A DNA stretch of 64,000 nucleotides from a virus (IMGVR_UViG_3300013137_000018:2773-66772); one strand, 5' to 3'; shown: positions 1 through 64,000, numbered from the stretch's first letter. Made by a program: numbers and translations. The notes: generated by a model not told the origin, from the sequence alone.

Positions 1-1021
1 TCAAGAAAAAAACGAACATATACTAAAAATATCAAATAATATATATACTATTAAATGTGATTCATGTAATAAAATATACGAAATCACTCCTCATATGTAC
101 TATCAAAGACGAATACAAAACACAGTGCAATGTACAATATGCAATCCAATAGGTAATAAATTTTCTGGTAAAGAAAATTTATTACTGAATTTTATAAAAG
201 AAAACTATAACGGTGAAATTATTTTAAATAGTAGAAATATTATATCTCCATATGAATTGGATATTTATTTACCAGAATTAAAAATAGCTTTTGAATTTAA
301 TGGTTTATATTGGCATTCAGAATTATATAAAGAAAAAAATTATCACAAAAACAAAACTGAAAAATGCTTTGAAAAAGGAATTCAACTAATTCATGTTTGG
401 GAAGATGATTGGAATTATAAACAAGAAATAGTTAAATCAATGATTTTAAATAAATTATATAAAACATCTAATAGAATATTTGCAAGAAAATGTGAAATTA
501 AAGAAATTAATGATAATAGATTAGTTAAAGATTTTTTAAATGAAAATCATATTCAAGGTTTTGTTGGATCTAGTATAAAATTGGGTTTGTTTTATAATAA
601 TGAATTAATTTCTTTAATGACTTTTGGTAAAAAACGAATTTTTATGAATTCAGTTTCAAAAGAAAATGAATGGGAACTTTTAAGATTTTGTAATAAATTG
701 AATACAAATGTGATAGGTGGTGCTAGTAAATTATTTAAATATTTTATTAAAAATTTTACATTTAAAGAAATAACTACATATGCAGATAGAAGTTATTCAA
801 ATGGTAAATTGTATGAAACAATTGGTTTAAATTTTATGAGTAAAACGAATCCAAACTATTATTATATAATAGACGGTGTAAGAAAACATAGATTTGGTTT
901 TAGGAAAGATATTCTAATTAATGAAGGCTATGATAAAAATAAATCTGAACACGAAATTATGTTAGAAAGAAAAATAAATAGAATTTATGATTCAGGTTCG
1001 CTTAAATATACATTTGAATAA
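1..1021 (+). CDS. Hef-like/Vsr-type (DUF559-like) homing endonuclease, 5'-truncated by window edge
   Basis: Frame is open from position 2 (QEKNEH...KCDSCNK...); CxxC, then ELDIYLPELKIAFEFNGLYWHS and IHVWEDDW nuclease motifs, then the Hef-type C-terminal domain (ELLRFCNKLNTNVIGGASKL, TYADRSYS, RIYDSG). Confidence 0.8.
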   Translation, partial: QEKNEHILKISNNIYTIKCDSCNKIYEITPHMYYQRRIQNTVQCTICNPIGNKFSGKENLLLNFIKENYNGEIILNSRNIISPYELDIYLPELKIAFEFNGLYWHSELYKEKNYHKNKTEKCFEKGIQLIHVWEDDWNYKQEIVKSMILNKLYKTSNRIFARKCEIKEINDNRLVKDFLNENHIQGFVGSSIKLGLFYNNELISLMTFGKKRIFMNSVSKENEWELLRFCNKLNTNVIGGASKLFKYFIKNFTFKEITTYADRSYSNGKLYETIGLNFMSKTNPNYYYIIDGVRKHRFGFRKDILINEGYDKNKSEHEIMLERKINRIYDSGSLKYTFE

Positions 1022-1035
1022 TTTTTTATCTTCCT

Positions 1036-1080
1036 ACACATAACAAGGTGTATAAGAAAGTTTGCTATAAACAGTTAAAA
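1036..1080. other. Short attC-like (TAAC...GTTA) imperfect hairpin remnant between convergent endonuclease genes
   Basis: ACATAAC-aaggtgtataagaaagtttgctataaaca-GTTAAAA; ends resemble R''/R' boxes. Confidence 0.2.
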
Positions 1081-1088
1081 ATTTACCC

Positions 1089-2603
1089 TTAAAAAGTAAA
1101 TTTTAAATTACCAGCATTATAAATTCTATAAAAATTTCTTTCTAACATTATTTCATGTTCTGTTTTATTAGAATTAAATCCTTCTTTAACAAGAACGTCT
1201 TTCCTAAAATTAAATCTATAATATCTTTTTTTATCAATTACATAATAATAATTTGATTTTGTTTTTAAAACGAATTTAAATCCTAATTTTTTATAAAGAT
1301 TTCCATTCGAATGACTTCTATCTGCATAAGTTATTATTTCTTTTGATTTATAATTTTTAATAAAATATTTAAATAATTTACTAGCGCCACCTACTACATT
1401 AGTATTTAATTTGTTACAAAAACGAATTAATTCGTATTCGTCATCTTTATTAATAGTATTCATTATTTTTCTTTTTTTACCAAAAGTCATTAAACTAACC
1501 AATTCGTTTTTTATAAATAAGCCTATTTTTATATTTGAACCAACGAATCCTTGAATATGATTTTCATTTAAAAATTCTTTAACTAATTTATTATCATCAA
1601 TTTCTTTGATTTTACATTTTCTAGCAAATATTTTATTAGATGTCTTTCCTAATTTATTTAAAATCATTGACTTAACTATTTCTTGTTTATAATTCCAATC
1701 ATCTTCCCAAATATGAACTAGTTGAATTCCTTTTTCTTCGCACAAATCACTTTTCATTGTGTGATAATTTTTATCTTTATACAATTCATTATGCCAATAA
1801 AGACCATTAAATTCGAATGCTAAACTTAAATCTGGTAAATAAATGTCTAATTCATAAGGTTTTATAATTTCTCTTGAATTTTCTATTATTGTTTTGTTAT
1901 AATTTTTTGTTATAAAATTTAACAATTTATTTTCTACATCTGAAAATTGAATTCCTATTGGATTACATATTGTACATATATTTGCATTATATTTATATCT
2001 ATCATATAATAAAAATCTATTTATTTCAAATTCATGTCCTTTATCACATTTAAATTTTATTAAATGTTTATCACTATCATAATTTATAAATAAAAAATTT
2101 GTATATTTTTTAATAATTCTTTTAATTTTTGATAAAGTTTGTTTTAGTCTAACTTCCTTATTTTGTGATACTACTTTAGTGCCGTATTTTTTAAAATTAG
2201 TTTCATATAATTTGTTTTTTATTATATTATTTTGTAATGCCCATTCTGTGCCATATATTTTTTTATTAGTTTCTTTTATTTTTAGTTTTAAATCAATACT
2301 CTGCATAGGAAATTCGACACCATATTTTTTAATCATTGTTTTTTTTCTTCTTTCTAGATTACAAATATTACAATAATATAAATTATTATTATTGTTAATA
2401 TATTTAATATATGTTTTATATGACATATATTTAATTGTTCCACATTTGTCACAACTTACTTCAACTTTTACATGAGAGCCTAATGTAACATTCTCAATAT
2501 CAATTTCTATTTCATCATTTAATTTTAAATCATTAAATATTTTAGAGTAATGCTTTATGTTTATATTATTTATTCTTATTTTAACCTTTTTTGTTATTAA
2601 CAT
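1089..2603 (-). CDS. Hef-like/Vsr-type homing endonuclease with N-terminal Zn-finger and KKYG repeats
   Basis: CDKC/CNIC, KKYGVEFP/KKYGT repeats, ELDIYLPDLSLAFEFNGLYWHN, VHIWEDDW; close paralog of the 1..1021 protein. Confidence 0.8.
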   Translation of the reverse strand: MLITKKVKIRINNINIKHYSKIFNDLKLNDEIEIDIENVTLGSHVKVEVSCDKCGTIKYMSYKTYIKYINNNNNLYYCNICNLERRKKTMIKKYGVEFPMQSIDLKLKIKETNKKIYGTEWALQNNIIKNKLYETNFKKYGTKVVSQNKEVRLKQTLSKIKRIIKKYTNFLFINYDSDKHLIKFKCDKGHEFEINRFLLYDRYKYNANICTICNPIGIQFSDVENKLLNFITKNYNKTIIENSREIIKPYELDIYLPDLSLAFEFNGLYWHNELYKDKNYHTMKSDLCEEKGIQLVHIWEDDWNYKQEIVKSMILNKLGKTSNKIFARKCKIKEIDDNKLVKEFLNENHIQGFVGSNIKIGLFIKNELVSLMTFGKKRKIMNTINKDDEYELIRFCNKLNTNVVGGASKLFKYFIKNYKSKEIITYADRSHSNGNLYKKLGFKFVLKTKSNYYYVIDKKRYYRFNFRKDVLVKEGFNSNKTEHEIMLERNFYRIYNAGNLKFTF

Positions 2604-2700
2604 ACAATTTTATTTTTATAGTATATATAAAATATAAGAATACCATAAAAAAGAAAATTCAGACTTTATTTATTAAATATATAAGTAAAAATAAAGTTTT

Positions 2701-3120
2701 TTGATGGCAGATAAAGAAAAAGATAACAAGAAAGTTGATTTTTTTGGCAAAGTAGCGAAATTTCCTAAAAATACAAAAGCCCAAAAGGCATATAATTTTC
2801 TTGAGAATATAAGAATTCCAAAAAATAAACTTTGGTATTTCATTATTGAAAAAGAACTTATTGTTAAGGATGAAAATGTCTATGAAGAATTACAAGTCAT
2901 AAAATATAACAACAAACAAGGTGTAAATTGTTCTAAATTTGTCGAAGCTTTAAAAGAATATTATTCTGATGAACCATTAATTTCAGAACATATTAAAGAT
3001 TTAAAAATAGATGGTAATGATAAATTTTCTATAATTAGAAATATACCTAATATTGATGTCAATGGTAAAAAATTGATTTCAATAATAACTGAAGATTTGA
3101 TAAGATTATTATATAAATAA
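2701..3120 (+). CDS. Hypothetical protein (ATG at 2704)
   Basis: 139-aa ORF preceded by TAAATATATAA motif at 2674-2684. Confidence 0.7.
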   Translation: MMADKEKDNKKVDFFGKVAKFPKNTKAQKAYNFLENIRIPKNKLWYFIIEKELIVKDENVYEELQVIKYNNKQGVNCSKFVEALKEYYSDEPLISEHIKDLKIDGNDKFSIIRNIPNIDVNGKKLISIITEDLIRLLYK

Positions 3121-3199
3121 TTAAAACGGTTTGATATTTAAGGCTCCAATTATTAATATGGGGCAAAAATAGAATTATTGAATTTTTCAAATAATATTA

Positions 3200-3523
3200 T
3201 CATATATTCATTGTATTTGACATTGGTGTATCTGGCATTCCACCATTAATAGCCATATCATTTGAAGGATTTGTAGACGGATTTATTGTCATATCAGAAC
3301 CAATCGCTGGTGCATTATTTCCTTTTACTAAATCTACAATTTGATTTTCCCTAATTTCAATAGGTTCTTTTGAAAATTGTTGATTAAACATAACAGCAAC
3401 AAGATATGATTTTTTAGAATTTATCTTTGTTATTTTTGCAACATCACCTGTATCTAGTTTGACTAAATCTCCAACAGTATATAATTGTTGTTCAAATTCT
3501 TCATATGTTTGTAAATATTTCAT
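3200..3523 (-). CDS. Small KOW/SH3-like protein with capsid-targeting-like leader
   Basis: Probable start MKYLQTYEEFE; YTVGDLVKLDTGDVAKITKIN resembles a KOW/SH3 barrel. Confidence 0.6.
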   Translation of the reverse strand: MKYLQTYEEFEQQLYTVGDLVKLDTGDVAKITKINSKKSYLVAVMFNQQFSKEPIEIRENQIVDLVKGNNAPAIGSDMTINPSTNPSNDMAINGGMPDTPMSNTMNI

Positions 3524-3553
3524 ATTAACCATATTTTTCTTCGTAGTATTCGC

Positions 3554-3955
3554 TTACAAGTTTTGTACCATTTCTGGTTCTATTTTTCCACAATCTACAT
3601 TTATATCAAATTTATCAAAAATATCATATAATTTATTGTAAACTGTTTCTGATTCTTCTACATTTGTTGCTTTTCTTAATTCATCTGCTACAATAGGTTC
3701 TATTTCATTCCAACAAGCATCACCAACAGTTGAAGAAATATTTTGTTGTTGTTCCATTAAGAGTGAAGCGTATTCATTGTTAAAATCAACGATTGATATT
3801 TTCTGTGAAGTATAATCTTGCCATTGTTTTGAAATATCAATAGTCATTGTCCAATTTTCATCATATTGACCATCATCAGTTTCAATAAACAATTTGCCTT
3901 TTTCAGGTTGAGTTTGAGTTTGCACAAATGCTTCAAATTTTTTTAGAATTTTCAT
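3554..3955 (-). CDS. Acidic hypothetical protein with capsid-targeting-like leader
   Basis: Probable start MKILKKFEAF at 3955, just downstream of the TTTAATATATA motif (3961-3971). Confidence 0.65.
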   Translation of the reverse strand: MKILKKFEAFVQTQTQPEKGKLFIETDDGQYDENWTMTIDISKQWQDYTSQKISIVDFNNEYASLLMEQQQNISSTVGDACWNEIEPIVADELRKATNVEESETVYNKLYDIFDKFDINVDCGKIEPEMVQNL

Positions 3956-3982
3956 ATAACTATATATTAAATTATATAAATA

Positions 3983-4007
3983 AAAAATGCCCCACACTGG
4001 CATTTTT
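3983..4007 (-). terminator. Intrinsic terminator
   Basis: AAAAATGCC-ccacact-GGCATTTTT stem-loop downstream of the 4026..5126 gene. Confidence 0.65.
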
Positions 4008-4025
4008 ATTTTGAAAACACTTTAA

Positions 4026-5126
4026 TTACCTTCTTCCACCGCTTCTTGAAACTCCTCCACCAGAAGGTTTTGAGTTGAATGATGAATTAGATGGTCTTGT
4101 ACTTGAAGAATTGCTAGGTTTTGAATATGAATTATTAGGTTTTGAATATGAATTATTAGGTCTTGAATTATTTTGATAATTAGGTTTTGAATAATTGTTA
4201 TCATTTGAAGGTCTTGTGCATGAATTATTAGGTTTTGAATCATTATATGTTGGTCTATTATAATTATTAGTAAGTTTTGAATAATTTATTGTTTGTCCTT
4301 CATTTGGTTTACTATAAGGATTAACATTTGTAGGTTTATTATAAGTTGGTTTTGAATAAGTATTATTTGGCTTTGCGTATGTAGGCTTACTGCCTATATC
4401 TATAGGTTTATTATTTAATGGTTTATAATCAACCACTGGTTTTGTATAATCATTTATAGGTTTTGAATTAAAAGAAGGTCTTGTTTGATTATTTACAACA
4501 TTTGAACCAGAACCAGAATTGTTATCACCTCTTGAACCATTTGTACTACCTCCACCTCTATGACCGTAATAATTATTGTTTCCATGATTTCCACCACCGT
4601 AATTTCCGTGATGGTCGTTATAATTGTGCCAATCATGATGATTGTGATGTCCGTGACTTCCCCAACAACCATAATAACCATAGTCATTCCAACCATAATT
4701 CCAATAGTATGGGTAGTAATAATATGAAGAATATCCATAATACCAAGGGTAAGAATAATCATAATACCAAGGACTCCAATAAAAATCAACTATTCCAATA
4801 GAGCCAAGATATAATCCTGATGTATAATAAGAAGAATAGTATCCACCATAATAATACGGACTATGAAATCTACTTAATCTTTGTGTATAAGAATAATCAT
4901 ATTCGTCAATTATATAATTTTCTTCATAATCGGTAGTGTATGTATTCTTTTCAATGTAAGTTAAAGAATTTGTTTTTACTGTATCAATTTTGACAGAATC
5001 AATAACAGTAATTTCTTTTTTTACATTTTTTTTCTTGGTAGAATAATAAATATCGTCTTCATATACTTGGGAATATGAGAAAATACTTGCTAACATTAGC
5101 ATCGAAATAATTAATAGTGTTTTCAT
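4026..5126 (-). CDS. Bacteroidota-type secreted Tyr/Gly/Asn-rich protein with low-complexity tail
   Basis: Sec-type signal peptide (MKTLLIISMLMLASIFSYSQ), EDDIYYS and YDYSYTQRLSRFH motifs, Y/W/G-rich middle, NNSYSKP repeats, GGGVSRSGGRR end. Confidence 0.75.
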   Translation of the reverse strand: MKTLLIISMLMLASIFSYSQVYEDDIYYSTKKKNVKKEITVIDSVKIDTVKTNSLTYIEKNTYTTDYEENYIIDEYDYSYTQRLSRFHSPYYYGGYYSSYYTSGLYLGSIGIVDFYWSPWYYDYSYPWYYGYSSYYYYPYYWNYGWNDYGYYGCWGSHGHHNHHDWHNYNDHHGNYGGGNHGNNNYYGHRGGGSTNGSRGDNNSGSGSNVVNNQTRPSFNSKPINDYTKPVVDYKPLNNKPIDIGSKPTYAKPNNTYSKPTYNKPTNVNPYSKPNEGQTINYSKLTNNYNRPTYNDSKPNNSCTRPSNDNNYSKPNYQNNSRPNNSYSKPNNSYSKPSNSSSTRPSNSSFNSKPSGGGVSRSGGRR

Positions 5127-5158
5127 AACTTTTAAGGTTTTTGTTTATTAAAATAAAA

Positions 5159-5173
5159 ACAAGTATTGTGCCA
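5159..5173 (-). promoter_or_regulatory. Putative sigma54 (-24/-12) promoter
   Basis: TGGCAC-AATAC-TTGT about 33 nt upstream of the ATG at 5126; consensus is TGGCAC-N5-TTGC. Confidence 0.55.
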
Positions 5174-5177
5174 AAAT

Positions 5178-5209
5178 AAATAAACCCCAATTTTTATTGG
5201 GGTTTATTT
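5178..5209. terminator. Intrinsic terminator, probably bidirectional
   Basis: AAATAAACCCCAAT-tttt-ATTGGGGTTTATTT directly after the stop of 5210..7249. Confidence 0.8.
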
Positions 5210-7249
5210 TTAAAGTGTTATAATTTTATATGTTATATAGACATCTATTGTACCATCACCGGTTGTTGGGTTGGCATCTGTTTTTATATACAATTTTTCA
5301 TTTGGTATAATTGATATATTTGATGATGCTTGATTTACAATTGACATTATTTTAAATAAATGTGTTGTTCCATTTACAAAATTTAAAGGGGTTGTAAATT
5401 GATCAAGCGAAGAACCACTGATAAATAATGATACTTGACCACCAACATCATATGCAGTCGTACCAGTAGTCAATCTTGCACAAGCACTAGTTACTACTAT
5501 TGCTTCGTTTGCACCAGGTTGTGGTATACCAGTGTCTATGAAATTTGTACTTGCAGAATATATCATATCAGAAGTTAATGATACTTTAATATCTTTAAGT
5601 CCACCACCAACAGTAGAACCAGATATTGTTAAGTTTGTACCATCATAAGATAACGGTGATCCACCAAGGTATATTGTTGCACCACTAACATGCAACTCTT
5701 TCCATTGATTTGTCGGTGAACCCAAACTGTATAAACCATCTGCGTTTGGAATTACATCACCACTAAATGTAGCACCACTATAAAAATTTACTGATGCGTT
5801 ATTATTAATTTTAATAGCTTTTTTATTACCAGTATTTCCTATATCTGTTACAGAGAATGATAATTCTGTACCATGACCACTAAGAGAGAAATTTTCAACA
5901 GCTGTTGCAGTAATAAATGCTGGTACATTTGATGTTATCAATCCTGTTAAACCACTATCTTCAAAACCAGTAAATACAATAGAACCAAGATTATGATTTA
6001 TTTGAGTTGCTGTAATAGAATTATAATCTGAACCATAACCTTTTACTAAACTAATTGTTGGTTGATTATCTGTTATTGTATTAACAGAATATAACGCCAT
6101 TGTAGAATTTAATGAAGTTGAACCATATATTCCTAATGATGTTAAACCTGTCAACACACCACCATTTCCAATACTGACATAATCAGATGTAAATAATTTT
6201 GGAACATATACAGAACAATCACACAAAGTTGATACTCCAGAACAACCTATAACTACAGAACTATTATGTGATACTGTATTATAACTACCTCCTACAATTG
6301 CAGAATTATAATTCATTACTACTGTATTATAACTACCTCCTATAATTGATGAATAGTTAGCTGATGTTATTATATTTGTAAGACCACCGACTATACTAGA
6401 ATTTTCTGATTTTGTACCTCCGATAGTACCAGTATTACCACCCATTATTGTATTATAAAATCCATCTCCTATAATCCTATTAGCTATACCACCAACAATT
6501 GAAGAATATGTATTAGAAACAATACCTGTTGAGCAACCTAAAATAGTCGCACCTGAGACTAAAGTATTATTATTTTTACCACCAATAATAGCTGAATAAT
6601 CACCTGTTGCACCAGAAACATCTGGTGTTGAATTTTCTCTATATGAATGATTGAATGCTGCTAAACCAGAAGCTATTATTTCATTATTTACAAAACCTTC
6701 ACCACCAGAAAAAGATGACTGACCAGATGCTATTGTATATCTATTATTTGAACTTGAATAATCGCCTAAAGCTTTTGTTTGTGAGTTTTTAGCAATAGAA
6801 ACAGTACCACTTGCTTCACATTGTCCGCCAAATACGTATGATGCCAAACCTGTATTACCAGTTCTTGAACCAAATGTTACAGATGACATAACAAAATCAA
6901 AATAAATATATGGATTTGAACTAAATGAGCCGCCAGAATTTAATTGAAAATAACCAGTTGAGCCATTTGCTATATCAGTCAAGTTAGAACCATTTCCATA
7001 ATATGTTGCAGCAGATACAAAATTTGAAGCATTGAAATTCGTAGCATATACTGTGTCTGTAGCAAAATCAAATGTAAATGATGATGAAGATGCCAATGTT
7101 GCAGCAGAGCTTATTTGAATACTACCATCTGCACCAGAAGCAAATGCTGTTGCACCGCTACTTCTTGTCCAAGATGAACCATTCCATCTTGCAGTATCAC
7201 CTGTTAAAAGTGTTGTTGGATCAAGACCTATAAAAAGTTTTTCACTCAT
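5210..7249 (-). CDS. Tail fibre/spike-like structural protein with YadA-head-like beta-roll repeats
   Basis: S/T/G-rich; SAIIGG/SSIVGG repeats; shares GSIQI..FDF, FNHS..STPDVSGATG and YSLGS.TNQWKELHVSG modules with the adjacent fibre gene. Confidence 0.75.
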   Translation of the reverse strand: MSEKLFIGLDPTTLLTGDTARWNGSSWTRSSGATAFASGADGSIQISSAATLASSSSFTFDFATDTVYATNFNASNFVSAATYYGNGSNLTDIANGSTGYFQLNSGGSFSSNPYIYFDFVMSSVTFGSRTGNTGLASYVFGGQCEASGTVSIAKNSQTKALGDYSSSNNRYTIASGQSSFSGGEGFVNNEIIASGLAAFNHSYRENSTPDVSGATGDYSAIIGGKNNNTLVSGATILGCSTGIVSNTYSSIVGGIANRIIGDGFYNTIMGGNTGTIGGTKSENSSIVGGLTNIITSANYSSIIGGSYNTVVMNYNSAIVGGSYNTVSHNSSVVIGCSGVSTLCDCSVYVPKLFTSDYVSIGNGGVLTGLTSLGIYGSTSLNSTMALYSVNTITDNQPTISLVKGYGSDYNSITATQINHNLGSIVFTGFEDSGLTGLITSNVPAFITATAVENFSLSGHGTELSFSVTDIGNTGNKKAIKINNNASVNFYSGATFSGDVIPNADGLYSLGSPTNQWKELHVSGATIYLGGSPLSYDGTNLTISGSTVGGGLKDIKVSLTSDMIYSASTNFIDTGIPQPGANEAIVVTSACARLTTGTTAYDVGGQVSLFISGSSLDQFTTPLNFVNGTTHLFKIMSIVNQASSNISIIPNEKLYIKTDANPTTGDGTIDVYITYKIITL

Positions 7250-7266
7250 TGTTAATTATTTTATTT

Positions 7267-10200
7267 TTATGTTGTTGTAGTTATTAAATTTCCACTATTA
7301 TCAACTGTTACTTTATATCTAGTTCCGTTAGGACTTCTTAATATAATACCATCACCAGACATGGTCAGTTCCGCTCTTGGCATATAAACCGTACTTGCTG
7401 ATAATGTTGTCTGATTGTAGCCTCCTAAAATTACACTATAATCGTGTAATACTGTATTATCAGTACCAGCCAATATAGCACTTGATACAGATGTGACACT
7501 ATGATCAACACCACCTAATATAACAGAATAATTAGCTGTTACTCCTGAAACATTATCTGTGCTATTATTTCTATATGAATGGTTAAATGAAGAAACGCCA
7601 GATGCTACGATAGAATATGCTGTTGTTTGACCATAACCACCAGCATGAGAAGCAGTACCTATAGCATTTGAAAATCTATTTTGAGCGTGAGAGCATTCTC
7701 CTGATGCTATTCCATAACGACCTTCACCATGAGAATATTTACCAGATGATGTCGAATAATTTCCTTCAGCGTGTGAAAAATGACCATTTGCTGTTGTTCT
7801 ATAACCTTCTGAGTGAGAACCATCTCCACTGGCTGTACTTTCTATGCCTTCTGAGTGTGAACCATATGAACCAGAAGATGTTGTTTTGTAACCTTCTGCA
7901 AAGCAAGAACTATTTCCATATGTTCCTGATGCTGTTGTTTGATATCCAGTTGCAAAATTATATTTTCCTGTTGCTTTAGATTCATAACCACCAATAACAA
8001 CGGAGCCTACATCTGTTGCTGAGTTATTTACACCACCTAATATAACTGAATACTCACCAGTTGCACCTGATACATCAGGTGTTGAAATTAATCTAGTTGA
8101 ATGATTAAATGATGCCAAACCAAAAGCAATTACTTTATAATCTAAATGACCATACCCACCAGCATGAGATTCATAACCACTAGCTGTTGTAGCAAATCCT
8201 TCTGCGTGTGAATAATCACCACTTGCTGTAGTATAAGCACCTTCGGCGTGAGAAGCTTGTCCACTTATTGTTCTATAACCGCTTGCAAAAGAATAATTAC
8301 CACTTGCTGTTGTTTCTACACCAGTTGCAAAAGCATAATCACCACTTGCTATAACATCATGACCATATGCCATAGAACCAGAACCAGTTGAGCCACTTCT
8401 AACACCAAATGTTATAGCTTCATTAGCAAAGTCAAAATCAAATTTTGTAGAGTATGAAAATGTTGAACCAGATTTTATTTGAATGCTACCTGTTGTTCCT
8501 GCAGGACTACCACCAACCGTAACACCTGACCATAAAAGATTTGTACCATCAGTTGAAAGTGGTATAGTTCCTAAGAATAATTGATTACTCTGATGATAAA
8601 CATCATTTACAAATATTACATTACCTGTAATTGTTTGTGGAACTGATGTTGGATTTAATTTAACATAATTTGCTAATTCTGTTGTTAAACCACTGACTTT
8701 AGACATAGTTAATGCGCCATTTAACCATTTTGCAGTACCAACATTATAATATAAATAATGATCTGTCTGAGGTCCAGTTATAATAACATCATTTAATTCT
8801 GATAATCTTCCTTTTATAGTGCCTGTAAAATCTGCTACAGTATATGAATTTGGATGACCATATGCATCAAATGTCATATCTACTAAAATAGATGAAAGTG
8901 ATGGAATTGTAGTTGACCTGGTTACAGTTTTTGTTGAGTGTCTTATTTGAACATCATTATCTAATGTACCACCACCTGTTAATCCTGAAATACCAGTCAC
9001 AGTTCTTCCTGTTAAAACACCTTCAGGTTTCCAAGTAATAGCAGTCAAATCTATAATATAATTTGTCCAACCTGATGTTGAATCCCATTTTAAGAAACTA
9101 TTATTTGTTAATATTGGCACATTTAACGAAACATCAGCCAATGATTGTAATGTTAAACCTGATAAATCATCATATGTAATATACCTAATATCTAATACAC
9201 CAGAACCACTTATTGGCAACAATTGAGATTGTGTATAATATCTATCATCATGATTGTGGTCTTTATCTGAATAATATGTTCTATAAAATGTTCCACCAAA
9301 GTATTCATAGAAATAATTTGCATCTATGTATTTTTGTCCCTCGTAAGTTGTAGCGGTTAAACCTGTAAATGTAAATGTTCTACCTGTCCAATAAGTGTCA
9401 CCACTAGTTATATATGATATAACTGTAGGATCTGTTACATAAAGAGAAATAATATCTTCACCTTCTTTAACAGTACCACCAGTATCAACATGTAATATTC
9501 TTGTTGTTAAACCAGTCATAAAATCAAATACTAATTCACCAGTCATAGTGTCACCACTTTTTACAACAAAATTGCCGACCAATGTTGGTGATGTCACTGG
9601 ATACCAAGAACCTCCACTATATTGTAAGAATTGACCATCTGTTGCGCCAGTAACTCTAACATCTGTTAATGCACTAAATGCGTGGGAATGTCCTGTTTGT
9701 GAGAATATCGCTGTTTGAGCACTTGTGAAGAATATTGCATCAGTTTGAGCACTAGTATAATAAGCTGATAAATCTGGTGTTACAGCACTATTAACCCACA
9801 ATGCACCGTCAAATACTAATGATTCTCCAGCACTTGCAGTTGTTATTCCAGAATTAACATCTAATAATTGATATAAATATCTTGTTCCTGTCGCACCTGT
9901 TAAATTATATAATAATAAATCAACTTCTGATGCAGTATAATATGCTGATAAATCTAAGGTTACTGCTGAGTTTATCCAAGTACCAGCAGAATATACTAAA
10001 ACTTGTCCATAACTTATTGCACTTACTACAACATCTGTTAAGCCTGTTAAATAATGTGAGTGTCCTGTTTGAGAATAAAGTGCATTTGTTTGGGCACTAT
10101 TAAAAAATATAGTATTAGTTTGAGCACTTGTGTAATATCCTGTTAATAGGTTATTAACTTCAGTTGTTGAATATGTTTGAGAACTCAAATAATATCTATC

Positions 10201-13110
10201 ATCGTGTGTATGACTTGTAATAGAATATTGAGAATGTGTGTGTGATGTTGGTGAATATTCACTATGAGTGTGAGATGTATTTGTAATATCAGACCACAAA
10301 TGAGTATGTGCAGTATTTGTTAAACCAGTAAAATCATGTGTATGACTTGTTAATGAATAATTTGCGTGAGTATGACTTGTCAAAGAATAATCAGCGTGAG
10401 TATGACTTGTTAATGAATAATTTGCGTGAGTATGAGATGTTGGTGAATATGATCCCAATATTGTCATAGTTTGTGCTGTTGTATAAAATGATGTATTAGC
10501 AGACAAGAAACTACTGTTTGCCTGTGATTGTGTATAAAATGAAGTATTAGCACTTAAAAAATTTGCATTTGATTGTAATTGTGTATATGCACTTAAATGT
10601 GCAGCGGTTGTTGTTGCTGATAAGAAATTACCATTTGCTTGTGCTTGTGTATAGAAAGAAGTGTTCGCTGACAAGAAACTAGAATTTGCCTGTGCTTGTG
10701 TATATGCACTTAATTGATTAGCTGTTGTTGATGCAGATAAAAAACCACTATTTGCTTGTGATTGTGTATAATAACTTGTATTAGCACTTAAAAAACCACT
10801 ATTTGTTTGTGATTGTGTATAATAACTTGTATTTGCAGAAAGGAAACTTGAATTTGCTTGTGATTGTGTATAGAATGAAGTATTAGCACTAAGGAAGTTT
10901 GAGTCTGTTTCAGGTTTTGAATAAACTTGACTCTTTGTATAATATGAAGAATCATGAGTATGACTCGTTAATGAATATTGATTATGTGTATGTGATGTTA
11001 ATGAATAGTCAGTATGTGTATGACTCGTTAAGGAGTAATTTGCGTGGGTATGACTTGATAATGAATAATCAGTGTGAGTGTGAGATGTTGGTGAATATTG
11101 AGCATGAGTGTGGCTTGTCAAAGAATAATATGCGTGGGTGTGAGATGTAGGACTAAAATTAGCATTTGTTTGAGCAGTAGTATAAAATGATGTATTTGCT
11201 GACAAGAAACTAGAATTAGCTTGTGCTTGTGTATATAAGCTTGTATTAGCACTTAAAAAGTTTGCATTTGTTTGTGCAGTAGTGTAAAATGAAGTATTTG
11301 CAGATAAAAATGAATTATCGATTTCACTTTTTGTATATGTTTGTGGTTTAGTATAATATAATGTATCATGATTGTGACCAGTCAATGAATATTGACTATG
11401 TGTGTGACTTGTTAATGAATATTGTCCAGATATTTCATTTTGTGTCAATATTGTTTGACCACTTATTGTTAATTGACCATCAACAATAGTAATAGGATAA
11501 CTATCAATATAAATTGTTCCACCAGAAACATGTAATTCTTTCCATTGATTTGTAGCAGAACCAAGTGAATATACACCATCACCTACTGGAATTAAATCGC
11601 CTGAAATACTTGATGAACCAGATATTGGAATATATAAATAATCTAATTGTCCACCATCTAATTGAGTTTTTGTGTAAAAATTATTTGTATCAAAAGAAAC
11701 AGCGGAATTTACCCAAACACCACCATAATAAACTAAGAAATTATTATTTTGCGGTGTTGCTATTGTTACACCACTCAAACTTGATAAAGTATGAGTGTGT
11801 GATGTTACACTATAATTATTAAATAAATTTATAGTACTTGCAGATAAAAAATTAGCATTAGTCTGTGAACTTGTATAATAATTTTGTGATGTATTATAAG
11901 TTAATGCAGTTAATAAACTATCAATTTCTGGTTTGTCATAAACTTGTAATTTTGTATAATAAAGATTATCATGTGTATGACTTGTTAATGAATATTCATC
12001 TAATAAAGTATTTATTTCACTTTCTGTATAATACCTATCATCATGTGTATGTGCAGTTGTTATCAAATCACTCCATAAGTGAGTATGCGATGTGTTTGTC
12101 AAATCGCTTAAATTATGTGTATGACTTGTTAATGAATAATTTGTATGAGTGTGTGATGTTAAAGCATAATCAGCATGAGTATGTGAACTCAATGAATAAT
12201 TTGTATGTGTGTGTGATGTTAATGAGTAGTCGTTATGTGTGTGTGATGTTGGACTAAAATTACTATTAATATAACTTCTTGTATAATAACTTGTATTAGC
12301 TGATAAAAAACTATTTTCGGCTTCGGAACGAGTATATATTGCAGTATTTGCTGATAGGAAATTATCATCAATTTCATCTTTTGTATAAGTTTGCATTTTT
12401 GTATAATATCTATCATCTAATACACCAGAGCCACTAGGACCACCTGGATTAGGATTTAATTCACTTTTTGAATATGTTTGTGCTGTTGTATAAACATCAT
12501 TAATACCATAACCACTTGCATCAGTTGGTGTACCAATTATATGAGACCAATTTATATAAACATCACTTGTTGAAGAACTTAATTCTACAATAGTATAATA
12601 ATTACTTGTAAAAGCACTTGTATCAAAAGTAAATGAACTATTAACCCAAACACCATTTTGATATACTAATACTTGATTGTTTGAAATTCCACTTAATTGA
12701 ACATCTGTCAAACCAGTTAAATAATGAGTGTGTGATGTTAAAGAATAATTGGATAAAAGATTTGTTACGGCAGTGTTTGTATAATATCTATTATCTAATT
12801 GACCTAAATCTAATTCTGTTTTTGTGTAATAATCTGTATCTTCGGCAGCATTTTGTGCAATAGTTTTTTTAACAGTATTCAATTTTTCTAATGCTGACAT
12901 AGCAGTTGAACTACTATCAAAATCTAATGTTATATCATTTTCGTTTTCAACTTTTATATAAACATATCTATCTTTGTAGAAATAATAACTTATCATTACA
13001 TCTATAGTATATTTGTAATTTCCATATTTATCGTAAATTTTAATGTATTTACTATCACTTGTAGCTTGACTTATAAAATTATTATAAGCATAATTGTATG
13101 ATACTGCCAT
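7267..13110 (-). CDS. Giant fibre protein (1947 aa) with HxH repeats and C-terminal YadA/Hep-Hag-like repeats
   Basis: 9-aa YSLTSHTHx arrays, 17-aa YTQxQANxxFLSANTSx arrays, LxxLxDV..NGQ.L.Y.GxW.N modules, ASGxxSHAEG repeats, terminal LRSPNGTRYKVTVDNSGNL motif. Confidence 0.8.
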   Translation of the reverse strand: MAVSYNYAYNNFISQATSDSKYIKIYDKYGNYKYTIDVMISYYFYKDRYVYIKVENENDITLDFDSSSTAMSALEKLNTVKKTIAQNAAEDTDYYTKTELDLGQLDNRYYTNTAVTNLLSNYSLTSHTHYLTGLTDVQLSGISNNQVLVYQNGVWVNSSFTFDTSAFTSNYYTIVELSSSTSDVYINWSHIIGTPTDASGYGINDVYTTAQTYSKSELNPNPGGPSGSGVLDDRYYTKMQTYTKDEIDDNFLSANTAIYTRSEAENSFLSANTSYYTRSYINSNFSPTSHTHNDYSLTSHTHTNYSLSSHTHADYALTSHTHTNYSLTSHTHNLSDLTNTSHTHLWSDLITTAHTHDDRYYTESEINTLLDEYSLTSHTHDNLYYTKLQVYDKPEIDSLLTALTYNTSQNYYTSSQTNANFLSASTINLFNNYSVTSHTHTLSSLSGVTIATPQNNNFLVYYGGVWVNSAVSFDTNNFYTKTQLDGGQLDYLYIPISGSSSISGDLIPVGDGVYSLGSATNQWKELHVSGGTIYIDSYPITIVDGQLTISGQTILTQNEISGQYSLTSHTHSQYSLTGHNHDTLYYTKPQTYTKSEIDNSFLSANTSFYTTAQTNANFLSANTSLYTQAQANSSFLSANTSFYTTAQTNANFSPTSHTHAYYSLTSHTHAQYSPTSHTHTDYSLSSHTHANYSLTSHTHTDYSLTSHTHNQYSLTSHTHDSSYYTKSQVYSKPETDSNFLSANTSFYTQSQANSSFLSANTSYYTQSQTNSGFLSANTSYYTQSQANSGFLSASTTANQLSAYTQAQANSSFLSANTSFYTQAQANGNFLSATTTAAHLSAYTQLQSNANFLSANTSFYTQSQANSSFLSANTSFYTTAQTMTILGSYSPTSHTHANYSLTSHTHADYSLTSHTHANYSLTSHTHDFTGLTNTAHTHLWSDITNTSHTHSEYSPTSHTHSQYSITSHTHDDRYYLSSQTYSTTEVNNLLTGYYTSAQTNTIFFNSAQTNALYSQTGHSHYLTGLTDVVVSAISYGQVLVYSAGTWINSAVTLDLSAYYTASEVDLLLYNLTGATGTRYLYQLLDVNSGITTASAGESLVFDGALWVNSAVTPDLSAYYTSAQTDAIFFTSAQTAIFSQTGHSHAFSALTDVRVTGATDGQFLQYSGGSWYPVTSPTLVGNFVVKSGDTMTGELVFDFMTGLTTRILHVDTGGTVKEGEDIISLYVTDPTVISYITSGDTYWTGRTFTFTGLTATTYEGQKYIDANYFYEYFGGTFYRTYYSDKDHNHDDRYYTQSQLLPISGSGVLDIRYITYDDLSGLTLQSLADVSLNVPILTNNSFLKWDSTSGWTNYIIDLTAITWKPEGVLTGRTVTGISGLTGGGTLDNDVQIRHSTKTVTRSTTIPSLSSILVDMTFDAYGHPNSYTVADFTGTIKGRLSELNDVIITGPQTDHYLYYNVGTAKWLNGALTMSKVSGLTTELANYVKLNPTSVPQTITGNVIFVNDVYHQSNQLFLGTIPLSTDGTNLLWSGVTVGGSPAGTTGSIQIKSGSTFSYSTKFDFDFANEAITFGVRSGSTGSGSMAYGHDVIASGDYAFATGVETTASGNYSFASGYRTISGQASHAEGAYTTASGDYSHAEGFATTASGYESHAGGYGHLDYKVIAFGLASFNHSTRLISTPDVSGATGEYSVILGGVNNSATDVGSVVIGGYESKATGKYNFATGYQTTASGTYGNSSCFAEGYKTTSSGSYGSHSEGIESTASGDGSHSEGYRTTANGHFSHAEGNYSTSSGKYSHGEGRYGIASGECSHAQNRFSNAIGTASHAGGYGQTTAYSIVASGVSSFNHSYRNNSTDNVSGVTANYSVILGGVDHSVTSVSSAILAGTDNTVLHDYSVILGGYNQTTLSASTVYMPRAELTMSGDGIILRSPNGTRYKVTVDNSGNLITTTT
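10200..12260 (-). repeat. Coding tandem repeats with 27-nt (SHTH) and 51-nt (FLSANTS) periods
   Basis: e.g. gtatgacttgttaatgaataa recurring; synonymous variation between copies. Confidence 0.85.
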
Positions 13111-13161
13111 CTGAGGATATTAATTTTCTATTATATATTAAAAATTGAATTGATTTTTTGA

Positions 13162-13208
13162 TAATTACATTAGTTTTACACTCATTTTATATTAATTTTA
13201 CATTGTAA
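13162..13208. repeat. Four phased 11-bp direct repeats (consensus ATTTTACATTA) plus TTACA-t-TGTAA palindrome; possible operator
   Basis: taattacatta / gttttacactc / attttatatta / attttacattg, lying between two divergent TTTTAATATATAA motifs. Confidence 0.5.
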
Positions 13209-13237
13209 TTTTAATATATAATTAAAAAAGTCGTATT

Positions 13238-13534
13238 ATGAACAACTCAAAAACTGTAAACATAGATTCTGATCTGCATAAAAAATTAAAAAAATATTGT
13301 TCAGATAACAATTTAAAAATAAATGAACTTATAAATGAACTAATAGATGACAGAATTTCAATAAAAGAGAAATCTATATTACCATTAATATTAAAAGACA
13401 AAGGTGAAGTATATGAAAATATAATATGTAGTGAGATGTCACCAGAATACAGGAACAGTTTACCAAAAAGTTTGACACTAATAAGAAGTTCAAAAGATGG
13501 TACTGTTTTTATAGCAACTTATAAACAAGTTTAA
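13238..13534 (+). CDS. Ribbon-helix-helix (CopG/Arc-like) DNA-binding protein
   Basis: KTVNIDSDLHKKLKKYCSDNNLKINELINELI fits the beta-alpha-alpha RHH pattern. Confidence 0.65.
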   Translation: MNNSKTVNIDSDLHKKLKKYCSDNNLKINELINELIDDRISIKEKSILPLILKDKGEVYENIICSEMSPEYRNSLPKSLTLIRSSKDGTVFIATYKQV

Positions 13535-13537
13535 ATG

Positions 13538-13566
13538 AAAAATCCCAACTTCTTGTTGGGATTTTT
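13538..13566. terminator. Bidirectional intrinsic terminator
   Basis: AAAAATCCCAAC-ttctt-GTTGGGATTTTT between convergent genes. Confidence 0.8.
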
Positions 13567-13567
13567 G

Positions 13568-16500
13568 TTATCTATCTATTCTCTTAACATTGAACCATAT
13601 CGAATATGGTGTTATGTTTCTTGATGTGGCATTGTTTGATGAGAATCTTAAATCAAAATAATCACCACCATTTACTCCAGAAACTTGACCTGCTAGTGAT
13701 ATATTTCTTATTTCACTAGTATTTGTAATTGACCATCTAGTTAATAGATTAGGTACAACTGCACCATTTCTATAAACAGCCATTATATATCGTGGTGTAG
13801 TATTAGAACAAGAAGAAGACATTGTCACTACAATTTCATATGTACCATCACCGCCTGAATCAATTGTTATTCTATCAGCAGTTACATTATTTGTGAATGT
13901 AGTATATCTATTAACATTAGATGTAGCATTAACCCAACCAGTATAACCTAAGTTTGATACAGCGATAACCGCGCCACCAGCAGTATTTACTTCATACATA
14001 GAACCATATGCTATTGGAGTTAATTCTTGTCTGTAACCTATACCTGAATTATCAGTATAGTAAAATCTTAATCCATCATATTCTATCGCACCAATTTCTG
14101 CATTTGTCATTAATGTTCCAGGAGTAAGCTTAATAGGAGCAGAGTTTGCTGCAGTTGATCCAGAATTTATGTGTAATTGAGCTGTTCTCGAAACAACATT
14201 AATTCCTAATGTACCATAAATTGTTCCACCTGATATAGAAATAGCATCTGTAATACTATATCCACTTAAAGTCGTAGGCTTATTAGTAATAATAGACCAA
14301 TCAACAGAAGATACTGTAGCTGTTATAGCACTATTAACCCAAAAACCATCGCCATTATAAACTAATGCTTGATATATTACTGGTGTTGTTATTGTTACAC
14401 CTGACAAACTTTGTAGTGTGGTATTATGAGGATTTGTTGCACTAGTGTGATCTATGAATGTTGTTGCTGATACAAAATTAGCATTGGCTTGCGATTGTGT
14501 ATAGTAACTTGTATTTGCTGAAAGGAAATTAGCATTTGCTTGACTATATGTATAAGCACTCAATTGATTTGCTGTTGTGGAAGCACTTAGGAAATTAGCA
14601 TTTGCTTGGTTATATGTATATACACTGAAATATGCGGCAGTCGTAGTTGCTGACAAGAAATTAGCATTTGCTTGTGATTGTGTGTAATAACTTGTATTAG
14701 CAGATAAGAAATTAGCATTGGCTTGTGTATAAGTATATGCACTCAATTGATTTGCTGTTGTTGATGCAGACAAGAAATTAGCATTAGCCTGTGCTTGTGT
14801 ATAGTAACTTGTATTTGCACTTAAGAAATTATCATTTGCTTGAGATTGAGTATAATAACTTGTGTTAGCACTTAAATAATTTGAATCACTTTGAGTTTTT
14901 GTATAAACATCAGCAATTCCATAACCGCTAACAGTTGTAGGTTTATTATATAAATAATTCCAATCTAAACTACCATAGAAAGTTGTTGCCGTAACATTTA
15001 ACATTCTTGTGCTACCACTAACATCTAAAGCAAAAGAATCATTAATGTGATTTATAAACACTTTACTTTGTGAGTAAATACCATTTGTCAAACCACTACA
15101 AATATTAATACCATTTAATGTTGTTGTAGCAGTTGTAGATTTTATAATATCAATAAAATTAAATGTATTAGTTCCGTCTTCTGATATATCATATAAATCC
15201 AATAATATACCATTTTTAGTTTGGTTATTTGTAGAAACTTTTAATGGTAATATAAGAGACGAAGTGCCTGTTAGTGTACCACCAAGAATCATTTTATCTA
15301 AATCTAAATTAGTATCTCTAAGAACTAATCCATTTTGATTATATCTAGTATCAGAATTTTCTAATCTTAAATCCCATCTTAAATTATTAGTAATAGTATC
15401 AGAATTACCTTTTATAAATTCTATCATAGGATCGTTTGCTGTACCAACACTAGTATATTGCCATACTCTCATTGATGCTTCATCATCAATAATAGCCAAA
15501 CTTCTACCAATATCACCAGGTGTACCACTTGCTAATCTTGTAGCACTTAAGCTATTACCTAATGCAGTTCTACCAAAATAGTCTACTTGGAAGAATGGTG
15601 TTGTATCACCATTTGCACAATATACACCTAATCTATTAATACCATTATTTGTAAGGATAAACATATATGACGGTTCTGTAATAGCAGTTGCACTAATTCT
15701 TATATAATATAGTTCATCAGAATCATTTATTGAAGTTGTTGTCCAATTTGTTAATTTACTTTTTGTATATAAAACAGCACCAGGTTTTGTTAGATTGTTT
15801 GAGCCATCAACCAAATCATGAGTAGTATTGCTCATAGTTATCCAAATAGAACCATTCCAATATTCAAATTTTAATGATGTACCAGTTAATTCATTTTCAG
15901 TATATAATAAAATAGAATCGAAAGGGCAATATTTACCAACATATGTATAATCTGTTGTTCCAGTTAAGAATATAAATGATGCTTGCGAAGTTTGTCCCGC
16001 AATTATTGTATTATCAGTATAACTTGCACCATCATAATATAATACCATATCAAATCCTTGTGGGAATATTGATACTACATCAGGTGGTTGTTTTTGATTA
16101 GTATATATTAATGGTGGATTTATACCAAATCTACCTGTTCTTGATATTATAAATGTATCATGTTTTGATGATTCAGACCATATATTCAAAAATTCACCAT
16201 CTTCATCATGCCATTGATATAATTCCCATCTATTTGTTTCATCTTCGCTTATGTAAAATCCTTTAACGTCTGCTGAAGAACCATTAGCAAATATATAGGA
16301 AGCATTCTTATACACATAATCATAACCAGCATTCCAATCGACTTCTTCATCTAATAATATTTCAGCATCATTATATTTACGAACAACATATCTTGTTTGA
16401 CCATTAGCAACAATTCTAGCATCTGATTCAATATGAGTAAATGCACTTGTTGGACTTATTGCTGTGGTTGATGCCGTTGTAGGTGTCTGTATAATACCAC

Positions 16501-19500
16501 TAGCTGTTATTTGCTTATTATCAGCAAAGATTGGATAATCATGATGTGTATCACTATTAATATTTACTGAACCATGTGTTTTATCTATTCTAACAGTTTT
16601 ATCTGAAAAATATAATACATCTGAAACAGGTTCAACACTATATGTAGTAACTCCTGTTACTGTTAAATTTCCAGTATTAGTTAATGATAATACTGTTGGG
16701 TGATTGTGTGTTTCATAATTTGAACCATATTTTAATTCAAAGTTTGTGTTTCCACTATTAAATATTGACCAATAGTCTACTGGATTCCCACTACCATCAA
16801 TTCTACCAAGAGAAACTGAAGCTGCTGTATTACCAAGGAAATATGTTCTACCAGATGTAGAAGCAAAGAAAGCAACATCAGCACCTTCGCATATTGCGTT
16901 TGATTGTAAATTACTAATTTTATTAAACTGAAATTGTGCTGCGTTTGTTAATCCAGTTCCAAAAATAACTTTGTTATTAAATGTTTTATTACCAGAAATA
17001 TACTCATCACCAGTTGTATGAACAACTTCTGTATCAAGTGCTAATTTTACTTCATTTCCATAAAAACCAGCTTTCCAAACTTGATTACCTTCGTCCCACA
17101 TTACAACAGCATCTTGACTTGTATCACCAGAATATCTTTCTACTGTAATATAAGCATTTTGAATAGGTGTTGTTTGACCTTTTAACATTGTAATGGTATT
17201 ACCTGTGGTATCAATAGTTGCTGATTGATTTACAGTTTGAGTACCTAAAACAACCAAGTCATTTACTACAAGATTACCATAATTATTATCAGCAGCATTT
17301 CTAATAGATAATGTTGAACCAGAAGATGTATGACTTTTTAATGTTATACCTGTTATACCTTCACCAAGATATAAATAACTAGATTTTAAATTGGCACTAT
17401 CAAATGTTACATCATCAGTTGTTGATAAATTCTGATTTATAACATCTAAATTGGCTTTATTTGTATGAGTATGTGCAGAATATAAAATATCAGATATTTT
17501 TGTTCCACTATCAATAACTTTATAATTTGAATCCCAAGTTAATATATTACCATTATTTGCTACAGTTAAACCAGAAATATATAAATTTGTTGTATGAAAA
17601 CTTCCACCGCTAGTAAAAATGTATGTTGTTTGTCCTGTTTGTCCAATATAATAATCTAAATATAAATCATTTAATCCATTTTTATTTTTCATAAATGACC
17701 ACATTTTTACTTTATCCCAATCTGTTATTAATGGATTGTATGTAGTTGCATATGAAATAAGATTAAATGATTGATACATCGATTCTGCACCAGTACCATA
17801 TGTGGCTGTTATTAATTGTGAATTTCTATTTATCGCAGTTGATGCAAAAAATGATGGCTGAACTGATGTTGTATCTGTATTATTAAAAAATAAACCTTTT
17901 GAACCTCCCCATAATCCATAATCTATCGAAGGATTGTCTTCCTCTTGACCAATATTTAATTTAAAAATTGTATTATTTGAATCTGAACCATTGCCAACAT
18001 ACATATAATAATCATCTACATCTATACCTATAATAGATATTAATTCGCTATTTGTAATATTAAATTTGTTAGGATAATATAATGATTCTACTAAATTTAA
18101 TCTTATTGATGCAGTTGAATCAACTTGATTGAAACAATATTCTGTAACATCTAATACTATTGAAGCAGATAATTGAATTTTTGATGTATCATGAGCTTCA
18201 AAACCACTACTTGAATATTGAACATAAAAATCACTAAAGTAAGCTTCTGAACTACCTTCTGTTGTTAAAACTTTATTATTATATCTTGTACTACTACCAT
18301 AAACTCTTGTTGCTTGTGCAAGCATTTTTGTTGGTGGTGTAGCTGATGTTGAATTTAACAATCTTATAGCACTACTTTCACAATATCTAATAGAACATCC
18401 AACCATAACACCACAAGCACCATTATCTAATATGATAGTATCACCACTAGAATATAAGAACACACAATCATTTAATTTGAATGTTTCTGTTCTTTGTGGC
18501 ACATGAAACATTGTGTAAGCATAATTTATTCTTAAACTGTCAAAAAAAATTCTTGTTGTATTATCATATTCTACAGCAATACTTCCTGATGTACCATAAT
18601 ATGAATTGCCTGTTGTGCCTAAATTCGAACCATCTATGAATAAGTTTTTTAACAATGATGCGGATTGTATATGGAACATTGTTTTGCCTGTCAAGTTAAT
18701 AGTTGGATGAATAGTTGTTTCAAAATATCCATCACCTTCTATTCCAACAATATTTGAATTATTAATAGTTATAGTATCATCAATATAATATGTGCCAGCC
18801 GCTACTGAAATTATAGTAGGAGAAACAACATTAGCATTTGCCCAAATAACAGCAGATGATATATCTCTAAACTCATCACTATTAACATGTACATAAATTA
18901 CAGATGGTGTAGTTCTTGTTGTATTAGCCATTCCCCAATGTGTTCCATGAGAAATTAAAGTTATACCTTGACCATTTTTAGAAATTTTTTGTTCTGAAAA
19001 GTTGTCTATTAATTGACCACCAATAGTTGATATGATAACTTCATTTGGTTCATCTGTATATTTATAAATTCTTATTATTTTGTTTGTTACAGAACTATTA
19101 GAATCTGGTATATAAATATTGACATCACCCAATTCATCATATACTGCAAAACTATCAAATGTTGTTGCTGTGTAACTTGTTACTGCGCTAACATCAATTA
19201 AGAAATTCTTTTGCGTATAACCTGTTAATATAGTATCTATTTCTGTTTCAGTATAATATCTATCATCATGTGTGTGGGCAGTTGTTGCCAAATCAGACCA
19301 TAAATGAGTATGGGCAGTATAAGTTAGGGCACTAAAACTTGTTCCATGAGGATTTACAAGTGATGTATGATAACTAACAGCACTATTTATTTGTGTATTT
19401 GTTTGTGATGATGTCCAATATGGTGAAAAATCAGATGAATCTGGCAAACCAACCCAAGTACCAGCAGAATAAACTAAATAATATCCTTGTGAAGTACCAG

Positions 19501-22500
19501 CAGTATTTACATCACCTAAATTATCTAACGTTATACTATTTTTTGTAAAATGAATAGAAGTGTCAGCGGTATGTGAATTTAAATTAATTATTGTTGCAAA
19601 AGTATTATCTGACTGTGTATAAGTATATGCACTTATCTGAGCCGCTGTAACATTATGAGGATTACTAGTATCAGCTGTATGACTTGCAAATGTTATAGCA
19701 GAAACAAAATTAGCATTTGCTTGTATATAGGTATATGCACTTATCTGAGCCGCTGTAACATTATGTGGGTTACTTGTATCTGCAGTGTGTGAGTTAAAGT
19801 TTTGTACATGGTTTGCAAATGTTGTAGCAGAAACAAAATTAACATCCGTTTCAGTTTTTGTATAAGCATCTGTAATACCATAACCTGATATTGTTGTTGG
19901 TTTACTTATAATATCATTACTCCATACATGAGTGTGTGCAGTATATGTTAATGCAGAGAAATATGTTCCATGAGGATTAATTAAATCTGTATGAGCAGTC
20001 AAAGCATTTGCTGCACCTAAAGTTACGGCTGAAATCCAGCCAGAATATTGTGTATCATGATTGTGTAATGAACTTGCATCGCTACCATCAGTTAATATAC
20101 TATGTTGAGAATTTGTTAAGTGATAATATTGATTAGCTGTACCACCATTAAGACCTGTTAATAAATTATGACTTGTTGTTACAGTTGTTGCAACAGTTAC
20201 ATCAAAAGCGCTTGTTACTAATTGAGCCATACTAGTTCCTTGTTTACCAATAATACGACCAACAAACATTGTATGAAATGATATTAAATCTGGTAAAACT
20301 GTTGGAATTCTTTCATTCTGTGCATCTGCTATAGAAGGATACTCTCCTGTACCAATAATATAATACAAGTGAGATAGATCTTCAATACCAGCATAAACCC
20401 AGTTTACATTATAAGATCCTGCACTCAATGGAGGTAATGTTAAACCACTAATAGAACCAGTATAATCAGAATAATTTGTATTATTAAATCCACTTGTACT
20501 TACATCAATTATCCAATTTGTAGTTGTTCCTGATGGATAACATAAAAATAAAGTTGTTGCAGAAGCAGTATTGTATTCTGGTTGTGTTCTTCTTATACCA
20601 CCATACCACATAATACCTTCTGTACATGTAATTGCATCACCATGTGTTGAATCTCCTGTATTACCAGATGTTCCTAATTCAAAACCACTTTCTCTGTGAA
20701 ATCTATCTGTTTTTATGAATCTTTCATTTAGCTTGTTAACCAAACCATCTGCTAAACCATTCCATTCTAATATATGCAAATATATTCCAGTTCTATAAAC
20801 AGAAACAAAAGGAACTATATTTTGTTCATTTATTATTGTGGCATCAGTAGTTATTGTGTATGTTGGTGAACCACTATTATAATCACCTACAACATAACTT
20901 AAACCATTTGGTAAAGCAGGATAATCTATACCTGTTATACCACTCGCTAACATATATTTTGTTAATAAACCACTACCATCAGATTCTTGATTTAAAACAA
21001 CTTCAGTATATGGTAATGTTATAGAACCATCACCATTATCAATATCTATTTCATTTATTCTAAAACCAGCACTACCAAATTCAGAAGAATTATCAAAATT
21101 ATACCAATAAGAACCAGAATATAATAATATTTGTCCATCTTGTGGATTGGTTACAATAACATCTTGTAAATTATTAAGATCGTGTGAGTGAGAATCTATT
21201 GTTACTAATGCTTTCTGTACAGTATCATCATTTGTTGATAAAATATCAGTGAAATTTTCTGTATCAACACTAATAGCAGTTGATTCGTGAGCACCATCAT
21301 CATTTCTATTTGATAGAAGATTGTGTTTAAATGATGATTGATTAATTTTATAACCAATTAAACTTACAACATCGGTTTCTAATCTACAATGACCACTATT
21401 TGTGAATCCACTGAAAGAATAAAATGTTAATTTGTATAATGGTGCAATTTCACTAAAAGGCAAACCTGTTAAATTTAAATTACTAATAGTATAACTTTCA
21501 GCGTCAGATAAGGTTGAAAATTCAGTTTGACCTAAAAATGTAACATATCTAAAATCACTTGTAGTGTGTGGATAAGCGTTTGTTGCACAAATATAAGCAT
21601 TAACATATTTACCACTTGTTAGTTCTGTTAATTGCCATGTTGGATTATTAAAGTCATTATATTGAATATAATCATCGTACATAAATGGCATATCACTTCT
21701 AAAAAATGTCCAATTTCCGGTTGAACCACTTTGATATAATATAACATAAGGACCTCCAGAATTCAATTCTGTGACATCTTGAATTAAATCTTCATCTGCT
21801 ATTGTACCACCACTTATATGTGGTTGATTATTTGCATTTGTTGGGTTTGTAGGTTGAAAACTGTAATCAGAAATACCAAAATCTGTTTTGTGAAATATTT
21901 GTGTACCATTAACATGATGTAGATATTCATGTGTCATCCAATCCATTACCATTCCGTGTCTTTCATCCAATAAAGCACCTTCTGCTTTATCTGCAAAATA
22001 AAGAATTATAGCAACTGGTGTAGCATTTGATAAATCAGAGAATGTAACAGCTGTTAATATATTATCTTGTGTAAAATAAATATAATAAGGACCAGTTGTT
22101 GGCTGAATTTCAACATGACTTGTGCCAGAATTAACATATAAATAACCTTTATTGTAATATGTATAACTTGTATAACTTGGTGCTGGTTCAATATAAAATG
22201 TCAAACCAGTATTATCAAACCATAAATAAGAATCATTTGTATTTGGAAAACCTATAGGTTCACCAGTAACTCTACCAAATTGTACAAGTGCATTATTAGC
22301 ATCAATCTCATCTTTTGTATAAGCATCTGAAATAGAATAACCACTTAATGTTGTAGGTGTATCATATACTTTTGACCAAGATATTGATATTGATTCATTT
22401 ACAGCATCTATAAAAAGTTTTTTACATCATCAAATCTAGCAATAGCTTGTTCAGCTTCGCTGTCTGATGCAAAATCTAAAACATTATCATAATTTATTTT

Positions 22501-22659
22501 TCCATCTCTCATGATATAAGCATATCTTGACTTTTGGAAAGCGGTTGATGTATATGGGTCAATAGCCATTACAAGCGTACCAGCACAATTATAAATATAC
22601 ATCAATCTATCACCAGGAGAGGGGTCTCGTACAAAGTTTCCTATACAGAAATTAGCCAT
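13568..22659 (-). CDS. Giant fibre/spike protein (~3030 aa) split across two frames at 22417-22423 (ORFs 22408..22662 and 13568..22204)
   Basis: The downstream frame is open from just after a TGA at about 22429, well upstream of the annotated TTG; N-terminal domain is paralogous to those of 7267..13110 and 57075..58373; contains HxH modules, a pectin-lyase-like beta-helix region (AAGTYYIDDTITI...GIEGDG) and a C1q/TNF-like C-terminus. Confidence 0.75.
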
Positions 22660-22678
22660 CAATAATCACTTCTTTTTT

Positions 22679-24382
22679 TTATAATGTTATCACCAAATCT
22701 TTTGTGTCCGTTGTTTCATTGCCAGATGAATCACTAACTGTATATGTTAATGAATATGTATCTACTGATGAAATTGGGAATGTTGTTCCTGAAAGAATAA
22801 TATTTGTTATAGGAATATTTCCATCATAATTATCTGTTACAGCACTAACAGTGTATGTTATAATATCAGCGGATGTTAATCCTGCACCAACTGACATATA
22901 GTATGTATCACCAGTAAAATTGTAATAAATTATAGGTGCAACACTCTCAACGACATTTAATAAAGTATAGCTTGTTGCTTCATTACCAGCACTATCAAAT
23001 ACACTGAAATTAAGATTATAATATCCTAATGCTGTTATACTAGTATATGTTGTATTACCAGATGTAATAGCAACAGTCATAGCACTATTAGTTATTATTC
23101 CATCTACATCATCCCAAATATAATTTAGATAATATCTTCTAATATCATCTTTAAGTATTGCTCCTGGCGTTTGTGTATCACCAGTCAAATCCATTGTTGT
23201 ATTTGCTAATAATATTCTATATTGTGTATCTGAAGTTAAACCACTATTATATATAATTGTTGGCGATGTACTATCAACTACTATTTGTTTTGTTGATGTT
23301 GACTGATTGCCTGCCAAATCTCTTGATATAAATGTTACAGAATAACTACCATCACTTGTAATTCCAGAAAATTGCTCACCAGTACTATTTTTTGTAATCA
23401 ATAAATCTAAATCATTGTTATTTATTACACCATCTCTTACAACACCGTTATTATCATAGTCTATAACAGTATTTACAAATCTCCAAATAATATCTTCTTT
23501 AGAAATTGTACCACCAGATGTAAATGGAATTGTTGGTGACATTGGTTGTGGAATGCTATATGGTTTATAAGTTACTGTTGGTGCAGTTGTATCTAAACCA
23601 GGATAACTAAATGTAGCATATCTACTTATTGAACCTTCCAATGCCCAGTTCATTCTACTCAATGCTTGTAAAGCATTAAATGAACTTAAGAAATATAATT
23701 GTATATTATCATCATAATGTGTTGATACAGTAAGTAATTCATTTGCTATATGAATAATATCAATTTTATTATAAGGAATAATCATTTGAAGATTACCACT
23801 AATGTCGTAAATTTCAAATTGAGTAGAACCAGTATATTGAGAATTGTATATTGTATCTGTTCTTATTGAAGAATAAGCCAAACCACGCAATTCTGTATAA
23901 CTTGGAACAAGTGAAGTAGATATTTCATTTTCATCAAGATTAGCCGCCATAATATCTAATGTTACAGTATTTGGTGTAGGATTATACAAATATATTTGTG
24001 GAATCCTATGATCTTCATTACCTGATAAAATTAAAATATCTGTAAAAGTTCTTCGTACAAGTGGTTCATCTTCAAAATAATATTCAATATAATTTGTGTT
24101 AGTTGTTCCAGAACAATTTGAAACATATGAACTTGATGTATTAAATGTTGGAATTATTGCTAAAAATGTTATATTAGTTCCTAAGAAACCATACATTATT
24201 GGTGTATCTCTGGAATCACTTTTTAATGTTTGTTTTGTAGTAAGAACAGAATCATAATTTATATTTAAACCACCTAAACCAAATTTTGAAACCATGTTCG
24301 GACCTTCTTTTGCTACAAGACAAGAATTGACTATCTGTATATTCTTTGTTGCTCCGAAAAAACTGTTATTTTCAATTTTCAT
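22679..24382 (-). CDS. Structural protein with C-terminal Ig-like (DUF5011/HYR-like) repeats
   Basis: Probable start MKIENNSF; three DTTAP...D..DG...Y.VTF...DxAGN repeats. Confidence 0.7.
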   Translation of the reverse strand: MKIENNSFFGATKNIQIVNSCLVAKEGPNMVSKFGLGGLNINYDSVLTTKQTLKSDSRDTPIMYGFLGTNITFLAIIPTFNTSSSYVSNCSGTTNTNYIEYYFEDEPLVRRTFTDILILSGNEDHRIPQIYLYNPTPNTVTLDIMAANLDENEISTSLVPSYTELRGLAYSSIRTDTIYNSQYTGSTQFEIYDISGNLQMIIPYNKIDIIHIANELLTVSTHYDDNIQLYFLSSFNALQALSRMNWALEGSISRYATFSYPGLDTTAPTVTYKPYSIPQPMSPTIPFTSGGTISKEDIIWRFVNTVIDYDNNGVVRDGVINNNDLDLLITKNSTGEQFSGITSDGSYSVTFISRDLAGNQSTSTKQIVVDSTSPTIIYNSGLTSDTQYRILLANTTMDLTGDTQTPGAILKDDIRRYYLNYIWDDVDGIITNSAMTVAITSGNTTYTSITALGYYNLNFSVFDSAGNEATSYTLLNVVESVAPIIYYNFTGDTYYMSVGAGLTSADIITYTVSAVTDNYDGNIPITNIILSGTTFPISSVDTYSLTYTVSDSSGNETTDTKDLVITL

Positions 24383-24396
24383 TTTATACGAATTGC

Positions 24397-24417
24397 TTTT
24401 TAATATATATATTAAAA
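24397..24417. promoter_or_regulatory. Palindromic back-to-back TTTTAATATATA motif serving a divergent gene pair
   Basis: TTTTTAATATATATATTAAAA between the starts at 24382 (-) and 24441 (+). Confidence 0.6.
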
Positions 24418-24440
24418 TCAATTTTCAAAATTAGTTTAAA

Positions 24441-26816
24441 ATGTCAGAACTAAAATATCACATAAGCAAGAAATTTAACGAAACATACACCGTATTTTTT
24501 ATAAGCGATGATGGCTCTGAACAAACAATTACAGGTAATGGTGCAATATTTCAAACAGATATTATGACAAATATCACTTCAATTGACACATTCACAGATG
24601 ATTGTGATGGAGAAAATAGTACAGTATATTTCAAGAAATATTTTAAATATAAGAATGGTGATGAATGGACAGACCTTATCGAAATTGAAAAATTATCTGG
24701 TATGACATTCACATCATGTAGCGATTTAGAATTACAATTGTATTACTTTAGAGCTGTAGATGGTGATGAGGCAGCATTGGTGACACCTGCCGTTTTAAGT
24801 GTAACAAATATATTTATAACAGGCAAATATAATTTAAGTGAATATGAATCAGAAGCACAATTACCAAATGAAGGTGATACTGTTATTTTAGCACCAGATG
24901 ATATTTACAAAGTATTTTCACTCTCAAATTTTAGTGTCTTATCAGCACCACACCAGAATTATGATATAAAGTTCAGATTTACACAAGATAATGGTAGAAC
25001 TTTTACACCATGGGAACTACTAACAAAAGAAAATATAGAAACAATAAAACTCAATCCATTGAGATTTGCAAAAGCAGAATATGCTATAACAAATTTAGAT
25101 TCAAGAGGATTGTTAATTTATGATATTATTTTAGAAGGAGATTTTCAAAATGTTTCCGCAAATTATTTAAAAACAAATAGATATGGTCTTAAAGAAGATT
25201 GTTTAACAGGTATGTTAAACGGATCTGATGGTATAACGAGTGCTTCGCCTATTCCAGGTGCAGACAACACCAATAGAGATTTTTATACATCTTGTATTAG
25301 TTCATATCAAACAAACACAGATATTTCAAGTCAGATTTATGCAGAGAATACTCAAGCATCTGGAAATTTTTGGAATCCTTATCAACAAAGTCAAAAGATC
25401 ACAAGCTTTGCAAATATGTTAGGAAACCAAGTTTCATCGGTTTTGGGTTGGACTGTTGATTATCATTTAACAGATCCAGATGGAAATGGTATTGATAAAT
25501 ATATGAATGAATATACACTTACGAATATTGTTGATGTTAAAAAGATAAAAATTGTTGTACCAGATAATAAGTTTCCTATTGAAACAATGATTATTAATCA
25601 ATTCAATTTAAATCTATTTGATACTTTTGAAGTTCATATAATGAAAGACGAATTTAAAAGAGCTTTCGGTCCTTCAAAAAGACCAAGTCAAGATGATATC
25701 CTTTACATTTGTGAAGCAAATATGTTATATTATGTGAAACATTCACAAGCAAAAAAAGATATTATGAATGCTGCACTTTATTACAGAATTATATTGGAGA
25801 AATATGAAATGAAAACTAATATGCGTAATCTTGTTAAAGAATCACAAGATAAGATTGATGCTCTTACTGACAACACAACTATAGATTCGTTATTTGGTGA
25901 TTCTCATAAAGAATCAGAAAAACAAGTTGCAAATAAATTGCAAACATATCCTACATCTTTTGATAAGATAAGACATACAATATCAACGAAAACAAAAATT
26001 GTCAAGAATGATATACTTGTGGATGGTTTTAAAATATCAAAACAATATTATAATTTAAGTAATGTTGCCATAAAAAATAAAACCGCTGTGGATTATACCA
26101 AAGCGGATAACAAATTATTAAAATCTGATAATAGGTCATTTATATTTTGGTTTAATTTCAACAATGCTTATGATGAAGATTCAAGACCAAATAATACAAT
26201 GTATCAAGAATATTTTGTGAGAAGTGGTGTAGAATTCAATTTCTTAAACAATTATGATACAGGAACAACTGGTTATAAAATATATTACAGAGGTGACAGT
26301 TTATTCTTTAAATTAAATGAAAATATGTATAAATTGGAAAAACAATTAAGTACAAATGTTTGGTATGCAGGTGTTATAAATTTAGACCAAAGACAAGAAA
26401 CATTAAGGATGTCAATATACAGAAGAAATGGCGAACTATCATCAATATTAATAGAACCAACATCGTTTATAAAAGTAGAATCGATTTCAGGTACAACTGA
26501 ATATAACGATTATTTATATAATGGATATAAAAGAGTTGATAATATTGAAAGTAATGTTTGTACAGATTTTGAATTAGTAGCAAGTACTAGTTACGGTGTT
26601 GCACCAGTAGAATTTGAACACACAGAATCATTAAAATTATTGGGCTCAAATATAAAATATACAAATTTAAGAATATTGAATGATGTTATACCAGATGATA
26701 GTATAACTAATTTATTGAAAGAGGAAATATTAAGAGATGAACAAAATCTCATTCTTGCTGATAATGCAACCAAACAATTAATTACAACTGTATATCAAAA
26801 CAACAATTGGAGATAA
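24441..26816 (+). CDS. Neck protein, T4 gp14-like core with extra N-terminal and C-terminal (LamG-like) domains
   Basis: GWTVDYH..D.YMNEY, FEVHIMKDEF..F...KRPSQDDILYICEANMLYYV, YYRIILEKYE resemble gp14; WYAGVIN LamG-like segment. Confidence 0.6.
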   Translation: MSELKYHISKKFNETYTVFFISDDGSEQTITGNGAIFQTDIMTNITSIDTFTDDCDGENSTVYFKKYFKYKNGDEWTDLIEIEKLSGMTFTSCSDLELQLYYFRAVDGDEAALVTPAVLSVTNIFITGKYNLSEYESEAQLPNEGDTVILAPDDIYKVFSLSNFSVLSAPHQNYDIKFRFTQDNGRTFTPWELLTKENIETIKLNPLRFAKAEYAITNLDSRGLLIYDIILEGDFQNVSANYLKTNRYGLKEDCLTGMLNGSDGITSASPIPGADNTNRDFYTSCISSYQTNTDISSQIYAENTQASGNFWNPYQQSQKITSFANMLGNQVSSVLGWTVDYHLTDPDGNGIDKYMNEYTLTNIVDVKKIKIVVPDNKFPIETMIINQFNLNLFDTFEVHIMKDEFKRAFGPSKRPSQDDILYICEANMLYYVKHSQAKKDIMNAALYYRIILEKYEMKTNMRNLVKESQDKIDALTDNTTIDSLFGDSHKESEKQVANKLQTYPTSFDKIRHTISTKTKIVKNDILVDGFKISKQYYNLSNVAIKNKTAVDYTKADNKLLKSDNRSFIFWFNFNNAYDEDSRPNNTMYQEYFVRSGVEFNFLNNYDTGTTGYKIYYRGDSLFFKLNENMYKLEKQLSTNVWYAGVINLDQRQETLRMSIYRRNGELSSILIEPTSFIKVESISGTTEYNDYLYNGYKRVDNIESNVCTDFELVASTSYGVAPVEFEHTESLKLLGSNIKYTNLRILNDVIPDDSITNLLKEEILRDEQNLILADNATKQLITTVYQNNNWR

Positions 26817-26827
26817 TTATGATTTTC

Positions 26828-27316
26828 TTACCTTGTTATTATTTTATTAATTTCGGCTGATAGAACATATGTATATATCTTACCATCCCTCATAGGTATT
26901 TGTAATGTTTCTAATTTTTCAATTTGTTCATATACATCAACACAATACTTCTTCATATCATCTATTGTTTTTTGATATGCTGCATTAGGTTTATATGATT
27001 CAGGAAACATGTCTTTATATTCTACTATTTCCCTTAGTAAAGAGGATTTGTTTATTATTACCTTATCGTTGTTAATAGTAGATTTTACTTTTAAAAAGTC
27101 TTCTAAGTATAAATTAAACTGATGTATAATATTATCAGTTTCTACAATTTTTAATAATCCTATCACATAAGCATCATTCTCTGATAATACTTCAGGTTTA
27201 TTTTCTTGAATCCATTTGTCAATGTAATCATGTGATTTGCCCTTTAATACGAATTTTTTATATTTGTTAAATAAACATCTTTTAATGATGTCTTCTGGAG
27301 TTATTAAAATTTGCAT
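26828..27316 (-). CDS. Hypothetical protein
   Basis: 162-aa ORF within a co-directional run. Confidence 0.7.
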   Translation of the reverse strand: MQILITPEDIIKRCLFNKYKKFVLKGKSHDYIDKWIQENKPEVLSENDAYVIGLLKIVETDNIIHQFNLYLEDFLKVKSTINNDKVIINKSSLLREIVEYKDMFPESYKPNAAYQKTIDDMKKYCVDVYEQIEKLETLQIPMRDGKIYTYVLSAEINKIITR

Positions 27317-27363
27317 AAAATTACCGTTTATTTTTTAATTATATTTTTAAATTTTGAAATTGT

Positions 27364-27690
27364 TTAAATAAAAGCATTATTGTATTTTTGCAATGCATCA
27401 AAGTTCTCTTCAATCCTTTGACAAGCTAATTTAAAAGAAACAACATCTTCTAAATCAAGAATAAACCATTCACCACCTTTTCTTTTATGTGAGAAAAAGT
27501 TATGCAATGCAATTTCTACTTTTCTACCATATTTTGTTTGAAAATTGTCGACACAGGATATTTTGTCTTTGTTACCTGTTTGTAATCCACGAATTCTTCT
27601 TTTGAAATCTTTGTTTCTTGTAAAACCTATTTTGTAAGAGGTCTCATTATCGGAGACACATTCAAACAAATAAATATATCCTTCTGCCAA
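27364..27690 (-). CDS. GIY-YIG family (T5orf172/MUG113-like) nuclease domain protein
   Basis: GYIYLF..YKIGFT...RRIRGLQTGN...VEIALH....RKGGEWF. Confidence 0.85.
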   Translation of the reverse strand: MAEGYIYLFECVSDNETSYKIGFTRNKDFKRRIRGLQTGNKDKISCVDNFQTKYGRKVEIALHNFFSHKRKGGEWFILDLEDVVSFKLACQRIEENFDALQKYNNAFI

Positions 27691-27737
27691 TTATATAAGT
27701 ATATTTTTATTTATATATTGTTATGTGTTGGTCTAAA

Positions 27738-28274
27738 TTACCACTCAACCCAAACTTTTAAACTATCACCATCACTATATTCACCAAATTCTTTGAAAAT
27801 CAAATCTGTAATCTGTTGTCTCCATCCTTTCCAAGGATCTACTTTTGGATTTTTCTTTTCTTCCTCTTCGCGTTTGATAAGAATATCTACATTTTTCTTT
27901 ATCTCTTTGTCATTTGGATACATATTTAAAAGTTGCTTATACATATCTATATTATCATCTGTTGTTCTATCTACTTTAGGAACAACTTTTGGAATGTAAA
28001 TAAATGAACCGTTTCCCAAACCATCATTTTGGTCAACTAAATAATGCCAAAAATCCATGTAAGGCGGTTTTGCTTTTTTACCATCATCTGCATTTTTATA
28101 TTCTGCATGTGAGTCGTAATTCATTGTTGATGGTATACCTGTAAAACCTCTTGATTCAAAATTATATTTCTTTTCAAGATAATCCATCATATCATCATAG
28201 TCTAATTTTGGTTCTTGTTTTGGTGCAGGTTTTTTAAAATTCTCATATGTTTTCATAAATAGAAATGTTTTCAT
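27738..28274 (-). CDS. Hypothetical protein with capsid-targeting-like leader
   Basis: MKTYENF motif near N-terminus; PPYMDFWHYL; TTTTAATATATA motif upstream at 28295-28306. Confidence 0.7.
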   Translation of the reverse strand: MKTFLFMKTYENFKKPAPKQEPKLDYDDMMDYLEKKYNFESRGFTGIPSTMNYDSHAEYKNADDGKKAKPPYMDFWHYLVDQNDGLGNGSFIYIPKVVPKVDRTTDDNIDMYKQLLNMYPNDKEIKKNVDILIKREEEEKKNPKVDPWKGWRQQITDLIFKEFGEYSDGDSLKVWVEW

Positions 28275-28308
28275 TTATATAATTATTTTTCATGTATATA
28301 TTAAAAAA

Positions 28309-28959
28309 TTATTTAGTACCTTTTAAATGTGGTTGTAATTTTCCCTTATAATATACATTTCCTTCTGAATCAATAAATTCTTCCATAAAATGCCAACCTC
28401 TAGGTTTTTTAACTTTTTTAGCATCTTCTTCAAGTTTTTTAATTTCGTCTTCGGAATAAATTGTTTTTTGAGGTCCAGCTTCAAGCATTATAGGTTCGTC
28501 AAAGCTAACTACGCTTATACCTTGAACATTCTTTTTCTTATTTTTAATTCTATCAAAAAATCCTCTATCTTCAAGGTATTTAATATATTCTTCTAATTTG
28601 ATTATCTGATTTTTATAAATATTCTCCATTTCTCTATATTTAAGAATAATTAATTGTTTTTGATTTTCAGCGTTATCTATTTTTCTTGATAATTCATCAT
28701 ATCTTTCTCTAACTCTATAATTTTCTTGTACTAAATCTGTTAAAATATTTTTCTCTGTGGTTTTATATTCATGAACATCTGGTTTGTCTTGACTTTTGAC
28801 AATAACTAAAATGTTCTCACCACTATCTTTTAAGAACGCAATTTCTTTTTGGAGTTTTGCAACTTCTTGCTGACAATTTCCAACTTGTGTTCTTAATTGA
28901 TCAATAGTTTGAGAATATTTCATATATTCTTCATAATCTATTTGAATCAATTTTTTCAT
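28309..28959 (-). CDS. Coiled-coil protein with small C-terminal GWHF domain
   Basis: Heptad-rich N-terminus; KPRGWHFMEEFIDSEGNVYYKG tail. Confidence 0.7.
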   Translation of the reverse strand: MKKLIQIDYEEYMKYSQTIDQLRTQVGNCQQEVAKLQKEIAFLKDSGENILVIVKSQDKPDVHEYKTTEKNILTDLVQENYRVRERYDELSRKIDNAENQKQLIILKYREMENIYKNQIIKLEEYIKYLEDRGFFDRIKNKKKNVQGISVVSFDEPIMLEAGPQKTIYSEDEIKKLEEDAKKVKKPRGWHFMEEFIDSEGNVYYKGKLQPHLKGTK

Positions 28960-29447
28960 TTCTTTAATTTATCATCATTTCCTATAAATTTGTTAATATA
29001 TAAATTTGATTCTGTACTAATATCTTTTTTATAAAGAAAATAATATTTTTTACCCCTTATTTCTTTTGTTGAACTAATATCATCTTTTCTACATATATTC
29101 TGTAACATTAACATATATAAACTGTCTCTTTCATCATCGAAGGATGAATATCCTAAAAAATCTACATCATTTTTGTCAATAAATTCTTCTATACAGTTTT
29201 TAATATTTGATATTACTTTGTATCCACGATTATCTATATTTCTTAACAATTTATATACTTTATTTTTTTCTAAATCAATATAATAAAAATACACATTATA
29301 AGCATTAAAACCAATCGAATCAAAATGTATAAAATATTCATCATTAAAAATATCAAATTTTGCAACCCAGCCATATTCTGATTTTTTAATCCACTTATAA
29401 TTCTTAGTCTCAAATAACTCTTTTATGTAAGTTATAAATTTTTTCAT
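28956..29447 (-). CDS. Hypothetical protein with capsid-targeting-like leader
   Basis: MKKFITYIKELFE; ATGA overlap with the next gene. Confidence 0.7.
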   Translation of the reverse strand: MKKFITYIKELFETKNYKWIKKSEYGWVAKFDIFNDEYFIHFDSIGFNAYNVYFYYIDLEKNKVYKLLRNIDNRGYKVISNIKNCIEEFIDKNDVDFLGYSSFDDERDSLYMLMLQNICRKDDISSTKEIRGKKYYFLYKKDISTESNLYINKFIGNDDKLKK

Positions 29448-29459
29448 ATTATTATATAT

Positions 29460-29987
29460 CTATTTAACCAAATCCCCTTTCAAAATCCTATTTATTTTAT
29501 CTTCTCTTTCATAGAATTTTTGTTTTTCTGGTGATAAAATACACTCTATTTTTCTATCTAAAAAAATACAAATGATTTTATCAATCTTTTGTTGATGTTT
29601 AGGATTTAAAAATTTTCCATCTTCTATTCTTATATTATGTTCTAATAACAATCCTCTTTTACCAGTTATTGTATTATAATATTCATTAATTATATTTAAT
29701 TTTGTTCTTGGATCATTTAATATAAAATCGTTAAATTCATCTCTTAATGTTCCTAATATTTGTGGTAATTTGTTATCGATTAAAGGAGATGCTGGATGCC
29801 ATGGTGGACTAGCATAAATAGGTTCTATAATACTACACTTTTCAGCAAAAACACTTATTTTTTTCATAAATATGATATTATTAACACCAAGTTGTTGTTC
29901 TAAAACAGGTCTCCATTTCTTAAAACAAGCTTGTTCATCAACTGCTATAGATTTATAATAACCTATATAATCATATTTTACTTGCAT
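29460..29987 (-). CDS. Hypothetical protein
   Basis: 175-aa ORF ending in EREDKINRIL. Confidence 0.65.
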   Translation of the reverse strand: MQVKYDYIGYYKSIAVDEQACFKKWRPVLEQQLGVNNIIFMKKISVFAEKCSIIEPIYASPPWHPASPLIDNKLPQILGTLRDEFNDFILNDPRTKLNIINEYYNTITGKRGLLLEHNIRIEDGKFLNPKHQQKIDKIICIFLDRKIECILSPEKQKFYEREDKINRILKGDLVK

Positions 29988-30253
29988 AATCTATCTATCT
30001 TATTTTTTCTTTTTTTGATTTTTTTCATCCTTAAATAATCTTCTGTTATTTCATTATCATAAAATCCATAATACCAATAGTTTACATATGAGTCACATTC
30101 TATACACCTTATTTCATACTCACTTACTGTTCCTTCATCAAGTATGTCTTTTTGTATTTTGTAAAACTTTTCTGAGCCGCATTTCGGACAATATTCTATA
30201 ATATTTCTATCATTAAAATTACTTAATGATATTTTTTTAATTATATCTTCCAT
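29978..30253 (-). CDS. Small zinc-ribbon protein
   Basis: CPKC...CIEC. Confidence 0.65.
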   Translation of the reverse strand: MEDIIKKISLSNFNDRNIIEYCPKCGSEKFYKIQKDILDEGTVSEYEIRCIECDSYVNYWYYGFYDNEITEDYLRMKKIKKRKNKIDRLCK

Positions 30254-30254
30254 A

Positions 30255-30466
30255 TATTACAATTTTTAATTCATCAAATGGATATTCTTGTTTCTTGACA
30301 TAAAAATATATAAGAATAAATATTAATAGTTTAAAATGAAATATAAAAAACTACAGAAGAATTTATAAGAGAAGATAATCCAAAACAAAAAGAAAAAGAT
30401 CGTATTAGACAACAAGATATTATAGATTTTCTTAAATGTAAATTTATTAGAATAAGTATTAAATAA
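30255..30466. pseudogene. Internally deleted homing endonuclease remnant (+ strand, 30336-30466) beside a duplicated uvsW 3' end (30255-30302)
   Basis: + strand: MKYKK/TTEEFIRE fused to DNPKQKEKDRIRQQDIIDFLKCKFIRISIK; - strand: YVKKQEYPFDELKIVI, a copy of the UvsW C-terminus YIPQEYPFDEIKVII. Confidence 0.65.
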
Positions 30467-31397
30467 TTACTTTAATTTCATCAAATGGATATTCTTGAGG
30501 TATATATAAATCTTTTTTTCTTGAGATATAATGATTATATAAAATGGTTTTATAAGAACTGTGAAACTGGTCAACTATATCAAATATAACAGCTTTATCA
30601 CCTTCTTTATCTTTGTGCAATCTTAAAGCACGACCAATAGATTGTAATACAATACGAGCAGACTTAAACGAATCTGCAAATATTATATTTTTCAAAGCTT
30701 TTATACTAACACCAGTAGAAAGAGTACCAAAAGATGCGACTAATATTTTAGGTCTGCCATCAGTTATTTCCATTTGTTTTTTGATATATTCTCTTTTTTC
30801 AGATGTTGTTTGACCATCGATATAATAGAAGTCTTTATCAAGAACATTTGACCTAAAATAATTATATAACGTTGTGCCATAATCTATGTTATGAAAAAGT
30901 ACAAGTGAATTGTTTTTGAATTTACCAACTAATTTACTTAAAAATATTTTTCTTTTGTCTGAATTTTGAGCATATTCTTTTTCTAATTCATAGGCTCTTT
31001 TACCATTACCATATTTCTTAATTGTATAAACACTTTCAGCAAAAGACGAATCATCATATTGTAATATTAAACATTTAACTTTTACATTTGAAATTAGACC
31101 TTTTGACATAAGTTCTTTTGCTTTAACTGCGATTAATTTAGGTCCAGTAACAGATTCAATAGCCATCCATTCAGATGTTCCTTCTAATGGATATGTACCT
31201 GACATACCAAGTCTATAATGTGCGAAACCAAAAGTTTTCTTCATTATAGATTGTAGAGTTTGCGCTTTCGCAGTATGACAATTACTTACACATATATCAT
31301 TTGCAAAATAGTTGTTTTTAATATTACGTCCATTCTTAACTCTTAAATTATAAACTTCACCATTATAATTTATTTTTTTTATTGTTTTTATTTTCAT
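30459..31397 (-). CDS. uvsW: UvsW helicase C-terminal half, led by a split-intein C-fragment (39 aa, 31397-31281)
   Basis: MKIKTIKK..GEVYNLRV..NYFANDICVSN|CHTAKA; then LGMSGT, FGTLSTGVSIK and LQSIGRALR SF2/UvsW motifs. Confidence 0.9.
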   Translation of the reverse strand: MKIKTIKKINYNGEVYNLRVKNGRNIKNNYFANDICVSNCHTAKAQTLQSIMKKTFGFAHYRLGMSGTYPLEGTSEWMAIESVTGPKLIAVKAKELMSKGLISNVKVKCLILQYDDSSFAESVYTIKKYGNGKRAYELEKEYAQNSDKRKIFLSKLVGKFKNNSLVLFHNIDYGTTLYNYFRSNVLDKDFYYIDGQTTSEKREYIKKQMEITDGRPKILVASFGTLSTGVSIKALKNIIFADSFKSARIVLQSIGRALRLHKDKEGDKAVIFDIVDQFHSSYKTILYNHYISRKKDLYIPQEYPFDEIKVII

Positions 31398-32373
31398 CAA
31401 ATTGTCTTAAATTTTTAATTAATTTTTCTTTATTTATTTGATTATTTAATAATTCTTTGTTATAATTTTTCTTAAACCACTCATCTTCAATTATTACATA
31501 TTTATAATCATTTTCAACAGACCATTTAATAGCATATTCTCTTTTAATTTTGTTTTTTAATTTTGTTTTTTCGCTTCTAGGTTTTATTTCATATAAAATT
31601 TTATTAACAACATCTAAAAAATCTATAATATAAATATGTTTTTTATTTTCATAAAAATATGGTATTCTGATTTTTTCATATAACAATTCAGGATTTACAA
31701 TATGAAAAAAAGATTCCCAAGAACTTCTATGTTTTATTATCTTATCGTTGATCAATGTTTCTATTCTCGAATGACACCAACTATTAGTTACACAAGGTGT
31801 AAAAGTTCCATTAATTATGCGTTCTTTTATAGATATCGAAATTTTTTCTTTCCATTTTTTTTTATTTTTTATTTTATAAACACTATTATTATCAATTTGT
31901 TTTTTTGATCTATATTCAAATAAACATTTATCAGAACAAAAATGATTATATACATTTCTACTCCTTATACCTATAAATTTTGTTGTTTTTCCACATATTT
32001 TACATTTTCTATCTTTCTCACTAATATTCGATAATAGAAAATATATTTCTTCTACTGTTTGTTCTACACCTTCAATTTTAATATAATTTATATCTAACCA
32101 TTTTTTTAAACTTTCATCTATATTTTTTCTATTTAAAAATTTATTTTTTGATTTTAAGTCACAAAAAAGAAAATTAAATATTTTTTCTTTTACATCTTTA
32201 TCACTATTCTTATCCACTATTAAATAGTCACTTTCTATTAATATTCTTTCTTTTTTTGTATTAATATTAAACATTTTATTACAAGATAAACATTTATATC
32301 TTAAATTATTTTTTTCATACCAACTTGTTACTATCTTTGATTCACATTTTGGACAAATTGTTATTTTAGTCAT
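31363..32373 (-). CDS. Free-standing endonuclease (Zn ribbons plus TnsA-N/gp4-like PD-(D/E)xK domain) between the split-intein halves
   Basis: CPKC, CLSC, CKIC..FCSDKC; HRSSWE..YEKIRIPY..IYIIDF..LYEIKP. Confidence 0.75.
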   Translation of the reverse strand: MTKITICPKCESKIVTSWYEKNNLRYKCLSCNKMFNINTKKERILIESDYLIVDKNSDKDVKEKIFNFLFCDLKSKNKFLNRKNIDESLKKWLDINYIKIEGVEQTVEEIYFLLSNISEKDRKCKICGKTTKFIGIRSRNVYNHFCSDKCLFEYRSKKQIDNNSVYKIKNKKKWKEKISISIKERIINGTFTPCVTNSWCHSRIETLINDKIIKHRSSWESFFHIVNPELLYEKIRIPYFYENKKHIYIIDFLDVVNKILYEIKPRSEKTKLKNKIKREYAIKWSVENDYKYVIIEDEWFKKNYNKELLNNQINKEKLIKNLRQFDENKNNKKNKL

Positions 32374-32391
32374 AGCCTTTGTTTTTTATAT

Positions 32392-33441
32392 CTATATATT
32401 AAAATCTAAAATATCATCTTTTTCTAAAAGTTCATCAACTCTTTTCCATAAATAATTTTTTAATAGTACTTCGTGATTTCCTGTGATTTTAATAATATCA
32501 CCATTTTCCATTTCTAATTCATACATCTGTTGTCCTTGTGATAAATTTTTATACACATATTCAACTTCTGTAATTTCTTTGTTTTTGGTTTCTTCATTAA
32601 AAGATATTATTTTATCACCAATAATTAATTCTTTTATCATTTTTTTACTACCATCAAACATCGTTATTTTTGTTTCTGGATGTAAACACTCATCAACCAT
32701 AACAACATTAAATTGTTTAAAGAAATTAGGTTCTAACTCAGCTGTACCATAATTTATCAACGATTGATATGTACCTATATAAATATTTGGTTCTTTGCCA
32801 TCACGAACCTTTCTTGGTTTGTCTGACATAATCTCTTGTATGTTTATTTCTAAAGGATTTTTATTTTCTTTACCAAATCCTAAATTATAATCTATCATAT
32901 CATCATAGAATTGTGTTACAAGTGATATTGAAGGAACTATAAGTAAAATTTTTGTATCTGGTCTTCTTTTTAAAATATAGAAAACCATAATAGAAAATAT
33001 TAACGATTTACCACCAGATGTTGCGACCTCTACTGTTCCGTATCTGTGCTTTAACATTCTATATGCCGCATTAATTTGATGCGAATATGGTTTAAAATCT
33101 TCGCCTTTTAATTTATGGTCTTTAAAGAAATCATCACAAAAATTAGATACATCTTCTAATGTTATTTTATTGTCTCTTGGGAATTGTTCTTTATTAAGAA
33201 CAACAAATGGATAACCATATTCTTTACAGCAATTATAACATTCTTGCCATAAACCAAAATCAATTATACCCGTATCAGTCATATATTCAAATTTTCCATT
33301 CCATTTTGTTAATTTAAATCTTGGCATGAAACGATATCCTTTTACATAAGGTGACAACCAATTTTTCAAATTATTGAACTCCTCTCTTGTAGATTCTTTT
33401 AATATGAATTTACTACGATCTTTGCTAATTTCAAATTTCAA
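32392..33441 (-). CDS. uvsW: UvsW helicase N-terminal half ending in a split-intein N-fragment (98 aa, 32688-32395)
   Basis: GYRFMPRFK..WNG, PYSHQ, ATSGGKS, LLIVPSISLVTQ, GTYQSL, VMVDE|CLHPETKI...ITGNH (blocks A and B), then stop. Confidence 0.9.
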   Translation of the reverse strand: MKFEISKDRSKFILKESTREEFNNLKNWLSPYVKGYRFMPRFKLTKWNGKFEYMTDTGIIDFGLWQECYNCCKEYGYPFVVLNKEQFPRDNKITLEDVSNFCDDFFKDHKLKGEDFKPYSHQINAAYRMLKHRYGTVEVATSGGKSLIFSIMVFYILKRRPDTKILLIVPSISLVTQFYDDMIDYNLGFGKENKNPLEINIQEIMSDKPRKVRDGKEPNIYIGTYQSLINYGTAELEPNFFKQFNVVMVDECLHPETKITMFDGSKKMIKELIIGDKIISFNEETKNKEITEVEYVYKNLSQGQQMYELEMENGDIIKITGNHEVLLKNYLWKRVDELLEKDDILDFNI

Positions 33442-33513
33442 AGCCTTAAAATAACATTTTGAGTTTCCGTATCTAACTAAAGTAGCCTAAGAAACTATTT
33501 CTTCATAACAAGT

Positions 33514-33972
33514 TTAGTCTAAACCAGTTGCATTATATAAATCAATTTTATTTTTGACTGCATATAATATTTGGTCAACACTTTTTATTGATTCTGTTAA
33601 GAAATTTATATAATTTTGAATATATTCCATTTTTGCTTCATAATAAGCCATGTCAGCTTCAATGAGTTTTGTTTTTTCAGTACCATTTAGTTTAATGGGA
33701 TATTTAGTAGAATACCATTCAAAATGTTTTTTTCTCATTTGTTTTAATTTTGGCAAATCTTTATACATTTTGTATAACCAATTTGTTCTTTCATCTATTA
33801 GAAGTTGTCTTTGTGAAGTAGCTTCTGCTGACAAATCTATAGTTTTTTTAAGTTCACAAGTTATCTTTCTTGATAAGTTTTCTATTATTATATTCCAACT
33901 TTTTTGTTTTGTAATTAAATCAGTCTCCAACTTTTCTAATATTTTTTCAAAATCGATTTTTTCTTCACTCAT
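33514..33972 (-). CDS. uvsY: UvsY-like recombination mediator
   Basis: Helical 152-aa protein next to uvsW; WYSTKYPIKL..TEK..LIEAD and SIKSVDQILYAVKNKID resemble UvsY. Confidence 0.55.
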   Translation of the reverse strand: MSEEKIDFEKILEKLETDLITKQKSWNIIIENLSRKITCELKKTIDLSAEATSQRQLLIDERTNWLYKMYKDLPKLKQMRKKHFEWYSTKYPIKLNGTEKTKLIEADMAYYEAKMEYIQNYINFLTESIKSVDQILYAVKNKIDLYNATGLD

Positions 33973-34037
33973 TTAAATCGGATATTTTTTGTTTTATATT
34001 ATAAATTAACAAAATAGTTTTGTTATTTTATATTAAT

Positions 34038-34271
34038 ATGAAAATTCTCACTTGACAAAAATTCAACGAAAAATTACAAAATAAAAACCATGCAATTTTA
34101 TTAAAAACTGGTGAAAAGTTTTATTTTTCAGAAGAACAATTAGAAAAAATAAAAGATGAGGAATGTATGTTATTTTGGGTTGATGAAGATGGTGTCAACG
34201 GTGAATGGACACATGGTAAAATACCAGGTAATTTAATCTCAGAAATTGAGAAACAAATAGAAATCATTTAA
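34038..34271 (+). pseudogene. 77-codon ORF with an in-frame TGA at codon 6 (MKILT*QKFNE...)
   Basis: ATG at 34038, TGA at 34053, then open to TAA at 34271; leader resembles the capsid-targeting motif. Confidence 0.5.
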
Positions 34272-35032
34272 ATTTTCTTGAAATAAATATTAAAATAATA
34301 ATCAAACTTATAATCAGTTGAAGGTTTAGTTTGAAAATAATTAATCTTTAAATTAGCCAAAGGATCTATAAAATTTGATATTTCAACATTAGCACTAGTA
34401 TTTTTATTTGCTACCAATTCAATATCACTTCTGAATTGTGGGTCAAATTGCTTTAATGTAGAATTACTCCATATAGTATTGTTTTTAATATCAATATATT
34501 TAATATAAAAATCGATGTAATCAAATGCAAATCTGTCTAATAAATTCAAATCTATATAATTATAAATTGATGTGTTAATATCATTATTTATAAATTTATC
34601 ATATGTTATACACTTAAAAGTTCTTCTTTCTTTTATTTTTGCAAAAAGATAATTTCTTAAAATTTGTTTAATATCAACATCAATGAACCATTTTGTGTTA
34701 TATTTTTCATCTCTTGTTGTTTGAGTTGCTTTTCTGATAGTATGATTTTGATATTTTAAGTCAACAGAATCTAATATGAAAAATGTCTCATACATTGAAT
34801 TAAGATTGTAATATTGATAACCATTATTTTTCATTAATGTTTGACCAGTTGTGTCGTTTGGATCTGTTGATGTATAATAATATTGAAAATATTGAATACT
34901 TTTATCATCAACAATGACTTCATCTTCTAATTCCATTATCTTAGAACCAAAAAACGAATTCTCTTCCAATAAATTAAAAGTACCATTAACATTTTCTTTT
35001 ACAAACTTTTTAAGTATTAAAGTCTCTTTCAT
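34268..35032 (-). CDS. Hypothetical virion-associated protein
   Basis: Last gene of a tightly packed three-gene run. Confidence 0.7.
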   Translation of the reverse strand: MKETLILKKFVKENVNGTFNLLEENSFFGSKIMELEDEVIVDDKSIQYFQYYYTSTDPNDTTGQTLMKNNGYQYYNLNSMYETFFILDSVDLKYQNHTIRKATQTTRDEKYNTKWFIDVDIKQILRNYLFAKIKERRTFKCITYDKFINNDINTSIYNYIDLNLLDRFAFDYIDFYIKYIDIKNNTIWSNSTLKQFDPQFRSDIELVANKNTSANVEISNFIDPLANLKINYFQTKPSTDYKFDYYFNIYFKKI

Positions 35033-35033
35033 C

Positions 35034-38000
35034 TTAACTTATTTCATTTTTTGTTCTTGTATAATAATCTGAATCCCAAGAAGATTTGAATATAAATCTT
35101 TTATCATATGAATAGCCAAATTCGTCTATCATTGGATATATTGATCTGTCTTCTTCTGTGTTTTGTATTTTTAAAATGTTTTCGGTTTCATTAACTTTTG
35201 AATACATTAATTCACTAACTTCCCCAAATTCATATAATGAAGTATCAAATATAGTATTAGCTTCTGTGCTTGACACATATGTTAGACCAGTTTCAATACT
35301 ATTAATTGTATAATGAACTGTTATACAAACACAATCTATATATCCTATATTAACAAGAGTTCCTAATGATCGTTTATAAGAATTTATTTTTACACTTATT
35401 CCAAAGTTATTATCATTTAATTCTTGTGGCGTTAATGATAATCCCCACAAATCACTATCTCCACCATAAGAAACTGATGTTGAAGCTGTACTCCAGTATG
35501 CAAAATTATTACCAGTATTTGTCATTGTAGAATCTAATGGCAATATTGCATAATTTAATCCTGATGTACCATCTGGTTTAACCAAAACTATATGATTATC
35601 TGATATTGTACTATAAGTACTAAATGTCGAAGCACCAACACCAAGATTTGCTCTTTTTCTTATATTAACAGTTATACCATTTATTGTAGAATCTAATGGA
35701 ATATTAAAATTAAATGTATTTATTTCTAATGTATTTGATTCTGATTTAGTAGGATCAGGATCAGTCGGTGTCATTAAAATATCACAACTTGCATAGTTTC
35801 CATCACAAAGACCAAGAGCTTTATCTCTAAACATCCAAGTAAACCCATCACCGCCACCTAAAATTCCACTCGTTGAACCACTGAGAACATTTATCTGATT
35901 TTGAACATGATATGACAAACCAGAATAGAATAATTGTTGACTTAGTAGTTTATTGATAACATCGGTATCATCATCAATATATGCATCATTCAATTCTTCT
36001 GTTATTTCAGACATTCTTATGGTATAATAGTCTAATGTGGCGTACAATTTATTTATTTCTATTGCTGTGTTATATTGTGATATTTCATACAATCCTAAAT
36101 TGTTTATTTCAGCTAAAAATCCGCCACATTTATTTTGTGTAAAATATCCACCAGTTATAATATTATAAGATATTGGTGAAAATAGTTCTATGTTTTTGAA
36201 TATTGGTTCATAAGGACCATTATATCTATAAATAGTATTTTCATACTCTGGTGTTGATTTAAATTCTGGTATAGGTTTTTTCTCAGCTTCATTCAATTCT
36301 ATAACCCTTGATAATGGTTCTTTTATAAAAGATTTATCATAAATTACTTCTGTAAAATCTGTTTTATACTTATCATAAACATTAAATTTAGGTCCTTTTA
36401 TCGCAGCAGCATTGTAAGAATTTTTCTTTGTTGTTAATGAATCTGGTGTCTCACATTCTATTTTTATAGGTGGAAAATCTTTTCCCCAAGTTGAAATATC
36501 ACGTAAAGGATAAACATTACTTTGAACACCAGGATTTATTTCACAAAAACCAAATTCTGCATCCTCATTAATATAATAGAAAGATACATAATAATCAAAT
36601 GTTCCTTTATCATTCAGATTGTTCAATGATACTATAAAATTATAAGCAACAAGTAAATTATTATCATAATCAGAAAAGGCTGTTGTTCCAGATTTGGTCG
36701 TATTCATATATAAACCTTCTCTTTGATCAAAGTGTGATATGTTATTTAATGTCAATATTTCATTATTTGTTGGTTGTTTAAAATTAACATTTACTATAAT
36801 TAAAATATTTTTATATTTATCATTAACAAAAATATGAATACCATTATCATCACCTAAAATATTGTTTGATGAATATACTTTATCCAAAGGTAACAAATCT
36901 TCATAATCTGATAATAGTTTATTTGTGTAACCTGTATATTTTTCATTCAATATGATAGAAAATTTATATCCATTATAGTTTGTAGAATTATCTACAATAA
37001 ACTGATTAATATAACCCGTAGTTTTATCTCTTATTACATTTGAAACTTTAAATATGTTATATTTAATACCTTTAAATAATGTTGATGATTGAATGTGTGA
37101 ATCACCATTATTGATAATAGAATAATGTGCGGTTTGAACATATTCTTCATTCGAATTTATATATCGAATATTTCTGAAAAAGTAATCAAAGTAATCAAAT
37201 TCACTTTCTATATATTTGTCTAAATCAAAATAATTTGTTTCCAAAGAAGATGTTTGTATAGAAACAGATTGATTATCATAATACTCTATATTACAAGATA
37301 TTTGATTATTCGATTCTTCTGTTGAATAAAAATCACCTATTTTATAAAAATAATCATGCGTTTTTGTTAGAACATTTGATTGTCTAGTAATAACATCGGT
37401 AGTTCTATTAAAAACAGAACCAACTTTATTACTATTGTTAAGTTTGTATGGATAATCTGAATGAGATAAAGAATTGACATATGCCCACTTGCAAACATTT
37501 TGATTTTTTCTCCAAATATTTGTAAGACCATTTTTTGTTAATTCATATAGTTCATCAGTTGCAACATATTCTGAAGACACATTCATTATTTTGTCAGAAA
37601 GAATGTTATCTTTATCGTATGTTTTAAAAACCGTGGATTCTGATGCATCACGATGTTCAACCGCATATAATTTATGCTCCGTAGTATCTATATATTGGTC
37701 TTTTCTATGGAAGTCAAAATTAGCAAAACCAGAATCAATTCTATTAAAATCAAAATCTTTTATTTCTCTGAATTTTACTCTATAAACTGGAAATGTTATT
37801 GGTTCTTTTTCGTTTATTGTATCTTCTACTTGAACTGTTTTTGAATATGTCGAATCAGTTTGATTTACTAACCAATATTGTAATGTGTTATCATCACACT
37901 CTATTGCATAATCTGTTCTTATATAATGTTCTAATAAACCATCATATTCATTTAATTCACACTCTAAGACATGATATTTACCATCTATCTTTATCAAATA

Positions 38001-39278
38001 CAAATCTGCATATAAATCTGTAATACCATCAGTTTGAATTAAACTATCAATATAATTTGTCATTACAGTTCTAGACCTCAAATAATTATAATAATTTTTA
38101 TTACCTAAGTCTTCGAAGAATATATCAATTTCATTATCTCTTGTTATATCAGATATTAATATATTTTGGTCTGATATTATTTTATAATGCCATTCACGGT
38201 TTTCATAAATTTTAATAACTTTATAAAGATTATCAATAGCGTAAACATAATAATTCTTTTTATCATCCCACGAATCAATATCAAAAGGCATTGTGCTTCC
38301 ACTTATCTGATCTTCATCCATGAAAATATTATTTTCAATCTTTAAACCACTTTTGAGTTTTGTTGCTCTATAAGGAGTTAAAGTTTTAACTAATTGTAAA
38401 TCAGCATAAAATCCATAATATCTGTTAATTGAATATTTTTTAAGTTCAAATGGACTTGCTGGTGTATCATCGAATAAAAATTTGAAATTAGCAATATTTG
38501 GGAATATCAATTCGTTATTTTTATATCCTTCGGTGATAAATTCTTCCAATTTAAAATGCGGATTTTCATATTTTAATTTATCATCAAGATACATACTTTT
38601 ACTTGTATAAACACCTGTAAAGTAATCTATTCCATACCATCTTGTTAGATTATATTTTTTAGTATCTAGTTCTAATGGTGCTTTTGGAAATCTTGGATTT
38701 GATATGTAATTTTGATCTAACCAATAACCAAAATCACTTGTTAAAGTCATATCAAATAATGTAACACATTTCCATTTATTAATAATTTCATCTCTAAAAT
38801 TATCTTTACTTGTGTTTGATAATTTATGATCTTCTTCTGACAAAGTGTATGTTGACGGCTCATCTACTCTCAAAATAACAAAACATTCTGGTAATTCATT
38901 TTTTGTTACATATAATGGTGCAAAATATTCATATTCTTCTTTATAAAATTCATTCTCTTTTACCTTCATTGCACCAGCCCAATAAGTAGTATCATATTGA
39001 TTTTCATATGAATTATAGACTATATCATCATCTGAATCAAATTTAACATTAAAGGCTATGTTTATTGGCAAAGACTTATAAAATTCTGCAACCTTATCTT
39101 CTAGATAGGTATATTTTGTCATTGAAAAATGTTTATACTTATCATCAGCTAAGAACTTATGAGAATTTATACTTTCTAAATATAATTTATACTCTGAATC
39201 AACAACTATTTGAAAGTTTGTCGTTAAAGAAGGGTTTGTCCTTATTAATTGAAAACTATTATTTACAATATAATTCAT
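35034..39278 (-). CDS. Large structural (baseplate/tail-associated?) protein
   Basis: 1414 aa; C-terminal GITVNI..YGGDSDLWGLSLTPQELNDNNFG beta-sandwich domain of the kind seen in virion proteins. Confidence 0.65.
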   Translation of the reverse strand: MNYIVNNSFQLIRTNPSLTTNFQIVVDSEYKLYLESINSHKFLADDKYKHFSMTKYTYLEDKVAEFYKSLPINIAFNVKFDSDDDIVYNSYENQYDTTYWAGAMKVKENEFYKEEYEYFAPLYVTKNELPECFVILRVDEPSTYTLSEEDHKLSNTSKDNFRDEIINKWKCVTLFDMTLTSDFGYWLDQNYISNPRFPKAPLELDTKKYNLTRWYGIDYFTGVYTSKSMYLDDKLKYENPHFKLEEFITEGYKNNELIFPNIANFKFLFDDTPASPFELKKYSINRYYGFYADLQLVKTLTPYRATKLKSGLKIENNIFMDEDQISGSTMPFDIDSWDDKKNYYVYAIDNLYKVIKIYENREWHYKIISDQNILISDITRDNEIDIFFEDLGNKNYYNYLRSRTVMTNYIDSLIQTDGITDLYADLYLIKIDGKYHVLECELNEYDGLLEHYIRTDYAIECDDNTLQYWLVNQTDSTYSKTVQVEDTINEKEPITFPVYRVKFREIKDFDFNRIDSGFANFDFHRKDQYIDTTEHKLYAVEHRDASESTVFKTYDKDNILSDKIMNVSSEYVATDELYELTKNGLTNIWRKNQNVCKWAYVNSLSHSDYPYKLNNSNKVGSVFNRTTDVITRQSNVLTKTHDYFYKIGDFYSTEESNNQISCNIEYYDNQSVSIQTSSLETNYFDLDKYIESEFDYFDYFFRNIRYINSNEEYVQTAHYSIINNGDSHIQSSTLFKGIKYNIFKVSNVIRDKTTGYINQFIVDNSTNYNGYKFSIILNEKYTGYTNKLLSDYEDLLPLDKVYSSNNILGDDNGIHIFVNDKYKNILIIVNVNFKQPTNNEILTLNNISHFDQREGLYMNTTKSGTTAFSDYDNNLLVAYNFIVSLNNLNDKGTFDYYVSFYYINEDAEFGFCEINPGVQSNVYPLRDISTWGKDFPPIKIECETPDSLTTKKNSYNAAAIKGPKFNVYDKYKTDFTEVIYDKSFIKEPLSRVIELNEAEKKPIPEFKSTPEYENTIYRYNGPYEPIFKNIELFSPISYNIITGGYFTQNKCGGFLAEINNLGLYEISQYNTAIEINKLYATLDYYTIRMSEITEELNDAYIDDDTDVINKLLSQQLFYSGLSYHVQNQINVLSGSTSGILGGGDGFTWMFRDKALGLCDGNYASCDILMTPTDPDPTKSESNTLEINTFNFNIPLDSTINGITVNIRKRANLGVGASTFSTYSTISDNHIVLVKPDGTSGLNYAILPLDSTMTNTGNNFAYWSTASTSVSYGGDSDLWGLSLTPQELNDNNFGISVKINSYKRSLGTLVNIGYIDCVCITVHYTINSIETGLTYVSSTEANTIFDTSLYEFGEVSELMYSKVNETENILKIQNTEEDRSIYPMIDEFGYSYDKRFIFKSSWDSDYYTRTKNEIS

Positions 39279-39279
39279 C

Positions 39280-42200
39280 TTATTGTGTATTTGTATTTAT
39301 TGTCTGTGAATATTGTTGTGATGGTATAGCAAACTGTCTATGTCTAATCAATTTGAATATAATTGTAAATTCAAATGGTCTTGACCTTGATTCTTCTTCA
39401 ATATGAAACTTAATAGTTTTCTTTAATATTGCAGGAGTTTCAGATGCTAAAGCTATCCAAGTATTACCAGTATACATATCTGGTTTAAAATATATTTGTA
39501 ATGGTAATTTTTCTGTGTCTTGTGGTGATATTATATGAATTCCTTGATTATTTTTATCTACAAGCGTATTTGATTGATTACTATTTGTATATTCAACATA
39601 TGGGTGAATTGTAGCACCAAATTTATTTGTAGTGTTAGACCCTAGGGAATCCCAAATATTGTAATTAGCGTCTATACTTAACAATGCAGAAGTTAATAAA
39701 CCACTAATATTTTTATGGTCTGTAGCAAGTGAATTATTAAATGTAGTTCTACCAGAACCATCATATAAAGTTGTTTGACTTCCATCTATTGTCGCTGTGT
39801 TATAAATCCAAACATATTGATTAGCTCTTTGAGTATATAATTTACCATCACTACTAATAAATGATGCACAACTCATTCCAACATTTGTTATTTCTCCAGT
39901 CATACTATCTGCTGTGCTTAACAAACCTAAATCATTTTCTTTTGAAATATTTTCCATTTGTAAGTAGTAATCTTGAATCATATATACATTGTTTTGGAAA
40001 GATTTTGTAGAATAACCACCAACACCACCGATATTACCTGTGGTAGAAATCATGTAATCTTCGCAATTAACTACAATATTAACAACAGAACCATTTATAA
40101 TTTCTGTTTCTTCTGTTCCTTTGAATAAAGTAACTTTAATTTCACCCTTAGCTCTCTTAATAGCTTCTTCTAGTGATGTTATTTTATCATTCATTTGTTT
40201 AAGATAATCAAATAACGACATAGTATTACCGAATGTGTCTTTAAAAGATGTTGCAATATTTTTATCATTATGTGCAAAATATTGTTCATTTACATAAAAT
40301 GAATCACCAACATGCTTCAATACACCTTTTGAAGAAAGTTCGTTTTCAAAAGATACTCTCATTTCTTCTCTTGTTGCATCTTGTAAAATGAAAGCATTTT
40401 CACCCAAAACTTCATTTAAATTATCTGGGAATTCTACTGTTAAAATATCACTCCAATCAGAGTATAAAGGTGAATCAGGATAACCAACTTCAGAAATACT
40501 TCTTATTCTTACATCAATCTTTTCATTTCTTTGAATTGATAAATCTAATTGATTAATATTTGGAGTATCTGCATTAGATACATCTTCAATATCCCAATAC
40601 CATTTACCAGTAGTGTTATCATAACTTCTTTTTCTAATATCAGTTTTAATGGAAGACCATTGTGAAAAGTAAGCAGTTTTTATTGTAAATTGTTGATTAT
40701 TACTTGTTAATGAAGTAAAATTTGTAACATTTTTCTTCATTTCAAAACCATCAGTTGTGTTATCTGTTCCTAATTTTGAACCATAACGATATTGAATTTC
40801 AAATCCAATAACTTCTTGTGGTCTATAACCAGATTTAATTATAGGATCTGGTAAATCCCAGAAACCTCTAACTCTGAATTTTGGATCTGCGGTTGCTTCT
40901 ACTCTACTATTTGTAATTTGACTTACATAAGATGAATATAACTTAGTTGCACTTTCTTGTTGTTGAACTAATTTATTTAATTCATTTTGAGACCTTGATT
41001 TTTCAGCAACAGATTTAAAAATTTTTGTATTTAATTCTACATTCTTTTGTGTGATAGCATCATCTATCTCTGATAATTTTGATTTTGTTGAATTTTTCTG
41101 AGCATGTAACTTCTTCAAAGTTTTATAATCCTTTGTATCTGTTAAGTGTTTGTTTATTTGAACAACTTTAAAATTATCAGAAACCAAAACTGGTTTATTT
41201 GGTTTATCACCATATTGTGATGGAATTTTCTTTGCAACCATATCTTTAAGGATTGCACCATAATCATATACATAATTCAAATAAAAATCTGGCATTCCTA
41301 CATTATTATCTGTGTCTAAAACCAAATCATTACTATAAAAAGCCATACCTCTTGACCAACTAGCACAAATAACATTATTGTCTGTATTCACTGGTTTTAA
41401 GAATATTGCATTATATTCATCAAATCCGATGGTTATTTTTACTTTAGTATCACTTTCTAAATTAGAATAGTACTCTAAAACACCAACTCCAATAGGAATT
41501 GGGTCATAACCTTGTACTCTTTCAACAGTTACTCTAAACAACGATGAAGCAGTACTAATTTCTAATATTTTATAAAGTGTATATGAATTTTTAACTGTAA
41601 CAGACAATAAATCACCAACCGCCAAAGTTCTTGTATTTGCATTTCTATCATAATATATTAATGTATTTAAATGATACCAAATTTTATTATTTAGTGCATC
41701 ATTCTCCATCTTAAGCACATTAAAATAACCTTTATAGTTGACAAGTTTATAATTTAAATCAAAATATTCTTCATCTTTATATAAATTTTCATCTTCTTTA
41801 TTAAGTATACCAACGTTTGTAGGGTTATTTAACCAAGTTTGAAATTGTTCAATAGTAAAATCATTTCTATTTAAGAAAGTTTGCTCAAATGATGTCAATG
41901 AATTCTGTCCATTTGTTGTTAATGTACCATCTTCATTTTTTTCAAATTTTAAAATATATCTTCTTGACAAAACTTTAGTAACACTATCTTCTATCTTACC
42001 TGTTAAATCTAACTGTATATTAAGAGTTGGATTAATCAATCCTTCAAAAAACCAGTTATTGCTTTGTGAAAAATCTGTAACAAGATTTAAATTAGAAATT
42101 TGATTTGGTTCTCTACTTAAATCAACTGATTTTATTTTACGACTTGTATTATCATCAAGTATAATAACAGAATTATCACCTTCCAAACCTGTTAATTTTT

Positions 42201-42417
42201 TTATATTAGAATTGGCGGTGTCAATTTGTTTTTGTAACCAACCTACAGTTGGTAATTGAAATTTTGAAATTCTACCATCTTCTTCTTGATAGTTTACAAT
42301 AACACTACTTTTATTTGAACCAACAACATCATTAAGTTTTGTTAAAACTTCAACATTGTTTTTATTTAACTGAGCAATCTTTTCCAGTAAAGAAATGAAA
42401 CTATTTTTTTGTGCCAT
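39280..42417 (-). CDS. Large structural protein with a coiled coil and an Fn3-like domain
   Basis: 1045 aa; FRVRGFW..P, FEIQYRY, IDVRIRSISEVG.P....SDWS Fn3 signature. Confidence 0.7.
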   Translation of the reverse strand: MAQKNSFISLLEKIAQLNKNNVEVLTKLNDVVGSNKSSVIVNYQEEDGRISKFQLPTVGWLQKQIDTANSNIKKLTGLEGDNSVIILDDNTSRKIKSVDLSREPNQISNLNLVTDFSQSNNWFFEGLINPTLNIQLDLTGKIEDSVTKVLSRRYILKFEKNEDGTLTTNGQNSLTSFEQTFLNRNDFTIEQFQTWLNNPTNVGILNKEDENLYKDEEYFDLNYKLVNYKGYFNVLKMENDALNNKIWYHLNTLIYYDRNANTRTLAVGDLLSVTVKNSYTLYKILEISTASSLFRVTVERVQGYDPIPIGVGVLEYYSNLESDTKVKITIGFDEYNAIFLKPVNTDNNVICASWSRGMAFYSNDLVLDTDNNVGMPDFYLNYVYDYGAILKDMVAKKIPSQYGDKPNKPVLVSDNFKVVQINKHLTDTKDYKTLKKLHAQKNSTKSKLSEIDDAITQKNVELNTKIFKSVAEKSRSQNELNKLVQQQESATKLYSSYVSQITNSRVEATADPKFRVRGFWDLPDPIIKSGYRPQEVIGFEIQYRYGSKLGTDNTTDGFEMKKNVTNFTSLTSNNQQFTIKTAYFSQWSSIKTDIRKRSYDNTTGKWYWDIEDVSNADTPNINQLDLSIQRNEKIDVRIRSISEVGYPDSPLYSDWSDILTVEFPDNLNEVLGENAFILQDATREEMRVSFENELSSKGVLKHVGDSFYVNEQYFAHNDKNIATSFKDTFGNTMSLFDYLKQMNDKITSLEEAIKRAKGEIKVTLFKGTEETEIINGSVVNIVVNCEDYMISTTGNIGGVGGYSTKSFQNNVYMIQDYYLQMENISKENDLGLLSTADSMTGEITNVGMSCASFISSDGKLYTQRANQYVWIYNTATIDGSQTTLYDGSGRTTFNNSLATDHKNISGLLTSALLSIDANYNIWDSLGSNTTNKFGATIHPYVEYTNSNQSNTLVDKNNQGIHIISPQDTEKLPLQIYFKPDMYTGNTWIALASETPAILKKTIKFHIEEESRSRPFEFTIIFKLIRHRQFAIPSQQYSQTINTNTQ

Positions 42418-42534
42418 AAAGATAAAAATATATTTTATCCTATATATAAAATATAGACATCTAAAAGGATAAAATTAATATATGTTAATAGGGTATCATG
42501 ATCTTGCACCTTTTTTGTAACAAATTAATGGTCA

Positions 42535-43212
42535 CTATTGTATTTGTGACTTTAATTTTATATAAAAGTGTGCATATTTGTCTGTTAATCTGACATAATA
42601 ATAGCATTTATCTGACCATGAGAAATTTCTTGACCATTGAGTTGTGAATATTCTTAATTTTTCTTCATCTCTATCTTCTTGTTTAAATATATCAATAGAA
42701 TATGTTGATTTTACTCTGTATTCATCAAGTATTTCAACATCTTTTTCTTTATTATCAAATATTGTATGAAAATCTACCTTTATTATTTGCAATTGTTTTA
42801 AGTTCTTTAAATTACTATTTTCTATTACTGAACGGATAGTTTTCATACATTTCTTTTTGTATAGTAATTTTCTAAAATCATTATTTGTTGTTCTAAATTT
42901 TCCAACTTTATAAACATATCTATTTGTTTCATTATAAAATCCATAAAAAACTGTATAATCTTTAACACCAAAGAAAAATGATAATCTCATATTCTTTAAT
43001 GAACCCAAAGTCATGTAAGCAATTTTCAAAGAATTCTTTCTTCTAAGAACATCTATAATTTCTTGATTCTTTGTCAATCTTTCAGTAGTGAAAAAATAAC
43101 TATAATTGCCTGTATTATAATAATCTTGCTTTATAAATAATAACTCAAAATCATCAATAACATCAAGGAAAATGTCAAATGCATGTTTGCCAGATAGTTC
43201 TGTGTTTTCCAT
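42535..43212 (-). CDS. Hypothetical protein
   Basis: 225-aa ORF. Confidence 0.7.
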   Translation of the reverse strand: MENTELSGKHAFDIFLDVIDDFELLFIKQDYYNTGNYSYFFTTERLTKNQEIIDVLRRKNSLKIAYMTLGSLKNMRLSFFFGVKDYTVFYGFYNETNRYVYKVGKFRTTNNDFRKLLYKKKCMKTIRSVIENSNLKNLKQLQIIKVDFHTIFDNKEKDVEILDEYRVKSTYSIDIFKQEDRDEEKLRIFTTQWSRNFSWSDKCYYYVRLTDKYAHFYIKLKSQIQ

Positions 43213-43213
43213 A

Positions 43214-43885
43214 TTAAGGTTTGTATAAAGGATTAGGTTTTATAACGGATGGACCTCTTTTTCCATTATCCATCATCTGACTAAATGATAGATAAGAAAA
43301 TTTACCAGTACCAATAAGTTTATTATTAAAAGTGTGTGATGCCGAATTCCAAATTAATTCTATATGCCATAAAACTAATTCCGAATTTTTATCATCGAAT
43401 TCAATTTCTACAACAGTATCAAAACGTCCACCATATCTCATTGCACTAGTTGATATTTTTTCTGGATATAAATTCCAATTATTTCTAGCATATTTCCAAA
43501 CATCAAAAACAAGTGGATTAATATTATTATATTCTATAAATTGTTTTATTGTATTTTCATCTCTTACAGCTTCTTTTTCATGTAATACATTAATTGAATA
43601 TTTTTGACCTGGTTTCCAATCAGGTGTTTCTTTTTTCATATTTGAATGCTTCCAATTTTTCAATTCTTCTATTGGAAATCTTCTTACCATCGGCTTTTTA
43701 CCAAATCTCTCTTTTAGTGCTACCCAATTATTACCTATATCTACTATTTCATATTCTAAAACTTCTGGTGAAAAAATTATATCACCTTCTTTTGCATATA
43801 AAATACCACCTACTCTAATTTGATTTGGTTTTTTACTAATTGAAACTTCATTAACAAATTCAATATATTTATTTAAGTTTTTCAT
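43214..43885 (-). CDS. Hypothetical protein with capsid-targeting-like leader
   Basis: MKNLNKYIEFVNE. Confidence 0.7.
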   Translation of the reverse strand: MKNLNKYIEFVNEVSISKKPNQIRVGGILYAKEGDIIFSPEVLEYEIVDIGNNWVALKERFGKKPMVRRFPIEELKNWKHSNMKKETPDWKPGQKYSINVLHEKEAVRDENTIKQFIEYNNINPLVFDVWKYARNNWNLYPEKISTSAMRYGGRFDTVVEIEFDDKNSELVLWHIELIWNSASHTFNNKLIGTGKFSYLSFSQMMDNGKRGPSVIKPNPLYKP

Positions 43886-43900
43886 AATGTTTTTATTTTT

Positions 43901-44035
43901 TTATATAGATACTATTAATGTTGTCGAATCAGGTGTATAGCATTTAAATCCAAGGTCTTCTTCTAATCTTTTTCTACCTTTTTTTAAATCTGATACTTCA
44001 TCAAAAATTATTTTAATATCATCACCTTCTTTCAT
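43901..44035 (-). CDS. Small ORF (44 aa) coupled by ATGA overlap, or frameshifted tail of the upstream gene
   Basis: MKEGDDIKIIFDEVSDLKKGRKRLEEDLGFKCYTPDSTTLIVSI; not in the ORF track. Confidence 0.45.
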   Translation of the reverse strand: MKEGDDIKIIFDEVSDLKKGRKRLEEDLGFKCYTPDSTTLIVSI

Positions 44036-44400
44036 ATGAATGGATCAATATCAGCCAATTTTGTTATTACATTATCCATAAAATTTTCTTGTGTAGTATA
44101 ATGTTTGGCTTCATTAACAAATTCAGAATATTTCAACACCTTTCTCTCCATCTTATTTAAAACTCTATCTCCATTAATATGGTCTGAATCTGTTTTATCA
44201 TCCAAAATTCTTATATTTAAAGATTTTAATAATTTTTCACCACATTCTTCTATAGATACGCCATTATTAAAATCTTGGTTTACTATAGGCATAATATTAT
44301 CTTTATTAAGTTCCTTAATAACATCATTAATTTCTGATGGTGTATTAAGATTATTCTTTATATATTCTTGTATTTGTTCAAAATATGTTGAAATATCCAT
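44032..44400 (-). CDS. Hypothetical protein with an internal capsid-targeting-like motif
   Basis: KVLKYSEFVNEA; TTTTAATATATA motif upstream at 44421-44432. Confidence 0.65.
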   Translation of the reverse strand: MDISTYFEQIQEYIKNNLNTPSEINDVIKELNKDNIMPIVNQDFNNGVSIEECGEKLLKSLNIRILDDKTDSDHINGDRVLNKMERKVLKYSEFVNEAKHYTTQENFMDNVITKLADIDPFI

Positions 44401-44503
44401 ACCTTAATTATTTTTTAATTTATATATTAAAATTCAATTTTTAAAAATCTAATAAAAAATACACAAGCATCTTATTTAATTTATAAAAATTGGTAATATT
44501 TTA

Positions 44504-44655
44504 AAATGGACAAAAGAAAATGCAAGGAAGAATCATTAAAATATAATAACAGAACAGATTTTAGAAAAAAATCTAATGGTTCTTATAGTTCAGCTTTAAA
44601 AAATAAATGGTTAGAAGAAATTTGTTCACACATGAAAACCAAAAAAAGAAAATAA
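44504..44655 (+). pseudogene. Remnant of a homing-endonuclease-associated helical repeat
   Basis: KWTKE/CKEESLKYNNRTDFRKKSNGSYSSALKNKWLEEICSHM with a frameshift; no nuclease domain is left. Confidence 0.55.
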
Positions 44656-44677
44656 ACTATAAGAAATAAAAAAATTA

Positions 44678-46309
44678 ATGATAAAAATAAATGATAAATT
44701 AAATATTCATTTTCCTTTAAAACTTAAACCAAGGCAAGAACAGATAGCAGCATTAAATTTTTTAAAAGAAAGTATAAATAATGGTAAAAGATATGCAATG
44801 TTAAATTTACCAACAGGTATTGGCAAATCTTATTTAGTAATGATGTTTGCGAATTATTATAGAAATTATATTAATGAAAATGCAAAATTTGATATTCTTA
44901 CAAATTCAAAAATTCTTCAGAAACAATATATAAATGAATTTCCATTCATAAAAAATTATGAAGGTCGTGGAAATTATATATGTGATCCCCATGATAGTGA
45001 TTGCTCAAAAGGTTGGGAAATTTGTAAAGTTCTTGGTCCTCACTGTGACACAGAATGTCCATATGATAAAGCTAAAAAAAATTGGCAATGTTCAGAAATA
45101 GGTTTGACAAATTTTCATTTATTTAATACTATCGCTATTTATGTAAGAAAAATATTAGAAGGTCGTGATTCACATGTTCTTATTATAGATGAATCACATT
45201 CATTCGAAGAGGTGTTTTGCGATTTCATAACAACTTCTATATCGGCTCGATCATTAAAAAAGTACGGATTTAATATGAAAGAAATAGAAGATTATGATAG
45301 AACTTTGATGAGAATAAAAAAAGTTAGTGATTTTGTTGGATTTATTAAACATCAATTTAGTCAAGATGTGACCGATAAATATACATGGTTAGAGGATATG
45401 CTTAAAAATGCTACTCCAAAATTAAGACAAGAATATTCACAATATAAATCTCATTGCGAATCTCAATTAATGAAATTTAAATATTTTGTACAGGAATTTG
45501 AAAAAAAACCAGATAATTGGATTTTGGATATAACAAAAACTAATGATAAAATGTTTTCAGGATTACTTTTAGAATCAAAACCAGTATGGGGTAATGATTA
45601 TATAAAAGAAAAAGTATTCGACAAATATGATTTTATACTTTTTATGTCTGGATCAATTCTTGATAAAAACATGTTTTCTTATATAAATGGATTAGAACCA
45701 GAATTAACAACATATTTTGATGTGCCTTCGACATTCCCTCTAAATCGTAGACCAATTTATTATTTAAAAATTGGTAGTATGTCTATGAAAGAAAAAGAAG
45801 AAACATTAAAAAAACAATTAGAATATTTTAAAAAAATATTAAAAAAACACCAAAATGAAAAAGGCATAATTCATACCACTAATTATGAAAATTTAGAATA
45901 TATTCAAAAAAATTTAATGGATAAAAGACTAATATTTCATACACCAGAAAATAGAGACGAAATGTTAGAAAAACATATTAATGCTGATTATCCTTCTGTA
46001 ATAGTTTCGCCTTCGATGATTAGTGGAGTTGATTTAAAAGATGATTTATCAAGATTTCAAATCATACAAAAAATTCCATATCCGTTTCTCGGTTCAGAAA
46101 AGATTAAACAACGACAAAAAACAAAACCAGAATGGTATATTTGGAAAACAATTTGTGATTTGATACAATCTTATGGTCGTTCAATAAGAAGCCATGATGA
46201 TTATGCTACAACATATATTTTAGATTCTAATTTCTCAAATGTACTTAAATATAATTCTAAATTATTACCAAGGTGGTTCACTAATGCAATAAAAGAATTG
46301 AAGTTATAA
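44678..46309 (+). CDS. DinG/YoaA/XPD-family SF2 helicase with putative Fe-S cluster
   Basis: Q motif (PRQEQ), PTGIGKS, Cys cluster CDPHDSDC..C...C..CPY, IIDESH, MSGS, GVDLKDDLSRFQIIQKIPYP, QSYGRSIRSHDD, ILD. Confidence 0.9.
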   Translation: MIKINDKLNIHFPLKLKPRQEQIAALNFLKESINNGKRYAMLNLPTGIGKSYLVMMFANYYRNYINENAKFDILTNSKILQKQYINEFPFIKNYEGRGNYICDPHDSDCSKGWEICKVLGPHCDTECPYDKAKKNWQCSEIGLTNFHLFNTIAIYVRKILEGRDSHVLIIDESHSFEEVFCDFITTSISARSLKKYGFNMKEIEDYDRTLMRIKKVSDFVGFIKHQFSQDVTDKYTWLEDMLKNATPKLRQEYSQYKSHCESQLMKFKYFVQEFEKKPDNWILDITKTNDKMFSGLLLESKPVWGNDYIKEKVFDKYDFILFMSGSILDKNMFSYINGLEPELTTYFDVPSTFPLNRRPIYYLKIGSMSMKEKEETLKKQLEYFKKILKKHQNEKGIIHTTNYENLEYIQKNLMDKRLIFHTPENRDEMLEKHINADYPSVIVSPSMISGVDLKDDLSRFQIIQKIPYPFLGSEKIKQRQKTKPEWYIWKTICDLIQSYGRSIRSHDDYATTYILDSNFSNVLKYNSKLLPRWFTNAIKELKL

Positions 46310-46317
46310 AATAAAAA

Positions 46318-46335
46318 AAACCCACTAGTGGGTTT
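46318..46335. terminator. Bidirectional intrinsic terminator
   Basis: Palindrome AAACCCACTAGTGGGTTT flanked by A and T runs between convergent genes. Confidence 0.7.
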
Positions 46336-46340
46336 ATTTT

Positions 46341-46871
46341 TTAGTATCTACGAGATTCGTTTTTCTTTTTGTCTAGTTCTTCTTCGGCTTTTGATTTTTT
46401 CTCACCAGCTTTCTTTTTCTTTTGTTCTTCACGCCATTTTGCTAAACCAGCACCTTTTTCACCAGTTTTATATTCAGAAAAACTTTTTATTCTTTTCTCT
46501 TTCTTTTCTTTTGGACCAGGCACAGGTCTTTCTTTTTTAACAAATTTTTCAGCATCGGCAGGATCTTTTGCTTTATCGCCAATAAAATAGTAGGTACTAT
46601 TTTCTTTATTCTTGATAAAAGTTTCTCTTTCAACTTTTAACTTTGTTAATAAAGGATCATGAGCTAAATTATCAGCAACTTTTCTTGATATTTTATCAAT
46701 ACCCTTTTCTTCGAATTTAGCTTCGACCTTTTTAATCATTTCGTATCTATTCATTTTTTGTTTAGATAATTCATCTTTAAGAAATTCCATTACTTTCTTT
46801 TCCAATTCAACCACTTCAGCTTTTTTTGCTGCTTCGTTAATATTCAATGTGTCAAACCTTGCTAGTTTCAT
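46341..46871 (-). CDS. Lys/Glu-rich basic protein, possibly an internal head or DNA-binding protein
   Basis: MKLARFDTLNINEA leader; internal RIKSFSEYK. Confidence 0.65.
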   Translation of the reverse strand: MKLARFDTLNINEAAKKAEVVELEKKVMEFLKDELSKQKMNRYEMIKKVEAKFEEKGIDKISRKVADNLAHDPLLTKLKVERETFIKNKENSTYYFIGDKAKDPADAEKFVKKERPVPGPKEKKEKRIKSFSEYKTGEKGAGLAKWREEQKKKKAGEKKSKAEEELDKKKNESRRY

Positions 46872-46916
46872 TTTTTATTTAAATTATTTTTTTATTTATA
46901 TATTAATTTTAAAAAT

Positions 46917-47201
46917 CTATTTTTTTGGAGATTCTGAAAGTGGTATCCATTCTAATCCGTAACCTCTAATTCCTTTCCAGCCATCTTTTCTCCAATTTCT
47001 TAAATCTCTCATTAAGAAAAATAGTTCAGATTCAATATCTAATGTGAATAAAGTACCTGGAATGCCAATTTCATTTTCTTCATCATACAATGATTGTAAT
47101 TCGTTTAAAACTTCATCAAGATCATATTCGCCTCGCAACATTATAATTTTAGGATTAACTCTCAATCCTTCATTTAATTCACCAACTTTCTTTATCTTCA
47201 T
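46917..47201 (-). CDS. Small protein with capsid-targeting-like leader
   Basis: MKIKKVGELNE. Confidence 0.6.
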   Translation of the reverse strand: MKIKKVGELNEGLRVNPKIIMLRGEYDLDEVLNELQSLYDEENEIGIPGTLFTLDIESELFFLMRDLRNWRKDGWKGIRGYGLEWIPLSESPKK

Positions 47202-47259
47202 AACTGTAATATTATTTTATCTATGAATTAATTGTAACCATCTTTTAAAATCCATTAAT

Positions 47260-47382
47260 TCATTTTTCAACATCGTCCATTAATTCTTTATTTCTTTTAC
47301 TTATTTGGTTTTTTAAAGAATCATCCGTTATTAGTGTTTTTAAATCTTCGAATTTTTTAATGTGTTTCAATGTTATAAACAT
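47260..47382 (-). CDS. Small or truncated protein with capsid-targeting-like motif
   Basis: MFITLKHIKKFEDL, preceded by TTTTTATATATAAAA; may be frameshifted at an A-run near 47265. Confidence 0.4.
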   Translation of the reverse strand: MFITLKHIKKFEDLKTLITDDSLKNQISKRNKELMDDVEK

Positions 47383-47477
47383 TTTAATTTCTTTTATATA
47401 TAAAAATTCAAAAACAAAATACTTATTTTGTAATGATTTTTGATAATCTAAAGAGTGAATAAAACTATTTTTTAAAA

Positions 47478-48275
47478 TTAATATAAAAACAGTTATACTA
47501 AAGTAAAAATAATTTGTAAAAAACACGGAGTTTTTGAACAAAAACCAAATTCACACTTAAATATCATTCATAATAATAAATATGATTATTCAATGGTAGA
47601 ATATAAAAATTATAAGGAAAATGTAAAAATAATATGTCCAGAACATGGCGAATTTTATCAAAGAGTTAGTAATCATTTAAATGGTAATGGTTGCACAGAA
47701 TGTGATAATAAAAATAGAAGAAATAAAGATTATATCGAAAAGTGTAGACTAAAATTTAAAAATAAGTATGATTATTCATTGGTTGATTATAAAAATAATA
47801 AAACTAAAGTAAAAATAATTTGTAAAATACACGGAATTTTTGAACAATAAAAGACCATTTAAATGGAAATGATTGTTCCAATAAAAAAATGAATACAAAT
47901 CTATTTATTGAAAAATCAAAAATAATACATGGGAATTTATACGATTATTCATTAGTAGAATATAAAAACGCTTTTGAGAAAATAAAATAATAATATACAA
48001 TATGAATATCAAAAAAGTTTTGACGATTGTAAACATATTTTAAAACTACCATTCGATTTTTATATTCCAAACAAAAATTTATGTATAGAATATAATGGTA
48101 TGCAGCATTACAAACCAGTAGACTATTTCGGTGGGGAAGATGAGTTTAAACTAAGAAAAAAAGAGATAAAATAAAAAAAGATTTTTGTAAGGAATATGGA
48201 TTAAAATTAAAAATAATTTCATATAAAGATAATATTATTAAAAAAATAACTAAGATTTTAAATGCAGAAATATGA
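47478..48275 (+). pseudogene. Decayed homing endonuclease (DUF723-like YDYS..ICxxHG repeats plus Vsr-like nuclease)
   Basis: Fragments KVKIICKKHGVFEQ, YDYSMVEY..ICPEHGEF, LPFDFYIPNKNLCIEYNGMQHY..D..K..FC, interrupted by stops, frameshifts and deletions. Confidence 0.8.
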
Positions 48276-50049
48276 AAAATTAACTCCAATAGAACATGTC
48301 TTGAAAAGACCTGGTATGTACATTGGTGATAATCAAAATAATTTGAGAAATATATTTGTTGTTACAGATTCCGAATTAGATGAAATAAAATTAACGCAAA
48401 AAATAGTAAAATATAATCCTGGATTTTGTAAATTATTCGATGAAATTATTACTAATGCGGCAGATCATTGTATAAGAACACAAAAAGTAAAATATATTAA
48501 AGTTTATGTTTATCAAGATCACATAGAAGTAGAAAATGATGGACCAGGTATACCAATTGAAATGCACAAAGAACATAAATTGTATATACCCGAAATGATA
48601 TTCGGTCATTTACATAGCGGTTCTAATTTTGATGATTCTGAAGAAAGAACTTGGGGCGGAATGAATGGTTTAGGCGCTAAATTAACAAACATCTTTTCCA
48701 AAAAATTTATTATAGAGACTGGTGATGGCAAAAAGAATTATTATCAAGAATTTACAAACAATCTTGATAAAATAGAAAAACCATCTATTACAAAATCAAG
48801 CAAAAATTATACGAGAATATCTTATTATCCAGACTTTGAAAGATTTGGATTAGAATCTATAACACCCGAAATAGAACAAATTCTTATGAAAAGAGTTATA
48901 GATATTTCTGTTTATTGTCCTAAGGTTAAAGTTTATTATAATGATAAACAAATACCAATCAAGACTTTCAAAGATTACATGAAAATGTATCTTACACCAG
49001 AATCAGAAACATTCTATGAAAAATTAAATGAAGATTGGGAAATAGGTATATCATCTTCTTCCGATGATACATTTCAACAAGTTTCCATGGTTAATGGTAT
49101 AGCAACTATTAACGGTGGTTCTCATGTTAATCATGTTACTAATCAAATAGTTACACAAGTAATAGACACACTTCAAAAGAAACATAAAAAGATTAAGATA
49201 AAACCAGCTGATGTAAAAAATAAATTGTTTATATTTTTGAATAGTAAAGTTGTAAATCCTATTTTTGATGCACAGACAAAAGAAACATTGACAAGTAAAT
49301 TAACACAAAAAGACATTGGTGGTGTAAATGTTTCTGATAAATTAATAAAGCAATTATTACAATCTAATATAGTTGAAGATATTTTAAATTATATTCAATT
49401 AAAAGAAAACGCAGAATTAAAAAAATTAAATAAAGGTAAAGTATCAAAAGTTAAAGTAAAGAAACTTGATGATGCAAATTTTGCAGGAACATCACAATCT
49501 GAAAAGACTTATTTAGCATTAACTGAAGGTGATAGTGCAAAATCTTTTTGCATTAGTGGCTTTGAAAGTACAGGAAGGGATTATTGGGGGGTTTTTCCAT
49601 TAAAAGGAAAACCGTTGAATGTGCGTGATTCATCAATGGCTAAAATAAAAGAAAATGAAGAAATACAAAATATAGTTTCAGCATTAGGATTAGAATTTGG
49701 CAAAAAATATACTTCAACAAAGGAATTGAGATATGGTAATTTGGTATTAATAACAGATGCGGATTGTATAGAAGAAAATACTTTGATAAGAACTAAAAGA
49801 GGTGATATAAAAATAAAAGATTTGACATATGATGATTTAGTTTTAACTCATTCAGGAAAATATAGACGTATTAAAAAAATTATAAAAACAAATAAAAAAA
49901 AATACGTGGAGATTGAAATTAATGGAAAAATATTAAAAGTTAGTGAATATCATAAAATGATAGTTATTAGAGACGGTGAGCAGTTAGAATTGTTTGCAAA
50001 AGACATATTAAAAACAGATTTGTTATTATTTAGAAAAAATTCATCATAA
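48262..50049 (+). CDS. top2: Type IIA DNA topoisomerase N-terminal part (GHKL ATPase, transducer, TOPRIM N-half) ending in a split-intein N-fragment (94 aa, 49765-50046)
   Basis: EHVLKRPGMYIG, DEIITNAAD, NDGPGIP, GGMNGLGAKL, TEGDSA, FPLKGKPLN, ITDAD|CIEENTLI...SEYH, then stop. Confidence 0.92.
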   Translation: MQKYEKLTPIEHVLKRPGMYIGDNQNNLRNIFVVTDSELDEIKLTQKIVKYNPGFCKLFDEIITNAADHCIRTQKVKYIKVYVYQDHIEVENDGPGIPIEMHKEHKLYIPEMIFGHLHSGSNFDDSEERTWGGMNGLGAKLTNIFSKKFIIETGDGKKNYYQEFTNNLDKIEKPSITKSSKNYTRISYYPDFERFGLESITPEIEQILMKRVIDISVYCPKVKVYYNDKQIPIKTFKDYMKMYLTPESETFYEKLNEDWEIGISSSSDDTFQQVSMVNGIATINGGSHVNHVTNQIVTQVIDTLQKKHKKIKIKPADVKNKLFIFLNSKVVNPIFDAQTKETLTSKLTQKDIGGVNVSDKLIKQLLQSNIVEDILNYIQLKENAELKKLNKGKVSKVKVKKLDDANFAGTSQSEKTYLALTEGDSAKSFCISGFESTGRDYWGVFPLKGKPLNVRDSSMAKIKENEEIQNIVSALGLEFGKKYTSTKELRYGNLVLITDADCIEENTLIRTKRGDIKIKDLTYDDLVLTHSGKYRRIKKIIKTNKKKYVEIEINGKILKVSEYHKMIVIRDGEQLELFAKDILKTDLLLFRKNSS

Positions 50050-50051
50050 TC

Positions 50052-50078
50052 TATTGGCATTGTAATCCGAAAATATAA
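50052..50078 (+). pseudogene. Fossil fragment of a Vsr-like homing endonuclease in the intein spacer
   Basis: tat tgg cat tgt aat ccg aaa ata taa = YWHCNPKI*. Confidence 0.6.
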
Positions 50079-50115
50079 CAGATTTTAAAAATAAAAATAA
50101 AAATATAATATATTT

Positions 50116-52014
50116 ATGATAAATTTAAATGAATATGATTTTTATAAAATAGATAATGTTAGTATAAAAATTAATGATATAAAAGAAAAATATTACGATA
50201 TAGAAATAGAAGATGATAATACTTTTCATATTGTGTCAGATAATGATTTAATATTAACACACAATTGTGACGGAAGTCATATAAAGGGACTACTTATAAA
50301 TTTTTTCGAAAATTTTTTCCCAGAATTATTAACTTTAGATTTTATATATGAATTTGTAACCCCGATTATAAAGGCGGAATATAAAAATGATATAAAATAT
50401 TTTTACAAATTAAATGATTATACTAAATGGAAAAATACAAAAACATCAAATAATTATACAATCAAGTATTTTAAAGGGTTAGGTACATTAGAACCTTATG
50501 AGGCAAAAATGTTTTTTAAGGATATTAAAAAACATCTTATAAAATTTAATTATGATAAACCAATAGAAACAAAAGATATTATAGACCTAGTTTTCAATAA
50601 GAAGCGTTCAGATGATAGAAAAGAATGGTTGTTAAATTATAAACCAGGTATATTAATTGACAAATTTGGTGAAAAAACGACATATAATGATTTTTTTAAT
50701 AAAGAATTTATTGAATTTTCAATGTATGATAACATACGTTCTATACCTTCTGTTATTGACGGATTAAAACCTTCACAAAGGAAAATATTATATGCAACAT
50801 TAAAGAAAAAATTATTCAGTGATACCAAAGTCAGTCAATTTAGTGGATATGTTATAGAGCAGACATCGTATCACCATGGAAATGTGTCACTTGAAGATGC
50901 AATCGTGTCAATGGCTCAGGATTTTGTGGGGTCTAATAATTTAAATTTACTATTACCGAAAGGACAATTTGGTACTAGAATAAATGGTGGTAAAGACGCA
51001 GCATCCAGTAGATATATTTTTACAAAATTGAACCCCCTTACAAGATACATTTTCAAAGAAGAAGATGATGACATTTTAAATTATTTAGATGATGATGGTT
51101 TTTCTATTGAACCAGAATGGTACACACCAGTAATTCCTATGATTCTTATTAATGGTGCAGAAGGTATTGGAACAGGTTGGTCAACAAAACTACCAAACTA
51201 TGATCCTGCAGATATTATTAAATATTTAGTATTGAAAATAAAAGATAAAGATGTTGAACCATTACATCCTAAATATAAAGGATTTAAAGGAAAAATAGTA
51301 TTCGATTCTGAAAATAATAGATACATCACCAGAGGTATAATTAAAAAGGTTAATATGAGTACATTAAATATTAGCGAATTACCTATTGGTATGTGGAATG
51401 ATAAATATTATGAGATATTGGATGAACTTGTAAATGATAAAATTATTAAGGATTACTCTAAAAACGATACAGACACAAAGGTTGATATTACAATAAATAT
51501 ATCAAGAGAGAGTTTAAAAGATATTGAAAATAGATTGATTGAAACTTTCAAATTAGAAACATATTTAAGTATATCAAATATGCATCTTTTTAATAAAGAT
51601 GGTCAGATTCACAGATATGAAAGTATAGATGAAATTATAAATGAGTTTGTGGAAGTAAGACTCGAATTCTATGAAAAAAGAAAAGAGTATATTTTATCAC
51701 AATTAGAAAGAGATAGAAAGATTTTATTTAACAAGATGAAATTCATTAATGAAATTTTAAAAGGTTCATTAGAATTGAAAAATAAGAAACGAGATGAAAT
51801 TGAATCAAAGATGGAAGAATTAGAAATATCTAAACTCGATGATTCATATTCATATTTATTAAATATGTCTTTAGTGTCTTTGACTACTGAAAAATTGGCT
51901 GAATTAAAAAAGTTATATTCTGATAAAAAAGAAGAAATAGAAGCCTTGAGTAAGACTTCTATTAAACAACTTTGGTTAAAGGATCTTAATGACCTTTATA
52001 AGAAATTAGGTTAA
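50116..52014 (+). CDS. top2: Type IIA DNA topoisomerase C-terminal part (TOPRIM C-half plus GyrA/ParC-like core), led by a split-intein C-fragment (50 aa, 50116-50265)
   Basis: YYDIEIEDDNTF..ILTHN|CDGSHIKGLL, YFKGLGT, RSIPSVIDGLKPSQRK, YHHG, catalytic AASSRYI, NGAEGIGTGW. Confidence 0.92.
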   Translation: MINLNEYDFYKIDNVSIKINDIKEKYYDIEIEDDNTFHIVSDNDLILTHNCDGSHIKGLLINFFENFFPELLTLDFIYEFVTPIIKAEYKNDIKYFYKLNDYTKWKNTKTSNNYTIKYFKGLGTLEPYEAKMFFKDIKKHLIKFNYDKPIETKDIIDLVFNKKRSDDRKEWLLNYKPGILIDKFGEKTTYNDFFNKEFIEFSMYDNIRSIPSVIDGLKPSQRKILYATLKKKLFSDTKVSQFSGYVIEQTSYHHGNVSLEDAIVSMAQDFVGSNNLNLLLPKGQFGTRINGGKDAASSRYIFTKLNPLTRYIFKEEDDDILNYLDDDGFSIEPEWYTPVIPMILINGAEGIGTGWSTKLPNYDPADIIKYLVLKIKDKDVEPLHPKYKGFKGKIVFDSENNRYITRGIIKKVNMSTLNISELPIGMWNDKYYEILDELVNDKIIKDYSKNDTDTKVDITINISRESLKDIENRLIETFKLETYLSISNMHLFNKDGQIHRYESIDEIINEFVEVRLEFYEKRKEYILSQLERDRKILFNKMKFINEILKGSLELKNKKRDEIESKMEELEISKLDDSYSYLLNMSLVSLTTEKLAELKKLYSDKKEEIEALSKTSIKQLWLKDLNDLYKKLG

Positions 52015-52019
52015 TCCTA

Positions 52020-52379
52020 CTATTTCAATAGTAGCATTTGGATATTTTTGTTGTAATTGAGATTTGATGAAATTACACCAGAATAACCTGGACCGGGAGC
52101 CAAATTATAACTTTCATTGCTATGAAATTCCCATCCAACATTCCAATTGTAAATATCAAAACTTGTTATATTTTGCCATCCAATTTGTGGATTATGAGCT
52201 ATCATTAAAGTGTCATTACCTTGAACTACTCTATCATAATCCATTTTCCATTTAAAGTTAATTAATGAATATTGTAATTCCTTATTATTATCATATTTAT
52301 CTTTATCAGTATAGTATGATGCTGAAATTTTTAATATTTTTCCTGTTATAGGTTGAACAACATTCAATCTTATAATCAA
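52020..52379 (-). CDS. Hypothetical protein, possibly chimeric, at the end of the adhesin cassette
   Basis: TTGA overlap with the upstream gene. Confidence 0.45.
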   Translation of the reverse strand: MIIRLNVVQPITGKILKISASYYTDKDKYDNNKELQYSLINFKWKMDYDRVVQGNDTLMIAHNPQIGWQNITSFDIYNWNVGWEFHSNESYNLAPGPGYSGVISSNLNYNKNIQMLLLK

Positions 52380-52753
52380 TTATTATTTTCTAAACAAGTT
52401 ATAATAGACCCAATCATTTCAATAGAATAGATTTTTTTTATTATTTTTTTTATTAGTGAAATATCTTCGCTTGAAATTTCTCCAATATTATTAAAATTAT
52501 TTATTTTTTGCGCTAATAAATAAACATCGTATTTATCCATTCCGGTCAAAACGTCATCTGGCGCATTTTTTAGCGCATTAACACAGGCTTTTTGTAATGT
52601 TAAAGGCTCATTAATTTGCTTTTGTACAATAATTGGTTGGTTTTGGTCGTTTAGCTGAATTTCGCCCTTTTCATTAACAACTAAACATTCCATAGGAGCT
52701 GGAATTGTTTGACCATCTAAATTTTTTAATTCTGTTTTAAAATTTATTTGCAT
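52376..52753 (-). CDS. Small fibre-associated protein (assembly chaperone-like)
   Basis: INFKTELKNLDG..PLTL...CVNAL..DKY..Y.LAQKI..EISSEDISLIK, downstream of a fibre gene. Confidence 0.6.
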   Translation of the reverse strand: MQINFKTELKNLDGQTIPAPMECLVVNEKGEIQLNDQNQPIIVQKQINEPLTLQKACVNALKNAPDDVLTGMDKYDVYLLAQKINNFNNIGEISSEDISLIKKIIKKIYSIEMIGSIITCLENNN

Positions 52754-52771
52754 AATTTGTTTTATTTTTTT

Positions 52772-53119
52772 TTATACTATTATAATATTTCCTGAACCGT
52801 AAATATTTTCTAAATGCTCTTTGATGCAATTAGTTATAACTGTATTTGATAAATCAGTTATTTCTTGTTGAGTTAATTGTTTACTCCATACATTAGTAGG
52901 AGACATGTTAATTGGATTTAACGAAACAATAGGTTGAATCTGAGTAAATCCGGATTGTTTATCCTCGAATGATTTGTGAAATGTAAGTCTTCCTCTTACA
53001 ATGCCTGTTATATCTGTTCGTCCCAGATCCACATCTTGAAATGAGTATGAAACATATACATCGGTGGAATAAGTATTTCCTTGATTATCATACACGTTTG
53101 TTAAAATTTTAAATGCCAT
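52772..53119 (-). CDS. Small fibre-associated protein
   Basis: 115 aa, directly downstream of the adhesin gene. Confidence 0.6.
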   Translation of the reverse strand: MAFKILTNVYDNQGNTYSTDVYVSYSFQDVDLGRTDITGIVRGRLTFHKSFEDKQSGFTQIQPIVSLNPINMSPTNVWSKQLTQQEITDLSNTVITNCIKEHLENIYGSGNIIIV

Positions 53120-53179
53120 AGTAGTAATTTCCTTTCTATTTTAAATATTAATTATTATTTTATAAATGTATATAGTTTA

Positions 53180-56100
53180 TTATGCCAAAATAGTTGATTT
53201 TGTAACATAGCTTCCTAATTCTCTTCTTTGAATTTCTAAATTATTTCCGCTTCTTATAAATCTCCAAGTACCATCAGTATCTTTATCGCCTAAATGATAA
53301 GCCTGTGTTGATTGAACTTCAACATCAGCATTAAATTTAATATGATTTGTCGAAAAATCTCCAAAAATTAAGGGCGTGCTTGTGTTAGAATTGGAAATAT
53401 ACAACATATTCGAACCTGTTTCATTATAACCCGCTTGATAACCGAGAAAAACATTTGATGATCCCGTTGAATTGATCCCAGCGTTATATCCTATAAAGGT
53501 ATTAGATGAGCCAAGATGAATGGTTGCACTTCCGCCTCCTGCTGCGTATCCTATTAAAGTGTTATTATCTCCTGTTAAATTATTTCCAGCGTGAGCTCCT
53601 AGTAATGTATTGTAAGATGAGTTTATAGAGACTGCTCCTCCGGCATAATTTCCTATTGCAACATTGTATAAACCGGTTGTTATATTTGTTCCTAAAGAAT
53701 ATAGTCCAATACCAACATTGTGTTCCCCCGTAGATATAGAAGAACCTGCGTAATATCCATTTAGAATATTATAATTTCCTGTCGTTAAAGATAAACCGGC
53801 ATAAGTACCTTGTAAAATATTAAAAGAGCCTGTTGATAAAGAATATCCTGCTTGATAACCTATGCCTATATTATAAGAGCCTGTTGTTAAAAAATAACCA
53901 GCTCGATAACCCTGTAAAATATTATAATTTCCTGTTGTTAAAAAATAACCAGCACTAGCCCCTTGAAGAATATTTTGAGCACCTTCTGTTAAAGAATAAC
54001 CGGCTTGATATCCTTGTAAAATATTGTGAGCACCTGTTGATAAAGTAAAACCTGCTTGATATCCTTGTAAAATATTGTGAGCGCCTTCTGTTAAATAATA
54101 CCCTACTTGATAACCCTGTAAAATATTATAAGATCCTGTTGTTAAAGTAAACCCTACTTGGTATCCTATGCCTATATTATCATTACCAGTTAACATAGCC
54201 GCACTACCGTTTAACGCCCAAAGCCCTATTCCTATGTTATTAAATCCTGACGAGATATATCTTCCAGATTGTGATCCTATTAAAGTATTATTGTATCCAG
54301 TAGTCAAGCTATTCCAAGTTTGATTTCCTATGATGGTATTATTGTCACCTGTTGAATCGCCAAAATTTCCATATCCAGCTCTATTTCCAATAACAGTATT
54401 TTTATTCCCTTTAATAGTGACTCCGGCATATTGTCCAACTATGGTGTTTTCTGTTCCTGTTATATTATTTAACCCGGCTTGTATTCCAAGATATAAATTG
54501 TCTCCCGATACATTATTTGCACCAGCCCAAAAACCAATAGCAGTAACGTGTCCTGATATGTTATTGGCTCCTGCATAAGCGCCTATTCCAATATTTCCCG
54601 TGATTATAGTCGTATATAACGAGTAGTAGCCTAAAGCAATATTATAATCTCCTTCTGTTAAAGAATAACCCGCTTCATATCCCAAGAAAATATTATGAGA
54701 ACCTGTCGTTAAAGATAAACCCGCTTGATATCCTTGTAAAATATTATGAGAGCCTGTTGTTAAAGATAAACCCGCTTGATATCCTTGTAAAATATTATAA
54801 GAGCCTGTTGTTAAATAATATCCAGCACTAGACCCTTGTAAAATATTATAATTTCCTGTTGTTAAAGAATATCCAGCACTAGCCCCTTGTAAAATATTTT
54901 GAGCGCCTTCTGTTAAAGAATAACCAGCTAGAAGTCCTTGTATAATATTTTGATAACCTGTTGTTAAAGAATATCCAGCTTGATAACCCTGTAAAATATT
55001 ATAAGAACCTGTTGTTAAATTATGCCCTGTGTCATAACCTTGTAAAATATTATAAGAACCTGTTGTTAAATTAAGCCCTGTTTGATAACCAATACCTATG
55101 TTATAAGAGCCGTCAAATCCTGAAGAATTACCTTCTAATGTTGATGAACCTATGGCAACGTTTCCAATGCCTGCTTGTGCATGTAATAAAGTTAATGCGC
55201 CAATTCCAATGTTATATCGTCCTGAGTAAGCAAGAAGTGGATAATTACCCATTCCCCCTAAAATACTTATATTATTATAGAGTTGAACATTAGAGCAATA
55301 TTTTAAACCATCACCAAAGACAATATTTGAAAACGATGTTGAACTATTTGTGTTATCTAATCCGTATCCAGCCCAATCGCCTATCAAAAAGTTATTATAT
55401 CCTGTTGTTAAAGGGTTACCAGCTAAATCGCCAAAACAAAAATTATTATATCCTGTTGAAATATATTTTCCTGCTTCTCGTCCTTGTATAAAATTATTAT
55501 ATCCTGTTGTAATTACTTTTCCGCTTCCAATAATCAAATTATGATGCCCTGAAGTTAAAAGCCACGAATCATTACCTAATAAAAAATTATCGTATCCTGT
55601 TGTTACTGAAAATAAAACGTCTCGTCCAATACCAAAATTAGCACTTAAACTTTGATTATTTCTACCTCTAATAACAGTGTAAAATTCGTTTGAAGTTAAA
55701 AATGGTCCATTTATTGATCCATTATCTTTAATAGCAAAAACTGAAATATCGTCTGAATTATTAATTTCTAATGTGTTATTTATTCCTAAATTTCCTGCGC
55801 CTATAAGAGTTAATTGTGTAGTTAAAGATGTATTTGTAATAATCCCTCCAATTTTTAACCCCCCTTTAAGCCAATTTCTATATACCAATGAATTATCGCT
55901 TAATTCGCCCCCAAAATGAACTGTTTCATTTTCTATATTATCTGTTAAATAAAATTGACCTCCGCTTGATTTAGTACCCCCTAAATAAGCTATATTTCTT
56001 GAAGTCGTATTTAATAAATGTATTTTGAATGATCCATAATTTATTCCTGAATATGAATCAAATCCTATTTGAGCATAGCCAGATGTCATTGGTGCCGTTT

Positions 56101-57073
56101 TATTGGAGCCAAAATAAATAGTCGGAATAATATAATTATCAAAACCCAAATTTATTTGCTCAGTCCCATAATCGTTTTCAAATAATCTTAATGATCCTTT
56201 TAAATTTTGTGTACCAAATTGTGCTAATAAAGATCCGTCTAAATGATTTCTACTTTCAAATAATCCGGTATTGATACCGCTATAATTAGTTGAAGTTATT
56301 ACTATTGGTGAATGCGTAAATCCAAAATTCCAATTTGTGGTGCCATTATCCAGAATTTTAACAATAGAATTTGAATCTGAATTTTGTAAATCTAATATGG
56401 TAGTTGACCCGTTATTATTAAATCCCTTAATTGTTAATTTTTTATTACTTGTATTCCAGACCAAATCATTACTTCCTATTAAGGTTGTTCCGCTACCAAA
56501 AGCAATTTGAGTATCCGCAATCACGCCATCTATTCCGCTTATTATTGTTTGCCAACTAACATTTCCGTTTTCATCGGTTTGAAGAACTTGTGAATTTAAC
56601 CCCTTACTTGATGGTAAAGTGTAAGTATCACCGGATAATGATCCAATTGTCATTACTCCATTTATATTAATAGGTGTTAAAATATTAAGAGATGAACAAC
56701 CAGATATATTATGTACTACTAAAGTATCAGAATTAAAATCATATGTAAGAGATGTTGCAGAAGCAAAAGAACCACCAGAATTTATTTGAATACTACCAGT
56801 AATTCCAGCTGGACTTCCACCTAAATCTACTTCAGTCCAATCTGTTATATCTCCATTCCATGGTTCATTGTTTAATTTATAATAGTATGTACCGCCTGAT
56901 ACACCAACTATCATACCAGCTCTGCGTCTATCGGTTGATATATTATTCAAATCATCTATAGTGTCAACATTTCTAAATCCATCAATACCATATTTGGCAT
57001 CATGAGTTGGATAAGTATCTCCACTTGATGTTGGAGCTATAGGTCCCGTTAATTGTACTGTTCCGTCAATCAT
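53180..57073 (-). CDS. Receptor-binding fibre/adhesin with YadA-head-like 16-aa beta-roll repeats
   Basis: Many GYQAGYSLTTGxYNILQ repeats; N-terminal RRRAGMIVGV..YY.L..W domain; C-terminal NVFLGYQAGYNETGSNMLYISN and LGDKDTDGTWR motifs. Confidence 0.8.
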   Translation of the reverse strand: MIDGTVQLTGPIAPTSSGDTYPTHDAKYGIDGFRNVDTIDDLNNISTDRRRAGMIVGVSGGTYYYKLNNEPWNGDITDWTEVDLGGSPAGITGSIQINSGGSFASATSLTYDFNSDTLVVHNISGCSSLNILTPININGVMTIGSLSGDTYTLPSSKGLNSQVLQTDENGNVSWQTIISGIDGVIADTQIAFGSGTTLIGSNDLVWNTSNKKLTIKGFNNNGSTTILDLQNSDSNSIVKILDNGTTNWNFGFTHSPIVITSTNYSGINTGLFESRNHLDGSLLAQFGTQNLKGSLRLFENDYGTEQINLGFDNYIIPTIYFGSNKTAPMTSGYAQIGFDSYSGINYGSFKIHLLNTTSRNIAYLGGTKSSGGQFYLTDNIENETVHFGGELSDNSLVYRNWLKGGLKIGGIITNTSLTTQLTLIGAGNLGINNTLEINNSDDISVFAIKDNGSINGPFLTSNEFYTVIRGRNNQSLSANFGIGRDVLFSVTTGYDNFLLGNDSWLLTSGHHNLIIGSGKVITTGYNNFIQGREAGKYISTGYNNFCFGDLAGNPLTTGYNNFLIGDWAGYGLDNTNSSTSFSNIVFGDGLKYCSNVQLYNNISILGGMGNYPLLAYSGRYNIGIGALTLLHAQAGIGNVAIGSSTLEGNSSGFDGSYNIGIGYQTGLNLTTGSYNILQGYDTGHNLTTGSYNILQGYQAGYSLTTGYQNIIQGLLAGYSLTEGAQNILQGASAGYSLTTGNYNILQGSSAGYYLTTGSYNILQGYQAGLSLTTGSHNILQGYQAGLSLTTGSHNIFLGYEAGYSLTEGDYNIALGYYSLYTTIITGNIGIGAYAGANNISGHVTAIGFWAGANNVSGDNLYLGIQAGLNNITGTENTIVGQYAGVTIKGNKNTVIGNRAGYGNFGDSTGDNNTIIGNQTWNSLTTGYNNTLIGSQSGRYISSGFNNIGIGLWALNGSAAMLTGNDNIGIGYQVGFTLTTGSYNILQGYQVGYYLTEGAHNILQGYQAGFTLSTGAHNILQGYQAGYSLTEGAQNILQGASAGYFLTTGNYNILQGYRAGYFLTTGSYNIGIGYQAGYSLSTGSFNILQGTYAGLSLTTGNYNILNGYYAGSSISTGEHNVGIGLYSLGTNITTGLYNVAIGNYAGGAVSINSSYNTLLGAHAGNNLTGDNNTLIGYAAGGGSATIHLGSSNTFIGYNAGINSTGSSNVFLGYQAGYNETGSNMLYISNSNTSTPLIFGDFSTNHIKFNADVEVQSTQAYHLGDKDTDGTWRFIRSGNNLEIQRRELGSYVTKSTILA
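53750..55110 (-). repeat. 48-nt coding tandem repeats in two blocks (about 53750-54170 and 54640-55110)
   Basis: ccttgtaaaatattataagagcctgttgttaaa-type units. Confidence 0.85.
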
Positions 57074-57074
57074 A

Positions 57075-58373
57075 TTATGATACTATTATTGAAATTGGTC
57101 CACCCAATTGATATTTTGTTCTATACATTCTATATGTAGTCGAAATTCCAAATTCATTTATTATTGTCACATTCTTATAATAATAACCACCACTACTACC
57201 ATCAGTAAAACCATCACTATAACCAGCCATAGCCACTCCTAATTTTGTTAAATTATCTGCGAATGAACTTGGCGTTTTTACAACTAAAACACCATTTCTT
57301 GTATTATAATAGCCAGATGTAGTTGGTATAAAGAAATATTTATAACCATTTCCATCAAAATTATATGTCGTTCCACCGCCTGCTATCAAATCTGTTAAAT
57401 ATGAATCAAAAGATGATAATTCTGTATAATTTGTAACACTTGTTATTACACTTGTATTGCTACCATACCAAGTTCTCCAATACCAATTTATTCTTTTTAT
57501 TGTACCAATATAAGTAGGGGTATTTATTTTTTTAGCCTTTACTATCCAATAATAATAAGTTTTTGTAGTTCTTGTAACACCTGATAAATAATGAGTTTGT
57601 GGTGATACAATACTTTGATTATTTGCAATATATGAACCATTCATGTATTGTAGTTTTAAACTATTTGCTTCTAATAGTGTTGGAAATTGATAAGTCCAAG
57701 AAAATGTTCTATCACCAGAGTCTACACTATCACCAACTTCTAAGTTACTTACATCAGATATGTTAAAACTAAGGAATCTTGATACTAAATCTGGATATAA
57801 TAAACTATCCCACATGTCTTGCATACTTTCATTCTCAAAAATAGAACCAGACTCAATTCCACCAAAAGTGACAAGAGTTGATGAACTATTAGTATATGTT
57901 AATACATAATCATTATTAACAAATTCTAATCCTGTTTCTCCACTATTTACTATAATACTATAACCACTATAACCAGAATATGAACTTGGTGTGTCTGCTA
58001 AATCTATAAAAGTGGAACCTGTTATTCTTTCTATTGTTGATGTTATTCCTGAAATAATTATATCAATTTCAGTTGATGTATAATATTCGCTAAACGTTAA
58101 AATAAGATTTTTGGCATCATTCGCTTTTGTTTCTGCCATTTGAGCAATAGTCATTGAATCAAAATCTAATATTGCATAAGTGTGGTCTCTACATGGTTGT
58201 CTTTCGATGTTGGTTCTTAATTGGTGAATAACAACATTATTATTCTTATAATAGAAATTAACATCTATTGGTTCTAACAAATACATTAGATTACCACTAG
58301 CATCATAAATTTCAAGTTTTTTGTCGCCAGGTACAGGAACTTTTATAAAATTGTCATATGAATAAGTTGCCAA
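57075..58373 (-). CDS. Structural protein carrying the shared N-terminal docking domain
   Basis: TTG start; N-terminus paralogous to 7267..13110 and 22408..22659; FIDLADTPSSYSG module. Confidence 0.7.
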   Translation of the reverse strand: MATYSYDNFIKVPVPGDKKLEIYDASGNLMYLLEPIDVNFYYKNNNVVIHQLRTNIERQPCRDHTYAILDFDSMTIAQMAETKANDAKNLILTFSEYYTSTEIDIIISGITSTIERITGSTFIDLADTPSSYSGYSGYSIIVNSGETGLEFVNNDYVLTYTNSSSTLVTFGGIESGSIFENESMQDMWDSLLYPDLVSRFLSFNISDVSNLEVGDSVDSGDRTFSWTYQFPTLLEANSLKLQYMNGSYIANNQSIVSPQTHYLSGVTRTTKTYYYWIVKAKKINTPTYIGTIKRINWYWRTWYGSNTSVITSVTNYTELSSFDSYLTDLIAGGGTTYNFDGNGYKYFFIPTTSGYYNTRNGVLVVKTPSSFADNLTKLGVAMAGYSDGFTDGSSGGYYYKNVTIINEFGISTTYRMYRTKYQLGGPISIIVS

Positions 58374-58401
58374 TTACTTAATATTTATTTTTAAGTATAT
58401 A

Positions 58402-58791
58402 TTAATTTTTCTTCCAGACTTTACTCCAAAATAATTCAAAAGTTACAGTCATAAGTGATTTTAAACCAAAAAATATTAGAATATACCAATACCAATTTAA
58501 ACACAAACAGATACTCAAACACAATACCATAGAAATGAATAATGATGATAACATAATCATTTGAAATAAATGCCAAGCGTCTGTTAGCCAAACAAAAATT
58601 GTTGTTGAGCCAGGAAATGCAGGTCCTTTAGAAGGATCTCTGTCTTTGTATTTGTTTTTCCAACTTTCTTTTGGATTAAACCATTCTTTTCCTTTGAATA
58701 TGGATTGTTCATATTTAAAATTTATAGTATCCATTATAGATTTGCTTATACCAGCAATTATAATGAATAAAACAATAAAAAATATAATCAT
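58402..58791 (-). CDS. Membrane protein
   Basis: Three hydrophobic segments; ESWKNKY..FPGSTTIFVWLTDAWHLF. Confidence 0.75.
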   Translation of the reverse strand: MIIFFIVLFIIIAGISKSIMDTINFKYEQSIFKGKEWFNPKESWKNKYKDRDPSKGPAFPGSTTIFVWLTDAWHLFQMIMLSSLFISMVLCLSICLCLNWYWYILIFFGLKSLMTVTFELFWSKVWKKN

Positions 58792-58870
58792 GTGATTTTT
58801 ATTTTTATATATTAATAAACTTATTATACTTATTTGTTATATAAATATAAATATAAATTTTTAATTTACT

Positions 58871-59155
58871 ATGAAACTATTAAAAAAGTATTTTAAAGTA
58901 GTTCACGAAATATACGATTACTTTGATTATTCAGGTGGTAAAAAAATATTTCCATTTGAAGATTATACAGATTTTGAATGGTATAAAAAAGATAATAGAA
59001 TATATTATTCCATAGAAGATTCTGATTACTTTAACGATGAATATTTAGAAGAATACACAGGTGAAGAATATACAATGTTTCTCATAAAAGATTCATTAAA
59101 TGTAGATGAATGCCTTGTTATATTTGACAATCAAAAATTAAAAAATGTAGAATGA
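58871..59155 (+). CDS. Acidic hypothetical protein
   Basis: 94-aa ORF. Confidence 0.65.
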   Translation: MKLLKKYFKVVHEIYDYFDYSGGKKIFPFEDYTDFEWYKKDNRIYYSIEDSDYFNDEYLEEYTGEEYTMFLIKDSLNVDECLVIFDNQKLKNVE

Positions 59156-59169
59156 TGTTCTGATAAAAA

Positions 59170-60684
59170 TTAATTTTTTAAATATATATTTCTAACTGAA
59201 GTAGGATGCAAATTATATATTTTAGAAATTTCAACATAAGTTTTTCCTTCGTTTCTTAATTTAATCATATTTTTAATTTCTTTTTTTGTTGATTTTGTTT
59301 TATGATATTGCCATGTTTTATTTTTAAAATCATCAAACTTAGACCATTTTCTATTCAGACCAATACCTTTATAAATTTCTTTATACAATTTAACAGCATT
59401 TGTACCACTCCAATTAACACGATACAAACCTTTTACTTTTTTGATATTTTTTTTAATATTACAGGATATTTCAGGAAACATATTTTTAATATATTCAGAT
59501 ATTTCATATGAGCATAAAACATCAATAAATATATTAGATTTATTTTTATTTGTGTATATACAACCATCACCATCGATTAATCCAACCAACCAATATTTTA
59601 TCAATTCCTTATCTTGTTGTATTATTTCAGGTATTTCATTTTTTAAACTTTTTCGTGGTCTCAAATTCCATTTTTTAATATTTTCAATTATATATGGATC
59701 TTCTACAACTAAAGAATATGCTTGTTTATTTTTAATCAATGGTTTAATATAAATTGGTCTATCGGTATTAATATATTTTTTATATGAATCTATTAATTCA
59801 TAATCTGTGCTGGTAAGTTCAATAATATATCTAAATTTACCATTTTTCTTAATACAACCATCTGCTGAAATCAATCCTGCAAAATATGATGTTAATTCAT
59901 CTGCGTCATAAAAACAATCTCTATTATAATAATAATTTGTTCGAAATAATTTTATATTATATCTTTTAGACCACCAAACAATTTTATCATTAGAACAACT
60001 GCAAATTTCAGCAACTTTTGCTGTATTAAAATCATTATTTTTTAATAATTTTAAAAGATCTAATTTTTTAAATATTTCATTATTTTCTTTATCAATATAA
60101 TCAAACATTAAATTAAAATCTTTTAATAGTCTTTTATAACTTATATCATTTATTATAACATTATTTCCAAAATCTTTCCATGATAATTGCGTCTCACTTA
60201 TATGATTAGAATAATCCCAAACATTTGGTCTTATTATAAAAAAACAAATAGCACCAATATTCTCCAAATTATTTTTTTCATTAAAAAATCTGGTATCATC
60301 AATACAATAATTTTTATTTGGTTTTATTAATGACATTAATTTATTAACATGAAAATCTGGATCTGCTTTCCGTATTACCTCTGTTGCCAAATATTGAAGC
60401 GCAACTCTTACTGATTTAAACATTATATTAGTTTTATCGATTTTATCCAAATCTATATTAGTTAATTCTGAAAGTTTGATTCTTTTTTCATCATTCCAAG
60501 GTAATGGATGTTCTAATTCTTTTTCTTTATTTTTAATTAAATAATCTCTATCAAAACCATATAGTTCACATACCACATTTTTAACTATATTACCAAAACT
60601 TAGTATCGTATATCCTCTTTTTCCTAATTCTTGTGCTAGAAGTGTTTTTCCACTTTTTTTTCTACCAGACAATGACACTATCAT
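59170..60684 (-). CDS. Deoxynucleoside monophosphate kinase (T4 gp1-like) fused to a LAGLIDADG endonuclease
   Basis: SGRKKSGKT P-loop, RVALQYLATEVIR, IDDTRFFNE, HISE; then YFAGLISADG and WLVGLIDGDG, with HTH elements. Confidence 0.8.
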   Translation of the reverse strand: MIVSLSGRKKSGKTLLAQELGKRGYTILSFGNIVKNVVCELYGFDRDYLIKNKEKELEHPLPWNDEKRIKLSELTNIDLDKIDKTNIMFKSVRVALQYLATEVIRKADPDFHVNKLMSLIKPNKNYCIDDTRFFNEKNNLENIGAICFFIIRPNVWDYSNHISETQLSWKDFGNNVIINDISYKRLLKDFNLMFDYIDKENNEIFKKLDLLKLLKNNDFNTAKVAEICSCSNDKIVWWSKRYNIKLFRTNYYYNRDCFYDADELTSYFAGLISADGCIKKNGKFRYIIELTSTDYELIDSYKKYINTDRPIYIKPLIKNKQAYSLVVEDPYIIENIKKWNLRPRKSLKNEIPEIIQQDKELIKYWLVGLIDGDGCIYTNKNKSNIFIDVLCSYEISEYIKNMFPEISCNIKKNIKKVKGLYRVNWSGTNAVKLYKEIYKGIGLNRKWSKFDDFKNKTWQYHKTKSTKKEIKNMIKLRNEGKTYVEISKIYNLHPTSVRNIYLKN

Positions 60685-60809
60685 ATTATTATAATTTCTT
60701 TTATATTATATATTAAATTATGAAAGCCAAATAGTATAATTACCCATTTTTTTAAAATAAAACTATACTAAAGATTTTATTAAGATGTATAGATGTATAG
60801 ATAATTTGA

Positions 60810-61556
60810 TTAGTAAATTGCATACTTGTCATTTAACCAATCATTTATTTGATTGATTTCTGTTAATGACAAACATCTATTAAATACCAGAAATTCAGGT
60901 ATATATGCGTTAGTTCCATTAGAACTATCATATCTTGCACCTAAGTGTAGATTATCTGTTACACCAAGTGCACCAGGATTGTTTGATATTAATGGATTTA
61001 ATAAAGCATTACTTTTATTTATGTATAATTTATGACCTTTGTTTGTACCATCATATTGATGTGATAATATTTTCCAACTACCTGATAACCAATTATCGTT
61101 ATAATCTTTTGCTGTTGCACTATATGAAACACTTAATTTTGCAGTTCTAACAGCACTAACATCACCTGTTAAATAAAATCCAGTTCCTGTATTACAATTA
61201 TTACCAAACTCATATATATATTTATTATTAAGCGAATTGATAACAGTAAACACTGTATAATAATTAAGCGTCAATGAAATATTTAAAAATCTTGTATTTT
61301 GAAACATAATTGCAGGGTAACCATTTATAACTGAATCTACTAAACTTGGTTTATAAGAGTCGTTTATTTGTATTGCGTGATTTAGATTTCCACTATTATC
61401 TTTCCATTGATGGATTAAGTTTTCGTTTTGTAGTATATTTCTGGTATTTGCGTCAGACCAGAAAATTAATCCGCTTATTCTATTTGGTTTCCATGGAGTT
61501 GTAAAAACTTTATTATTATAAGAGAATATATTATTATTGTATGAAAATATAGCCAT
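60810..61556 (-). CDS. LamG/concanavalin-A-like virion protein
   Basis: GLIFWSDA, WKDNSGNLNHA.Q, INGYPAI.F, LHLGAR, IPEFLVFNRCLS..EI..I..WL..KY. Confidence 0.8.
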   Translation of the reverse strand: MAIFSYNNNIFSYNNKVFTTPWKPNRISGLIFWSDANTRNILQNENLIHQWKDNSGNLNHAIQINDSYKPSLVDSVINGYPAIMFQNTRFLNISLTLNYYTVFTVINSLNNKYIYEFGNNCNTGTGFYLTGDVSAVRTAKLSVSYSATAKDYNDNWLSGSWKILSHQYDGTNKGHKLYINKSNALLNPLISNNPGALGVTDNLHLGARYDSSNGTNAYIPEFLVFNRCLSLTEINQINDWLNDKYAIY

Positions 61557-61660
61557 TTTTTATTGTTGTAAATTTTTTATACCTTTGTATTATATATTAA
61601 AAACAATTATGCAAAGAAATTATAAAAAGAATAAATATTTTTTATTTCTATAAAAAGTGG

Positions 61661-61668
61661 TATCTTTG
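61661..61668 (+). promoter_or_regulatory. Bacteroidota primary-sigma -7 box (TAnnTTTG); second copy at 61580-61587
   Basis: TATCTTTG about 29 nt before the ATG at 61697; TACCTTTG further upstream. Confidence 0.55.
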
Positions 61669-61696
61669 TATTTCAAATAGAAACTAAATTTTTGTT

Positions 61697-63502
61697 ATGG
61701 ATAGCAAACAGTTAAAGAAAATCGCTGATGACCATTTTGGTGCAAGACCTATTGCTAATATAGAGTTGCGACCACTTATTCAGCGTGAAGACATTCACAA
61801 AAATATTTCACAATGTATCATTGAGATGATTACATCATATAACTTGCCTTATTACGGTGAGTTTTGCCAGTTTATTAACTTCTTTGAAGCTAAGATTGGT
61901 ACTTGTGGTGTTAATGTAGGACCTAATGGTATGAACTTTTACTGGGACAGAACGTGGATTGAATCACGCACTCGTAAAGAAACTATATTTACAATTGTAC
62001 ATGAAGTATTTCACCTTTTGTTCGACCACCAGAAGCGTGGTGTAGGTTATGATAAGAAGATTGCTAACCTTGCCGCTGATATGATTATCAACTCTATCAT
62101 TCACGGTGACCTCATGATTGGTGAAGGTCTTACAAAAATGATTGAAATTCCAAAAGATAAGTACGGAAATAACACTGTTGTTTTCCTTCCAAAGGATTAC
62201 AAAGGTGAACCTATTTTCGAAGATGTTTATCACTATTTAAATAAACAATTCAATGAATGGAGAAATAAAAACTCTCATAAACTTCAGCAAAAGAAACAAG
62301 TATCTGTTGATAAGGACGGTAATGTAACTATTGACGGTAAAAAATATTGTGGCAAATGTGGTCAGGAAATGAAAGATGACAAATGCCAAGGTGGACAAGG
62401 TCAACAGAAAGACCAGAATGGTCAAGGTCAGCAACAAGATCCTAATGGTCAAGGTGGTAATGGTCAAAATCAACCACAAGACCAGAAAGAACAGAACCAG
62501 AATGGTAATGGTGGTAATGGTAATGAACAGAAAGACCAGAAACAAAATCAGAACCAGAATGGAAATGGTCAGGGTCAACAGAATCAAGATCCTGGAGACG
62601 GCAATCGTTGTCCACAGTGCGGTCAGGAAAAACCTCAGGGTGGAAAAGGACAAGGTCAGGGTCAACCTCATGATGGTGAAGGCGAAGATGGTGAAAGCAA
62701 TGATGATGGTAACAGTAATCCTACCGAAGGTTATGGTCAAAATGGAAAGTCTGGTGATAAAGGTCAGAATGGTGTAGATATGTACCCTATTGAAAAATTC
62801 TTTGAAAACATTGAATCAAACAAGGGTCAGTCATTTGATATTCACTTTGACGATGATGTTCCTGAAGCTGCAAGAAAACAGTTTGTTGAATCAACTATGG
62901 AAAAACTTAAAAACCGTGGTCTTGTCAGTGGTAACATTGAAAAGATTCTCAACAAGCTAAGAAAATCTGAAAAAGACTATTTGAAAGAAATCAAGAGAAA
63001 TCTTTCTAATGATATATTTGGTAATAAGAAACAGAAATCTATTACCAAGCCAAATCGTAGAGGGGTTTGGGGTCTTAAAGGGCAGAGAAAATACAAAACT
63101 CGTATCAACTGTATTCTTGATACCTCTGGCTCTATGGGTGGTGAATTTGAAAGAGTTCTTTCATATATCTTCCAGAATGATATTGAAATCAATCTTATTG
63201 AATGTGATACTGAAGTAAAACACTTCGTTCATATTAAGAATAAGAAAGAACTTGAAAAGATGCCTATTAAAGGTCTTGGTGGTACTACATTGACACCTGG
63301 TCTTCAGTATATCGCTGCTGATAAAGAATTGAACAAGTTTAATACTGTTATTCTTACTGATGGATATAGCGATGCACTCGACATAACAGGAGTAAAAGGG
63401 AATGTATTGGTTCTTTCAACTGGTGTTAAATGTCCTACAGTACAATCTGGTAGCAAAAAACTTCGTCAGATTATAATTGATAAAGGTGAAAAGAACGGTT
63501 AG
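61697..63502 (+). CDS. DUF2201-type HExxH metallopeptidase-like plus VWA domain protein
   Basis: IVHEVFH..H, ANLAADMIIN, Q/G/N-rich linker flanked by CxxC pairs, ILDTSGSM MIDAS, GGT, ILTDG. Confidence 0.88.
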   Translation: MDSKQLKKIADDHFGARPIANIELRPLIQREDIHKNISQCIIEMITSYNLPYYGEFCQFINFFEAKIGTCGVNVGPNGMNFYWDRTWIESRTRKETIFTIVHEVFHLLFDHQKRGVGYDKKIANLAADMIINSIIHGDLMIGEGLTKMIEIPKDKYGNNTVVFLPKDYKGEPIFEDVYHYLNKQFNEWRNKNSHKLQQKKQVSVDKDGNVTIDGKKYCGKCGQEMKDDKCQGGQGQQKDQNGQGQQQDPNGQGGNGQNQPQDQKEQNQNGNGGNGNEQKDQKQNQNQNGNGQGQQNQDPGDGNRCPQCGQEKPQGGKGQGQGQPHDGEGEDGESNDDGNSNPTEGYGQNGKSGDKGQNGVDMYPIEKFFENIESNKGQSFDIHFDDDVPEAARKQFVESTMEKLKNRGLVSGNIEKILNKLRKSEKDYLKEIKRNLSNDIFGNKKQKSITKPNRRGVWGLKGQRKYKTRINCILDTSGSMGGEFERVLSYIFQNDIEINLIECDTEVKHFVHIKNKKELEKMPIKGLGGTTLTPGLQYIAADKELNKFNTVILTDGYSDALDITGVKGNVLVLSTGVKCPTVQSGSKKLRQIIIDKGEKNG

Positions 63503-64000
63503 TGTATAAATTTTTTCTGAAATATTTTTACTCTTGGTATATCCTGCCTATGATATTGATACACGAATGTTGTCATATCTTGGCGGGTTATTTCCTTGGT
63601 TTTAAAATTTTAGATTTTAAGTTATATAAAGTAGATAATCCTCCACTATATAATAGTTATATTATGTACGAACATAGGAAATATGATTGGAAATGGAGTG
63701 TAGTATTATATGCACCTGCAATATTGATATTACCAATAATATTATTTTTTGTACATCCTATATTTCTTTTTATAGGTATTTACTTTTTAAGTACTACTAT
63801 ATTCCATAATGGAAAACCTTTGTTCTTGTTCTTACCAAGTTCAGCAGACTTGAAATATAAAATAAGAGTAAACTATTATTCATATTTAGTAGAGAATTCC
63901 TCTTATGAAGAATTTAATTATTACTTAAAAACAAGAAGACTTAAAGAATTAATAAGTAAATATCACTTGCTTACAGAAAGAGAATATTTTTTTGAGAAAA
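63502..64000 (+). CDS. Membrane zinc metalloprotease-like protein (M50/site-2-protease-like); runs off the window
   Basis: GTG start overlapping the upstream TAG; MYKFFLK..LIHECCHILAG, LYAPAILILPII transmembrane segment, LPSSADL; not in the ORF track. Confidence 0.65.
   Translation, partial: MYKFFLKYFYSWYILPMILIHECCHILAGYFLGFKILDFKLYKVDNPPLYNSYIMYEHRKYDWKWSVVLYAPAILILPIILFFVHPIFLFIGIYFLSTTIFHNGKPLFLFLPSSADLKYKIRVNYYSYLVENSSYEEFNYYLKTRRLKELISKYHLLTEREYFFEK

Follow-up and report, generated by a model that had tools for sequence, protein, structure and literature searches.

Electrostatic steering of the association between the IntN and IntC halves of split inteins is established in the literature, including the description of the so-called fractured genes (Dassa et al. 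2009, PMC2677866), in which the halves of a split intein surround a free-standing homing endonuclease gene within phage DNA-metabolism genes, and for which local charge complementarity, in one polarity or the other, was described. The inteins gp41-1 and gp41-8, naturally split and derived from ocean metagenomes, were published in the same study with a basic IntN and an acidic IntC, and the polarity of gp41-1 is opposite to that of NpuDnaE (Beyer et al., bioRxiv 10.1101/546465; structure 6QAZ/6RIZ). Moreover, published work takes AesN to be the positive half of its pair with AesC. Charge-reversed natural split inteins are already known, and reversed polarity as such is not new. As for the host genes considered here, UvsW and topoisomerase have no occurrence each in the main text of the 2009 study (PMC2677866).

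The window, that is, the whole stretch of 64,000 nucleotides that was analysed, belongs to a phage contig of 66.8 kb with a completeness rating of 9%, the genome being very large. Two of its genes, uvsW and the gene for topoisomerase II (topo II), were each found broken into an IntN-bearing and an IntC-bearing ORF, just where the preliminary description had placed them, and the junctions were located. The same description called both genes essential, which overstates the case for uvsW and for phage topo II, as this word is too strong for either of them according to T4 genetics. The reading preferred here, with a probability of about 0.8, is that the two mobile split inteins of the contig were acquired independently and belong to two old and widespread phage lineages, and that their opposite charge polarity is a by-product and not an adaptation. 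Each of the two inteins adds a new member to a lineage already known.

At uvsW, the order IntN, endonuclease ORF and IntC, all on the minus strand, is the fractured-gene layout (PMC2677866). The N-terminal ORF (32392-33441) begins with an N-extein of 251 aa (32689..33441) that contains the UvsW_N domain and helicase motifs I-II (Pfam UvsW_N, ResIII and DEAD) and runs through VMVDE/CLHPET, the slash marking the junction, into an IntN of 98 aa (32395..32688) closed by a stop codon at 32392-32394. This IntN was matched by Pfam Hint at 36.6 bits (cut-off 29.7) and by Intein_splicing, and by PF14890 in a six-frame search (36.3 bits). Between the two halves lies a free-standing endonuclease-like ORF of 336 aa (31363..32373), which matched phrog_15427 'endonuclease' (1.6e-28) with no match in Pfam, and which overlaps the IntC ORF by 35-38 nt. 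The C-terminal ORF (30459-31400) carries the IntC at its start, and its most likely true beginning is the ATG at 31397, since all ten IMG/VR relatives begin with MKI(K/N) there; the start-matching motif of phage S16, MRLKSIKEIKK, falls inside the annotated ORF. The IntC so defined has 39 aa (31281..31397) and ends in VSN, followed by Cys+1 and a C-extein of 273 aa (CHTAKAQ onwards, Pfam Helicase_C; 30459..31280 including the stop).

Lak megaphages carry this intein at the same site, as do 11 IMG/VR loci and S16-like phages of Salmonella and Proteus, while 41 of 52 uvsW loci matched the extein only, without an intein. In particular, S16 (NC_020416), STP4-a, Proteus phage PM2 and others share the DE/CH site and the three-ORF layout, the latter appearing in S16 as gp114, gp114.1 and gp115. 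Over 98% of the query (IntN plus flank), identity with S16 was 47.6%, against 58% for the IntN of Lak-B4, and the S16 intein has the same polarity, -7/+5. However, S16 is a cultured T4-like phage of ~160 kb in which a second intein was not detected, and its record labels the ORFs 'DNA helicase' and 'hypothetical protein' and names no intein. The cyanobacterial DnaE inteins (Npu, Ssp) resemble the uvsW intein in their acidic IntN and basic IntC, but their halves are encoded at distant loci (PMC2677866) and they resemble the UvsW IntN only weakly in sequence (E about 0.1).

The topo II locus lies on the plus strand. Its N-terminal ORF (48262-50049) comprises an N-extein of 501 aa with the GHKL ATPase, the transducer and the first half of Toprim (48262..49764; Pfam HATPase_c and DNA_gyraseB), running through ITDAD/CIEENT into an IntN of 94 aa (49765..50046; stop codon at 50047-50049) that includes the basic stretch RRIKKIIKTNKKK. 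An AT-rich spacer of 66 nt follows (50050..50115), and the C-terminal ORF (50116-52014) opens with an IntC of 50 aa (50116..50265), with block F YDIEIEDDNTF and the ending LTHN/CDGSHIKG, before a C-extein of 582 aa (50266..52014 including the stop; Pfam TOPRIM_C and DNA_topoisoIV). Both ORFs are in one reading frame, and the spacer contains four stops in that frame, so the gene is truly split and not one with a mini-intein interrupted by a single stop. In another frame, the spacer reads YWHCNPKI followed by a stop.

The best solved relative of the topo IntN was the gp41-1 intein (6qaz, E=0.0017), the AceL NrdHF intein being another PDB match. The likeness to gp41-1 extends to a K-rich IntN strand that can be aligned (KTNKKKYVEIEI in topo vs. 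KSKKKSYKITL in gp41-1), an acidic IntC, a block B of the form SxxH and a split at the endonuclease insertion site. On the other hand, the similarity is weak, the host site is the Toprim DAD/C of topo II and not the gp41 helicase, the topo IntC is 50 aa long, and the endonuclease gene is gone from between the halves in the window, while a 390-aa ORF is found there in two relatives (L004 and L005), which share the fractured-gene layout. A total of 219 library relatives of the topo IntN were retrieved at E<=1e-3, and 41 of the 150 listed showed the D.D/C context, 31 of them ending at the IntN (split) and 10 continuing. Furthermore, an uninterrupted topo II homologue of 1092 aa was present in L010.

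The cysteine-less split intein of PolB1 in Aes123 and Aes508 (PMC11923092), with relatives in Tenacibaculum phage PTm1 and in Lak phages, has halves that flank a Vsr-like endonuclease ORF. It is like the topo intein in having a basic IntN and a very acidic IntC (+8/-11 in Aes508 and +8/-14 in PTm1) and differs in its Ser1 and Ser+1 chemistry at the PolB site DTD/S. This intein is absent from the window, and it co-resides with the uvsW intein in two phage records (G005 and G009).

The residues of both inteins in the window support their assignment to the class 1 inteins (HINT domain) that are naturally split where the endonuclease is inserted, and that of both loci as genuine split-intein fractured genes. 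The nucleophiles are complete in both (Cys1, terminal Asn and Cys+1), the first Cys coming right after a conserved extein motif (VMVDE/C in uvsW, ITDAD/C in topo), and removal of the elements restores the host motifs DECH and DADCDGSH, respectively. The block B motif of IntN is defined as (T/S)xxH, and its His is present in both cases (TGNH in UvsW, SEYH in topo). In the alignment of the topo IntC with five IMG/VR relatives, D28, I29, E32, D33, F37, L47, H49, N50 and C+1 were invariant, the HN/C junction being kept in all six sequences, and the block B His and an Asp were invariant in the IntN alignment. At uvsW, the VSN/C junction was found in the window and in nine of ten IMG/VR relatives, with VAN in the remaining one and AHN in S16, and the junction residues were conserved across the relatives compared, cultured S16 included.

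On the preferred reading, the uvsW intein sits in the DECH box as a classical IntN, a free-standing endonuclease gene and an IntC, and the topo intein in the Toprim DxDxDG motif, having lost its endonuclease and left the spacer. In the infected cell, each IntN would associate with its IntC to form a HINT domain and carry out trans-splicing, presumably yielding a UvsW protein of ~524 aa and, from the other pair, a fused topo II of ~1083 aa. The topo halves were modelled as an intertwined complex with a score of 0.68, compared to 0.00 for the best control. Of 80 solved complexes, 58 came up to the mark set by the pair, as did 2 of 110 mismatched pairs; the score was obtained for the topo pair alone and may reflect likeness to solved split-intein complexes. 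The runs agreed in at least 94% of the contacts, with a partner pLDDT of at least 75. According to this model, IntN and IntC would associate into one fold, in which the basic IntN residues 34-46 (RRIKKIIKTNKKK) face the acidic IntC residues 24-32 (EKYYDIEIE).

It is improbable that one or both loci are splicing-dead, with the fragments acting as non-covalent subunits held together by intein remnants, or with the gene itself dead. A precedent exists, as a published account (PMC3045599) describes non-covalent assembly for nrdA, a phage gene interrupted by a mobile element. Furthermore, the UvsW IntC has Asn in block F, where many inteins have Asp, and Ser in place of the penultimate His, and the topo halves scored below the curated Pfam cut-offs, the IntN for both Hint_2 (24.9 vs. 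28.4) and Intein_splicing. The penultimate residue of the DnaE split intein is also Ser and not His. Against splicing-dead loci stand the full set of nucleophiles and the block B His in both inteins, the invariance of the topo junction, the maintenance of the uvsW junction in relatives and the intertwined topo model; the UvsW IntC is assumed to be active from its conservation across relatives.

Returning to two presumably functional, independently acquired inteins, the charges counted by hand in the preliminary description were reproduced exactly by computation. The UvsW IntN has 20 D/E and 13 K/R (net -7) and its IntC 2 and 8 (net +6), while the topo IntN has 14 and 22 (net +8) and its IntC 12 and 4 (net -8). 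The description of the topo pair as charge-reversed relative to DnaE also holds, and the UvsW pair has the DnaE-like polarity. When each half was compared with all same-length segments of the 33 ORFs of at least 150 aa in the contig, overlapping ORFs being kept, the topo IntC fell in the lowest 1.7%, the UvsW IntC in the top 3.3% and the topo IntN in the top 4.7%, while the UvsW IntN was unremarkable (14.6th percentile). Net charge is a coarse proxy. Within both alleles, the values in the window are among the more strongly charged.

Across the phages surveyed, polarity followed the intein allele and not the inteins co-resident with it. The net charge of IntN minus that of IntC was negative in 10 of 11 helicase inteins at DE/CH, and positive in five of six topo inteins at DAD/C, with zero in the other. 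Values of +16 and +12 were obtained for topo inteins at EGD/S, +20 and +17 for PolB inteins at DTD/S (+19 in Aes508 and +22 in PTm1), and -16 for NrdA. Moreover, both polarities were seen alone, as Salmonella phage S16 with its uvsW intein (-7/+5) and Aeromonas phage Aes508 with its PolB intein (+8/-11) are complete genomes in which a single intein was detected, by PF14890 and an IntN profile that found one each, both detectors being imperfect and the six-frame PF14890 search missing topo-type inteins. Charge segregation would then be inherited by lineage, acidic-N/basic-C for uvsW, as in DnaE, NrdJ-1 and IMPDH-1, and basic-N/acidic-C for topo, as in gp41-1 and Aes123 PolB1. Since each lineage has its own segregation, the opposite polarity in the contig would be a by-product of which two lineages arrived.

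The preliminary description had proposed instead that opposite polarity was selected, or favoured when a second intein was retained, as cross pairs would repel each other and helicase-topoisomerase chimeras would be avoided. This is quite improbable, even if the net charges are real and mirror-imaged, with three of the four halves in the 5% tails of the contig's proteins and the values at the strong end of each allele, and even if electrostatic steering is well established. The survey of related genomes that had been suggested as a check did not support it, as polarity tracks the allele and three of the six phage records with at least two split inteins paired opposite polarities (G000, G005 and G009). 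The other three did not: one combined a helicase intein of -6/0 with an NrdA intein of -14/+2 (G006), another had two topo inteins in a single three-piece topo II gene, both basic-N/acidic-C (+5/-11 and +4/-10; G004), and the third had IntC values of -8, -4 and -9 (G003). All six records are fragmentary, with a CheckV completeness of 7-68%, and were ascertained via the two alleles, and G005 and G009 share the same two alleles and are partly non-independent, so that three out of six leaves room for a modest enrichment. Because both polarity classes are common among phage split inteins, a single opposite pair is close to a coin toss, expected about half the time. Furthermore, S16 and Aes508 keep the polarity of their alleles with one detected intein, swapping the strand charges of NpuDnaE did not stop cross-splicing in published work, and orthogonality is the default between unrelated inteins, as 15 of 16 unrelated split inteins did not cross-react in one published test. 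On the side of selection, the IntN of the 31 split DAD/C relatives (among the 150 listed of 219) ranged from -9 to +10, 20 being positive and 11 negative, and therefore polarity can drift and could in principle be tuned.

An assembly or gene-calling artefact, in which sequencing errors or a chimeric contig mimic the splits, is scarcely credible even though the source is a single metagenomic contig and the topo ORFs share a frame, as the topo spacer has four stops instead of one and the split recurs independently in 31 library representatives ending at the IntN (150 listed of 219), several IMG/VR contigs and cultured S16.

With two separately inherited lineages as the preferred reading, the uvsW and topo inteins are probably orthogonal, mainly because they are only ~30% identical (in 25 of the 84 positions aligned for IntN and in 10 of the 33 for IntC), to which charge repulsion would at most add. 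An unlikely but conceivable extension is that net charge is only a rough first level of a more detailed partner code, and that very large phages with many split inteins would be selected for distinct codes. If so, the uvsW/topo pair of the window would be truly orthogonal, and the 31 natural split topo variants, with IntN charges from -9 to +10, would form a series from which rules of split-intein specificity could be drawn. The three-piece topo II found in relatives would offer a natural test, since its middle protein must avoid self-pairing despite attractive charges and a layout prone to cyclisation. In this middle protein, a short extein separates an acidic IntC from the IntN of a different intein, which is mostly net-basic, and mis-pairing would cyclise or skip it.

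The 66,772-bp viral contig, of which the window takes up 64 kb (GC content of about 25%), was identified as a phage by its PHROG matches, which include a tail spike and virion structural proteins. The nearest topo II exteins were found in uncultured phages of 460-735 kb, with identities of at most 57.8%, and CheckV estimated a completeness of 9%; on this basis, the contig is most likely one piece of a very large phage genome. The inteins of uvsW and topo II were the sole ones found in the contig by PF14890 and A3 (our own IntN profile) together. The PF14890 six-frame search returned the uvsW intein only, and returned none in a record (G012) with a topo II split intein at EGD/S (the slash marks the extein/intein junction); as it misses topo-type inteins, the A3 profile was added.

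The uvsW gene is divided on the minus strand into an N-ORF (32392-33441, 349 aa), with the UvsW_N, ResIII and DEAD domains up to VMVDE and then a Hint module of 98 aa with Cys as its first residue, extending up to the stop, and a C-ORF (30459-31400, 313 aa), with a short IntC ending in VSN followed by CHTAKAQ and Helicase_C. An intervening 336-aa ORF (31363-32373, minus strand) matched a PHROG endonuclease family (1.6e−28) and had no Pfam match. The IntN presents Cys1 and the block B His in TGNH, while the IntC presents the terminal Asn, with Cys+1 after it, and splicing would restore the DECH box. The topo II gene is divided on the plus strand into an N-ORF (48262-50049, 595 aa), comprising the GHKL ATPase, the transducer and half of Toprim up to ITDAD and then a 94-aa IntN, and a C-ORF (50116-52014, 632 aa), comprising a 50-aa IntC ending in LTHN and then CDGSHIKG, TOPRIM_C and DNA_topoisoIV. 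Here too, Cys1, the block B His (in SEYH), the terminal Asn and Cys+1 were present. Although both topo ORFs lie in one frame, a single in-frame stop or a read-through was rejected, as the 66-nt spacer between them contains four stops in that frame, so the split is real. We infer that both inteins splice.

Regarding the topo II intein, the solved structure it matched best was gp41-1 (E=0.0017), and the K-rich strands of the two line up in that match. When 1.84 billion representatives were scanned in full with HMMER, the IntN had 219 matches at E≤1e−3; among the 150 of these that were listed, 41 had the D.D/C Toprim context, of which 31 are split, the protein stopping where the IntN does, and 10 run on. 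The only protein returned by a word-indexed search with the IntN region was that of the window itself, and tblastn against 50,697 phage records gave nothing at E≤1e−3, the sensitivity at which the allele occurs in no cultured or deposited phage of that collection. In IMG/VR, an ORF of about 390 aa separates the topo halves in loci L004/L005, and kilobases of other genes separate them in loci L001 and L002. In another frame, the spacer of the window (50052-50078, plus strand) encodes YWHCNPKI followed by a stop, which matches the GDYWHCNP motif in an ORF of locus L024, and similar GD(L/I)WH(G/A)NP motifs appear in the endonuclease ORFs that separate the PolB intein halves in loci L067 and L069. 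This stretch is probably a remnant of a Vsr-like homing endonuclease that has been lost.

The uvsW intein showed 47.6% identity (98% of the query covered) to a region found in Salmonella phage S16 and related phages, and 58% identity to Lak megaphages. In Lak-B4, the uvsW IntN was present and the IntC ORF was not found under table 11. An intein at the same site appeared in 11 of the 52 IMG/VR uvsW loci, the other 41 being extein-only matches. The jackhmmer search drifted into the helicase C-terminal extein, so matches starting past profile position 10 were excluded (L022, L029, L043, L050, L051, L054-L059 and others). The parts consulted of the literature naming both uvsW and intein contained no description of this split intein. 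In the cultured T4-like phage S16 (L013, NC_020416, 104626-107352), uvsW is likewise fractured by a split intein, with an ORF lying between the two parts; this three-ORF layout (gp114/gp114.1/gp115) is that of the window, and its ORFs are annotated only as 'DNA helicase', 'hypothetical protein' and 'DNA helicase; UvsW'. Furthermore, in a 421-kb phage contig (G005), the uvsW IntN ORF (L017:10088-10507, plus strand) extends for 42 residues with two Cys pairs (CCPVC and CCNC), which resembles the zinc-ribbon beginning of the endonuclease in fusion with the IntN, and the IntC ORF begins directly after the extension. Besides a PolB split intein, several contiguous inteins are present on this contig.

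The computed numbers of D/E vs. K/R were 20/13 for the UvsW IntN, 2/8 for the UvsW IntC, 14/22 for the topo IntN and 12/4 for the topo IntC, matching exactly the hand counts of the preliminary description. When windows of the same length from the 33 long ORFs of the contig served as the background, three charge values fell in the 5% tails, while the fourth, that of the UvsW IntN (−7), was ordinary (14.6th percentile). Reversed polarity is already in print and is not new: in the portions consulted of the respective papers, gp41-1 and gp41-8 have a positive N-intein and a negative C-intein (Dassa et al. 2009, PMC2677866), gp41-1 is described as opposite in polarity to NpuDnaE (Beyer et al., bioRxiv 10.1101/546465), and AesN is taken as the positive partner of AesC (Aes123 PolB1, PMC11923092). 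The consulted parts also report that a strand-charge swap in NpuDnaE leaves splicing with the wild-type partner in place (Beyer et al., bioRxiv 10.1101/546465) and that 15 of 16 split inteins are mutually orthogonal (Pinto et al.).

Across the retrieved loci, with duplicates counted once (L004 = L005; L007 = L008; L018, L019, L020 and L025 being identical here), the charge of the IntN minus that of the IntC was negative in 10 of 11 helicase inteins at DE/CH (the exception being G011, +5), positive in five of six topo inteins at DAD/C and zero in the sixth. The difference was +16 and +12 for topo EGD/S, +20 and +17 for PolB DTD/S (with +19 in Aes508 and +22 in PTm1), +16 for the IMPDH-like intein and −16 for NrdA. 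Polarity thus tracked the allele. Both polarities were also seen in complete genomes with one intein each by both detectors, namely S16 (−7/+5, IntN/IntC) and Aes508 (+8/−11); such cases are of the type that the preliminary description had listed as counting against its proposal, although two genomes cannot establish that both polarities are equally frequent.

Among the six records with at least two split inteins, three had opposite polarities and three did not. The opposite cases were the window's own contig (uvsW −7/+6, topo +8/−8), G005 (uvsW −2/+1, PolB +5/−15) and G009 (uvsW −6/+1, PolB +5/−12). The same polarity was found in G006 (helicase −6/0, NrdA −14/+2) and G004 (topo EGD/S +5/−11, topo DAD/C +4/−10), and G003 was not opposite (topo DAD/C −4/−4, IMPDH-like +7/−9, and a topo EGD/S IntC of −8). 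Opposite polarity is therefore dispensable for co-residence, while a weak bias is compatible with this small tally of fragments ascertained through these alleles.

The strongest evidence on the charge question came from topo II genes in three pieces on contigs of related phages. Ten library proteins presented an acidic IntC (−4 to −12, ending in SHN/SA), 68-78 extein residues, DxD/C and an IntN. Seven of them stop at the IntN (P0010, P0016, P0018, P0032, P0040, P0044 and P0149) and are the middle pieces of topo II genes cut in three by two split inteins, while in P0011, P0039 and P0056 the second intein is contiguous. A complete set was found on one contig (L009:482-4876, plus strand), with the N piece carrying IntN-a, an endonuclease ORF, the middle piece and the IntC-b piece. 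A second locus (L006:7797-12587, plus strand) had the middle and IntC-b pieces and, 1.4 kb upstream, another split intein, of IMPDH-like type; no N piece with IntN-a was found there. The two split inteins lie about 75 residues apart, at Toprim EGD/SA and DAD/C, and both are basic-N/acidic-C; IntN-a is about 170 aa long and seems to contain an extra repeat-like segment. The middle piece thus combines on one chain an IntC, which is acidic, with the mostly net-basic IntN of another intein, in the order (IntC, extein, IntN) used in engineering for peptide cyclisation. As these unlike halves would attract each other, such genes would fail if net charge decided pairing, and split-intein specificity must involve more than net charge. 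A literature search for natural genes with two split inteins turned up engineering papers only.

The topo halves of the window were modelled as an intertwined complex with a score of 0.68 (best control, 0.00), a mark that 58 of 80 solved complexes attained, as did 2 of 110 mismatched pairs, with a contact agreement of at least 94% between runs and a partner pLDDT of at least 75. In the model, the most confident contacts link positions 36-42 and 48-51 of the IntN to positions 26-30 and 12-17 of the IntC, and set the basic IntN stretch RRIKKIIKTNKKK against the acidic EKYYDIEIE of the IntC. Because split-intein complexes have already been solved, this result may reflect resemblance to them and not binding by the window's copy.

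The uvsW and topo inteins shared 25 of the 84 IntN positions that could be aligned and 10 of the 33 in the IntC, so few that this alone makes the two very probably orthogonal, with electrostatic repulsion between cross-pairs as a plausible extra factor. The preliminary description had proposed that this orthogonality was selected; nothing points to selection, as polarity follows the allele and same-polarity co-residents exist. Mirror-image charges arise when a phage gathers inteins of both known polarity classes, and do not in themselves indicate tuning. The tempting account of tuned charges is thereby mainly closed. The concept of opposite polarity is already published. Both inteins are new and uncharacterised but belong to known lineages, adding to protein engineering two natural split inteins with Cys+1 junctions that are probably usable side by side: a gp41-1-like one from a compact, endonuclease-free topo II locus, and one found in the cultured phage S16 too. 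The more useful lead is offered by the three-piece topo II genes, whose two split inteins have the same polarity.

Two other proteins of the window were considered as additional inteins and rejected, both having neither splice motifs nor PF14890 or A3 matches. The first (59170-60684, minus strand, 504 aa) is an N-terminal dNMP kinase (Pfam DNMK, phrog_139) fused to a C-terminal LAGLIDADG-type endonuclease part. The second (61697-63502, plus strand) is a DUF2201 metallopeptidase-like/VWA protein whose two domains are separated by a Q/G/N-rich insert of about 130 aa together with two CxxC pairs, and whose residues 341-560 match the PHROG 'HNH endonuclease' family.
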